Source: Callorhinchus milii (taxonomy: Eukaryota). Taken from it: a DNA stretch of 64,000 bases. Below, one piece after another: positions 1 to 64,000 of the stretch. The notes under the pieces were generated by a model. That model was not told the DNA's origin and did not search any database. It saw only the letters and a list, made by a program, of their open reading frames with translations. The translations under genes and the position numbers were made by a program. The stretch lies in assembly GCF_018977255.1 (NCBI RefSeq), contig NW_024704742.1, positions 13,332,001 through 13,396,000 on the forward strand. The letters run 5' to 3'. The first letter of the stretch is position 1. Every line of letters starts with the position of its first letter.

Positions 1-235
1 TTCACACATTTACACACTCACTCATACTTATATATACGTCACTCACGCACACAATCATACATTCACTCATGCATGTATTCACAAATACACATTCATGGAT
101 ACATACTAAAATACACTCATTTCATGCATACTGATACATTCACTCTCATATACACTTGAATATATATATGTACTCATTCACACACACACATGCATACAAT
201 ACATAAATCTATACTCACTCACATACATGCATAAT
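1..235. repeat. Degenerate (CA/TA)-rich low-complexity tract
   Basis: cacacat/actcat/atac motifs. Confidence 0.8.
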
Positions 236-575
236 ACGATTGAACTTGACATTAGGTTTGAGAGGGAGAAGGGAAAGTCCCAAACCAAGGTTTTAAATTT
301 AAGTAAGGCAAACTTCGATGGGTTGAGAAATAAATTGGCCACAGTAAACTGGGCTGAACTGTTAGTGGGTAAACCTACAAATAAACAATGGGAAATATTC
401 AAAAAAGTACAATACAATAGAATACAATACAGAACAAGTACATAACCCTAAAATGCAAAAGCTCCAACTGTGTAGTGAAGCAACCATGGTTGACAAAAGA
501 GGTTAGAGACTGTATCAAGCTAAAAGAAAAGGCTTACTCAAATGCAAGAAAAAGTGGGAATGCAGAGGACTGGGA
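236..575 (+). mobile_element. CR1 LINE ORF2 fragment
   Basis: KVLNLSKANFDGLRNKLATVNWAELLVGK...QWEIFK; PWLTK. Confidence 0.75.
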
Positions 576-589
576 GGGTGCAAGGGATG

Positions 590-2590
590 AGGGAGGTGCC
601 AGAGGGTGAAGGGTTCTGAACATGAGTGTGAGGAACTTGAAGTCGATCCATTTGATATTGGGGAGCCAGTGAAGCCTGGCCAGAACCGTAAGATGTGGGT
701 ATGGAATTTGGTCTGCGTAAGTATGAGGGTGGCACAGTTCTGATTGAGCTGGACCTTTTGAATAACGGACCTGAGGAGACCGGCGGGGAGTACGTTTGAG
801 TAATCCAGGCGGGAGGTGACAAACGCATGCACAAGGATTTCAGCTACATTTGGGGTAACGTACGGTCGAAGGCGGCAAATGTGACAGAAGTGGAAGAAGG
901 CGGTCCTGGTTAGGGACCGGATGTGGGGGAGGAAGGACAGCTGGGATTCAAACCAAACACCTAGGTTGCGCACTGGTTCGGTAAGACTGAGGAAAAGCCG
1001 GGGGAGGTTGAAGAGTTCAAATCAGGATTTTGCACTCATCCAGGCCCTAATGTCTGCCAGACAAGCTGATAGAATATCGGTGGACCTGGAGTTGGTACTG
1101 GAGGAGGCAAAGTAGATTTGTGAGTCATCTGCACACATGTGGAAGTTTACGTCATATCTGCGGAGGACATTGCCCAGAGGGAGCATGTAGATAAGGAAAA
1201 GAAGAGGGCCAAGGCTGGAGCCCTGGGGTACTCTGCAGGTGACTGGGCAGCTGCAGGAGGAGAACCTATTTGCTAAGATGAAATGGATGCGATTGGTTAA
1301 GTAGGACTCGAACCATGAGAGTACGGTCCCAATAAGGTGGATGAGGGAGAGGCGGTGGAGGAAGATGGCTGCCTGTGTCGAATGTGGCAGAGAGATCCAG
1401 GAGGATGAGGAGGCAGAGGCAGCCCTGGTCACAGATAGAAAGTATGTTGTTTGTGACTTTGACAAGTGTTTGTCTCTGTGCTGTGGGCAGAGTGAAAATC
1501 AGACTGCAAGGGCTTGAGGAGGGAGTGAAGGAAGAGGTTTGACCAAATTTGACCGAAGTTGACCAGTAACAATGCGTTCCAGGACTTTGGTAAGGAAGGG
1601 TAGGTTGGAGATGGAAAGGTAGTGTGAAAGATTAGTTGGATTGAGGGTGGGTTTTTTGAGGAGGAGTGTGATAACAGGTTTTATGGGGGAGTAGAACAGA
1701 GCCTGAGGAGAGAGACTGGTTGACTGTGACAGTTAGCAGGGAGGAGAGAAGGGGGAGTTGAGTGACAAGCAGCTGGGTGGGGATGGGTTTGAGGCAGCAG
1801 GTAGTGAACTTCATCCAGGTGATTGTAGTTCAGAGGAAGGAGGGAGAAATGGGGACAAAGGAGTGTAATGAGCGGGGAGTGGCAGGAGCCTTGGTGGAGG
1901 GAGAAGGTGATGTGGATGGTCTGGGTGGGGTAGAAGGGGCCATGAAGGACAGTAAAATTTACACTAAAATTTACCCGACCCTGGCGGATTTCAAAATGGC
2001 ACCCGGAAGTGACATCACACAAGACTTACCAAGGTGGAGTTGAAAATGGCGCCCAGATGTAACATCCCAAACTTTGACCAGGGCTGCTTCTATGCTGTGG
2101 GTAGAACGGAAACCCGATTGGAGGGATTCGTGAAGGGAGTGGCAGGAGAGGAAGGAGCGAAACTGGGAAGCAACGACTCGTTCCAGGACCTTGGAGGGAA
2201 AAGGGAGGTTGGAGATGGGGTGGTATTTTAAGGGGACGGAATGCGTCCAGGGAGGGTTTTTTAAGGATAGGAGTGATGATGGATATTTTTAAAGAGGTGG
2301 GAATGGTACTAGTGGACAGGAAGAGGTTTATGATGTCTGTGGAACGGAAAGTAAGGAGAGGGGTAGAGATGGGGTCGAGGAAGCAGGTTGTTGGTTTCAT
2401 GCGGGTTACAGTCGTGGTGAAAGAGGAATGGGAGACAGATGTGGAGGGAAGGGCCGGGGTGTGAGGGGAAGATGGGGAGGGGCTAGTAGAGGAAGGGCAA
2501 TGGCAGCTGAATGGATCCCCTCAACCTGGGATTCGAGGAAATCCAGCATCGCCTCGCAGTTGGCGTTGGAGATGAGGATGGGCAAGGTAT
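590..2590 (-). mobile_element. Two degenerate L2-clade LINE RT fragments (about 590-1950 and 2070-2590)
   Basis: KPTTCFLDPI, VPQGSSLGPLLFLIYM, FHMCADDSQIY, HAFVTSRLDYSN. Confidence 0.85.
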
Positions 2591-4796
2591 GAGAGAAAAA
2601 TATCTCCAATTTTTCAACTTTATCCTCACAACTACATTATTCCTGGTACGTATTGCCCTTGCACCTTATAATACAACAACTTGACTTATATAGCACCCCC
2701 ACGCAGTGCAGTGTTTCAGAGCGCTTAACAGTGGTGGAGCCTGACTCTGAGCCGGGTGGGGGGAGGAGGGGATGTGACCATAAGCACGATCGAAAAGGAA
2801 GATTTTCAGGCGGGACTTGAAAACGGGGAGAGAGGGGGCAAGGTGGACGGATTGAGGGAGAGTGTTCCAGAGTTTTGGGGTGTAGTGGCTGAATGCTCGA
2901 CCTCCAATGATGGAGCGGAGGGCAAGAGGGACAAACAGGAGGTAGAACAGAGGCAGTTAAGGAGTGATTTAACTGAAATATTTAAAGGAAGAAATTGACA
3001 TATTAAGTATTGACTGCGTTTTCCCTTTGGTAGAGGGATCCATTACAAGGTAACAGCCTTAAAATAAGAACAAAGACAGTTACAAATAAGGTTAGGAAGC
3101 ATTTCTTCCCAGAGAGAATTGTGAAGTTGTGAATTGTGAAGTTAATGAAAGCTCTGCCCCCAAAAGCTGTAGAAGCAAAATCAATGAGGATGCTTAATAA
3201 TAATTCTTCAATTTGATATAGCCCCTTATCATGTCTTTGAGATGCCTCAAAGCGATTCATAAGATACACTGTAAAGTGTAGTGACTGTATATTTTGAGGG
3301 CAAAATGCGGCAGCCAATTGCACATGGCAGTGTCCCACAAACATTCGTGGATTGAAGTGACCAAATTATTACCCCCGCCCGGAAAAGTGATCCGCCAAGC
3401 AACTAACAAGCGTGTTCTTTAATTACTTAACTTTAAAAGAGAGATAGACATTTGGATAGAGGAGGGTTTAAAGGGCATGGTGCAAAAATGGGACTTTGGG
3501 ATTAAAAGGTCTGAAAGATCTAATAAACTGGTGGATTGTTCCTCTGATACATCTTGTTGACTGAAGTGAAGAGTAAGTTTTGTATTGAAAGAGTGTAACA
3601 ACAACAAATTACATTTGTACAGCACCTTTCACGTCAGGAGGACGTCTCAAGGAACTGGACAGTCAGGGATCCTCACCCGAGCTTGTGGTTGGGATCAGGA
3701 GAGGTGGAGGGAGGGGAGGGTAGGGGTAGGAGGGTGATCGAAGGCACAGTCGAAGAAGAGGGTCTTGAAGGAGGCAAGGGAGAAGGCGAAACGGCGGGAC
3801 AGTGGGATGGAGTTCCAGAGGGTGGGGGCAGAGAAGCTGAAGGTCTGCCCACCAATAGTGGGGCAGGCAAGGCGGGGGACACTGATTCCATCCTGGGATG
3901 AGTATCTCAGCAAAATGGTCGTTTGTTTCATGTGAGCCAGGATAATACATTACATTCGAATATATTAGAATATATAGCACAGAAACAGGCCATTCAGCCC
4001 AACTGGTCTATGCCAGTGTTTATACTCCACATGAGCCTCCTCCTGCCCTTCCTCAACTAAGCCTTCAAGCATAACCTTTTATTCCTTTCTCCCTCATGTA
4101 CCTATCTTGCTTTCCCTAAAATACGTCTGTTCTATTTGCCTCAACAACTCCTTGTGGTAGCATGTTTCACATTCCCACTACTCTCTTGGATGAAGAATTT
4201 TTTTGTAACTTCTCTATTTGATCTATTTGCAACTATTTTATATTGATGGCCCCTGGTTTTGGTCTCCCCCACAAGTGGAAACATCTCCCTATGTCTCCCT
4301 ATCAAAACCTTTCATAATTTTAAAAACCTCTATCAGGTCACCCCTCACCCTCCTCTTTTCACGAGAAGAGTCCAAGCATGTTCAGCCTTTCCTGATAGGT
4401 ATAACCTCTCAGTTCTGGGATCATCCTTGTGAATCTCCTTTGCACCCTCTCCAGTGCCTCTATATCCCTTCTATAATGTGGGGATCAGAACCGCACACGG
4501 TATTGTAAGTGTGGTCTTACTAAGTTCTATAGACGTTTGCCATAAATTCCCTGCTTTTTATTTCTATCCCTCTAGAAATGAACCCCAATGCCCGGTTTGC
4601 CTTTTATTGTCCTTATTAACCTGCTTTGCTACTTTTAGTGAATTGTGTATGTGTACCCCTAGGTCCCTTTGCTCCTCTACCCACTTAAGTTTTTATTTTC
4701 CAGGATGTACGTGACTTTCTTACTTCTTCTACTAAATGTAGCACCTCACACATTTCTACATTGAAATGCACGTGGAGTCCTGTAGCTCAGTGGTCG

Positions 4797-5124
4797 TGGA
4801 GTCCTGTAGCTCAGTGGTTAGAGCACTCGCTTTGCAAGTGAGAGACCTGAGTTCAATTCCAGGCAGAGGGCGAAACCTTGGGCAAGTTTCCTTACTCCAC
4901 ACGCCTAATAATAATCCCTCCAAAACCAAAAACAATAATAAATTGGTCATTTTCAATCTACGACTGTTTGTGGGACATTGCTGTGCGCAATTGGCTGCCG
5001 CGTTCGCCCACAAATATACAGTCAATTCACTTTACAGTGTGTTCTGTGAAGTGCTTTGGGATGTCCTCCTGACGTGAAAAGCGCTATATCAAATGCAAGG
5101 ATTATTATTATCATTATTATTATT
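4797..5124 (+). mobile_element. Full-length tRNA-derived SINE with (TTA)n tail (representative copy)
   Basis: GGAGTCCTGTAGCTCAGTGGTTAGAGCA (A box)...GTTCAATTCC (B box); L2-like 3' end; other copies at about 11025-11336(-), 11975-12303(+), 17900-18255(-), 23509-23872(+), 24655-24961(+), 28265-28587(-), 30503-30873(-), 35599-35870(+), 36507-36823(-), 37393-37755(+), 46272-46579(+), 58560-58870(-), 60122-60431(-), 61364-61685(+), plus many partial copies. Confidence 0.92.
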
Positions 5125-5686
5125 AAAATGTAGCAGCTCACACGTTTCTATATTGAAATACATTTGCCATTTAAATGCCCATTCAGCAAGTTTATCAGGT
5201 CTTGCTGTAACTTGTTGCAGTCCTCCTCTGTATTAACTGTTCCCCCCAATTTGGTGTCATCTGCAAATTTTGAAATTGTACTGCTGATTCCCGAGTCCAA
5301 ATCATTAATGTATATTGTGATCCCAATACCGATCCTTGTGGAACACCACTGCCCACCCCCTGCCAGTCTGAGTAACTATGCTTTACCCCTACTCTCTTGA
5401 TTTGTTTTGTAGCCAGCTTGCTATCCATTCTGCTACTTTTCCCCTGACACCACATGCTCTGACCTGTGGTACCTTATCAAACACCTTTTGGATATCTAAA
5501 TATATTACATCTACCACATTACCCTTGTCTACTCTTTCTGTTACCCCTTCAAAGAATTCAATGAGGTTGGTCAAGCATGACCTTCATTTTTGAAATCCAT
5601 GCTGACTATTCTTTATTATGTTTTTCATTTCTAGATGTTATTCTATTACCTCTTTCAGTAAGTATTCCACTATCTTTCCTACCACT

Positions 5687-6422
5687 TGTTAGAATTTACA
5701 CTTTTTGTATAATGTTAGAATCATAATAGATGTTGCGAACGGGTTAACTTTTAAGTTAAGTGTGTTGTGGGCAGCTGGACTGAAACTCCCTGCACGGACA
5801 CGAGATAACGGACTGTCTCAAGGACAGTGTGTTTGTGTGTGTGAGGCACGTACACCCCATGAGGTGTTCACGTGAACCCAGCATGATTTCGACCGGGTGA
5901 TCTAATATCCGCACCATGATTGGATGAATATTGGTATAAGAGTTCCGATAACTTTGTGTACGGGGCCGTCCCGGGTCGCGGAGACAAGGATACGGGAGAT
6001 GGAGCCGTCCCGGGTCGCGGAGACAAGGATACGGGAGATGGAGCCGTCCCGGGTCGCGGAGACAAGGATACGGGAGATGGAGCCGTCCCGGGTCGTGGAG
6101 ACAAGGATACAGAGATGAAAGACTGAGAGCTGGAAACACTAAGACTGAGGATATCAGATGGAAGATTGAAAGCTGTAAGCAAGAAGACTGAAAGCATGAA
6201 GAATCAAGCTTGTGTCCTGGAAAGACACAGTGTTGAACTCTTGAACTCGAGATATCTATAGTGGTGTTATTCTGTTATAAGATCTGTTGATTGTACCGGC
6301 CTTTGGTCTGACCCATCGGGATATTGGGGAATAACGAACGAATTATAATAAAACAGTCTGATATCTGGTTAGAGGAATTAGCGTTATTTCCTTGCAGATT
6401 TGGCTGATTTTATTTTCTAACA
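5687..6422 (+). mobile_element. Solo LTR (736 bp) inserted in a CR1 element
   Basis: TGTTAGAA...TTCTAACA termini; CACT TSD at 5683-86 and 6423-26; TATAAG at 5935, AATAAA at 6347; CR1 sequence resumes across it. Confidence 0.88.
5962..6117 (+). repeat. 39-bp tandem repeat, about 4 copies, inside the LTR
   Basis: GGAGCCGTCCCGGGTCGCGGAGACAAGGATACGGGAGAT units. Confidence 0.95.
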
Positions 6423-6991
6423 CACTGACGTTAAGCTGACAGGTCTGTAGTTCCCTGGGCTTGTTCTATCTCCCTTTTTAAATATAGGTATAACATTAGC
6501 TATCCTTCATAATGAATCTGGGACAGGTTTTTCATTGTGCTGGAGAGATGAACAGCGAGTGAAAGGGATTCACAGAGACGCTTAGCACTGTCCTTACCCA
6601 GATTTCATTACATATGAACATCCAGCAGAGGTCACCAGATAATCACCTGAAGCATAAATTCTATCATGTTTTTCTTTCCTGTCACCCAGTCAAAGGCTAG
6701 GCCTAATCTTGCATTCCCACTGCTCAGCCGTGTGACTGAGATCGGTCACCTCAATACAGAGCAAGGGATCAACAAAGGAGCCTTCCTGGTCTGTATCACA
6801 CAGTGCCACACTACTGTATTTGAAGTCTGCTAAACTTTTCTAAAGTTTCCTCTTTTAATATCATTCATTTTGCAGCGAAACATTCCTTGCATGTTTCCCA
6901 ATTCACTCTATATTGCTTTGATTAGGAGTGGGATCAGTAAAGGCAGTCAGTCACTTGATCAATTGCTTCATGTTTCAACCAAGGTATTGTA

Positions 6992-7135
6992 TCACTGTAG
7001 AACCATGACATCAGCAGAGGGAGGAGGAAGGAGGTCCACTGCTTCTCTATAAGAGGGGGACACCCTCTGCATGGTCAGGTAAGGCAACCGGTATGATAGA
7101 ACTGGAGCATCAACAGGAAAAGTTGTATGCGTAGC
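6992..7135 (-). pseudogene. CCDC17-like probable last coding exon
   Basis: ctttgtttcag|GCT; ATHTTFPVDAPVLSYRLPYLTMQRVSPSYREAVDLLPPPSADVMVLQ*; ATTAAA downstream at 6854-6859. Confidence 0.6.
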
Positions 7136-8129
7136 CTGAAACAAAGATAACATTAATAAAGGGGGTAATAATCCCTAAAATAAATGTGGTCACTTAATTC
7201 ATGATTGTTGTGGGACAATGCTGTGCGCAATTGGTTTCTCCCACAAAATACACAATCAATCCAATTTACAATATATTCTGTGAAGCGCTTTGAGACTTCT
7301 CAACGATGTGATAAGGCGCTGTATCAAATGCAAGTATTATTATGTTACAATAAACCTCACAAAAGTCTTATCAGGTGGCATCATACATTTAATATGACTT
7401 ATGCAAAGTATGAGTTATGTGAAACTTGCATAATGTGAAACTTTTGCTCACAAAATACATGCACAGTCAATCCAATTTACAATATATTCTGTGAAGCACT
7501 TGGGACGTCCTCCCAATGTGAAAGGGGCTATACAAATGTAATACTGCATTGTAAATTGTAGGAAAATTTAATGGGACTTTTGCAGATATACAATTTAGGC
7601 AATTATACGATTTATGCAGATTAGATTTATGCAAGTTTTATTAAGAACATAAGAAATAGGAGTAAGAGTAAGCCATTCGGCCCCTCAAGCCTGCCCCGTC
7701 ATTTAATAAGATCATGGCTGATCTGCTAATTTAATTCCATTTATTCGCCCTATCCCCATATCCCTTAATCCCTTTAGTTTTTAAAAATCTATCGATCTCA
7801 GTTTGATTATGTTGAATGACTGAGCATCCACAGCCTTCTGGGGTCAGAATTCCATAAATTTACTACTCTCTAAGTGAACAAATGTTTTCTCAAACTGTGT
7901 TATTTTACAATGAGTTACCAGGAAGGATGGTCCAAGCCAGGTCACCGGGCTCATTTTTGAAGAATAGCTTGATGCTGTAATGGGAAGAGAGATTTAAATG
8001 GTTGAGATCAAATTGGACAAAGGGCCTTTTTGCAACCAAGCCTTTATGAGAAGGAATAAATTGGCCTGTCACCACATTGATGATCCTTTTCTCATCTCCA
8101 GCGCCTATAACCTGGATTTCTACAATAAT

Positions 8130-8530
8130 AATCCATACATTTGATATAATACCATATCACGTTGGAGGGCACCTCACAGCAATTCACAGAACATATTGAA
8201 AAGTGTAGTGACTGTGATTGTAGGCAAATGTGACAGCCAATTTGTGGACAGGAATGTTCCACAAACAGCCATGAAGTGAATGACCAATTTTATTTGGGGG
8301 ATTATTGGACAGGCTATCAGGAGAGAGAAACACCCTTCTCATTTCAAATAGTTTCATGGGATCTTTAACGTCCATCTGAACAGGCAGATAATTTAAGATC
8401 TCATCCAAAGCGCAACACAGCATCAGCAATGCACTGCAATATCAGCCAAAACTATGAGTTCAAAGTCCCGACGTAGCGATTGAACCCAAACTTTCAGTGA
8501 GAGTGCTATAAACTAAGCCAGACTGACACA
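8130..8530 (-). mobile_element. Older DeuSINE-like (SacSINE1/AmnSINE-type) element; related copies at about 17060-17450(-), 21150-21590(-), 51890-52190(-), 62075-62680(+)
   Basis: Core ...CTGCCTGTTCAGATGGACGTTAAAGATCCCATG.. resembles the recalled Deu domain; 3' part shared with the young SINE. Confidence 0.65.
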
Positions 8531-9680
8531 ATATCTCACCGTTCTCTATTTTTTCAACTCTAACAAGGCCAGTGCTCCTCCATATTTCCTTCTCTGTCCT
8601 TAACAAACTCCAAATATATCATCCTACATGTCAGAGTGTCATTTTAGTGTATTTATTTTCTTATAATTTGCCCCCCCTACTGTCTGCTCCTGGTATGACC
8701 TCTGCTTGTTGGGTACAATTTTTGCAGGGTTAAAAAATAATAAATAATCATTGCATTTGATATAGGTCTTGATATAGGTTATCAGGTCTTCGAGGCATCT
8801 CAAAGAACTTCCTCAGAATATACTGTAAAGTGAATTGACTGTATATTTTGTGGGCAAAACTAAATTGTTCCTGGACTTCATTGAGACCCAGAGTCCAGCT
8901 CTTCCAACTCCCCAAACCTCTGTTATTCATTCCTACCGAGGCACTTCTTGAATTCCCGATGGTGCTACAGTTGGGCATCTTGCAGCCCACAGACCACATG
9001 CAGGCTGCAATGCACATGCGAGGAACAGTCAAATGGGCTGTAAATTGGTCATCCCTAGTTTCGTGAACAGAGATTAGGAGATCGTAGTCTGTGCTGACTT
9101 TATTGATCGTAATTGGCTGCCACGTTTCGCCCCCAAAAAATATACAGTCAATTCACTTTACAGTATATTCTGTGAAGCACTTTGAGATGTCTCGAAGACA
9201 TGATAAGGTGCTATATCAAATGCAAGGATTATTATTATTATTATCATTATTATCTCAGCCAGAACTGCACAAGGGGGTTACATTAACCCTAGCCTTCCCA
9301 GGGTTTGGGAGTTCACCGTTTCTGCTCTAATCCCTCTACAGAACGCTCTACTGGTTGAATGTATGTGTGGCGGCCGTGTGAGGTGAGTCAGGCTCAGCTG
9401 TGACACCCCTGCGGTTGAGTGGTCTGACAGTACTTACTGTCTAGGCTCACAATGGGCCTTTTGGGTGAGTACCCAGTGCCGATGGAACCCTACCTCAGTA
9501 AGAGGAGGCCATACCAGGAGCAAAGAGATAGTGGGCAAACTAAAATTATATAAAGAATACTTGTAAAACTCTTTAACTCCTTCCATCATCCTTCCTCTTG
9601 TAAGACTTTTGGAAACCAAATTTGGTTTCACTTGACTACAACCCAACTCCTCTCCTAGATTTATAAACCTCAAAAGAGCC

Positions 9681-9760
9681 CCAACCCGTCACTCTGAGCA
9701 TTAACCCGTCACTCTGAACATTAACCCTTCACACTGAGCATTAACCCTTCACACTGAGCT
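9681..9760 (+). repeat. 20-bp tandem repeat x4
   Basis: TTAACCCKTCACWCTGAGCA units. Confidence 0.9.
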
Positions 9761-11480
9761 CCAACCGTTGACCTATATGGTAAATCCCCGACTTACCATA
9801 CTCTCGGTATCTGCAATTCCAACCTAGTCAGACTAGGCCTAAAATATATATATATTTTAATTTCCACAGGCCATTGTGTAGACTCCCAACTCCCCCAGTG
9901 CTCCAATGCTGAGTGCCTTCACAGTGGCCAGGAATATTGACTTTGATCAATTGTTTGAATCCTACGAGCAGAAGATAGCACGACTCAAATAATTACAATC
10001 CACTACCAGCATATTTCAGTGCTGAAATATAGAGGTAAATGCCGGTTCTTGTGTAATTACACCGAGCTGGAAGTTTCAGCTCTCCAGACAGGATTTTGCC
10101 CCATTGGTTAGGCTAGCTGGGGTTTAGATGTATTTCAATATAAATAGTAATTTTTCATCAATGTATTTAACAGAAAACTTCATGCCTACACGAGGAAAAA
10201 GGGAATAGTGGGGTATAGGAGATAGGAATAGGAGGGGTGGGGGCTCAAGCGGAATATAAATACCATCCTCGACCAGTTGGGCTAAATTACCTATTACTAC
10301 GTTGTATCACTTCACATAACTTTATGTAAAAAAAATCAAATATCGTTACACAATCCCTGTCCTCCCCCAAACAGGCAAGTTATGTGGTGGCAAGATAAAG
10401 AACATAAATGAAACCAGTTTCAACATTTGTTTAATTTCATTAGCGGTTTGAAACTGGTGTACAGTATAATGTATCGCTCCTCCACACCTGTTGCTGAGAG
10501 AATCTTGATCCTTCAGGGAGCCTTAACCAAGATGAATCCACAGTGTTATTCTGGCATTATTTTATTGTGGTACAGTATGGCCTTATTACCTTGTCGAGAT
10601 ATTTCAAAGCGCTTCACAGAATATACTGTAAAGTGAATTCACTGTGTATTTTGTGTGCCCAATAATAATTAGAAATGGATTTAGAAATTTCTAAACTTAT
10701 GTGAATTAATTAGATTAACCAGGACTTTGCACATTTTTAAAAAAAATCATTACCAGACTTTATAAGTTAACTGTGAAATGGCTCCAAATAGTTATTAAGT
10801 AATTCAAACTCTATCTCACCGTTTCTTATTGTCATATTTGATCACTTGTGTTAATCCATGCATCTTTCCAAGAAACTAGATTATGCCGGCATTGTCTAAA
10901 ATCCTATTTACATGCATGGCGGAGTTGATCAAAATAAGTAGGATTGGGCACTTCAAGAAATTTATAAATTTCTAAATTCAAGGAAACTGATTTTAACCGG
11001 ATTGAACATAATTCACAGGGAGTCTGATAATAATAATATTCCTTGCATTTGATATAGCGCTTTTCATGTCTTCTAGACGTCTCAGAGCCCTTCACAGAAT
11101 AGACTGAAAAGTGAATTGACTGCATATTTTTTGTGGGCGAAACGCGGCAGCCAATTACACACAGCAGTGTACCACAAACAGTCGTGGATTGAAGTGACCA
11201 ATTTATTGTTTTTTTTCTTGAGGGATTATTATCAGGCGTGTGGAGTAAGGAAACTTGCCCAAGGTTTCACCCTGCTCGAACCCTGATCTCTCGCTTGCAA
11301 AGTGAGCGCTCTAAACACTGAGCTACAGGACTCCACAAGAACTGGAATGTCAAGAGAGAGAGATACCGATATCAATAATTTAGAGTTGAAAGAGGCCTTG
11401 AATAGTGAAAGCCAATTGTCAATGTGTTCAAATAATACAGATGGAACAAGTAGTTTAGAATGGTCCTAAAATGTACTTAC

Positions 11481-11591
11481 CAATGGTGGATATTTATACA
11501 ACTTAGCATTATTGGGATCAATGGCAGGGTTTGTCTGGAGATCCACATCGCTTGTATTTACTAAGCGGAGGTACAGCTCGGCACTTTCTAA
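11481..11591 (-). pseudogene. CCDC17-like exon, 111 bp
   Basis: cttatag|TTA; LESAELYLRLVNTSDVDLQTNPAIDPNNAKLYKYPPL (cf. AELFLRLVNARD...YQYPP); TTG|gtaagt. Confidence 0.9.
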
Positions 11592-12444
11592 CTATAAGCC
11601 AAGGATACGAAAAAAACGTTTTTTTAAAAAAAAGAAATGTACATGACATATATAATGTACAAATCTCTCAGACACTGAGGGTATTGCTGACGTGGGGAAT
11701 GAAAAATATCACTGTGGATTACAGTCAAATTATCTTATTGGGAGAAATATATGCCACATGATGTGATAGTAGTTATAACCAGTAGTAGTTACCGTTAGGT
11801 CCACAATTCCACCGCGTCCTAACCCGTATACCCATTAAAATATAGGAAAGCATGGTACTGGGAAAAATTATTCAATATTCAACCCACAAAAGAACATTAA
11901 GAAGAATTTCTGGGCTATCTTCCATTTTAAGACTTGGAGACGCGAAGAAGAGTTTATTTAATTACTGTTCTTATTAGTGGTTAGAGCACTCGCCTCACAA
12001 GCGAGAGGACCTGGGTTTGATTCCCAACCGGGCGAAGCGTTGGGCAAGTTTCCTTACTCCACACACCTCTGTTTACCTAGCAGTAAGTTGTCAGTTGATT
12101 GGCGTATCGCTCTTCCGGGGGTAATAATCCCTTAAAACAAATGTGTTCATTCAATCCACGACTGTTTGTGGGACACTCCTGCCGCGTTTCACCCACAAAA
12201 TATACAGTCCATTCACTTCACAGTATATCCTGTGAAGCTCTTTGAGATATCTAGAAGACGTGATAAGGCGCTATATCAAATGCAAGGATTATTATTATTA
12301 TTAAAGACAAACAGGATAACAGTAGAATTTCAGGCCTCACTTTACATATTTCCCTCCAATTATGTGCAATCCCTCTTTTTCCCCTCCTATTGGATGGTGG
12401 GAAGGATTTGCTCACGAGACAAGACAGAAACTTTAGTGCAGTAC

Positions 12445-12667
12445 CTGAGGCACTCCATTTAGATCACTGGTTGTCATGGACGGTTTAACTGGAAGAACCC
12501 GAACTGGAATTTTCCAGCGGCCACTGATCACACGATTTTGACCATTAAAGATATCAATCTTAATCCAGCCTCATGAGGCAAGTCGCTTGATGTCCTTTCC
12601 ATAGGGATCAGAGCCACCTGAAGCCTGGAGTTCCATGACAAGAGCAATTCCAGGAGATGGACGGACC
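12445..12667 (-). pseudogene. CCDC17-like exon, 223 bp, in-frame TGA at 12571-12573
   Basis: ctctcag|G; VRPSPGIALVMELQASGGSDPYGKDIKRLAS*GWIKIDIFNGQNRVISGRWKIPVRVLPVKPSMTTSDLNGVPQ; CAG|gtactg. Confidence 0.9.
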
Positions 12668-13489
12668 CTGAGAGAATAATAAATAATAATAAATAAACTG
12701 TGAACAAAGAGGTTGCACATTTGTTTCAAAATACTCGAGGCAAAAAAAATCTTTCTTCAACACCAATTTGTGTTTGTCTTCTGTCCAACTTTGCCACAAA
12801 CACACACTCAGAGAAGGGAGGTTCTCTCGGTGTCCTGCCCAACAATCCCCCCAAATAAAACTGGTCATGGCTGTTTATGACACATTGCTGTGTGAAAATT
12901 AACTGCCGTATTCGCCTACAAATACACAGTCATTGCACTTTATAGTGAAGCGCTATGAGAGGTTTCAACGACGTGATAAGGCGCAATATAATAATAAATA
13001 ATAATAATAATAATCCTTGCATTTGATATAGCGCTTTTCACGTCGGGAGGACGTCCCAAAGCGCTTCACAGAACACACTGTAAAGTGAATTGACTGTATA
13101 TTTGTGGGCGAACGCGGCAGCCAATTGCGCACAGCAATGTCCCACAAACAGTCGTAGATTGAAAATGACCAATTTTTATTATTGTTTTTGGTTTTGGAGG
13201 GATTATTATTATTAGGCGTATATGAATATGAGATTCAAGGGTTATTATTATTATAGACAAGGCAGCAGACAAGCCTTCAGGCCTGGCAATCTGTAGAACC
13301 GGCCTATTGGTGAGAGGAGCCTAATCTGTCTTCTGATTTAATTGTATTTCAGCCATTCTTCCTCACTCTCCGGAATTCCATCTTGGAGTCCCTATGCTTG
13401 ACACACACAAACATGCACCTTCATAATCCACCTCAAAACCTATCTACCTATTCACCCACGTTTTCATTCATCTTCCCCCTCGCTCTTTC

Positions 13490-15655
13490 AACAACAACAA
13501 GAACAAGATTCCATTTATAAAGCGCCTTTCACGTCAGGAGGACGTCCCAAGGCGCTGCACAGTTGTGTCATGACCCGAGCAGGGGGGAAATGGTCAGGGT
13601 GAGGGGAGGGAAAGGAGGGAGCGAGGAGGGGGGAAATGGTCAGGGTGAGGGGAGGGAAGGGAGGGAGCGAGGAGGGGGAAGAGAGTCGAGAGGGGAGCTG
13701 AAGGCTCGGTCAAAGAGAAAGGTTTTGAGACCGGCCTTGAAGGAGGAAAGGGAGGAGGCGGCGAAGGCACTGGGGGATAGAGTTCCAGAGCCTCGGGGCT
13801 GAGAGGCTGAAGGCCCGGCCACCAATGGTAGGGCGGTTGGGGCGGGGGACGTGGAGCAGACCGGAGCCAGAGGAACGGAGGGTACGGGCAGGTAGGTAGG
13901 GGGATAGTAGGTTGGAGAGGTAGGAGGGAGCAAGGCCGTGAATGGCCTTGTAGGTGAGGATGAGGATCTTGAAATCAATCCTCTGGGGGATGGGGAGCCA
14001 GTGGAGGCGAGCGAGGGTGGGAGTGATGTGGTCCCGAAGCCTGGTGCGGGACAGTACACGAGCTGCAGAGTTCTGAATGACCTGCAGCTTGTGGAGGGAG
14101 GTGGCGGGAAGGCCGGCGAGGAGAGAGTTCCCATAGTCCAGCCTTGAGGTGACAAAGGCGTGGACCAGGGTTTCAGCAGCGTGAGGGGTGAGGTAGTGCC
14201 GTAGTCTGGCGATGTTCCGGAGGTGATGGAAGGCGGTGCCAGTTGTGGTGCGGATACAGCTCAGGGTCGAACAAAACCCCGAGGTTCCTGACTGGCTTTG
14301 AGAGGTGGAGAGTGCAGCCTTGGATGCTGATGGTGTCGGCGCCTGAGGTGCGGAGGCGCTGACGTGAGCCAATCAGGAGGGCCTCGGTTTTTCGCACGTT
14401 GAGCTGAAGAAAGTTGTCTCTCGTCCAGGACTCGATGTCGGACAGGCAGGCTGTCAGGACATCGGTGGTCGTGGAGTTGAGAGTAGAGGAGGAAAGGTAG
14501 AGTTGGGTGTCATCCGCATACATGTGGAAGTTAACTCCATGTCTGCGGATGATGTCACCAAGGGGGAGCATATAGAGGGTGAAGAGGAGGGGACCGAGGA
14601 CAGAGCCCTGAGGGACACCACATGAGACAGTACGGGGGGTGGAGGAGAAGCCATTCGTCGAGACAAAGTGAAGACGGTGAGAAAGGTACGACCTAAACCA
14701 CTCAAGGACAGTGCCTTGAAGGTTGAGGTGGGAGGACAAGCGGTGGAGTAGGATAGCGTGGTCGACCGTATCGAATGCTGCCGATAGGTCGAGGAGGACG
14801 AGGAGGCAGAGGGAGCCCTGGTCACAGATGGTCAGGATATCATTGGTGACCTTGACCAGGGCAGTTTCTGTGCTATGGGCAGCACGGAAACCTGACTGAA
14901 GGGGTTCGAAAAGTGAATGGGTGGAAAGGAAAGAGCGCAGTTGGGAGGCGACAACTCTTTCCAGGACCTTGGAGAGAAAGGGGAGGTTGGAGATGGGCCG
15001 GTAGCTTGATAGCTGCGACGCATCAAGGGAGGGTTTTTTCAGGGTGGGCGTGATGGTGGCAGTTTTTAAGGGAATGGGGACAGAGCCAGAGGAGAGGGAC
15101 AGGTTGATGATGTCGGTGATATGTGGGGCAAGAAAGTGGAGCTGGGAGATAAGGAGTGGAGTGGGGATGGGGTCAAGGGAGCAGGTGGTTGGTTTTAGGG
15201 ATAGGATGAGTTTGGTGACAGAGGGTGGGGAAACGGGTACAAAAGTGAGTAGGGGAGGATGGGTAGCAGTCGGAGTGTGGGAGTGAGGGGGTGGGGGGTT
15301 GGTGGATGTTGGAGGGGAAGTGACCGCGGAGCGAATTCCCTTGATCTTGGATTCAAGGAAATCCAGCATCTCCTCGCAGTGAAGGTTGGAGGAGATGACC
15401 TGCGCGGGGTGGCGGGGGGGACGGAGGAGTCGGGTTGTGGTGAAAAACAGTAGCCTGGGGTTGTTCTTCGCCTCCAGGATTATCCTGGAGTAGAAGGACG
15501 ACTTGGCCGAGGCTAGAGTGGAGCGGTAAATTTTGAGGAGGTCCAGCCAGATTTGTCGGTGGACCGTTAGGCCAGATTTGACACAGGTGCGTTCAGCAGC
15601 CCGCACCTGGCTTTTCAGTGAGCGGAGGTGGGTGGTGTACCAGGGGGAGTAGGAG
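13490..15655 (-). mobile_element. 5'-truncated, relatively young L2-clade LINE with RT domain and (TTG)n tail
   Basis: 477-aa ORF with [36 protein letters not shown]; small deletion/frameshift near 14255; C-terminal HWLP motif. Confidence 0.95.
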
Positions 15656-15857
15656 TAGGAGACAGGTCAACTCCCCGATCCCAAGCTTGAGCACCCAGTG
15701 AGTTGTGTGAAACCCCTTGAGATGTCTGTTATATGCATGTAACTTGTTTATTCTGGTGAAGATCTGTACATTACTCCTGCTGAATATTAAAAAATGTAGC
15801 TATATAATAATAATAATCATCCTTGAATTTAATATAGTGCTTTATAACATCTTCAAG

Positions 15858-16635
15858 ACAACAACAAGAACAACTTGCACTTATAAAGCGCCATCCATGC
15901 AGGATAGCATCTCAGAGCGCTTAACAGCCTGACTCCGAGTCAGGGGGAGTGGGAGACAACAACAACAACTTGGATTTATATAGCGCCCTCCACGCCGGAC
16001 GGTGTCTCAGAGCGCTTCACAGTAATGGATCCCGGGGCCGAGCCAGGGGGAGGGGGAGGAAGTTGACCAAAGGCGCGGTCGAAAAGAAAGGTCTTCAGCA
16101 GAGACCTGAAAATGGGAAGGGAGGGAGCAAGACGAAGGGAGTGAGGAAGGCAGTTCCAAAGCCTTAGGGTGTAGTGGCTGAAGGAGAGAGGAGAAATCGA
16201 TCCTCTCTGGGATAGGCAGCCAGTGCAGTCTGGCAAGGACTGGGGTAATCGGGGAGCGGAGTTTCATGCAGGTGAGAATGCGGGCGGCAGAGTTTTGAAT
16301 TATTTGAATTTTATGGATGCCAGTGGAGGGGAGACCGGCGAGGAGGGCGTTGGAGTAGTCTAGCCAAGAGGTGACAAAGGCATGGACCAGGGTTTCAGTG
16401 GCTTTTGGGGAGAGGTATTGGCGGAGACGGGTGATGCATCGGAGGTGGAAGGAAGTGGTGCTGGTGAGGGACCGGATGTGGGGGAGGAAGGATAATTGGG
16501 GGTCGAACCTGACGCCTAAGTGGCATACGGGTTCGACGAGTTTTAGGGGGAGGTCGGGCAGGTGGAGGCGGTGAGAGCCGTGAGATTTTAGACATTGACG
16601 AGAGCCAAAGAGTATGGCTTCTGTCTTGTCAACGA
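15858..16635 (-). mobile_element. Stacked L2 3'-end fragments
   Basis: ITPVLARLHWLPIPERIDF; (CAA)n tails on + strand; similar 3' fragments at about 2673-2940, 3598-3870, 19358-19565, 31445-31780(+), 34000-34250, 34613-34900, 42497-42700, 43270-43495(+), 51238-51545, 53248-53610, 56640-57150. Confidence 0.8.
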
Positions 16636-17526
16636 CATCTCAAAGCACTTCGCAGAATATACTGTAAAGTGAATTTTGTGGGCAAAATGCAGCAGCCAAT
16701 TGTGCACAGCAGTGTCTCACAAACAGTCTTGATTGAAGTGACCAAATTGTTATTTTTTTCTTGAAGGGATTATTATCCTCAGAAAAGCGACCTGCCAATC
16801 GACTAACAACCTGGTTCCTACTTACTGCGAGGTAAATCAGAGGCATGTGGAGTAAGGAAACTTGCCCAACATTTCGTCCTGCCCAGGAATGGATTGGGGA
16901 AACTAATGAATGGTTATTTCAAACCAAATACCTGGTGTTAAAACTGGAAGTGCTGATGATGAAAGGTCTAAACAAACAGTGGGACAGGGATGAAAGGAAT
17001 AATCCTCTGTTTTTAGTCAAACAGTCGTACCTTATCACGATTTGACTGGTTGACTAAGCATTTCACAGCATTTACTGCCAAGTGTAGCAACTGAATATTT
17101 GTACAGGCAAACACGGCAGCCAAATTGCACACAACAATGTCCCATAGACAGCCATGAAGCGAGTAACCAATCTTATTTAGAGAATTGTTGGCCAGAACAC
17201 CAGGAGAAATTCACTTCTCTTTTCGAATAGTGACAGAAAATCTTTAACGTAGACAAAAACAGGCAGATGGAGCCTCAGTTTAACGTCTCATATGAAGGAC
17301 GGCACTTCTGACAATGCAGGGTTCCTTCAGCACTTCACTGGAGCGTCAGGCTAGACTGTGAGCTCAATATCTCAATGTTGAGAGATACAGGACTTGAACC
17401 TGCAATCTTCAGACTCAGAGGCAAGAGTCTACCAATGTAGCCAAGTTGAGAAAGCAATTTGTATTTATTCAGTTAAAAAATAATGTTGGTTTAAGTTATA
17501 ACTTGATGAGCTAAGTGAACCAGCAC

Positions 17527-17742
17527 CTGGGCATGACTTGTTTGATAGCCAGTGTTGCCTCGCTGCCTCTCTTACTAACAGGAAAGGAGGCAGTTAGGTT
17601 GGTAACATCACAGTAGGCAGAAGGCAATGGAGATGGGCTTCCCATTGCCTGCCCTCCATAGTATAGTCCTATCACCAGGCGGCAAACCCGGTACAAAGGA
17701 TTCAATCCCAGCAAGAAATCATAAAACACAGCAAAACCAGTT
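17527..17742 (-). pseudogene. CCDC17-like exon, 216 bp
   Basis: ttcctgcag|A; TGFAVFYDFLLGLNPLYRVCRLVIGLYYGGQAMGSPSPLPSAYC...LAIKQVMPR (cf. AGLVIFYDFLRGL...LASRQPVPR); AG|gtgctg. Confidence 0.88.
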
Positions 17743-18481
17743 CTGCAGGAAAGAGGAAAGAAGGTTTCACATGAAGAGTAATTCATGAATTTGATACAGC
17801 ACCTCATCCCAACAAAAGAGCACTTCACCAGATGGGAACTTGGTTTAACAGCTCATTTGATACTTTAGACTGAATGGCCTTCTTCCATGCTGCAAATAAT
17901 AAATAATAATCCTTGCATTTGACATAGCGCCTTATCACCTCTTGAGATGTCTCAAAGAGAATATACTGTAAAGTGAATTGACTATATATTTTGTGGGTGT
18001 TACGTGGCAGCCAATTGTGCACAGCAGTGCCCCACAAACAATGGTGGATTGAGTGACCAAATTTTTTTTTGAAGGGTTATTACCCATGGAAAAGCGATCC
18101 ATCAATTGACCAACAACTGGGTTCCTATTTATTGCTAGGTAAACAGAGGTGTGTGGAGTAAGGAAACTTGCCTAACGTTTCGCCCTGCTGGGAATCTAAC
18201 CTAGGTCTCTCGCTTGCAAGGTGAGTGCTCTAACCACTGAGCTACAGGACTCCACAAATGTTCTGGGGATCTATCTTTCAAAAAAATGAATCGCTATGAA
18301 CTTCTTTTAAATAATGGCTTCATCAGACAGAAACATGGTTTACACATCTCATCTGATACAACAGGCTGCATCGCTTTTCGCTATGCTGTAAAACATTTTA
18401 CGTTTCCATCTGTCAAAAAAATAAATCTGTTCTGAATTATATAGTAATCTAATAACTCAACAACCTTTGGAAAGCACTCAC

Positions 18482-18555
18482 ATTGGGTCATAAGGTGCAG
18501 GCCCCAAGCCGTCACTGGAGTTGGCAAGAGTTGGAGTTTGGGGCCAAAGCTCCCC
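18482..18555 (-). pseudogene. CCDC17-like exon, 74 bp
   Basis: catag|GGG; GELWPQTPTLANSSDGLGPAPYDP; AT|gtgagt. Confidence 0.85.
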
Positions 18556-19723
18556 CTATGTCAGTGAAATACAAAAAGAGGATTTAAGTTTCACAGAAGA
18601 TGAACTTAAGATCTATGTTAAAGCCATCATTTTGAACAAGCAGAGAATTCAGCCTACGATGCAAATTTCCATGCATCTTATTGCATATTCCAAGCATTGC
18701 TTGCTTTGGAATTCAATTCTTTTTTCGGTTCATTTCAGCCCATTTCCAAAATAAAACCTGGTGTGTTTCACCTGTGCTGACACAATGAAATGACTGGTGT
18801 ACCTGACATCAGATATCCCTTCTCCCCCCATGCATCTGGCAATGTGTTTGTGCGCTAGGTGTTCATCTTTGCCCCTTTTACAATGCAGTTTTCCCTCAAC
18901 CAAAACCCTCTGCCATCTGGAAATTTGCAAGGCATTATTTGACTAAGTGTGCATTACTGACACACCAGTCCTGTCCTCCTGCCACATCCATGCACTTTTC
19001 CAAGAAGATCTTTGATTAAAGATCAGTAGTTCCTCTCCCTCCCCGCATGGGAATTTGGGTTTACCTGCGTCCCATGTATGCTGCTTGGACATTTCCTCCA
19101 CCTTTTTACAAACATATTGCTGATTGGAACACTGGTTATCCATCAAATAATAGCCCCCTTGCCTGGATTTGCCATCCACACTAATGGTCATTGTGAAAGA
19201 CACAAAACAAAAGTGCTCACAATTAAGCTAAATGTGTCAATATATCACACGCTGGGATATCAACCAGGGTTTAAAATACTGGAGTCTTAACAAGATTAAC
19301 AAAGTAATCGGGAATGTTGAATCCTGCCAGTTACTGAATGTGTCTTGCACACACTGACAACAACAACTTGCATTTATATAGTGCCCCTCACGCAGGGTAG
19401 CTTCCCAGAGCGCTCGACAGTGGCGGAGCACGAACTCGACCCAGTGGGAAGGGGGAGATGACCATAGGCACTCTTGAAAGGGAAGGTCTTCAGGTGCGAC
19501 CTGAAGATGGGGAGGAAGGGGCAAGGCGGAGGGATAGAGGTAGAATGTTCCAGAGTTTCGGGGCAGACACTTTGCTGTGACGGAGAATCGGGAGTTCTGA
19601 TGATTGGCATGACATACATTCAGTTACTGTCAGGATTCAATATTTACCACGACATTCACGTTCAGCTGACAATGACTAGGTTTCCCCCTGGTGGAAGCCT
19701 TACTGGTTACAATCTGCTCTTAC

Positions 19724-19911
19724 CAGTGGCAGGAAGGGAGGAGCTTGGGGATGAGCTGCAGGAGCATTTTGTGTATTTGGGCTCCTCATGTGGGATCGGA
19801 ACCGCTGAATCTCCATCTCCTGCTTCAAAAGGTCAACCTCTGTGTTCAGTAGCTTAATTTTCTCAATGCTCCTCTTCTTACTTGCCTGCAGTTTATCATG
19901 ATCATCTGCAT
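19724..19911 (-). pseudogene. CCDC17-like exon, 188 bp
   Basis: ttttactag|AT; ADDHDKLQASKKRSIEKIKLLNTEVDLLKQEMEIQRFRSHMRSPNTQNAPAAHPQAPPFLPL; CTG|gtaaga; phase 1 to 0 fits both neighbours. Confidence 0.8.
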
Positions 19912-21723
19912 CTAGTAAAAGTGACGGGTTTTAACAGCAACTTACACTAGCCTCCCTCACCTTGATGAACATTAAAAAAGCAGACTGACCATGTGTGCAG
20001 CTGGATGAAAGGAGTCACTTGCACCAGGCATTACTTCCACTGAGAACCGGTAAGTGACGAGGAGGATGTAAGCCTATCTGCATTTAGATGCCTCAGCATC
20101 TGCACCAGCACTCATTGTTGCAGAAGCGACTGGAACAATACTGACCACAGGTGAGATCATTCAGTCAAAAGTGCCAATCAATGTGTTTTTTTCTTATCTG
20201 TGTCAATTTCTGTCGAGTCTTGGAGAGGTCTTAGGCCAGGCTCTAATGATGTAACAACATGTAGCTCAATGATTAGAGCACTCACATTGCTTCACATTGC
20301 AAGTTCGATTCCCTGCAGGGCGAAATGTTGGGCAAGCTTCCTTACTCCACACACCTCTGTTTACCTAGCAGTAAGTAGGAACCTGGTTGTTAGTCGATTG
20401 GTGGATCGCTTTTCTGGGGATAATAATCCCTTCAAGAAAAAAATAACAATTTGGTCACTCAATCCATTGACTGTTTGTGAGACACTGCTATGAGCAATTC
20501 GTTGCCGCACTTCACCCACAAAATACAGTCAATTCAAAGCACTTCATAGTGAAGTAACGTGTCTAGGCTGACTCTCCAATACAAACTATACAGCCAATTC
20601 ATTATAAATTCACTGTGAGCTAGTTGGAAAGCGTCCTTCTAATTTCACCTAAAAGGTTTTTTTTGTTTATCTTAAAACGCATTTCAGCCAGCAATGTCTG
20701 GCCAGCAATATCTAGCTGGCAGTGCATACCAAGCAGTGTTTCATCAGCAGTCGATCTGTCTTGGGGGAGAGTGTGCATTCCAGTACAGACACAGGAATTT
20801 CCATGTATAGGTGGTATGCTTAGTGTGGTTTGGATACTCTGAAGCATGTGATGGGTTTCCGCATGCGTCAGACACCTGGCTCGTATCCAGGTAGTAGGAT
20901 GATCTGGCTAGAGTTGTTCAGCCAGCAGTCTAGCCATTTCCTACAAAACTACACATCCAGTTTAATTCTGCTGTAAACTGCTCTATCACAGTCCTACAAA
21001 GCTATAATCTAGTGAATCACTTACATACAAAACAAACAATTGTTGAGAAGTAGTAGTATTCCTGATCTCAAAATAGAGGTGAGGAGGAAGAGGGAGATCA
21101 CATGTTCCTGAATACAATGTATTTACATAGTCATTTTAGTTACAGATAATAATAATAATAATCCTTGCACTTGACACAGTGCCTTTTCACATTGTAATGA
21201 CATTTCAAAGTGCTTCTCAGGATAAACTGTGGTGTCACTTTTGTCAAACTACATGCCAGCCAGTTTGTGCATAGCAATGCCCACAAAGAGCCATGGGGTG
21301 AATGCAGTTTATCATGCTCATCTGCATCTGGTAAAAGCCAAGACACTGGGAGAAACTCTCTTTTCTTTTCAAACAGTGCCATGAGATCTTTAACATCCAC
21401 CTGAACAGGCAGACATGACATCGGTTTAATGCTCATCCGAAGGATGGCACCTTCACCAATGCAGCGCTCCCCCTGCACTGCATTGGAGGGTCAGCCTAGA
21501 CTATACGGATGTCAAGTCCTGATAAGGGGCTTGAACCAACAATCTGCTAACTCAGAGGTGAGATTGCTATCAAGTGCGCCAGACTAACACCTAACTGAGA
21601 TGCCAGGCTACCTGATAGGCAGAAAAAACTGCTTTGAAGCTTTTTTGTCTATACTTGACTTACATAGACATAGGCCTATACTATGTAGTTTATGAATGTT
21701 GATAAATTGTTAGTGAATATTAC

Positions 21724-21888
21724 CTAGGAGCATTAGTATCTCACTGGAGGAAGTCTTTAGCAACCTTTGAGCCCCGGGGTGTTTGTGTTTCAGCTGCAGT
21801 TTCAGGATCTCTTCTTCCAGACGCTGGTTTTCAATCTCCAGAGAAATCAACTCTACGTCCAGACTGTGCTTATAGGAGTTGTGTCCTC
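21724..21888 (-). pseudogene. CCDC17-like coiled-coil exon (alternative same-phase donor would end it at 21745)
   Basis: tgacag|GA; GHNSYKHSLDVELISLEIENQRLEEEILKLQLKHKHPGAQ... (cf. ELLVVEAENRRLEAEILALQ); G|gtaata. Confidence 0.82.
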
Positions 21889-23906
21889 CTGTCAGCCAGA
21901 GAGAGAGAATCAATCTAATTTTTTCTGGTTAACTCCAGAACAAAACTTTCATTAAAAGCAACAGGTGGCAGGAGCACGTGCAAAATGTGTTCACAAACAA
22001 AATGTTTCGGAAACCATTTTGGGAATGAACAAAAAACAAATCATGAAATTGGGAAATGCCCTGTCTGATCCATGTATTGTTAGTCGATCAAGAACCAGCA
22101 ACAGAGAGATTTCAATCATGAAAGAGAAAAATAAGGTAATAATAATTGTTGCATTTGATATAGGCTTTATCACCTCTTCGAGATGTCTCAAAGCACTTCA
22201 CAGAATATACTGTAAAGTGAAGTGACTGTATATTTGTGGGCGAAACGCAGCAGCCAATTACGCACAGCAGTGTCCCAGAAACAGTCGTGGATTCAGTGAC
22301 CAATTTATCATTTTTTTTGAAGGAATTATTCCCCTCAGAAAAGTGATCTGCCAATCAACTAACAACCGGCTTCCTATATGTAAGGACATGGGAGGAAATT
22401 TGACGAAAAACCAAAGGAGAAAACCCACAGGCAAGACTGACCATGGTTAAAAAACCAGGTACTTTGGAAGTGCAATGTAAAGTTTGTGAAATTACAGGAG
22501 GCAGCAAGGATGTTACAAAAAAGAGCTTGATAGGGTATACAAATGGCTGATAACTGGCACATGAAGTACCAATATAGATATATATATAGATATATAACAC
22601 TGCATATAGGAAATAATAATAATCCTTGCATTTGATATAGCACCTTATCGCGTCTTTAAGACGCTTCACAGAATAGACCTTAAACTAAGTTGACTGAATA
22701 TTTTGTGGGTAAATTTCGGCAGCCAATTGCGCACAGCAGTGTCCCACAAACATTCACGGATTGAGTGACCACATTATTATCATTATTATTTTAGGAGTAG
22801 GAGAAATATGTAATCCTTAGGTGGGATAGAATTTGTCGAGGATAAAGCTGAAAGAGATCTAGAGGTGTCAGTTGACTCATTGCTCGCCTTGCCAAAACAA
22901 TTAATTTAGCAATAGCTTTGGTTAACTTGTGTTAAATTGCTGAGCAATTTAACACAAGTTAACCGAAGCTGAGCTCTATTGCTAAATTAATTTAATTCAG
23001 ATGCCCAGATGTCATACCCTGGTCAGGTCACTACTAAACTGGTATATAGTTCCGGTTGCAGCAACCTAAGGGGGCTGTCCAAGCCATAAAAGCAATGGAG
23101 AACCCAGAGGTGAACTGAGAAAATTACTTTGAGATGTACCAAGAATCAGTATAAGACAACACAGGTTTAGGGTTTCAAAGAGCAAGACAGACACCAAAAA
23201 ATATTTCTTTACGCAGACGATCATCAATGATCAGTGATCCTCATTAATGATCACTAATGATAATAAGGACAAAGAAAGGCCAGTAGGAGGATGGGTATTC
23301 TGGAAGGATAAGATCAGCAGAACAACTTCTGTGAGAGCAAATCGAGGTCAATGGAGGTTTCCAACAGGACATCACTTAATGTTAGTGTATAAACCGAGAC
23401 ACATCCAGGTATTGCTATTTTCAAACAAATTTGAAAACCTGGTAAATTATGTCCCACACCACTTCCCCTATGATTTTTGAATGTGAATGAATCCGTTTCC
23501 TCTATATTTGGAGTCCTGTAGCTCAGTGGTTAGAGCACTCGCCTCTCAAGCGAGAGACCTGGGTTCGGTTCCCAGCAGGGTGAAATATTGGGCAAGTTTC
23601 CTTACTCCACACACCTCTGTTTACCTAGCAGTAAGTAGGAACCCGGTTGTTAGACAATTGGCGGATCGAGGTCCGGAAGAAATAATACCTTTTTTAAAAA
23701 AAGATTGGCCACTTCAATCTACGACTGTTTGTGGGACACTGCTGTACGCAATTGGCTGCCGCATTTTGCCACAAAAATACAGTCAATTCACTTTACAGTA
23801 TATTCTGTGAAGTGCTTTGAGACGTCTAGAAGATGTGAAAAGCGCTATATCAAATGCAAGGATTATTATTATTTGTTATTACAACAAAATTTGCAAGCGA
23901 CCGTAC

Positions 23907-24046
23907 TGTGGATCTTGTTCTTGCTTCGTCCCCTTGGACATTTCGTTCTCTGGTTAAGTTGCTGAGCTTCTGCCAGGAGGTCATGTAGCTGTGCGAGGAT
24001 CAGCTGGTCGTTGCCACCATTTTGTAGATAGGAGAGGCGCAAGGCA
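23907..24046 (-). pseudogene. CCDC17-like exon, 140 bp
   Basis: cctgcag|T; ALRLSYLQNGGNDQLILAQLHDLLAEAQQLNQRTKCPRGRSKNKIH (cf. recalled CCDC17 [20 protein letters not shown]); A|gtacgg. Confidence 0.85.
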
Positions 24047-24436
24047 CTGCAGGCAATTCAAATACCAGGTCATCAACACACATAAATGACACAGCAGTGG
24101 AGACCGCTAACTTTGCAAATGATTACACTAAATGTGGCCTGTTTCACTCACAAAATATACACTCACTCACAATTCACTATACTGTATATACTTTGCGACG
24201 TCTTGAACACATGATCAGGCTCTATATCAAATGCAAGAATTATTATTAATAAAGTCGGAATGAGGGCATACTTTGACGATAATCACCAAAGGACAAAAGC
24301 AGAAAGTTAGAAGATTTGCTTTACATGTTGCTGCGGATTGTAAGAAATATGGAATCACTTGATACAGATGAAGCCTTCAATAGCATATTGCTTTGCAGTA
24401 TCATGTACACTAGATGCTTTGTTTCCAGTTCATTAC

Positions 24437-24556
24437 CTGATTTCAGATGACAGGCTTCCTCCTCCATAGAAAGGAATGTAAGTCTGTGACTGTTGAACTG
24501 TCTCCTTTTTCTTTGAAGAGTGGGAGGTTCTTGGTCTCCTTTCAGCTTTGTTCCGC
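24437..24556 (-). pseudogene. CCDC17-like exon, 120 bp
   Basis: gtgtag|G; RNKAERRPRTSHSSKKKETVQQSQTYIPFYGGGSLSSEI; AG|gtaatg. Confidence 0.8.
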
Positions 24557-25778
24557 CTACACATTAATAAAAGTACAATATACAATAAACTGGATTTTCT
24601 CTCCAGGCCTTCAGAACCAAATAACAGCATTGAAGTCAAAGTGATGGATAAATAGGAGTCCTGTAGCTCAGTGGTCAGAGCACTCGCCTTGCAAGCGAGA
24701 CACCTGGGTTCAATTCCAGGCAGGGTGAAACCTTGGGCAAGTTTCCTTACTACACACACCTAATAATAATGCCTCCAAAACAATAGTACATTGGTCATTT
24801 TCAATCCACGACTGTTTGTGGGACACTGCTGTGCGCAATTGGCTGCTGTGTTTCGCCCACAAATATACAGTCAATTCACTTTACAGTATATTCTGTGAAG
24901 CTCTTTGAGATGTCTAGAAGACGTGAAAAGCGCTATATCAAATGCAAGGATTATTATTATTAAATATTTTAATTTTAAGATTATCTATCATGTGATTCAG
25001 GTAGATAGTAAGGGACCTTGCTCTCCTCCATTGGTTCCCTATTCCCCCATGGATTAAATTTAAGATCTTCGTCCTTGCATTCAAATTCCCTCCGCAGTCT
25101 GTCAATAATTCTTTTAAAATAAATCATAATTTGGACACTCAATCCACGACTGTTTGTGGGTCACCTCTGTGCGCAATTGGCTGCCGCATTTCGCCCACAA
25201 ATATACAGTCACTTCACTTTACAGTATATTCTGAGAAGCACTTTGAGACATCTCGAAGAATTGATAAGGGGCTATATCAAATGCAAGGATTATTATTATT
25301 TAATATTAATAATCCTTATATTTGATATAACGCCTTTTCACGTGGGCAAAACATGACAGCTAATTGCGCACAGCAGTGTCCCACAAACAGTCTTGGATGA
25401 GTGACCTTTTTTAAAGGAATTATTACCCTCAGAAAAGCAATTAACTAACAACTCGGTTCCTACTTACCCCAAGGTAAACAGAGTAAAGAAACTTGCCTAA
25501 GGTTTCGCCCTGCCCAGGAATCGAACCCAGGTCCTCTTACTAGCAAAGCAAGTGCTCTAACCAACACCCATACAGGACTCTGCTTAGTATTTGTATTACT
25601 ATTAATTATCTTCATTTGAACTATTATCCCCTTTAAACCCCCGAAGCACTGATAAAGAAGTCAGTTCAAAGACCTTGACTTCCATGACTGGTATGGAAGT
25701 GCTCTAAGACACTACCCTGCGTGGAGGGCACTATATAAGTGCAAGTTGTTGTTGTATAGTATACCCCAATGTCCTTAC

Positions 25779-25932
25779 ATTGGCTCCATCTGTAGAATCT
25801 CCAGCTGTTGTTTCATAGAATGAAGAAGCAACTAATTTTTGTGTTCCTGGACCTTCACCTCTGACAACATTTTCTTAACTTGGCAAGAGGTTTTGCTGTG
25901 ATGAGACAATTCATTTAATCTTCTCACAATTT
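25779..25932 (-). pseudogene. CCDC17-like exon, 154 bp, in-frame TAG at 25832-25834
   Basis: ttttgcag|AA; (E)IVRRLNELSHHSKTSCQVKKMLSEVKVQEHKN*LLLHSMKQQLEILQMEP; AT|gtaagg. Confidence 0.78.
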
Positions 25933-26654
25933 CTGCAAAAGGATTACAAAGGAGAGCCTATCATGAGTATCTCTGTGTATCAGTTTCTCCCACAAAATAT
26001 ACAGTCAATTCACTTTACAATATATTCTGTGAAGTGCTTTGAGATGCCTCAAAGGCCGTATATCAATTGCAAGGATTATTATTATTACTATTACCATCAT
26101 CTACAACAACAACAATATTTTATAGAGCGCCTTTCACGGGAGGACGTCCCAAAGCTACCGGTAACAAAGGCAGAGCACCTGTAAAGCTGATGATTTACAC
26201 AGCTCGGAGTCAAACGGTCAAAACCCTCATTCACATCTCGATCACAACAAAATTACATTTGTATAGCGCTTTTCACATCGGGAGAACATCCAAAGGCACT
26301 GGACAGTCAGTGTTATCTCCTGACTAGGAGAAAAACACTCAAAACACTCTGGTTCCACCATCCATAAACACTCTGGTTCCACCATCCATAAGCTCCAGCT
26401 TTACTACCGGAGTCCTCACCAGCACTCTAGTTCCGATCAGGTTTCCCTGGCTGCCTGGCTCTCAACAGATCCACTTCAATATCCTCAACCCCACCTATAA
26501 ACCTCTTGACGTCCCAACACCTTCCTATCTCAGTGTCCTTCCTAGACCCCAGCTTTCTGTTCCCCGCCTCCTCTGTTCTGGTAATTTGCTCTTGCTGCGT
26601 GACCCATGTTCTCCTAACTACCATTAGCGGTCAGTTCTTCAGTTATTACACTTG

Positions 26655-29625
26655 AGCAGAGAGCCCAGCAGCGTGAGGAGGGAACTGAGTGAGGTGAAAC
26701 AGAGTGAGAATTTTGTTAAGGAATTTGGTGCAGAATGCGAAAGAGGTGCAGAATTATAAAACATATATTTATATTAATAATATAAAACACGCCTGGAAAT
26801 ATGGCAGGGCAGCTGAGACCGGTTCCATGCACAATGTGTGCCATGTGGGAACTCCAGGATGCTCTGTGTGCCCTGGCCAGACACGTATGTAAGAAGCTGC
26901 TCGAGCTTGAGCTCAGAGTTTCTGAGCTTGAGGAGAGGCTGGTGTCATTACATAGCATATGGGAGGCTGAAGAGTTCATGGATCGAACGTTTCAGGAGGT
27001 AGTCACCCCACAGCCACAGAGGGTTCAGAACGAGAGTGAGTGGGTGACCACCTGGCATGGTAGGAAGAAAGGATGGGGATTGCAGCAATCCCCTGAGTGT
27101 GGCACTCACAAACCGGGTCTCTGCACTGAATGCCAGTCAGGGTGATGACCCTCTGCGGAGGGTAATCAAAAGCAAATGGGTGCACAGGGGGACACAGGGA
27201 ATAGTCTATGCAATTGTCATTGGGGACACAATGGTGAAAGGAGCAGACAGGCGTTTCTGCAACCAAAGACATGACTCTCGCATAGTATGTTGCCTCCATG
27301 GTGCCAGGGTTAAAGACATCACAGAACGTGTGCAAAATGTTCTACAGGGGGAAGAGGACCATCCAGAGGTCATGGTCCATGTTGGGCTCCATGACGTAGG
27401 GAAAAAAAGGGCTAAGATCCTACAGGGAGAGTATCAGAAGCTAGGGAAAAAGCTAAAGAGCAGGACCTCAAAGATGTTGATCTCTGGATTACTCCCAGTG
27501 CCTCGTGCAAGTGAGTATCAAAACAGCAGGATCAAATACATGAATGCATGGCTGGAGAAATTATGATGGCTGGAGGGCTTCAGGTTCCTGGATCATTGGA
27601 ACCAGTTCTGGAGCAGGTGGAACCTGTACAAGGTGGATGGGTTACGCCTGATCAGGGCTGGGACCAATGTCCTTGCAGGAAGGTGCTGTGGGAAGGGGTT
27701 TAAACTAATTTTGAGGAGGGAGGGAATCAGGATGTAGCATTCGAGAGGACAATAATTTATATAGAGGGCTGGGAGAGATGAATAGCAATTTAATGAGGAG
27801 TAATCCAGAAAAAGGAGGGATTAGATGGGGGAGAAATGCAGAACAGACTAAGTTGGTCATGGAGTGCAAGTGCGTAAATGCACAGAATGTGACAAATAAG
27901 GTTGGTGAGCTGCAGGCTCAAGTTGCCACATGGGGATATGATGTAGTGGCAATAACGGAGACCTGGTTCAAACAAGGGCAGGAATGGGAGCTGACTATTC
28001 CTGTCTACAATGTATTCAGGACAGATAGGGAAGGAAAAAAAGGGGTGGTCAATATTGATTAAATACAAGTTTTAAAAAAGGAGGCCTATGATAAATGTCA
28101 GGTCCAAAATACAGAAAATAATCAAATAGAATATAGAAAGTACACAGAGGAGAACTGAAAAAGGAAAGGGGCAAAGAGATTGTATGAGAAAAGATTAGTG
28201 GGTAACACACAAGGGAAAACTAAGGTATTTTATAAAGAATAAAAGGTTAGTCAAAGGTAGGGTAATAAATAATAATAATCCTTGCATTTGATATAGCGCT
28301 TTTCATGTCGGGAGGATGTCCCAAAGCGCTTCACAGAACACACTGTAAAGTGAATTGACTGTATATTTGTGGGCGAACGCAGCAGCCAATTGCGCACAGC
28401 AATGTCCCACAAACAGTCGTAGGTTGAAAATGACCAATTTATTATTGTTTTTGGTTTTGGAGGGATTATTATTAGGCTCTGTGTGGAGTAAGGAAACTTG
28501 CCCAAGCTTTCGCCCTCTGCCTGGAATTGAACTCAGGTCTCTCGCTTGCAAAGCGAGTGCTCTAACCACTGAGCTACAGGACTCCACAATTAGGGTGGGT
28601 CCAATTAGGGACCAAAAAGGAAATCTTCTTGTGGAGGCAGAGGGCATGGCTGACATACTGAATGAGTACTTTACATCTGTCTTCACAAAAAAAGAGGATG
28701 CAACCAATGCAAGTGTTGGAGGAGAGGGTAGAGAAATTAGATAAGATAAGAAGAAACTGAGAGGAGGTACTAAAAAGGTTGTCATTGCTCAAGGTAGATA
28801 AGTCACCCGGTTCGGATGGGATGCATCCTAAGTTACTAAGTTACTGAGGGACGTAAGGATGGGAATGGGATTGACATTACACTCTTCAAAGAGCCGGCAC
28901 AGACTCGATGGACCGAATGGCCTCTTTTTGTGCTGTACGATTCTATGATTCTAAATCTTTGAAGGTGGCAGGAAGGTAGATAAAGTTGTTAAAACAGCTT
29001 ACAGGTTACTAGGCTTTATAAATAGGGGCAGAGAATACAAAAGTCAGGAAGTTATGATGAACCTTTATAAAATACTGGTTAGGCCTTAGCTAGAGACTGT
29101 GTTCAGTTCTGGCCCCACACTTTGGGAAGGATGTCCAGGCACTGGAGAGGGTGCAAAGGAGATTTACCAGGATGGTACCAGGAATGAGAGACTTCAGTTA
29201 TCAGGAGAGGCTTGAGGAGCGAGGATTATTCTCCTTGGAGTAGAGAAGGTTAAGAAGAGACTTAATAGAAGTTTTCAAAATTATGAGGGGATTCGGTAGG
29301 GTGAACAAGGAGAAACTATTTCCACTGGTAACCCGAGGGTACTGATTTAAAATAGTTGTTAAAAGAAACACAAGGGGAGGTGAGGAGAATTTTTTGTTTA
29401 CAAGCGAGTTGTTTGGATGTGGAATGCATTGCCTGAAAAGGCGGTGGAAGCCGATTCGATAGCAGCTTTCAAGAGAGAAGTAGATAATTATTTTGGGAAA
29501 ATAAGTTTGCAGGGCTATGGGGTGAGAGAGGGAGAGTGGGATTGAATTGGATAGCTCTTTTCAAAGAGCTGGCACAGACACGATGGGCCGTATGGCCTAC
29601 TTCTGGGTTGTATGATTCTATGATA
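26655..29625 (+). mobile_element. CR1 LINE retaining its 5' region and ORF1 (zinc finger/coiled coil plus SGNH esterase), with deleted ORF2, a SINE insert and two 3' ends
   Basis: MAGQLRPVPCTMCAMWE...LELRVSELEERL; VIGDTMVK..CCLHGARVKD..MVHVG; ORF2 start CVNAQNVTNKVGEL..DVVAITETW; 3' tails at about 28950 and 29620. Confidence 0.88.
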
Positions 29626-30102
29626 CACCCCTAACCTCTGGAACTCCCTCCCTATGTCTCAGCCCTTCTCTGGTTTTAAATTCCACCTAAAACCTACCTC
29701 TTCAACTGTACCTAATGTCAGCCCACCTCCCCACTCCCCCTTTCCTTTGGTGACCCTGAAGCGATCCAAGACACAATCCCACAGGAAGGCACTATATAAA
29801 GGAACGTTGATCAGCTGACATTGTTTGGGTGGGAGCAAGGTGTTCTAGGTTAAAGACATGAAGTAGCACCATCAAGGGATAAGATCAATGTTAGACAGTA
29901 GAGATGGAAAAGTGCTGAATCCTAGCTCCAGAAATATCCTGTGACCGACAACCAGAAACATACAGTCACTACATAATAAGAGTTAGTAACTTATTGGGGT
30001 CAGTAAGTGGCCCCAGGCTGTATTATAAATGCTGTCCTAGGCGGGATCTTATTTCAACTCTAACGCCAATAATGTATTTTTATTGAAAGTTTGTGAGATT
30101 AC

Positions 30103-30233
30103 CTTTTCTCTGCCTATCCAGCTCTTTGTTCTGAGCTAATATATTGGCCACTTGTTTCCCATGATTCTCTGCCACACTCTATAGCTGGTCCTGGGGCTCT
30201 TGTACCCACTGCTCTATTCGGGCTTGGGACATC
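30103..30233 (-). pseudogene. CCDC17-like exon, 131 bp, in-frame TAG at 30179-30181
   Basis: ttctcag|G ATG; MSQARIEQWVQEPQDQL*SVAENHGKQVANILAQNKELDRQRK; G|gtaatc; phase matches the next exon. Confidence 0.75.
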
Positions 30234-31073
30234 CTGAGAATGAAAGCATGTCCACAGGAAGAGAACACATGTGAGCACACAGGCACTTTGATTTGATTGA
30301 CACGATGGACCAAATGGTCTTCTTCTGTGCTGTACTTTTCTCTGGCTTGAGAATGAACCAAGATTTGTCAGAACACTTTTTACATAAACCCCGAACAGTA
30401 GTTACTGTTTAGATACACCAAGGAAGGAGAATAAAAGTTACACAGATATTGTGTGTACACTGGAACAGGTTACAGGGGAGCTCAGGCCAAGATGCTGGGC
30501 TTATAATAATAATCCTTGCATTTAATATAGCGCCTTATCACATTTTTGAGACATCTCAAAGCACTTCATAGAATATATAGATAAAGTGAATTAACTGTAC
30601 ATTTTGTGGGCGAAACACAGCAGCCAATTGCTCACAGCAGTGTCCCTCAAATAGTCATGGATTGAGTAATCCAATTATTATTGTTTTTTTTAAAAATTGT
30701 ATTGAAGTGGTTATTAGCCCTGGAAACACATCCGCCAAACAACTAATAACTGGGTTCCAGCTAGGCAAATAGAGACGTGAGGAGTAAGGAAACTTGCCCA
30801 ACATTTCACCCTGCCCAGGTGAACCCATTGAACCGAGGTGTCTCACTTACTCTAACCACTGAGCCACAGGATTTGTGTAAGAAACAGCTTAATGCTGTGA
30901 TGCAAGGACCTTAGGGTGGGTGCCATGGCAGAATTATGAAGGATACGCAGCCTGCACAGCGCTGGCGATCTGAACTTTAAGGTGGATCTGATGATGGCTT
31001 CCACTTCTCCAGAGAAATTTGACAGGTCTCGTTAGGATGAGGAGGTTGGTAGCAGACTGAGGTCACAATTCAC

Positions 31074-31235
31074 CTGCTGCCTTTTCAGTCATTGACCTTT
31101 CACCCCTGGCCTTTCACCCACCACCTTCTCCCCCCAGCAATCTTTAATCTCTGGTTTTGCCCTTTTGCCTTCATGGCTGATCCTTTCATTGGCTTTAAGG
31201 TTGCTGTTCAAGTACTGACCCATGATCCAGCTCAC
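31074..31235 (-). pseudogene. CCDC17-like possible exon with TGA (31089-91); end phase does not match the next exon
   Basis: cttttcaactgcag|GTG acceptor, CAG|gtgaat donor; VSWIMGQYLNSNLKANERISHEGKRAKPE...GQ*LKRQQ. Confidence 0.35.
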
Positions 31236-34200
31236 CTGCAGTTGAAAAGGGAAGCAACTTTGCCCAACTTTGTCCAAGATCGGGTTACAAGGATGGTTAA
31301 AGGTGCACTTTAATTTTCCAAATTATAGCTATTTTTTTCCGGCTGCAACTACAATGGGGTCTCATATACATGTGAACTGTTGGCAAACATCTCATTAGTT
31401 GTCAGTTCTGTAAATATGGGTTATGCCACATAAGTCAAGTCGCTTCACTCTCTGGCACCTCCCTACCTCTCTGACCTCCTCACTCCATCACCCAGTGCCT
31501 CCACTCGACTGGCACTGGCCTCCTGCTCGTCCCTCGGATCCTCTGCTCCACCATTGGAGGTTGCGCTTTCAGCCACTATGCCCTGAAAGTCTGGTAGACT
31601 CTCCATCAATCTCTCCGCCTTGCCCCCTCTCTCCCCTTTTTTNAAGTCCTGCCTTAAAATCTTTCTTTTCGACCGTGCTTACGGTCACCTCCCCCCACCT
31701 GACTCGGAGCTGGGCTCCGCCACTGTTAAGCGCTCTGAAACTCTACCCTGCGTGAAGGGCGCTATATATGTGAGTTGTTGTAATTCACATATTTTTCCAA
31801 CGTGTCAATGACAAGAGAACAAAATTGCTACCACTGTTTTAAACTGCACAATGATAGCATTGTGACTAGCCACGATCTGTTTTACTTCACAACTTTTGAC
31901 TGCAAATCATCTAATCTAAACTTACCATGGTAATAATAATAATTCTTGCATTTGATATAGCTTCTTATCACGTCTTCTATATATCTCAAAGCACTTCACA
32001 GAATATACTGTAAAGTGAATTGACTGTATTCTTTGTGGACAAAATGCAGCAGGCAATTGTGCACATCAGGTTCACATAAACAGTCCCACAAACGCAAGTC
32101 GTCTCACTTGCGAGGCGAGTGTTCTAACCACTAAGCTACAGGGACTTCACTCTAGTTCTGCACGTAATTCTTAACAAATTCAAACCTGTCGTGTGAGAGA
32201 GGTGAAAGATTGGACCAAAAGTGTCTCTGATAAGTATTGGGAAAATAAATCCATAACAATACTTTCAGCTAGGCCAAGATAGCAGAACAGTGGAGCACAT
32301 GTTCAGGATTGTCTCAGGCAATTTCAGGACAGAGGCCTGGAAGCTTTTCTTTACTCAGAGGTTAACAAACGACTGGACAGGTTAACAGGAGATTGATGCC
32401 AGGACACTGAACTCGTTTAAGAAACAGCTTGATGTTATGATGGAGGACAGTAGGCTGAGATCAAATGAGCCAAAGGGCCTTCTTTATCCAAATTTCTCAT
32501 TATCTTGCTACACATCCTGGAAATTGATATGCAAGTTGTTCTACCTGCAAGTTTGCAGCATTGAAATCCCAATCATACTAATGTAGGCTATTATAATAAC
32601 TTGCATTTATATTGAAATTTGATATAGAATAAAAATAATCCTTTTTTTTGATATAGTGCCTTATCACAGTTTTAAATGGCACCAAGTGATAACATTGTGA
32701 CTAGCCACGCATTAGCAATCCGTTTTACATCACAACTTTTGATTGCAAATCGACTAAACTTATCATGGTAGTATTCTAGTAATATTATAGAGATGAAAAA
32801 GAGAGACCTTGGGAAACAATGGCCTGCTGACTTCCTCCACCTCTTCCCAAATGTTCTGGCTCCACCATGACAGTCCAAGCCCTCAACAAGCAGTGCAACT
32901 ACACATAGCCATTGAGTTCAAGTCACTCCAGAGGGTGAGGTAGATAATGCCACAACATAGTGTTGAGCAGCAAACACTTTAGAAGCAAGGAGGAAAGGGG
33001 ACAGGAAATAAAGCTGTACAACATGAGGAGAGGATATTTCTTGAGATGCATTTGCCCGTAATTCCTGATTAAAAGAAAACTGAATTTGTCTGCCACATTC
33101 TTGTTACATCCTGGCTGGGGTTCATTTTGACCCCTTTGGAAGGTATAAATTCTGTTTATTACTCTGCTAATAATAATAATAATAACTGGACAAATAAGAT
33201 CCGCTATACCACCATTCTCTGCTGTAATTTGACAACATTCAATAGTGTTTGTTTACCTGTAATACTACATCTATGGGAAATACAGTTTCTAAGTGAAGAG
33301 ATAAATCTCAGGGTGCGTGTGTTCCGCACCAGCACAATTGAAAAATTGATCTATTGTATGATAATTGCAAGCAAACAGCAGGGCAAGATGTGTAGCTGTA
33401 ACAATGCAGAACAAAAAAGGGTTTAATTAATATTGCTAGCAATTTGATTCATCTTTGTGGGTGAGAAAGTGGACAGCTATTTGGAACATTTGTGTAGTTT
33501 AACGGATCCGTTTACTGGGTAATAGGCAGTGGTAGTGAGGTTTCCTTACCCTCAGAGTATTGTAACTCCTTGGCAATATAGAGGCTCCTTGTGGAGTACT
33601 CTGCCTCAGTGGTTAGAGAATTCGCCTCATGAGAGACCTCTGTTTGATTCCCGGGCAGGACGAAATGTTAAGCAAGTTTCCTTACTCCACACGCCTCTGT
33701 TTACCTAGCAGTAAGTAGGAACCCAGTTGTTAGTCGATTGGGTGATTGCTTTTTGGGGGTAAAAATCCCTTTAAAAAAATAATAATTTGGTCACTCAATC
33801 CACGACTGTTTGTGGGAATAGGTCACAGTGTATATTGATCAACAACGATGTATGTATGTGGGCTTTTTGATGGAGCACTCTAGATTCACCAGGCCTGTTT
33901 ATCAGGAATGTCTGGCATCAGTCAGATTCTCCAGCAAACTGCTAATATCATTGATTTGCAACAGAGAATCTCCTGATTATCTATAGCTAAACCTCATGAA
34001 CAACAACAACAAATTACATTTGTACAGCAACTTTCACGTCAAGAGGACGTCCCAAAGAGCTGGACAGTCAGGGATCCGCACCCAAGCTGGTGGCTGGGAT
34101 CAGGAAGGGTGGAGGGCGGTGAAGGTAGGGGAAGGAAGGTAACCAAAGGCATAGTTGAAGAGGAGGGTCTTGAAGGAGGCAAGGGAGTGGCCGAGGCGGA

Positions 34201-36112
34201 GGGACTGTGTGATGGAATTCCAGAGGGAGCAGAGAGGCTGAAGGCCCACCTTCGTAATTCATAGAAGCAATTGACTGTAAGCATAATCGTATGCGAGCAA
34301 GGGAAGCCAATAAACTAAAAACATTAGTTTAATTCTCAAAGGCCTCACTTTGAGGCCTTTGAGATTATTCACAAAATAATAATCCCCTCAAATGTACAAT
34401 CTGTCTTCCTGGGTTGTCAATTCCATGTATTCACTGTGCTCTGTGTATAGTGGAGCGGCAAAATAATTCCACTTGTGTCCTCTATTTCACATATTAACTA
34501 CACTCTGTGTATAGCAAAACACCCAGACCTTCAACACACAGGGGATGTGCAATTATGTAATGCATTGGCACCGCCCCATGCAACTGAGGGAATGAACGCT
34601 GGTTTGTTCCGACAACAACAACTTGCATTTATATAGCGCCCTTCATGCCAGACAGCATCTCAGAGCACTTAACAATGGCGGAGCCCGATGCCAAGCCGGA
34701 GGGAGGGGAAAAGTGACCGTAGGCACCGTTGAAGAGGAAGATCGTCAATCGTGACCTGAAAATGGGGAGAGTGGAGGCAAGGTGAAGGGATTGAGGGAGA
34801 GAGTTCCATAGTTTTGGGGCGTAGTGGCTGAAAACACGGCCGGCGTTGGTGGAGCGGAGGTTCCCGGGGACAAAGAGGAGGCCGGAGCCAGTCGAACGGA
34901 AGCAGTGGGTATGCTGCAAACAGTAAATGCTGGACATCACCCAGGTTATCTAGGGGTGATAGGAAAGAAAAGTAGGAAAAAGGGGGAGATTGTGCAGAAC
35001 GAAGGGAAAGTTAAACCGGGGTCATCTCCTAGCAACTAATTTCTGCATACAACAACATTGTCAGAGACCCAAAGGCAGGAGAGTCCCTGTACTTCTGATG
35101 GGAAGGAATTATTACTCCCGGAAAACCGATCCGCCAATTGACTAACAACCAGGTTCCTACTTATTACTAGGTAAACAGGCGCATGGAGTAAGAAAACTTG
35201 CCTAAGATTTTTACACCGTTACGATTTTGCCAACATTGCAAAAGGCAGTCCTATCTGCTGTCTGATCTATTGGCAGTAAAAGGCCAACTTCACTCTTGTA
35301 ATTTGTAATATTGTTTCATGACTTTACTTTAATCCATAAGATTTTCACTATTTCAAACAAAGTGATGGGGGTAGGTCAATATTATTCTCCCTGCTCCACA
35401 AGCCATATCCACATCCCACAACCTCAAGATATCTGAAGTGCAGATAAAAAGAAAACACGCGAAAGTCCTTGATTAAAATATAAAATGCTGGCAATATACC
35501 AGCAGGTCAACCAGCAGCTGAATGAGAAAAACAGCTCACCGCACCTCTCTCCCTGGTTAGTGTCAACCAATGGTAAAACCTCCAGGAAGCAATCATTTAG
35601 AGTCCTGTAGCTCAGTGGTTAGAGCATTCACCTCGCAAGCAAGAGACCTGGCTTTGATTCCCGGCAAGGCGAAACCCTGGGAAAGTTTCCACATGCCTGA
35701 TAATAATCCCTCAAGAAAAAAACAATAATAATTTGGTCACTCAATCCACGACTGTTTGTGGATTGCCGCGTTTCGCCCACAAATATACGGTCAATTCATT
35801 TTAAAATATATACTGTGAAACGCTTTGAAATGTTTCAAAGACGTGAAAAGCACTATATCAAATGCAAGGATCTCCTTTTTCAATTGTCTTTGAGTCCTTG
35901 GGTTTTAATATCTTCCATTACTGCCCTCTTACGGTTAAAATAATGAAATAAATTGTTTTGCATTTTTTGTAATGTCCATTTCCAGTCGCTCTTAGTGCCC
36001 CAATTTCTCTTTACAATACCTATTACTGTGGTCTTGTATTCAGCCCAATGCTGAACCTCTTATTTCTCCTTATGAGCATTGTGAACCTTCCCTTTTTTAA
36101 CATAGCACAAAC

Positions 36113-36262
36113 CTGGCCAATTTGTGATTTCAGAATAGAATCTGACTGCAGGTCAGATCCCAGGTTCTCGCTCAGTAACTTCTGCTGTTTCCTGTCCATT
36201 TCTTCCAACGTGTCCCACTGCCCCATCTCACATTGTTGCTTATAGTCCTTAAGTTGATCAAA
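36113..36262 (-). pseudogene. CCDC17-like probable exon, 150 bp
   Basis: tttttag|TTT ... CAG|gtttgt; open frame FDQLKDYKQQCEMGQWDTLEEMDRKQQKLLSENLGSDLQSDSILKSQIGQ (coiled-coil-like). Confidence 0.55.
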
Positions 36263-37984
36263 CTAAAAAAATAAAGACTTACATCGATTGAAGTATAAAA
36301 AATCCATTCCCAAATCACTCACTTTTACTTATACAAACCCGGTCTGAGACATCGTAAAGTGCTTCACAGAATATACTGTAAAGAGAATTGACTGTATATT
36401 TTGTGGGCAAAAAGTGGCAGCAGATTGCACATAGCAGTATCCCACAAACGGTCGTGGATTGAGTGACCAATTGTTTTTTTAAGAAATTATTACCCCCGGA
36501 CAAACTAATAATAATAATAATCCTTGCATTTGATATAGCGCTTTTCACGTCGGGAGGACGTCCCAAAGCGCTTCACAGAACACACTGTAAAGTGAATTGA
36601 CTGTATATTTGTTGGCGAACGCGGCAGTCAATTGCGCACAGCAATGTCCCACAAACAGTCGTAGATTGAAAATGACCAATTTATTATTGTTTTTGGTTTT
36701 GGAGGGATTATTATTAGGCGTGTGGATTAAGGAAACTTGCTCAAGGTTTCGCCCTGCCTGGAATTGAAGTCGGGTCTCTCACTTGCAAAGCGAGTGCTCT
36801 AACCACTGAGCTACAGGACTCCACGCAACAACCCAATTCCTCCTTATTGCTAAGCAAACAGAGACATGTGGAGTAAGGAAACTTGCCCAAGGTTTCGCCC
36901 TGCCTGGAATCGAACCCAGGTTTATCACTTGCGAGGCGAGTGCTCTTTCCACTGACCTACAGGACTCCACCCTTTTTACCGTTAATAAGCGAAATACTGC
37001 AAAATGTGTTCTGGTACAAGACTGGAGACACAGATTATGGATTGGAAATCAATGCAAGAAAACAAACCTGTATCTTTACAAAGTGGGATGAGCACTTGAA
37101 TATTCAAAACAAATAGTAGCCCAATCACACTACACAACTTGTGTTGCTGGAAAAAAAGAAAAAGTTAACAATTTTGTCTTTCATAGAGAGGTATTGGGAC
37201 AACCAAGAAGGGTGGATGAAACAAGGGCAGGATAGCTCTTAAAGGGTATTCAATAAATACCTGAAGGTAAAACCTACAAACAACAACAACTTGCATTTAT
37301 ATAGGGGCTTTCACGCCAGATTACGTCTCAGAGCGCTTGATATGTGTGGGATAGGATGGGGGAGTGGGACTACATGTTTACAATTTTCCTTTTCCTGTAG
37401 CTCAGTGGTTAGAGCACTCGCTTTGCAAGCGAGAGGCCTGGTTTCGATTCCTGGCAGGGCGAAAGGTTGGGCAAGTTTCCTTACTCCACACGGCTCTGTT
37501 CACCTAGCAGTAAATAGGAACCCTGTTGTTAGTCGATTGGCAGATCGTTTTTCTGGGGATAATAATTCCTTAAAAAAAATTGCTCAATCAATCCACGACT
37601 ATGTGTGGGACTCTGCTGTGTGCAATTGGCTGCCACGATTCACCCACAAAATATACGGTCAATTCACTTTACATTATATTCTGTGAAACGCTTTGAGACA
37701 TCTCGAATATGTGATGGGGTGCTATATCAAATGTAAGAATTATTATTATTATAATAACTTTTACAATGCAGAGTTTCCCAAGCACAGCACAGGAAATGCC
37801 AACCTGGACTATGAGCAGAAAATCCCAATGTGGGCTTTAACCCACAACCATTGACTCAGAGTGCTAGTAACTAAGTAATAATAGTATTATAGTAATAAAG
37901 ATAACTTTACTGCTAAAATATTAGCCCCAGTGGGTAACACAAAAACCATAAGTTGAACTAAAAAAAACGCTTACCTACACTCAC

Positions 37985-38098
37985 TCTGTCATCACCTTGA
38001 TTTCTTTCTATTTCTCTTTGCTTTATTCTTTGTCTGGAAGTTTTTGAAGTTGTGCATTAGTGACTGTCTTTGGGAGAGGAGGAGAGAAGGATGGATAT
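37985..38098 (-). pseudogene. Possible 5' exon of the CCDC17-like gene, with in-frame TAA (38057-59)
   Basis: ttttctcttttag acceptor, AGA|gtgagt donor, phase 0-0; ISILLSSSPKDSH*CTTSKTSRQRIKQREIERNQGDDR; no recognisable homology. Confidence 0.3.
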
Positions 38099-39029
38099 CT
38101 AAAAGAGAAAAAGCTTTGACAACCACTTAAGGTATTCCTTTTTCTTGGTTTATTTATAAAATACACAGTCAATTCACTTTACACTATATTCTCTGAAGCA
38201 CTTTGAGATGTCTTGAAAACTTGGTAAAGCGCTGTATCAAATGAAAGGATTATTATTATTATTGACTACTCTCCCCCCTCTCCCGGCAAACAATATGGTT
38301 GCTAGACACCTTTCCAACCTTTGTTAATGTACTTGTGTTCCCCTGACAAGTGGCTGTGGTTTTCACAATCAGCAGATACCACAAAGGATCAGATCAGCAC
38401 TAGCAAGGGGAGTGCACATGCACTGTGGAGAGTCACATCTACATTCCCACAGTTACACGCTGCAGTCAAGGAAATACGTAGCATAATGTTACCGCAGGCC
38501 TCAAATAATCCAACTACACTCTTCATCAAACTATAAGGGATAATAGCAAAGGTGTTAGTAGAAAAACAAAGGCTATTTACCCAGATCACCTTGTGAATCA
38601 GTAAGTCTCCAGGAATAAATAGTGATTAATGTGACAGGCAGCCACACAAGACACTTGTCATCAGTGATTTGGCAAAATGCAACTTTGTGATGTCAGATAC
38701 AAGCAGCTATCTCAGCCTCAAGCAACCAGCATTCACTTCAAAGGCAACAGTGCTGAGAAGGAACAAGTTAGAGGAGGAGTCTCACATCAGCAAACAAGTG
38801 ATATTGTATTGCTTTCTCAATGTATCAGGCAAGAAGCTAGAGCAATAACTTCAACCTCCCGAAGGAGAGCAGTGGAACCTAACAATTGCAGCACTTTTTT
38901 NACTGCGCGAGCTTTACTAGAAGCCCTCAACATTGCCATCATAAGGGCTCCGGGACACTCCCCCTCGTGAAGAGTGCTATATAAATGCAAGTTGTTGTTA
39001 TTTCTGTCTTTGAACATGTAAACATTCCA

Positions 39030-42010
39030 CCCGCTCCCCCGGTCCAAGTCATCTCCACTCTCTGAAAACACAAACCCAGACACTCGAGTGCAGTTGGCAG
39101 AAATCTGGCCTCACGATTCACCACCAGCTGTGGCTTGAGCACCTCCACATCTACTGCCTCTCCTTTTCACAGGCAAAAACTGACTTTTACTCCAAAGTCA
39201 TTCTGGAGGCAAACAACAATCCAAAGATGTTGTTTTCCACCATCCATCACCTCCTCCGTGCACCCCCTTTCAAGCCCCCTCTATCCTCATATCAAACGCC
39301 TCATGCAAAGCTTCATCACTTCAAAGATTGAAAACATCCACTTGTCTGCATCGTCCTACCCCCATGTCCCCTTCCACCCACTCAGACCATGCAAACAACC
39401 TTCTCCCACTGCCAAGGCTCCTGCCACTGCCCCCTCCTTACATTCCTTTGCCACCATTTCTCCCTCCTTCCTCTCAACCATAATCACCTGGATGAAGTTC
39501 ACCACCTGCTGCCTCAACCCCATCCCCACCCAGCTGCTTATCACTCAACTCCCCCTTCTCTCCCCTCTGCTGGCCGACACCATCAACTTGGATGACTTGG
39601 ATGAAGAAATAGAAAGTTTTATATCCAAGTTTGCAAATGACACTAAGATAGGAGGCTCCGCAAGTAGTGTAGATGGGAGTAGGAAGTTACAGAGGGACTT
39701 AGACAGATTAAGTGAGCAAAGCTGTGGCAGATGGAGTTCAATGTAGGGAAGTGCGAGGTCATCCACTATGGACCGAAAAAAGATAGGGCAGAATAGTTTC
39801 TTAACGGGGAGAAACTAAGAGCTGTGGAAGAGCAAAAAGATTTGGGTGTCCATATCCACAAATCACTAAAAACCAATTCCCAGGTGCAAAACATAATCAA
39901 AAAGGCAAATGGTATGTTGGCCTTTACCTCGAGAGGCCTGGAATACAAAGGGGAAGAAATGATGCTTCAGCTGTATAGAGCATTAGTCAGACCCCACCTG
40001 GAGTACTGCGTTCAGTTTTGGGCACCGCACCCCAGGAAAGATATATTGGCCCTGGAGGGGGTGCAGCGCTGGTTCACCAGAATGTTACCAGGCCAAAAAG
40101 GCTTAAGTTACGAGGAAAGGCTGCGTAAACTTGGATTGTATTCCCTCGAGTTTAGAAGATTGAGGGGTGATTTGATAGAGGTTTTTAGGATGATAAAGGG
40201 ATTTGATAGGAAATAGCTTTTCTGCATCTACCCTATGTTGGGGGAATGCAAAACAAGAGGGCATAGTCTTAAAATTAGAACCAGACCATTTAAGAGTGAA
40301 ATTCGGAAGCATTTTTTCACTCAAAGTGGGTAGAAATCTGGAATTCTCTCCCCCAAAAGGTCATGGATGCTGGATCCATCCACACCTTCAAGAAAGAGAT
40401 TGACAGATTTTTAGTAGGTCGGGGTATTAAGGGATACAGGGAGAAAGCGGAAATTGGAATTGAAATTCTAGTAAAGATATAGATCAGCCATGATCTAATT
40501 AAATGGTGGAATAGGCTCGACGGGCTGAATGGGCAACTCCTGTTCCTATTTTCCTATGTAACCAGTCTCTGTCCTCAGGCTCTGTTTTATTCCCCCTGAA
40601 AAACGCTGTTATCTCACTTCTCCTCAAAAAACCCACCCTCGATTCCTCTAATCTCTCACACTACTGTTCCATCTCCAACCTGCCCTTCCTTGCCAAAGTC
40701 CTGGAAGGCATTGTTACAGGTCAACTTTGGTGACACCTTTCCCTCCGCTCCCTCCTCGAGCCCCTGCAGTCTGGTTTTTGCCCTGCCCACAGCACAGAGA
40801 CAGCGCTTGTCAAAGTTACAAACGACGACCTCTCAATCTGTGACCAGGGCTCCCTCTGCCTCCTCATCCTACGGATCTCTCTGCCACATTCAACAGTCGA
40901 TCCGCCATCCTCCTCCACCACCTCTCCTCCCTCATTCACCTTAGTGGGACCGCACTCACATGGTTTGAATCCTACTTAACCAACCGCCTCCATTTCATCG
41001 CCCCAAATGGTTTCGCCTCCCTCCCCCACAGGGCTTCAGCCTTAGCCCTCTCTTTTCCCTCATCTATATGCTCCCTCTGGGCAACGTCATTTGCAGACAC
41101 GGGGTAAACTTCCACATGTACGCGGATGAAACACAAATCTGCTTTGCCTCCTACAGTACCAACTCCAGGTTCGCCGATGTTCTATCAGCTTGTCTGGCAG
41201 ACATCAGGGCCTGAATGAGTGCAAACTTCCTGCTGCTGAATGTGGATAAGATGGAAACCATACTCCTTGGCTCCTGTCAATAGCTTCACTCCTGCGGATC
41301 TGAACTCCTTAACCTCCCTCAGATTCACCAAACCAGTGTGCAATCTAGGCATCCTGTTTGACCCCCAGCTGTCCTTCCTTCCCCACATCCAGTCCCTGAC
41401 CAGGACCCCCTTCTTTCACCTCCACCACATTGCCTGTCTCCAACCGTTCCTTACCCCAGCCAAAACTCTTGTGCATGGGTTTGTCACCTCTCGCCTGGAT
41501 TACTCAAACACACTCCTCGCCGGTCTCCCCAGCTCCACTATTCAAAAGATTCAGCTCATTCAGAACTCTGCCGCCCGCGTATTGACCCAGACCAAACTCC
41601 GTACCCACATCTCACCAGTTCTGGCCAGGCTCCACTGGCTCCCCATCACCAAACGGATCGACTCACGCTCATGTTCAAATCCATTCACTTTCTGGCACCT
41701 CCCTACCTCTCCGACCTCCTCAATCCACCACCCTGGCGCCTCAGCTTGACTGGCACCGGCCTCCTGTTGTCCCTCACACCCACCATCGGAAGTCACGCTT
41801 TCAACCACTACACCCCAAAATTCTGGAATACTCTCCCTGAATCCCTCTGCCTTGCCCCCTCTCCCCTTTTTCAAGTCCCGCCTGTAAACATTCCTCTTCG
41901 ACGTGCTTACGGCCTCCCACCCCCCACCTGGCATGGAGTCAGACACTGTTAAGCACTCTGAGACACTACCCTGCTTGGAAGGCGCTTTTTAAGTACAAGT
42001 TGTTGTTGTA
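39030..42010 (+). mobile_element. L2 LINE interrupted by a CR1 3' fragment (about 39588-40558)
   Basis: L2: MKFTTCCLNPIPTQLL, HGFVTSRLDYSN, HWLP; CR1: ISKFANDTKIGG, YRALVRPHLEYCVQFWAP. Confidence 0.9.
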
Positions 42011-44695
42011 AACAAAACATATGAGATTGTGTGGTAAGCTAACAATATACATGTGTAGCAATAATAATTAAACAAATAATAAGTAATGTAATGATGGGCC
42101 TTCAGCCACTCTGCTCCCACCCTCTAGAACTCCATCCCATAGTCCCATGGCATGTGTATGAAATACACAGACTGAAACTCATCTGCATCTTGGGTTACTT
42201 CCCAGTTAATGGACGAGTGAAAATGGCCCAGGTTGTGCACAGTGCTCATAACTCACACTTACAATGAGGTTTCTATTTGTCCTTTAAAGTATCTACACTA
42301 TTCTTGCAGATAGTTACAAAACCAAACACTTTTGAGTACTAAATGGATTACTTTTACCTTATCTTCTGGGGTTTGTAGTATTACTCTCCCGATCTTGTAT
42401 GCAGGGAATTTGTTATATGCTGAATAAAATATTATCAGAAATTCAATGGTTTGCGTGCATCGAGATCTCTCTGTCTTTAAAGTATACGACTTCCAATTTG
42501 TAGAGCGTCTTTCACATCAGGGAGGTACTGGACAGTCCTGGTGGTGGGGATCAGGAGGGATGGAGTAAGGGGATGGTAGGGATTGGAGGGTGACCGAAGG
42601 CACAGTCGAAGAGGAGGGTCTTGAAGGAAGCAAGGAGCAAGGCAGAGGCACTATGGGATGGAGTTCTAGAGGGTGGGAGCAGAGTTGCTGAAGGCCCACC
42701 CTTACATTACTTATTATTTGTTTAATAATACATTACTTGTTATCAATGCCTCTCCCACACCAGTTGAGTGAACGCAAAAATAAATCCCTGCTTCGTCTGT
42801 TGGTGCCCGGGTGTACAACAGAGCTCTCTACCCTCCATGTGGGGAAGAGGTTGCTGCCCTAGAGTTGAACTGGCTCAAAGGTAAAGTGCTTCACAACTGA
42901 ATGTCAGAATCAAGTCCACCTTCTCTGGCAGTTTTGGAGGTCCCACTCCTCAGTCAGGCAGATCCACAGTACTCAAGGGCATTGTTGATGACAGATCAGT
43001 CAGCCTGTTATAATAATGATAAACCTTGCATTTGATGTAGCGCCTTATATCAATGAGACATCTCAAAAGTGCTTCAGTTTACGTAAAGTGAATAGACCGT
43101 ATATTTTGTGGGAAAAACATAGCAGCCAATTCAGTCGTGGATTAAATGACCAAATTATTATTATTATTTCTTGAGGGATTATTACCCATGGAAAGCGATT
43201 TGGCAATCGGCTAACAACCAGGTTTCTCCTTATTGCTAGGTAAACAGAGCCGTGTCTGTGTAATGCCGTTACCACCATTAGCGGGTGTGCCTTCAGCCTC
43301 TCTGCCCACACTCTCTGGAACTCCATCCCCCAATTCCTTCCTCTTCAACCGTGCCTTCGGTCACTATCCTACCCTCCCTGCCCTCCACCCATCCTGATCC
43401 CAACCACCAGCTCAAGTGCAGATCCCTGACTATCCAGCGCTTTGGGACGTCCTGCTGACGTGAAAGGCACGGTACAAATGTAATTTGTTGTTATATTGGA
43501 TGGAGAATTGAACTATTTGGGATGGGTCCCTGACCTGTCCGGGATTTCAGCTGACTTCCCACAGACCACATGAGCACCAACCCTCATGTTTCTAAGTCCC
43601 TCCAAAAAACACCACTTTCTAAAGTAACAATAAACTTTACGAAAGTTGCAATATTTTGAAAACAATGAACAAACCAAGACAACTTATGCACATTTTAATT
43701 TTTTAATAATCATACTAACTACTTTAAATTATAATCCCGATTAAAGTAAATTTGTATCCAGCCACAATTTGAAACATTGGAATCCTGCTACGTTTGTCTA
43801 AAAAAGTCACTATACTTTACAGGTAATCCTGTGAAGTGCTAATGTCCTATTGAAGGTATAATACTGTACAGTAAACCTCACAGAAATCATATCAGTTGGG
43901 ACCATACATTTCATCTGATTTATGCAAAGTGTGAGATATGTGAAGCTTATAAATATTGCATTAGGAAATTCAACACTACTTGGGCAGATGTAATTTAGGC
44001 GATTATACAATTTATACAGAATAATAATTCTTGCATTTGATATAGCGACTTATCACGTCTTCGAAACGTCTCAAAGTGCTTCACAGAATACAAGTGAATT
44101 AAGTGTATATTTTGTGCGTGAAACGCGGCAGCCAATTTCACACTTGAGTGATCCACAAACAATCGTGGATTGAGTGACCAATTTTTTTTTGAAGGATCAT
44201 ATTTATGCGAGTTTACTGTCTCTTTTTTGTCCATTTGTTCCCCACCCCCAAGTTAGGGAATCTTTGGGGTTTAAAAGCACTTGCATTGGGATAGTTACCC
44301 TTGCAAATGTAGTTTAGCAGCTCAGATCCAAACCAGCTTAGATTGAAACCTGCAGAATTGCTCTTTTTGCCTGGCTTGAATATGTTTCTTTTGGACAATA
44401 GTAATTCTTTTAAAAAAAATTAATTGACAATTCATTGCTTTTGACTACCCACCCACATTTTTGGCTGTCTTCTGTGTTGTAAATTTCTATGGTTCTAAAG
44501 CTAGGAATCAAGAATTGCATCACTGAAGTCAGCAACCAGGCTTGTAAGCTTCACTCAGCTGAACCTTTTTAGAAGTGTGCTCATTTCGTAGCACGGGGGA
44601 GCAAATTGGATCCATCCTACATCTAATCCAGATAAGCACACGGTTTGAGAATAAATAACCTTTCAACAAATACATGAGCAAAATCCAAAGAGAAT

Positions 44696-44701
44696 TTTAT
44701 T
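44696..44701 (-). promoter_or_regulatory. Candidate RCL1 polyadenylation signal (AATAAA)
   Basis: TTTATT on + strand about 900 bp past the stop codon, in apparently repeat-free sequence. Confidence 0.45.
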
Positions 44702-45593
44702 GTTTGTGAGCCCCAACATTTCACCTCTCCTCGAGTAAAACTTTCGATAAACATACTTGACATGGGTTACTAGGATTACTTTGTTTAATCTCTAGTTAAT
44801 GTTTAGTCTTTCAGCTAGACAGGCCTGGGCATTGATTCAGCACTGAGCATCAGCCCTGTATACAGAGCAGCTCTCTTCTTGCCAGTATTTATGGAGTTGA
44901 GTAATGAGCAAACTTTCGATTCCCAAGTGATCCTTTTTCCACTATGCCATTATATCACACAGGTCACTGCAAACCATCTGTGTATTTTTTTTAAAACAAA
45001 ATAAAGAGTTTTAAAACAATACATAGCAGGTATTGGGAACATCTTTTTAAGAGTCCAGAAAATTCAATTCAAATGGCTCTTTCTGCACTGGTTAGTAAAC
45101 TGATGTATTTGACTATTGGACAGGAGGAAAAGGATCAATTCTAGTTCATATGAGATATTTGAGACAGATTTGGTTTTTAAATAAGGATCATAAGATGAAC
45201 CATTCTAACATAGTCAACCACACAACAGTTCAGGAGGTACCGCTTCCGTTAAAGCAAGGCACCGACACAGCTTAAATATCCATCTCCTAAAAGAAAGGCC
45301 AGTGACTAGGACTAGACAAGTACTTCTTATTTGAACTTGATAAATTAGATTTCTTAATGGAGTCCGATAAACGATCAGATAATACACACAGTGCTCAGGT
45401 TGTCATGGGAGGTGGGCATCAAAACGGAGGAATGGAATGGCAGAAGCTCACAAAATTGGTCAGGAAAGCCTCAATTAGGCCTCCTTTTTCTAGTGCTGAG
45501 TACTAACTCTCTGTCGAGAGCTCCCAGCTTTCTGTGGGTTGGCAGACTGTGACCAAACCAGGGACAGCGGCTGTTGCGGACTGGCCCCGCTCT

Positions 45594-45741
45594 TTATCTG
45601 ATAGTCTTGCTGATGTTGGAGAAGCCAATTCCGACGCACGTCATCAGCACTTTCTCGCCCCCTTTCCGTTCTTCACTTGGCTGCGTTTCAATTTTGAACA
45701 TGATTTGAAAGAAGCTTCTGAGGTGCCGAAGAAACTCGATT
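45594..45741 (-). CDS. RCL1: RCL1 last coding exon, ending in TAA at 45594-45596
   Basis: aag|A ATC; IEFLRHLRSFFQIMFKIETQPSEERKGGEKVLMTCVGIGFSNISKTIR*; phase matches the previous exon. Confidence 0.95.
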
Positions 45742-45929
45742 CTTTTTTTCAAAAAACAAAAAAAACGAGTTAAGCATTTCATTGTTTATTTCTCCTGGAT
45801 TATTCTCATGTCCATTCTTAACTTCTCTGTACCCCACCCACTTTCATTTTAGATGGAGCTGCGGATATTCAACAGCAATGTGAACCAATAGCATTTTTCA
45901 TAGAGAAGCATTTTACAATACAACGAACT

Positions 45930-48900
45930 AAGTGGTTACATAACATAACGGAGCAGGAGTAGGCCATTCGGCCCTTCGAGCCTGCCCCGCCATTCAATCA
46001 TGGCTGATCTTCTAATCTAACTCCAGCTAATAACCTAACCCTGCCTTATCCCCATATCCCTTAACCCCTTTTGCAATAAGAAATATATCTATCCCAGTCT
46101 TGAATATGAACTGAGCGTCAACAGCCCTTCGGGGTAGCGAGTTCCCTTTGAGTGAAGAAGTTCTTCCTCAACTCAGTGCGAAAGGGCTGCCTCTGATTTT
46201 AAGGTTGTGACCCCTGGTTTTAGTTTCTCCAACCAGGGGAAACAATCTCCCACTATCTACTCTATCATTTGTGGAGTCCTGTAGCTCATTGATTAGAGCA
46301 CTTGCTTTGAAAGTTCAATTCCAGGCAGGGCGAAACCTTGGGCAAGTTTCCTTACTCCACACACCTAATAATAATCCCTCAAAAAAAAACCAATAATAAA
46401 TTGGTCATTTTCAATCCACGACTGTTTGTGGGACATTGCTGTGTGCAATTGGCTGCCGCGTTCGCCCACAAATATACAGTCAATTCACTTTACAGTGTGT
46501 TCTGTGAAGCGCTTTGAGACATCCTCCCAACGTGAAAAGCGCGATATCAAATGCAAGGATTATTATTATTATTATTATCATGCCCTTTGATGATCTTATA
46601 GGTTTCTATAAGATCCCCTCTAATTCTTCTATATTCTAGAGAATATCGGCCCAAATTAGTCAGCCTATCCTCGTAACTCATCTCCTTCATCCCTGGTACT
46701 AACCTTGTAAATCTACTCTGCACCCCCTCCAAGGCAAGTACATCCTTCCTTAAATAAGGAGACCAAAACGGCACACAGTATTCCAGGTGTGGTCTCACCA
46801 GGGCCCTATACAGTTGCAGCAAGACTTCCCTACTCTTATACTCTAATCCTTTCATAATGAATGCTAACATCCCGTTCTCCTTCCTAATTGCTGTTGCACC
46901 TGCAGACTAACTTTCTGTGATTGGTGTACAACACCCAAGTCCCTCTGGTTGCCAACACATTCCAATCTCTCCCCTTCTAAAAAACAACCCGCTCTACAAC
47001 AACAACAAGATTTCATTTATAGAGCGCCTTTCACGTCAGGAGGATGTCCCAAGGCACTGGACAGTTGGGTCAGGACCCGAGCAGGGGGGAAATGGTCAGG
47101 GTGAGGGGAAGGGAGGGGGCGAGGAGGGGGTAGAGAGTCGAGAGGGGAGCTGAAGGCACGGTCAAAGAGAAAGGTCTTGAGACCGGCCTTGAAGGAGGAA
47201 AGGGAGGAGGCGGCGAAGGCATTGGGGGATGGAGTTCCAAAGCCTAAGGGCTGAGAGGCTGAAGGCCCGGCTACCGATGGTAGGGCGGGGGATGTGGTGC
47301 AGACCGGAGCCAGAGGAACGGAGGGTACGGGCAGGTAAGTAGAGGGATAGTAGGTCGGAGAGGTAGGAGGGAGCAAGGCCGTGAATGGCCTTGTAGGTGA
47401 GGATGAGGATCCTGAATTCGATCCTCTGGGGGATGGGGAGCCAGTGGAGGCGAGCGAGGGTGGGAGTGATGTGGTCCCGAAGCCTGGTGCGGGACAGTAC
47501 ACGAGCTGCAGAGTTCTGAATGACCTGCAGTGTGGAGAGAGTTCCCATAGTCCAGCCTTGAGGTGATAAAGGCGTGGACCTGAAGGCGTGTTTCAGCAGC
47601 GTGAGGGGTGAGGTAGTGCCGTAGTCTGGTGATGTTTCGGAGGTGATGGAAGGCGGTGCCGGTTGTGGCGCGGTTATGAGGAAGAAAGGACAGCTCAGGG
47701 TCGAACAGAACCCCGAGGTTCCTGATTGGCTTTGAGAGATGGAGAGTGCAGCCTTGGATGCTGATGCTGTCAGCGCCTGAGGTGGGGAGGCGCTGACGTG
47801 AGCCAATCAGGAGGGCCTCAGTTATGCGCACGTTGAGCTGAAGAAAGTTGTCTCTCGTTCAGGACTCAATGACGGACAGGCAGGATGTCAGGACATCGGT
47901 GGTCGTGGAGTTGAGGGTAGAGGAGGAAAGGTAGAGTTGGGTATCATCTGCATACATGTGGAAGTTAACCCCATGTCTGCGGATGATGTCACCAAGGGGG
48001 AGCATATAGAAGGTGAAGAGGAGGGGACCGAGGACAGAGCCCTGAGGGACACCGCACGAGACAGTGCGGGGGTGGAGGAAAAGCCGTTTGTGGAAACAAA
48101 ATGAAGATGGTGGGAGAGGTAAGACCTAAACCACTCAAGGACAGGGCCTTGAAGTTTAAGGAGGGAGGACAAGCGGTGGAGGAGGATAGCCTGGCCGACC
48201 GTATCGAATGCGGCCGATAGGTCGAGGAGGACGAGGAGGCAGAGGGAGCCCTGGTCGCAGATGGTCATAATGTCATTGGTGATCTTGACCAGGGCAGTTT
48301 CTGTGCTATGGGCAGCACGGAAACCCGACTGAAAGTTTTCGAATAATGAATGGGTGGAGAGGAAAGAGCGCAGCTGGGAGGCGACAACTCTTTTGAGAAC
48401 CTTGGACAGAAAGGGGAGGATGGAGATGGGCAGGTAGCTTGATAGCTGCGACGCATCAAGGGAGGGTTTTTTCAAAGTGGGAGTGATGGTGGCAGTTTTT
48501 GGGGAATGGGAACAGAGCCAGAGGAGGTGATATCTGTGAGAAGTGTTTTTGCTCCCTAGGTGGATGACTTCGCACTTCCCTACATTATACTTCATCTGCC
48601 ACCTACCTGCCCAATCACCTGACCTATCTATGTCGCGCTGCATTTTGTTTAATGTCATCCTCTGTGTTGACATTTCCTCCTAGTTTTGTGTCATCCGCGA
48701 ATTTAGATATATTAACTTTGATGTCCTCATCTAGATCGTTGATGTAGATGGTAAATAGCTGAGGCCCAAGGACTGATCCTTGTGGCACTCCACTAGTCAC
48801 ATCCCGCCAATCTGAAAGGGACCCGTTTATCCCTACTCTTTGTTTCCTACCCGTTAACCATTCCCCAATCCACGTTAATATGCTCCCCCCAATTCCATGG

Positions 48901-49990
48901 GCCCTTAACTTTCGGACTAACCTTTTATGCGGCACCTTATCGAATGCCTTCTGGAAGTCCAAATAGACCACATCCACTGATTCACCCTTATCTAGTTTAC
49001 TCCAAATATCCTCAAAAACCTCTATGAGATTTGTCAAACATGACTTCCCTTATGTAAAGCCATGTTGACTTGGCCTAATTATATTGTGCTCCCCTAAATA
49101 CCGTAGTACCACAATCAACGATTCTAAAATGTTTCCTGTCACTGATGTGAGACTAACTCGCCTATCTTTTCCCCATCTTTTCCTTTCCACTTTTTTAAAT
49201 AGTGGCGTGACATTTGCGATCTTCCAATCCATGGGGACTGTTCCAGAATCCAAGGAATTTTGGAAGATCAGACACAAGGCCTCCACTATCTCATAAGCTA
49301 CCTCTTTTAAAACCCTGGGATGCAAGCCATCCGGACCAGAGGATTTGTCACTTTTTAGTGCTAACAGTTTCCCTAGCACCAATTCTCTACTAATGAAAAT
49401 TTCCCTAAGTTGCTCCCTGTCCTTATCCCCTTGGTGCATCCCTATTGTTGGCAGACTTGTTGTGTCTTCTAGGGTGAAGACAGATGCAAAGTACCCATTT
49501 AGGGACTCTGCCATGTCCTTATCCCCCATTACAACTTCTCCCGTCTCTGACTGAAGTGGACCTACATTTACCCTCACTAGCCGATTCCTCTTAATGTATT
49601 TGTAAAAACTTTCACAATCAGACTTAATGTTCCTAGCTAGCTTACCCTCATACTCCTTTTTCTCGCTCTTAATGAGTTTTTTAGGTTTATTTTGCTAGTT
49701 TCTAAAACTCTCCCAATCTTCAAATTTGCTGCTTTTCTTGGCAGTTTTATAAGCGTTTTCTTTTAATTTGATGCTTTGCCTAACTGCTCTAGTTAGCCAC
49801 GGATGAATTGCTTTCCCTGTGGTACTCTTATTCTGCAAGGGAATATGCGACCACTGAGAATTTTGCACTACATCCTTAAATATTTGCCACTGTTAGTCTA
49901 CATTTTTACCTCTTAATCTTATTCTCCAGTCTATCTTACCTAAATCTTTCCTCATACCTACAAAATTAGCCCTATTTAAATTCAGAATAC
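45930..49990 (-). mobile_element. CR1 LINE in the last RCL1 intron, with nested L2 (about 46995-48530) and SINE (46272-46579)
   Basis: [50 protein letters not shown]2 part [11 protein letters not shown] and HWLP, very similar to the 13490-15655 copy. Confidence 0.92.
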
Positions 49991-50613
49991 TTTGGCAATT
50001 TGGTTTTACAGAACTTGCATTTACATAGAATGTTTAAGGAGGACATCTCAAAGTGCTTTACAGAGACTGAGGGAGAGGGGTGATGGAGAGAGATGGCAGG
50101 GGAGGCCAATGAGATTTTTTTTAAAGAAAGATTGTGAAAGCAGAAAGGCAGGGGTGCAGCAGATGGATTCAGGGAGAGCTCGAAGGAATTGGGACACAGT
50201 GGCTGAAGGCTCAAAGCAGACCAGAGCTGGATGAGCAAGTGGACTGCAGGAGATTGCAGAGAAAGGGTGGGGCTGTGGAGCGAATGCAATAACAAGAACA
50301 GTTAATGTCTGCTGCAGAACTTTCTGCAAACATAATGGGAGGGAAGAGAGGGAGGAATTAAAATTAAATATGTGTACAGTGGAACTGCTGAGAAGCACTT
50401 TCCCACTCTTGCACATAAACAACAATACTTGCATTTCCTGATTTGATGCTGCGCTTTAACACAGGGAAATGTCTCAAAGAATCTCTCTCAAATGTAGTGA
50501 CTGTTGTGCAGGCAAATATGGCAGCTAGACTGCAACGCAACAGCGCTCAAACAGACTGATGTAGAAAGGTGCGTTGTGAAGCCCTGTGTCAGATGTGGTT
50601 GTCTTGTATTGGC

Positions 50614-50691
50614 ACTGCCACTCTTCAGCTATCACAGTACTGTACCTCTTGAAAAACAGCACCGGTACTGTGATAACTGAAAAAGGACAGT
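50614..50691 (-). ncRNA. MIR101-2: miR-101 precursor (mir-101-2/mir-101b type) in the last RCL1 intron; mature 3p UACAGUACUGUGAUAGCUGAA at 50624-50644
   Basis: Minus strand ACTGTCCTTTTTCAGTTATCACAGTACCGGTGCTGTTTTTCAAGAGGTACAGTACTGTGATAGCTGAAGAGTGGCAGT folds as a hairpin and carries the miR-101 mature sequence; mammalian mir-101-2 lies in the equivalent RCL1 intron. Confidence 0.96.
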
Positions 50692-50870
50692 TCAGGTTTC
50701 CTGGGTCTCCAGACTTTAGTCAACAATGCATTCTACACAACAAATAGGCCACATTTCTCAACAGGGCACAAAGTATCTATAAACGTCACTCAGCCACCCG
50801 GAGATCAGTGGTTCTGCCAAAGACGCTCTCTCCATGTCCTGTTGGCACAATGGGAGACTGACTCACTTAC

Positions 50871-50974
50871 GTGTATGGGGACAAAGGGCCAAGCAGAACT
50901 TTTGAGACATCTTGCTGTCCAAGGGTCATGTACAGCAGAGCCAGACTCTGGTTTGCCGAATCCACACAGCCACC
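50871..50974 (-). CDS. RCL1: RCL1 penultimate exon, 104 bp
   Basis: tcacag|GGT; GGCVDSANQSLALLYMTLGQQDVSKVLLGPLSPYT; donor AC|gtaagt. Confidence 0.96.
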
Positions 50975-53900
50975 CTGTGAAAACAAGAATGGTCACTAGA
51001 CACAACAACACAGCAGCAGACACTGCAGGAGGGGAAGAATGTCTGTGTTTAGAAACACAACTGTTTGAAGGACACTGCTATGCACAATTGGCTGCCGTGT
51101 TTCACCCACAGAATATACAGTTAATTCACTTAAAGCATATTCTGTGAAGTGCTTTGATCCGTCTCGGCACTATATCAAATGCTAGGATTATTATTATATT
51201 ATTATATGCTCAAATACAACAAGACAACAACAAATGTTCAGGGTGAGGGGAGGGAAGGGAGGGAGGGAGGAGGGGGTAGAGAGTCAAGAGAGGAGCTGAA
51301 GGCACAGTCGAAGAGAAAGGTCTTGAGACTGGCCTTGAAGGAGGAAAGGGAGGAGGCGGCGAAGGCACTGGGGGATGGAGTTCCAGAGCCTAGGGGTTGA
51401 GAGGCTGAAGGCCCGGCCACCGATGGTAGGGCGGGGTTGTGGAGCAGACTGGAGCCAGAGGAACGGAGGGTACGGGCAGGTAAGTAGGGGGATAGTAGGT
51501 CGGAGAGAGCAAGGCTGTGAATGGCCTTGTAGGTGAGGATGAAGATCAAAATAGGCATATTGACAAGATCAGTTTAGATGAAGAAGGCCCTTCGGCTCAT
51601 TTGATTTCATCCTTCCAGCACTGACCCTACTGTTCCCACCATCACAACATTAAATCAGTCCAATGTCCTCGCCTCAATCCACCTCCTGCAACTTGTTCCA
51701 GTCGTTCATTTCCCAGCAACTCCCATAGGAAGTGTGCGCACAGGTCCGTAGTATTCCAGCAGCTTTGGCCGAATCTAGGAACATTTGCAACCAGCCAAAG
51801 AAAGTCTGGAGAGTTTGCTCTTTCCCAACAAGGAAAGAGAACAATAATCTTCAATACTCCTTGTTTTTGATACATCGTCTCATCACATCATCGACATTTC
51901 AAAGTACTTCATGGCATTTTACAATGCACTTCACAGTAACTGTATATTTGTGGGCCAACATGGCAGCCAATTTCCACATGGAAATGTCCCACAAACAGCA
52001 CAAAGTGAATGACTTAATTTTAATTGTGGGATTGTTGGTCAGGACACCAGGAGAAACTCCCTTCTCCTTTTGAACGTGCCTTGGGACCATTAACGATGCA
52101 CAAAGCTCTTTCCCTGCGTGTGATCTGCACCATCCATGTGAACAGTCAGACAGGGCCTTATTTTGTTTAACACCTCATCCAAAGGATGACAATACGGAAT
52201 TCGCTCCTCCAATTAAAAAAAGTAGGTAAATTGATAAGATTTTTTTACTCATAAAGACATACAATTGCCATCAAGATGGGTTACAAAAAGGACAAAATTA
52301 AGTTATAACAATGAAGGGAAAAGGCAAGAAAGGGAGCAGGAAACTTCTGATGAATTGGTTTCTCCTAGTGTCCTGGCCAACAATCCCTCAATTAAATTTA
52401 AAAAATGTTGTGGGGGGTATTTTCCCCACGTACCCAGTGCTTCTGGGATGTTGCCCCGTGTGAGGGGAGCTATATAAATGCAAGTTGTTATTGTTGTTTC
52501 ACTCATTGCAAACCTTCCATGTTCATGTTCTTTTAAAAACAAATTCAGATTCCATCTTTCACTGCTTCCAAACTGCTGGGGGTTCTAAACAATTCCTCAA
52601 GCCTTAGCAGCGAGCACTCGTTCGTTGGGATTGTTCACTTGGGAGGTTCTTGGCTTTTGCTCAGTGGTTAGAGCCACTGTTCTAGTGTGCAGCAGCCTAC
52701 ACAGGGAGAGGCAGAGAGACAGCTGCACACAGTGGCCGCTTGCTGTGTGTGGCGCTGTTGAAAAGTCACATTGTCATTACAACTTGAAACTGTACAAAAA
52801 CAAGCCTCTAAATGCACAACAAGAAAAACATCCCTTTAAAACGGCCATCCAGTGTGATTGTAAAATCGCACAACCAATATCACCAAGGGCTGAAACATAA
52901 AAGAGAAACGCGCTTAATTTGATTCATTCACCAACTAACTTATGAAATTAAATGAGGATGAGGGAGACAAGACTGAGGGAGTCAAAATTGTGGGGTGGGG
53001 GGGGAGAAACAATATTTCTCATTATTGATGATATCTCAGTATTGTGTTTTTTTAATTGCTACGCTTGGTGCTAGTTTAGACTGGAATACAGCCCCCACCC
53101 ACCTGCCAGGTGCCCTCACGTTAATTGCTCAAATTGATTTATTTCTTGTGTAAAGTGTTGACAGCCCATTTGACCACAAAGAGAAGAGAGGGAACAAGAG
53201 AAAAGTGAAGGATCCCAGCAGAGATCCGTCGAGTCCACATCAGATGTAACAACAACAACTTGCATTTATATAGCTGTGATGGTGGGACAGAGCCCTTGAC
53301 AGTGGCGGAGCACAACGCCGAGCCAGGGGGAGAGGGTAGGTGATGGTAGGTACGGTCCAATAGGAAGTCTTCAGGCATGGCCTGAAGATGGGGAAGGAAG
53401 GGGCAAGGCGGAGGGATAGAGGAAGAGAGTTCCTGAGTTTTGGGGCATAGTGGCTGAAAGCTCAGCCACCAATGGTGGAGCTGAAGGTACGAGGCACTTT
53501 CAAGTCGAGTGGAGGCAGTGGGTAGGGAAAATAAGAAGGTTGGAGAGGTAGAGAGGTGCCAGGGCATGAAGGGATTTGAAAACATTTGAAGTGTGAGGAT
53601 CTTGAGATTGATCGGTAGTTACAGATTAGAAGTGATGTTCACATGTGTGATCCAGAGCTGCTGATACCAACTGCAGTACCATCTGCATGCTTTACTGCTC
53701 TCCAATCCTGAGTGTTTGACTCATTCAGGGGCAGTTTCTTGCCCACTCATCACATGCAGACCTCAACAGTGAGCATCAGCAGGACCCGTGTTTATGCAGC
53801 CGGAGTTGTGGTGGGATGGAAAGGGGGTGGGTTCATATCACACCCGAAGGCAGTCCTCTCTTCACTTGGCTTCTGCCCTTTTTCAGCAGAGAATAACTAG

Positions 53901-55942
53901 ATGAGGAGCGGGAACTCCTCTATAGAGCTTTGGGGCGTAGTGACTGAAAGCATGAAGTAGCACAAAATTAACAGGCACAGAATACAATCATACCTTCTCT
54001 CCTGCTGCTGCACCCCCCTGATGACAGAAACGTCCAGGTTATGTGAAGAATTCAATAAGAATTACGAAATTTCAGCACTCAACTTCAATTGCTCCATTAA
54101 TGGTACAGAACACTTTTTTCACTTGTAAATAAACTCAGGGTGGTCTCAAATCAAAAGTGAACTTGTGTGGGAGGGAGGTGGGATAATGGAATTCAACCGA
54201 GCATTCCACCCCCACTTTGCAAAAGATTCACATTAACTGAATGAAATACATTTATGCACCTTGGAAGATGGTTAGATGCACATGCTCCCACAGTGTTTAA
54301 GTCACAGCACACAATCCGCAGAATCTCTACTTACATCAAAGTGCTATGGCATCATTGTGTCTGGCTGACAACAGATGATCTGGCAGATTCGCAAAGCTCT
54401 GAGCAGACTGGTGCCAGACTAGACTCCTCGCTCATTTCTGAACAATAAACTGCTCAAAGTTGGCAGCTGGGTGACGTGGATCGGGCAGCTAGACATAGGC
54501 AAAAGGGCTCACTAATGAGAGTATCTGAAGATCCACAGTCCTTCGTCAAACCAACAAGACTACATGTCGCTCACCAACAGGGTTGCTTGTTCAAACTGAG
54601 GGATCACATCAGTGATTAGGTTTCGGCCTTTGTACTCCAACCCACTCACTTTGGAGGCAAGGACTTGAGACCAGTAACCTCCGTTGCAAACAGTTTTTTT
54701 GTTTGTTTTTTATTAAAAAAAAACCTCAGCCAGGGGTTCCCACTCCCGATTGCTGTCTGAAGGCCCCAGCTGGAAAATCTCGCCTCACAAGCAAGAGACC
54801 TGGGTTGGATTCCCGGCATGGCGAAACCTGAGGCAAGTTTCCTTACTCCACACGCCTCTGTTTACCTAGCAGTGAGTAGGGGCCCGGTCATTAGTTGATT
54901 GGCGGATCGTTTTCCAGGGGTAATAATCCCTCAAAAAAATTTTTTTTTCACTCAATCCATGGATTGTTTGTGGGACACTGCTGTGCGCAATTGGCTGCCA
55001 TGTTTCACCATTAGGTTTGGCAGAAACAGCCATTAGGTTTGTCACCCACTATTAGCATTAAAGTTAAATTTTGAGAAAGGCCAGATGCAGAGTAAGATCT
55101 GACCCAGCAATGTATCCAAACTTAAAAGTAGGTTTGACAGAGAGATCCCCAAATGAGAAGGTTGTCACGTATTCCAGGGCACTGCTTGGGTCACTTACAT
55201 TCAAACTGCTGCCTCGCGACAACACTGAACTAAACCAAGTGCATCTCCAAGGAATGAAGATTCAACACTACAACCCAATGCCTTACAACACAAGGCTCTT
55301 CATAATTTCAGAGTACTCCAGAGGCTGCTCTCAAGTTACAGAAGCTGGCACCCGGCACTTGTTTCAGTCTGCGTCAAATAAGTGTCTTGTTGCATTAAAA
55401 TCCAGTTCTGCTCCGATTTCCACAATGGTGGCATTCGTAAGTCGACTTGCTTTGAAAGCATGGTCAAGCACGGCAACGGCAGACTGTGTATATATTACCT
55501 AGATTTACAGAATCTGCACAAAATACAGCCTAAGTGGATACAAGTTCATGCACAACAATTGCGCACAATGGAGTTGTTCCACACACACACTAACACACAC
55601 TACCACCGATTCCTTCCAGCTAGGAATAAATCACTTTCGCAGACGTGCAATATTTACCAGGTTAACTAACACAACATGCACTTAACATAGTGGGTCATTG
55701 CAAAGAAAAGCTATCAATCTTTAGACAAAACAAAAAAAAGTACTGACTGTTATCAGCAATTGATCCAGAGTTCCACTGTGTACAGCTATATTGGAGCCAA
55801 TTCAATATATATTGGATGCAATACAGTAATTGCTTTTCCCCCCGACATGCGTTCAACGGCAGAGGAAAACTCTCTTCTCCCCTACCCCCCCCCACCCCCA
55901 ACTCTAAAGTCATACAGCGATAATTGAGCGTCGGATACTTAC

Positions 55943-56099
55943 TCTGTAGATTTCTTCTAAAAGAAGTTGCGCACAGTTCTTCCCAAGGTCTTCTGCCAAG
56001 ACGGCCGACCCTTGACCCCGAGGATTCGAGGCCACCTCAGCGCTGAGGAAAGTTCCATTTGTCGTCTCAGCGACCAGAGTCAGACCGAATCCTGGTGAC
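55943..56099 (-). CDS. RCL1: RCL1 internal exon, 157 bp
   Basis: tctag|G TCA; SPGFGLTLVAETTNGTFLSAEVASNPRGQGSAVLAEDLGKNCAQLLLEEIYR; donor AGA|gtaagt. Confidence 0.96.
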
Positions 56100-57334
56100 C
56101 TAGATACAAGCACTGGGCGTTAAAGCAGAATGAACCGTCTCTGGACCGAGGCCCACAAACAAGTGTCACCATGAGCCTCACACTACAGTGTGCATACCAC
56201 AGTAATGCACCACAGATTGCATACACCCCCAGATCTCATATCCAACAGAGAGAAACACACAGCCCCCAGAGATTGCAAACATCAACTAATGCCAGTTGTT
56301 TTTGGTGTTTAGTACTTGGGAGCAAATCATTACCCGAAACGTAAACAGACACGAAATTCCAAGAAATAACCCAAATGTTTAGCTTCCAATATTGCTCTTC
56401 TTCCATCAAGCAGTTTGAATTTCTCTCCCTCTCTCACCCCCACTCCGCCCCCAAATCTTGTCTTGGGGTGTAGTCCCAACAATCACTAACTAGAACAGAA
56501 CTTCTCCAACCAAATGGCTACTATTTTCAAGAGTGCCTCAATAAGTGGACAAGGAGTGGGATACCACCTCTGTCATCTCTAAGCCTCAGATCAGCCTAAC
56601 TCAGCACAGAACTGGGCTACTGTAAACTTGAATGAATAACCACGACAAATTACATTGTATAGTGTCTTTCATATCAGGAGGACATTCCAAGGCGCTGGAC
56701 AGTCAGGGATTTCGCCCCAAGCAGGAGGGGGTTGAGATCAGGGAGGGTGGAGGGCAGTGAGGATAGGGTTAGGAGGTTGAGCAAAGCCACAGTCGAAGAG
56801 GAGGGTTTTGAGACGTGCCTTTAAGGAGGCAAGGGAGAGAGCGAGTCGAAGGGACTGTGGTATGGAAGAGTGGGGGCCTGAAGGCCCGACTGCCTGTGGT
56901 GGGGCCGGGAACAAGAAGCAGAGGAAGTGGCCAAGTCTATATGGATGTCACAATCTGACCTGAGACTCCAGGATGGAGTTTCAGAGAGCACGGGAGGATG
57001 GCTCAACAGGGTGGCGTACATGAAGCAGATGTTTGAACTGACCGAACAAAGCAACCGGGTCAGTTGGTTTCAGGAAACAGCAGCGGAAGAATGCAGCAAG
57101 GCTGGGGAGAGATTTGAATGAAGAACAAGAATCTTGAATTCGATCTGCTGGAGATTTCACTAGTGAGGCCAATCTGTACAACTCCTGTTGCTTCTGGATG
57201 AAGATCAACAACTACTTGCATTTATATAGCGTCCCTCACGCAGGATAGCACTCCAGATTCCCAAACCCAACCAAACTGTCCCACATTTTAGCCAAATATC
57301 TGGCCCAGTCTCTCTTTGCATCACAATGACTTAC

Positions 57335-57460
57335 TTTCCTGAATTGGTTCCCTTGAGATGATCGGTACAGATGTAAATATCCGGTATCAGCTGGTTCAGG
57401 ACTCCTCTGGCCGCATCGACTAACCTGTTGGCAATCTGTGGTGACACCCGGACAGAGTAC
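57335..57460 (-). CDS. RCL1: RCL1 internal exon, 126 bp
   Basis: ctgcag|G TAC; YSVRVSPQIANRLVDAARGVLNQLIPDIYICTDHLKGTNSGK; donor AA|gtaagt. Confidence 0.96.
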
Positions 57461-59669
57461 CTGCAGTTTTGGTCAAGGAAAGACCTGAAGTAGCAACGAC
57501 CACGTCCATGCTAAACTCTGCCGGAGTTTATGTCAGGACAGGAGCCAAGGGGGCAGCAGCATCATCCAGTGCGGAAACCGGAACATGTCTAGTCAGTTTA
57601 CATGGTGAGAGCAGCCATTGTACTGTGTGGTAATACAGTCACACACATTCTAAACTAAATTCTTGTGGGTGGATTCTTGTGGACACTGGCATCCAAATCA
57701 GAGACTAAATTAAGAGATGCCTTGAGCATTGAATATGAAATACTCAGATGTGCCAGATGCAGATCTCCTCCCCACGACCCTCTTGGCCCCCGCAGATCTC
57801 CTCCCCACGACCCTCTTGGCCCCCGCAGATCTCCTCCCCATGACCCTCTTGCCCCCCCGCAGATCTCCTCCCCACAACCCTCTTGCCCCCCTGCAGAGCC
57901 CAATGTAAGTATTTTCATTCATCAAATTAGTCCCCCGTACCCCAGTGCACAGCTTCACTCCCTGCCCCTCCCACACCACACTCCACTCACCACATGTCCC
58001 AAATCAATGGAGCAAAATTCCATTCTTGAATGAGAAGACAGACAACACAGATGCCCTTCTCCTCTGCCAATAGCACAGGTGCAAGAAACAACAAGGTGCC
58101 CCATTCCCATTTGTCTTATAGAGGAAACACCTGCTCTGGGCTTTTCGTTTCACTTGCTCATTTCCCGCCCCATTGAAAAAAGGAAAGAAACAGTATTGTA
58201 TATTAAAAGTGAATTTGAAACAAAGTCATGAAAACCTGGACACATTCACAAAGTGAGCAGATTGCCTGGACTCGCGACTCTTCCCCAGCACAGTCCAGGA
58301 CCAGTACATCTCGTCCACAAAATATACAATCAATTCACTTTACAGTGTATTTTGAGACGTCTCAAAGACGTGATAAGGCGCTATATCAAACACAACGATT
58401 ATCATCTAGCAGCTCAACAGCCTCAGTGAAATATTGAAAGCACCCAGCCAGCCACCAGGGTTCTTCCGAATTGTTTCAGAGGACATCCTCCAGCTTGTCC
58501 TACACCGCACAGCAGTAAATCAGACCTAATGCAATATCTATCAGCAACCAAAGAGTATATAATAACAATAATCCTTGCATTTGATGTACCACCTTATCAC
58601 ATCTTCCAATACATCTCAAACCATTTCAGAGGATATACTGTGTACTGTAAAGAGGGTTTACTGTGTATTTTTTTATTTTTTTTAAGGGATTATTACCCCT
58701 GGAAAGCAATCCACTAATCAACTAATAACCGGGTTCCTACTTAATGCTAGGTTAAACAGAGGCATCTGGAGTAAGGAAACTTGCCTAAGGTTTTGGCCCG
58801 CCAGGGAATTACACAAGCGTCCTCTCGTTTGCAAGGCGAGTGCTCTAACCTCTACACTATGGAAGTCCACCTTTGGGTGGTGCAGTAACAGAGGTTATTC
58901 TGTTGTGCATTTGACAGGGACGGAAGAACACAGAAAGATGGAAATATGTTAATAAATAAATTTCCCCTCCCTCCTCTATAAAACCACACCACAGAATAAA
59001 GCTTAAATGTTTATCTAGCAGTAAGTAGGAACCTGGTTGTTAGTCGAATGGCGTATTGCGCTCCAGGGGTAATAATTTCTTCCAAGTAAAGAATAATAAT
59101 TTGGTCACTTCAATCCACAACTGTTAGTGGGACACTGCTGGGTGCAATTGGCTGCTGCGTTTCGCCCACAAAATATAGTCAATTCATTTTACAGTATATT
59201 CTCTGAAGTACTTTGAGATGTCTTGAAAACTTGGTAAAGCGCTGTATCAAATGAAAGGATTATTATTATTATTGACTACTCTCCCCCCTCTCCCGGCAAA
59301 CAATATGGTTGCTAGACACCTTTCCAACCTTTGTTAATGTACTTGTGTTCCCCTGACAAGTGGCTGTGGTTTTCACAATCAGCAGATACCACAAAAGATC
59401 AGATCAGCACTAGCAAGGGGAGTGCACATGCACTGTGGAGAGTCACATCTACATTCCCACAGTTACACGCTGCAGTCAAGGAAATACGTAGCATAATGTT
59501 ACCGCAGGCCTCAAATAATCCAACTACACTCTTCATCAAACTATAAGGGATAATAGCAAAGGTGTTAGTAGAAAAACAAAGGGCAGATCACCTTGTGAAT
59601 CAGTAAGTCTCCAAGAATAAGTGGATGCTGTGTAACTGTGACTGCACCAACATTAACCAGGTAGGATAC
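57461..59669 (-). other. U12-type (minor spliceosome) GT-AG intron of RCL1
   Basis: 5' site GTATCCTA; branch site TTTCCTTGAC (57472-57481) with the branch A 13 nt from the exon; no polypyrimidine tract (caaaactgcag). Confidence 0.9.
57759..57891 (+). repeat. 33-bp tandem repeat, about 4 copies
   Basis: GCAGATCTCCTCCCCACGACCCTCTTGGCCCCC units. Confidence 0.92.
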
Positions 59670-59794
59670 GCCACTCCTCTAATCCGTTTAATTTTTCCAG
59701 GGTCTGTGAACTGGACTGGCCTCAAAACACTCTTCACTGGACAGGAAAAGACAACCTCGCCTCCTCCTCCGGGCGCCATGCCTCGCCGGGTGAC
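59670..59794 (-). CDS. RCL1: RCL1 (RNA 3'-terminal phosphate cyclase-like) internal exon, 125 bp (probably exon 5); earlier exons lie beyond the right edge
   Basis: ttgcag|GTC acceptor; translates VTRRGMAPGGGGEVVFSCPVKSVLRPVQFTDPGKIKRIRGVA; donor GC|gtatccta; phase matches the next exon. Confidence 0.96.
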
Positions 59795-62784
59795 CTGCAA
59801 AACAATCACACATCCATCCTTTATCAGGCATAAACCAGGACAAAATTTTGTCCTACCTTCAAACAACCAGTTTTATTTCCTTATCTCAGGACCATCTGAA
59901 TGTGACGGAAGAATAGTTGTATTCAAGGGAACAACTAAAGAGTGGAGCAAACAAACAATCTTGGTTGTCACTGCATCAACTCCGGCTGGAGGCTGACTTC
60001 CACTGCATATACAACATCATAATGGGGGCTGGATGAAGACATAGACATTTTTACATGGAGACGTTTACATAGACTTTTACATAGTTACATAGAAGACCTT
60101 TTTTAAGAGACTTTTACATAGATAATAATAATCCCTGCATTTGACATAGCACCTTATCACGTCTTCCAAGACATCTTAATGCGCTTCACAGAATATATTG
60201 TAAAGCGAATTAACTTTATATTTTGTGGACAAAATGCGGCAGCAAATTGCGCACAGCAGTGTCCCACAAACAATCGTGGATTGGAATGACCAAATTATTA
60301 TTTTTTTCTTGAGGTATTATTATCAGGTGTATGGAGTAAGGAAACTGGTCCAAGATTTTGCCCTGCCAGGAATCAAACCCAGTGTTTCGCTTTCGAGGCG
60401 AGTGCTCTAACCACTGAGTTACAGGACTCCAGAGGAATATGAAGTATTCCTCTGTAGAATTGTGCACTGCTCCATTGAATAAAGTCCAGTTGTATGTGAA
60501 TTGACTGTATATTTTGTGGACAAAACGTGGCAGCAAATTGCGCACAGCAGTGTCCCACAAACAATTGTGGATTGGAGTGACCAATTTATTATTATTAATT
60601 TTTAAAAAATCAACTATTACCCCTGGAAAAGCAATCTGCCAATCGACTAACAACCGGTGTTCCTACTTACTGATAAATAAACAGAGCAACCCAGACTGTT
60701 ACAGCACAGACATAGGTCATTTAGTCAAACTAGTCTGTGTTGGTGTTCATACTCCGCATGAGCCTCCACCTTCCTCTTCTATACTCTTCTTCAGCCCATT
60801 CAATTTCACCCTCCAGCTCACCCCTATCTGGTGCGCACCTCTACTGAGATCAGCTAACTCGACACAACAACAAATTACATTTTCACGTTGGGAGGACATC
60901 CAAAGGCCCTGATACAGACGAGGGTTAGCGACTTAACATGAATTTATGTGTCTCTCTCTTTCTCTTCTCTGAGTAAAAATGTGCCAATCTCCAGGCTGAA
61001 CCAATGCATCCACTTTGGTCTAAAAGCTGATAATTTGCTGATATTATTAATTGAGCAACTGCGGGGGGCACAGTGGGGAACGAGAGTCAGCATTCGTGGT
61101 CAGGCATTCAGCATCTCTGATCTCTGCCCCCACACTCTGGAACTCCATCCCACAATCCCTCCGCCTCACCCCCATGCTTTCCTCCTTCAAGTCCTATCTA
61201 AAGACCTTCCTCTTCGAGCATGCCTTCGGCCACCCCCCCACCATATTCAAACCAAGGAGGATGGGGCACAGAAACATTAAATCCTTCTTAGTCCTTAAAT
61301 TCGAGCCTACAACTGGACTTTATACAATCGAGCAGTGCACAATTCTACAGAGGAATATTCCTCTGGAGTCCTGTAGCTCAGTGGTTAGAGCACCACCCTC
61401 GAAAGCGAAAGACCTGGGTTCGATTCCTGGCAGAGCAAAATCTTGGGCCAGTTTCCTTACTCCATACACCTGATAAGAATTCATCAAGAAAAAAAAACAA
61501 TAATAATTTGGTCACTTCAATCCATGACTGTTTGTAGGACACTGCTGTGCACGATTGGCTGCTGCTTTTCACCCACAAAATATACAGTCAATTCACTTTA
61601 CAGTATATTCTGTGAAACGCTTTGAGATGTCTAGAAGACTGAAAAGTACGATATCAAATGCAAGGATTATTTTAATTATTATTACTCCATGTCCTTCTAG
61701 CTTAGTGACAGCACAGAAATCTTAATGCCAACAGCCAATTTGGACATCTCATCAGTAATCTGTAGCAACCCCCATAATTTGCAAGCTCAAGGAAGTATAA
61801 TGATCTTTCAAGAAAAGTGAACTTACTGTCAGAACACTCAAACAGTGAGACGTGGGCAAGACACTTGCAATTAGAAATCCAGAATGTGGTTGATGAGCCT
61901 GGAGTGTCAGTTAACAGAATCACAGCTTTAATTGGGAGATTTTTGTTTTAGCTTTTTTTAAAAAAGCCTCAATACCATGAACCAGCAAGTTGTTGAAGTC
62001 AAGTAATTACATTGCCACCTTTCATGCCAAGAAGTTGTCTGAAAGTGCTATATAGGATCTACTGTAAAGTCAAATGGTCTGGCTCAGTGGAGCACTCTCA
62101 CCTCCAAGTCAGAAGGTTGTGGGTTCAAGCCCAACATTGGATTTGTGATCACATAGTCTAAGCTGACACTCCTATGCAGAGCTGGGGTATGCTGCGTCAT
62201 CAGAGGTGCCGTCCTTCAGGTGTGACGTTAAACCAGGGACCTGTCTACCTGTTCATCTTCAAGGCTGAGACTGATAGATTTTTTAAAAAACAGAGGGATT
62301 AGGGGATATGGGGATAGGGCAGGTAATTAGAGTTAGGTCTGAAGATCAGCCATGATCTTATTGAACGGCGGGGAAGGCTCGAGGGGCCGAATGGCCTACT
62401 CCTGTTCCTAATTCTTATGTTCTTATGTTCAGGTGGACATTAAAGATCCCATGGCACTATTCGAAAAGCAAAGGGAGTTTCTCCTGGTGTCCTGGCTCAC
62501 CCAAATAAAGTTGGTCATTCACTCGATGGCTGTTTGTGGGACATTGCTGTGGGCAAACTGGTTGCCATAGTTCGCCCACAAAATATGGGTCAATCCACTT
62601 TACAGTATATCCTATGAAGCGGTTTTGAGATATCTCGATGACGTGATAAAAGCACTATATCAAATGTAAGGATTATTATTCAATTTTATAGATGAGAGGC
62701 ACCAATTTGTAGACAACAAAAGGCCCAAACATAGCAAAGTAGTCAACGACCAGTTCATATCTGGGGGATTATATCTCTAACAAA

Positions 62785-63960
62785 CCTGATCAGTTTTTGA
62801 TGAAGTAACGGAAAGGGTGGATGAAGGTAGTGCAGTTGATGATGTTTAATAAAGTGCCACATAAGAAACTTGTAAACAAAATAGAAGCCCACGGTATTAA
62901 AGGGACAGTGGCAGCATGGATACAGAACTGGCTGGGAAACAGAAAGCAGAGAGAGGTGGTGAACGGTTGTTTTTCTGACTGGAGGGAAGTGTGCAGTGGT
63001 GTCCCCCAGGGATCAGTGTTGGGACCACTGCTGTTTTTGATGGAGATACATGACCTGGACTTGGGTACAGGGAGTACAGTTTCCAAGTTTGCAGATGATA
63101 CTAAGCTAGGAAAAGTGATAATTAGTGAGGAGGATAGTAAGAGGACGTAGACAGACTGGTAAAATGGGCAGACACATGGCAGATGAAGTTTAATGTGGAG
63201 AAATGCAAAGTGATGCATTTTCGGAGGAAGAATGAGGAGAGGCAATATAAGCTGATGGGATAATCTTACAGGGGGTGAATGAAAAGAGAGACCTGGGGAT
63301 TCATATAAGTAAATCTTTGAAGGTATCAGGACAGGTAGATAAAGCTGTTAACAATCACACGGGTTACTAGGCTTTATAAATAGGGGCAGAGAATACAAAA
63401 GTCAGGAAGTTATGATGAACCTTTATAAAACACTGGTTAGGCCTCAGCTAGAGTACTGCGTTCAGTTCTGGGCCCCACACTTTAGGAAGGATGTCAAGGC
63501 ATTGGAGAGGATGCAAAGGAGATTTACCAGGATGCTACCAGGAATGAGGGACTTTAGTTATCAGGAGAGGCTAGAGAAGCTATGATTATTCTCCTTGGAG
63601 CAGAGAAGGTTAAGAGGAGACTTAATAGAAGTTTTCAAAATTATTACGGGATTCGATAGGGTGAACAAAGAGAAATTATTTCCACTGGCGGGTAGGTCGG
63701 TAACCAATTTAAAATAGTTGTTAAAAGAAACAGTGGGGAGGTGAGGAGAAATTTTTTCACACAGCGAGTTGTTCGGATCTCGAAAGCATTTCCTGAAAAG
63801 GTGGTGGAAGCCGATTCAATAACGACTTTTCAGAGAGAAGTAGATAATTATTTAGGGCTATGGGGGGAGCGTGGGATTGATTTGGATAGCTCTTTTTCAA
63901 AGAGCCAGCTCAGAATTAATGGGCTGAATGGCCTCCTTCTGTACTGTGTAATTCTATGAT
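62785..63960 (+). mobile_element. 5'-truncated CR1 LINE
   Basis: [53 protein letters not shown] tail. Confidence 0.92.
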
Positions 63961-64000
63961 TGTTGGCCAGGACGTGGGAAACACTCTCTTTTGAGCGTGA

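Follow-up and report, generated by a model that had tools for sequence, protein, structure and literature searches.

A transcribed, unprocessed pseudogene of a CCDC17-like gene probably lies beside RCL1 in Callorhinchus milii

A CCDC17-like locus adjoining RCL1 was modelled on the minus strand of a 64,000-nucleotide stretch of the Callorhinchus milii genome (hereafter the window, part of contig C1), running from position 36262 to 6992 (29.3 kb) with 12 exons and 1809 nt of joined sequence. We consider it very probable that this locus is an unprocessed, transcribed pseudogene of CCDC17-like (CCDC17L), orthologous to the CCDC17-like gene of elasmobranchs, and the features expected of such a pseudogene were found: introns kept, three premature stops corroborated beyond the assembly, and exon 1 absent. 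In the account that we favor, the pseudogene would sit tail-to-head behind RCL1 on the minus strand with introns and splice sites kept, its message would carry at least three premature stops, and exon 1, with the start codon and a C2H2-like motif, would be gone. No full-length protein could be made, because at least three premature stops are present and exon 1 is missing; the transcripts would be substrates of nonsense-mediated decay, and whatever function is left presumably falls to the intact paralog, CCDC17 on contig C5.

Gene model and disabling changes

tblastn searches with the skate (P0001), devil-ray (P0002) and catshark (P0007) CCDC17-like proteins gave collinear exon matches, and residues 47-662 of the catshark protein (672 residues) were covered by 12 exons at per-exon E values of 3e-3 to 7e-36. 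This similarity, far above chance, confirms at the sequence level the predicted CCDC17-like gene that the first-pass annotation had described as hidden beside RCL1; the multi-exon structure proposed there stood, and its counts (ten exons over 23 kb) were revised to those given above. After junction refinement, 11 of 11 introns were GT...AG with all 22 splice-site dinucleotides intact, phases matched, and the frame was maintained through the 1809 nt with no frameshift in the 12-exon model, in agreement with the canonical ends and matching phases noted earlier. The model exons are numbered 2-12 plus the last exon (Table 1), exon 2 being the first one found. The junction of exons 2 and 3 is the sole uncertain one, since three candidates score within 6 points; the acceptor of exon 2 (...ttttttag) lies directly upstream of it, its donor is at 36109 or 36113, and, compared with sharks, the exon lacks 7 residues in frame. 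The lower limit of the first-pass annotation (6992) coincides with the last exon's stop codon.

Five of five motif strings searched from the first-pass list were present once each, all on the minus strand (Table 1), and the C-terminal motifs GPAPYDP..GF.VFYDF..GL, SGRWK.P and AELY.R.VN of the window copy fall in columns of a 42-protein alignment that are either invariant or conserved to at least 90%. A Pfam search of seven exon-bearing ORF pieces returned no relevant family (a chance bZIP_2 match at E 0.12); the same library also returned 0 families on skate P0001, though that protein carries the labels PF28454 and PF28455, precomputed domains listed for the relatives. Among solved structures, the sole match was HAUS1, at the coiled-coil level (E 0.004).

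Table 1. Positions in the window of the CCDC17-like locus, its motifs and the neighboring RCL1 features
Feature	Position	Strand	Remarks
RCL1, last 5 coding exons	45597..59818	-	59818-59666, 57459-57334, 56101-55943, 50977-50870, 45740-45597
mir-101 precursor	50616..50689	-	last RCL1 intron; Rfam RF00253, 83.2 bits
Interval, RCL1 stop to exon 2	36263..45596	-	expected site of exon 1; none found
Exon 2	36109..36262	-	first exon found; tblastn E 8e-4 to 2e-6
Exon 3	30103..30222	-	premature TAG 30181-30179; tblastn and junction refinement
Exon 4	25779..25932	-	premature TAG 25834-25832; tblastn and junction refinement
Exon 5	24437..24556	-	FYGGGSLSSEI
Exon 6	23907..24046	-	LSYLQNGGND motif
Motif GGND	24007-24018	-	one occurrence (exact-string search)
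Exon 7	21724..21888	-	coiled-coil, IENQRLEEEILKLQ
Exon 8	19724..19911	-	coiled-coil
Exon 9	18482..18555	-	GPAPYDP
Motif PAPYDP	18484-18501	-	one occurrence (exact-string search)
Exon 10	17527..17742	-	GFAVFYDFLLGL; unique in genome
Motif GFAVFYDF	17715-17738	-	one occurrence (exact-string search)
Exon 11	12445..12667	-	SGRWKIP; premature TGA 12573-12571, Arg in relatives
Motif SGRWKIP	12505-12525	-	one occurrence (exact-string search)
Exon 12	11481..11591	-	AELYLRLVN
Motif AELYLRLVN	11556-11582	-	one occurrence (exact-string search)
Last exon	6968..7135	-	modelled 7135-6992; TGA 6994-6992 closes frame

The three in-frame stops of exons 3, 4 and 11 correspond to model residues 66, 125 and 476 of 602. 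Beyond the TGA that closes the frame, seven codons (YNTLVET) resemble the tail of the ray proteins and are followed by a second stop at 6970-6968; since the sequence is still ray-like up to that point, the closing TGA may be a fourth premature stop, seven codons ahead of the ancestral end.

Exon 1 of relatives holds the start codon and a C2H2-like motif (C..C..F.S..LL.KH...FCIG). Its absence here rests on similarity searches: peptides from 11 proteins found it in 0 of 11 cases in the 64-kb window (best E 0.003, on a SINE-like frame with a stop), a 41-row profile found none among 4730 six-frame ORFs of the window (best E 0.17), and the N-terminal 110 residues found none in 36001-42000. These searches returned no homology between 36263 and 38098, the upper limit of the first-pass annotation. 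As positive controls, exon 1 of the C5 copy was recovered by 3 of 3 peptides at E 5e-10 to 8e-8, and by the profile at 6e-22. Three tRNA-type SINE matches lie at 36749-37458, in the interval between RCL1 and exon 2; Pfam searches returned solely LINE reverse transcriptase and RCL1 pieces from 129 minus-strand ORFs at 38-56 kb, and nothing from 11 plus-strand ORFs in the 36-45.6 kb interval. Exon 1 may alternatively have been replaced by a non-homologous first exon, or have diverged beyond recognition.

Splicing and independent sequence data

Contigs, rather than reads, from two DNA-type and two RNA-type runs of the 24 listed were compared with the window, the RNA label of the latter two (X6 and X18) being a guess. 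One 671-letter contig (X18 record 12) joins 30211-30103, 25932-25778, 24555-24437, 24046-23906 and 21887-21741, that is, exons 3-7 in spliced form; all 4 of the introns spanned are gone, with junctions at most 1 base off the prediction. Since these exons are joined at predicted splice sites, this putative-RNA contig, found in one of the two putative RNA runs, shows continuing transcription of the locus with correct splicing. The contig bears both TAG codons, and its pieces over exon 3 (30103-30211) and exon 4 (25778-25932) hold 0 other letters, that over exon 5 (24437-24555) holding one (24467 T>A, Tyr to Phe). The other putative RNA run has exon 7 within a longer record (X6 record 25). Both runs contain unspliced or genomic material, since both also hold intronic contigs. 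A DNA contig from another sample (X2 record 14) covers 12320-12931, including the TGA of exon 11, with 0 other letters. No stop codon is touched by any of the 40 listed rows that record another letter, no piece covering a stop was among those listed for X1, and a 1.3-kb query gave no RNA run among the matches listed. Since contigs lose rare variants, an intact allele may still segregate in the population.

Splicing at the 4 of 4 introns seen is precise, and with the 22 of 22 intact dinucleotides this would fit a spliced transcript kept for a non-coding role, or for a short protein from an internal start; such a transcript could arise by RCL1 read-through, RCL1 lying directly upstream on the same strand and ending 9.3 kb before exon 2, and neither a promoter nor a first exon belonging to the locus itself having been found. 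We regard a retained role as improbable: young pseudogenes often remain transcribed, and the last stop, at residue 476, would leave a short protein only a small C-terminal piece. Introns, nonsense mutations, transcription and splicing are all common to the window copy and to unprocessed transcribed pseudogenes generally, from which it stands out solely by a very old duplication combined with young-looking decay. Still harder to credit is an intact gene whose stops are assembly or sequencing errors; the lack of frameshifts, the intact splice sites and a conservation as high as that of the functional paralog would suit it, but two of the stops were read again in the spliced contig, which comes from a different run, and the third in the DNA contig of the other sample, three independent errors all giving stops are improbable, and exon 1 is also missing.

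Two CCDC17 branches and their neighborhoods

Across the genome, the protein search gave 13 matches, 8 on C1 (the window contig) and 5 on C5; all were of exon size and fell at exactly two loci, with no processed copy among them. The C5 copy (C5:22534747-22546690) spans 12 kb against 29 kb for the window copy, has homologous exons without stops and is intact. It is flanked by Vasculin/GPBP1L1-like and SHNi-TPR/NASP-like exons, and a position of CCDC17 between GPBP1L1 and NASP is stated in a passage of a published source (PMC4082323). Judged by this synteny, the C5 copy is the CCDC17 ortholog, the window copy lying beside RCL1. The two copies have the same family and layout in common (N-terminal C..C...H...C motif, coiled coils, conserved C-terminal region), whereas CCDC17 proper belongs to a separate gnathostome-wide clade and is compact and stop-free, with its own flanking genes. 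Human CCDC17, at 1p34.1, is a ciliated-cell marker.

In the tree, the window copy was sister to nine elasmobranch CCDC17-like rows (SH-aLRT 99) within a 32-row L clade (100), and the C5 copy was sister to eight elasmobranch CCDC17 rows (98) within a 23-row C clade (99); since the exon 2/3 junction of the C5 copy is ambiguous, about 20 of its residues were entered as X. The second CCDC17 copy proposed by the first-pass annotation is thereby borne out, as two loci in separate, well-supported gnathostome clades. A tree with four invertebrate outgroups (amphioxus, annelid, nemertean, cnidarian) gave the same two clades with supports of 98 and 100, the outgroup sequences falling outside both and each clade comprising cartilaginous and bony vertebrates; the duplication is younger than the amphioxus split and older than that of chondrichthyans and osteichthyans. 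Although two copies in one genome could suggest that C5 CCDC17 was duplicated recently in this lineage and that the new copy, in the window, then decayed, such a duplication is ruled out by the tree, which places the window copy with CCDC17-like of elasmobranchs and bony fishes rather than with the C5 copy, and by the AU test, in which forcing the two copies together, a grouping chosen after the tree was seen, cost 313 lnL units (p 0.000135), leaving this reading a negligible chance.

The product of the window copy is 62-65% identical to elasmobranch CCDC17-like over ~620 residues (Heptranchias perlo, 65% over 618), and a same-species protein, taken as one at least 90% identical to either copy, was not among the proteins compared. 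The elasmobranch genes (Heptranchias perlo P0003, Scyliorhinus canicula P0007, Amblyraja radiata P0001), its orthologs by the tree, have collinear exon matches and the C-terminal motifs in common with it, but they are annotated as intact, with 600-672 residues, whereas the window copy has three to four premature stops, no first exon and the 7-residue gap. For Heptranchias and Rhincodon, CCDC17-like and RCL1 are reported on an equally long chromosome-scale contig. CCDC17-like is carried by sharks, rays, sturgeons, bichirs, gar, bowfin, teleosts, coelacanth, lungfish and amphibians, and is auto-annotated under that name in many genomes. The earlier claim of retention in chondrichthyans holds for the elasmobranch orthologs, but the paralog is not confined to that group, since it is annotated in sharks, ray-finned fishes, lungfish and amphibians. 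The 32-row L clade contains 0 amniotes, and 0 bird or mammal sequences were among the 120 matches listed; within amniotes the sampling reached reptiles only, and the gene appears to be missing from these. In the literature searched, the names "ccdc17l" and "ccdc17-like" did not occur and no paper describing CCDC17L was found, and "CCDC17" as a whole word stood in no paper title among the matches listed.

With regard to origin alone, and compatibly with the pseudogene explanation, CCDC17 and CCDC17L are probably ohnologs of the vertebrate whole-genome duplications, the window copy being the 9p24-like member of the 1p/9p paralogon. The date of the duplication node and the placement of the copies on different contigs favor this origin, as do the genome's only two mir-101 loci, one on C1 in the RCL1 intron and one on C5, with a JAK gene 24 kb away. 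Members of the ADK, JAK and Vasculin families are found on both contigs, and an ADK gene lies 15 kb beyond RCL1, as AK3 lies beyond RCL1 in human; however, C1 exceeds 123 Mb, and the shared families may therefore be due to chance. Also against it, a distance of 19 Mb separates CCDC17 (22.5 Mb) from the mir-101/JAK block (3.7 Mb) on C5, the lamprey position is unsettled in the tree, and support for vertebrate monophyly is only 72. FERM_F2 exons, marking JAK genes, were located at C1:77.97 Mb, at C5:3.74 Mb, on C29 and on C21. A JAK gene next to RCL1, as in the RCL1-JAK2 block named in the first-pass annotation, is not seen here, the JAK gene of C1 lying 64 Mb from RCL1; the genome-duplication origin proposed there stays plausible, the node date and the two mir-101 contigs fitting it, though it is not proven and the distances are large. 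DM-domain genes were uninformative as a paralogon marker, since no DMRT cluster lies near either locus. A UDPGT gene lies 16 kb to the left of the window, and the UDPGT part of a chimeric skate model (P0011) gave no match to the window.

Losses of the paralog and recency of the decay

A broader reading, on which we are evenly divided, is that CCDC17L is an ancient vertebrate sister of CCDC17, probably from the genome duplications, that was kept in all major anamniote gnathostome lineages sampled and underwent at least two independent losses, one on the amniote stem and a recent one in this holocephalan lineage, where the message possibly arises by RCL1 read-through. If this is true, the loss would have been caught in the act, with perfect splice sites and a message still made, and the animal would be a natural knock-out for the function of the second copy. 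Differential loss of old duplicates is common, and the locus adds a well-documented example in which an old duplicate disappeared late and in one lineage; current views are not overturned. The CCDC17 family comprises two gnathostome-wide branches, one missing from the reptiles sampled. For cilia biology, the "CCDC17-like" of Xenopus, axolotl and gar would be a gene that humans do not have, and its recent loss from a cartilaginous fish could hint that it is dispensable. In annotation, the 29-kb stretch beside RCL1 would be entered as a transcribed pseudogene, not as an empty, repeat-filled spacer.

The recent inactivation suggested by the first-pass annotation is supported by three nonsense codons with no frameshift, the loss of exon 1, functional splicing and barely eroded conservation. 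The terminal branch of the window copy is 0.32-0.38, against 0.29-0.30 for the intact paralog, and 110 of the 119 columns invariant across 18 other CCDC17L proteins are unchanged in it. Its nine changed columns are the highest count of 19 rows (intact genes, 0 to 7 of 110-117), which does not statistically demonstrate relaxed constraint, since the excess is slight and a high score is to be expected for a lone long branch. Three stops would correspond to approximately 3.7-4.2% neutral change (Poisson 95% range for three events, 0.6-8.8).

Structure of the pseudogene and its disabling changes

A 71-aa exon translation used as query returned one relative among 50 candidates: P0001, a skate (Amblyraja radiata) protein of 601 aa annotated as 'coiled-coil domain-containing protein 17-like' (66% identity, E 5e-21). 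Using tblastn with this protein and with the full-length CCDC17-like (CCDC17L) proteins of devil ray (P0002, 668 aa) and catshark (P0007, 672 aa), collinear exon matches were obtained from 36262 down to 6992. For each junction, frame-keeping combinations of GT/GC donor and AG acceptor were enumerated and the peptide from each join was scored on the catshark protein; this gave 12 exons (numbered from 2, 1809 nt in total, consistent phases) with GT..AG ends in all 11 introns and a single ambiguous junction, that of exons 2 and 3. Five motif strings taken from the first-pass annotation each occur a single time, always on the minus strand. The introns, 27.5 kb in all, are filled with repeats, among them tRNA-type SINE copies (Rfam tRNA, 11 hits across the window) and, between exons 10 and 11, a LINE reverse-transcriptase frame. 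Over this frame, contig depth was enormous in all four sequencing runs described below, so the LINE belongs to a very abundant family.

The joined 12-exon frame carries premature stops (see table) and no frameshift. Because the frame-ending TGA is followed by seven codons (YNTLVET) still resembling the ray protein tail, and then by another stop, it may be a fourth nonsense change.

Coordinates of features in and around the CCDC17L pseudogene, in window positions unless a contig (C1, C5) is named
Feature	Position	Strand	Remarks
Premature TAG	30181-30179	-	Joined frame of the window copy
Premature TAG	25834-25832	-	Joined frame of the window copy
Premature TGA	12573-12571	-	Joined frame; Arg at this site in all relatives shown
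Frame-ending TGA	6994-6992	-	Joined frame of the window copy
LINE reverse-transcriptase frame	14176-15666	-	497 codons open; complete RVT_1, E 5e-37; intron between exons 10 and 11
mir-101 precursor	50616-50689	-	Rfam 83.2 bits; last RCL1 intron
Second mir-101	C5:3717962-3718036		24 kb from JAK-type FERM exons
UDP-glycosyltransferase gene	C1:13303356-13315571	+	Ends 16 kb left of the window; tail to tail with the pseudogene

The first exon of relatives encodes M...C..C.M.FKS..LLEKH.EKFCIG (columns conserved to 90% or more across an alignment of 42 proteins), and is expected within the 9.3 kb between 45597, the end of the last coding exon of upstream RCL1, and 36262, the start of exon 2. Exon 1 was not found in the window with peptides of 11 proteins (best E 0.003, a SINE-like frame with a stop), a search that recovered the paralogous exon on contig C5 in 3 of 3 trials (E 5e-10 to 8e-8), nor with a 41-sequence profile on 4730 six-frame window ORFs, where nothing scored better than 0.17 and the C5 exon scored 6e-22. 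Three SINE hits fall inside the 9.3-kb interval, and no Pfam families matched its ORFs.

Transcription of the pseudogene; the second copy in the genome

Of the 24 public runs listed for a 1.3-kb query from the locus, four (X1, X2, X6 and X18) were compared with window positions 11400-31000, using contigs rather than reads. All four share one organism label; X1 and X2, whose kind is not on record, hold most of the 1.3-kb query's words, and X6 and X18 are RNA by the tool's guess, with intronic pieces also present in both. A 671-letter contig of X18 is composed of 30103-30211, 25778-25932, 24437-24555, 23906-24046 and 21741-21887; the four introns between these pieces are absent, with joins no more than one base from the predicted splice sites. 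Both TAG codons are present and match the window letter for letter, and the contig's sole difference is 24467 T>A, a Tyr-to-Phe change. Exon 7 (21724-21887) lies in the middle of a 342-letter contig of X6. An X2 contig over 12320-12931, including the premature TGA, has no differing letter and lacks 9 letters of the window sequence, a gap that may fall in the intron or in exon 11. The X1 pieces listed lay over no stop codon, and stop codons were hit by 0 of 40 listed differing positions (40 of 46 rows). A processed copy elsewhere, as the source of the spliced contig, was excluded: the genome's 13 protein matches (8 at the window locus, 5 on C5) were all exon-sized. The window copy is real and still expressed as a spliced message, the RNA label of X18 being guessed. 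For this copy the mechanism is loss: the locus yields a spliced message unable to encode the protein, and this message would presumably be degraded.

With the same protein query, a second, compact locus was detected at C5:22534747-22546690, so the genome (991.5 Mb, 1762 contigs; window at C1:13332001-13396000) does hold the two copies that had been predicted. Its exons match residues 1-650 of catshark CCDC17 (P0066), with no stop inside 10 of 11 refined joins; the exon 2/3 junction was not settled, its best-scoring join carrying a stop, and the last exon was seen only as an open frame closed by a stop. The C5 copy lies between Vasculin-family exons (C5:22528874-22530382) and an SHNi-TPR match (C5:22550327-22550398, the genome's only one), matching the order GPBP1L1 - CCDC17 - NASP, which PMC4082323 describes as conserved from coelacanth to tetrapods and also in fishes; on that published order, it is therefore the CCDC17 ortholog.

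Phylogeny and origin of the two paralogs

Searching with the skate protein turned up 217 relatives; among the best 120, many species had both 'CCDC17' and 'CCDC17-like' entries. A 56-row tree, rooted on lamprey, was built from 54 of the best 120 of 217, picked for taxon spread, and two conceptual proteins; the entries dropped were mostly extra frogs, isoforms and fragments. Two clades were recovered. The CCDC17L clade (32 rows, SH-aLRT 100) holds nine elasmobranchs with the window copy (99), lungfish, coelacanth, 7 amphibians and 13 ray-finned fishes including teleosts, and the CCDC17 clade (23 rows, SH-aLRT 99) holds eight elasmobranchs with the C5 copy (98), lungfish, coelacanth, 3 ray-finned fishes, 4 amphibians and 5 reptiles. 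Retention of CCDC17L in chondrichthyans is thus borne out, and extends to bony fishes and amphibians. No amniote fell in the CCDC17L clade of this tree, in which amniotes were sampled as reptiles (no bird or mammal was among the best 120 of 217); the 12 amniote entries among those 120 were all named CCDC17, at 308-399 bits versus 466-587 bits for amphibian CCDC17L proteins.

Plain 'CCDC17' names were also carried, inside the CCDC17L clade, by teleost proteins (Arapaima, Clupea, Aplochiton) and amphibian entries (Xenopus laevis P0054, Microcaecilia P0033). Automatically assigned names do not follow the split into two paralogs.

For outgroups, amphioxus, annelid, nemertean and cnidarian homologs came from a profile run against 1.84 billion representatives, which gave 623 hits at E 0.001 or better, and from a cluster look-up. 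In the resulting 33-row tree both clades hold (98 and 100), vertebrates are united weakly (72), and lamprey is left unplaced. Grouping the window and C5 copies as each other's closest relatives was rejected (delta lnL 313, AU p 0.000135); this grouping was specified with the tree already in view, and is nonetheless the obvious prior rival.

We consider it fairly probable that CCDC17 and CCDC17L are ohnologs of the vertebrate genome duplications, as the first-pass annotation proposed. The timing fits. The genome's only two mir-101 loci lie on C1, beside the pseudogene in an RCL1 intron, and near JAK on C5, mirroring the human RCL1/mir-101-2 and JAK1/mir-101-1 arrangements, and ADK, JAK and Vasculin families occur on both contigs. 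Against this origin stand the large distances, and DM-domain genes, taken as an extra paralogon marker, were uninformative for the C1 and C5 loci. In Heptranchias and Rhincodon, a CCDC17L-type protein and RCL1 were reported on a contig of one and the same length, a linkage at chromosome level only.

Timing of the loss and genomic neighborhood

Identity to the best elasmobranch ortholog was 65% for the pseudogene and 63-65% for the intact C5 copy, and the terminal branches were 0.32-0.38 versus 0.29-0.30. Of 119 columns invariant in 18 other CCDC17L proteins, the pseudogene keeps 110, the worst of 19 rows and near the worst intact gene (7 changed of 117). With ~4% of random substitutions in this frame creating a stop, three stops suggest that ~3.7-4.2% of sites changed neutrally, the Poisson interval being wide, and the lack of a frameshift points to the low end. 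Taken together, identity, branch length, invariant columns, few stops and an unshifted frame argue that the window copy was under constraint for nearly all the time since the holocephalan/elasmobranch split, and support the recent inactivation first suggested. We regard the locus as a sound if unremarkable example of an old duplicate undergoing differential loss, at an early stage.

CCDC17 is used as a ciliated-cell marker in human fallopian tube (bioRxiv 10.1101/672626), and increases along with cilia genes in mouse lung (PMC12832812). No solved structure was found for the family, the only match being a chance-level coiled-coil one to HAUS1. The CCDC17L paralog is automatically annotated in dozens of genomes; no paper naming or discussing it was found in the literature searched (supplements outside its scope), and no title among the matches listed contained CCDC17.

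RCL1 lies directly upstream on the same strand, with RTC and RTC_insert family matches inside and just past the window. With one exon as query, RCL1 proteins from numerous vertebrates were retrieved; among those with a name, the best was Callorhinchus milii 'RNA terminal phosphate cyclase-like 1'. This protein matched the window in five exons at 90-100% identity (at least 97% in 4 of 5), which assigns the genome to C. milii or to a very near relative. An adenylate-kinase-family (ADK) gene follows 15 kb past the RCL1 5' end. RCL1 and JAK2 are adjacent in human; the expected adjacency is not kept here, the contig's only JAK-type FERM_F2 exons (C1:77969768-77972496) lying 64 Mb from RCL1, if that gene is JAK2.

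In the little skate, the annotated protein P0011 is chimeric, combining the N-terminal half of CCDC17-like with a UDPGT part, a hint that these genes are neighbors in that species too. Three dispersed stretches, 21140-21490 (-), 8184-8441 (-) and 62418-62477 (+), encode a similar peptide (..PVQVDVKDLMALFEKKREFL.. / ..PVQMDVKDPMKLFEMRRVFL.. / ..VQVDIKDPMALFEKQRE..) and probably belong to one unclassified repeat family whose core looks coding. Single Ns occur at 31643 and 38901. Transposon debris makes up the left 7 kb of the window, and a tandem array at 5900-6120, just below the gene's end, has a repeated ORF peptide (..PGRLHLPYPCLRD..).
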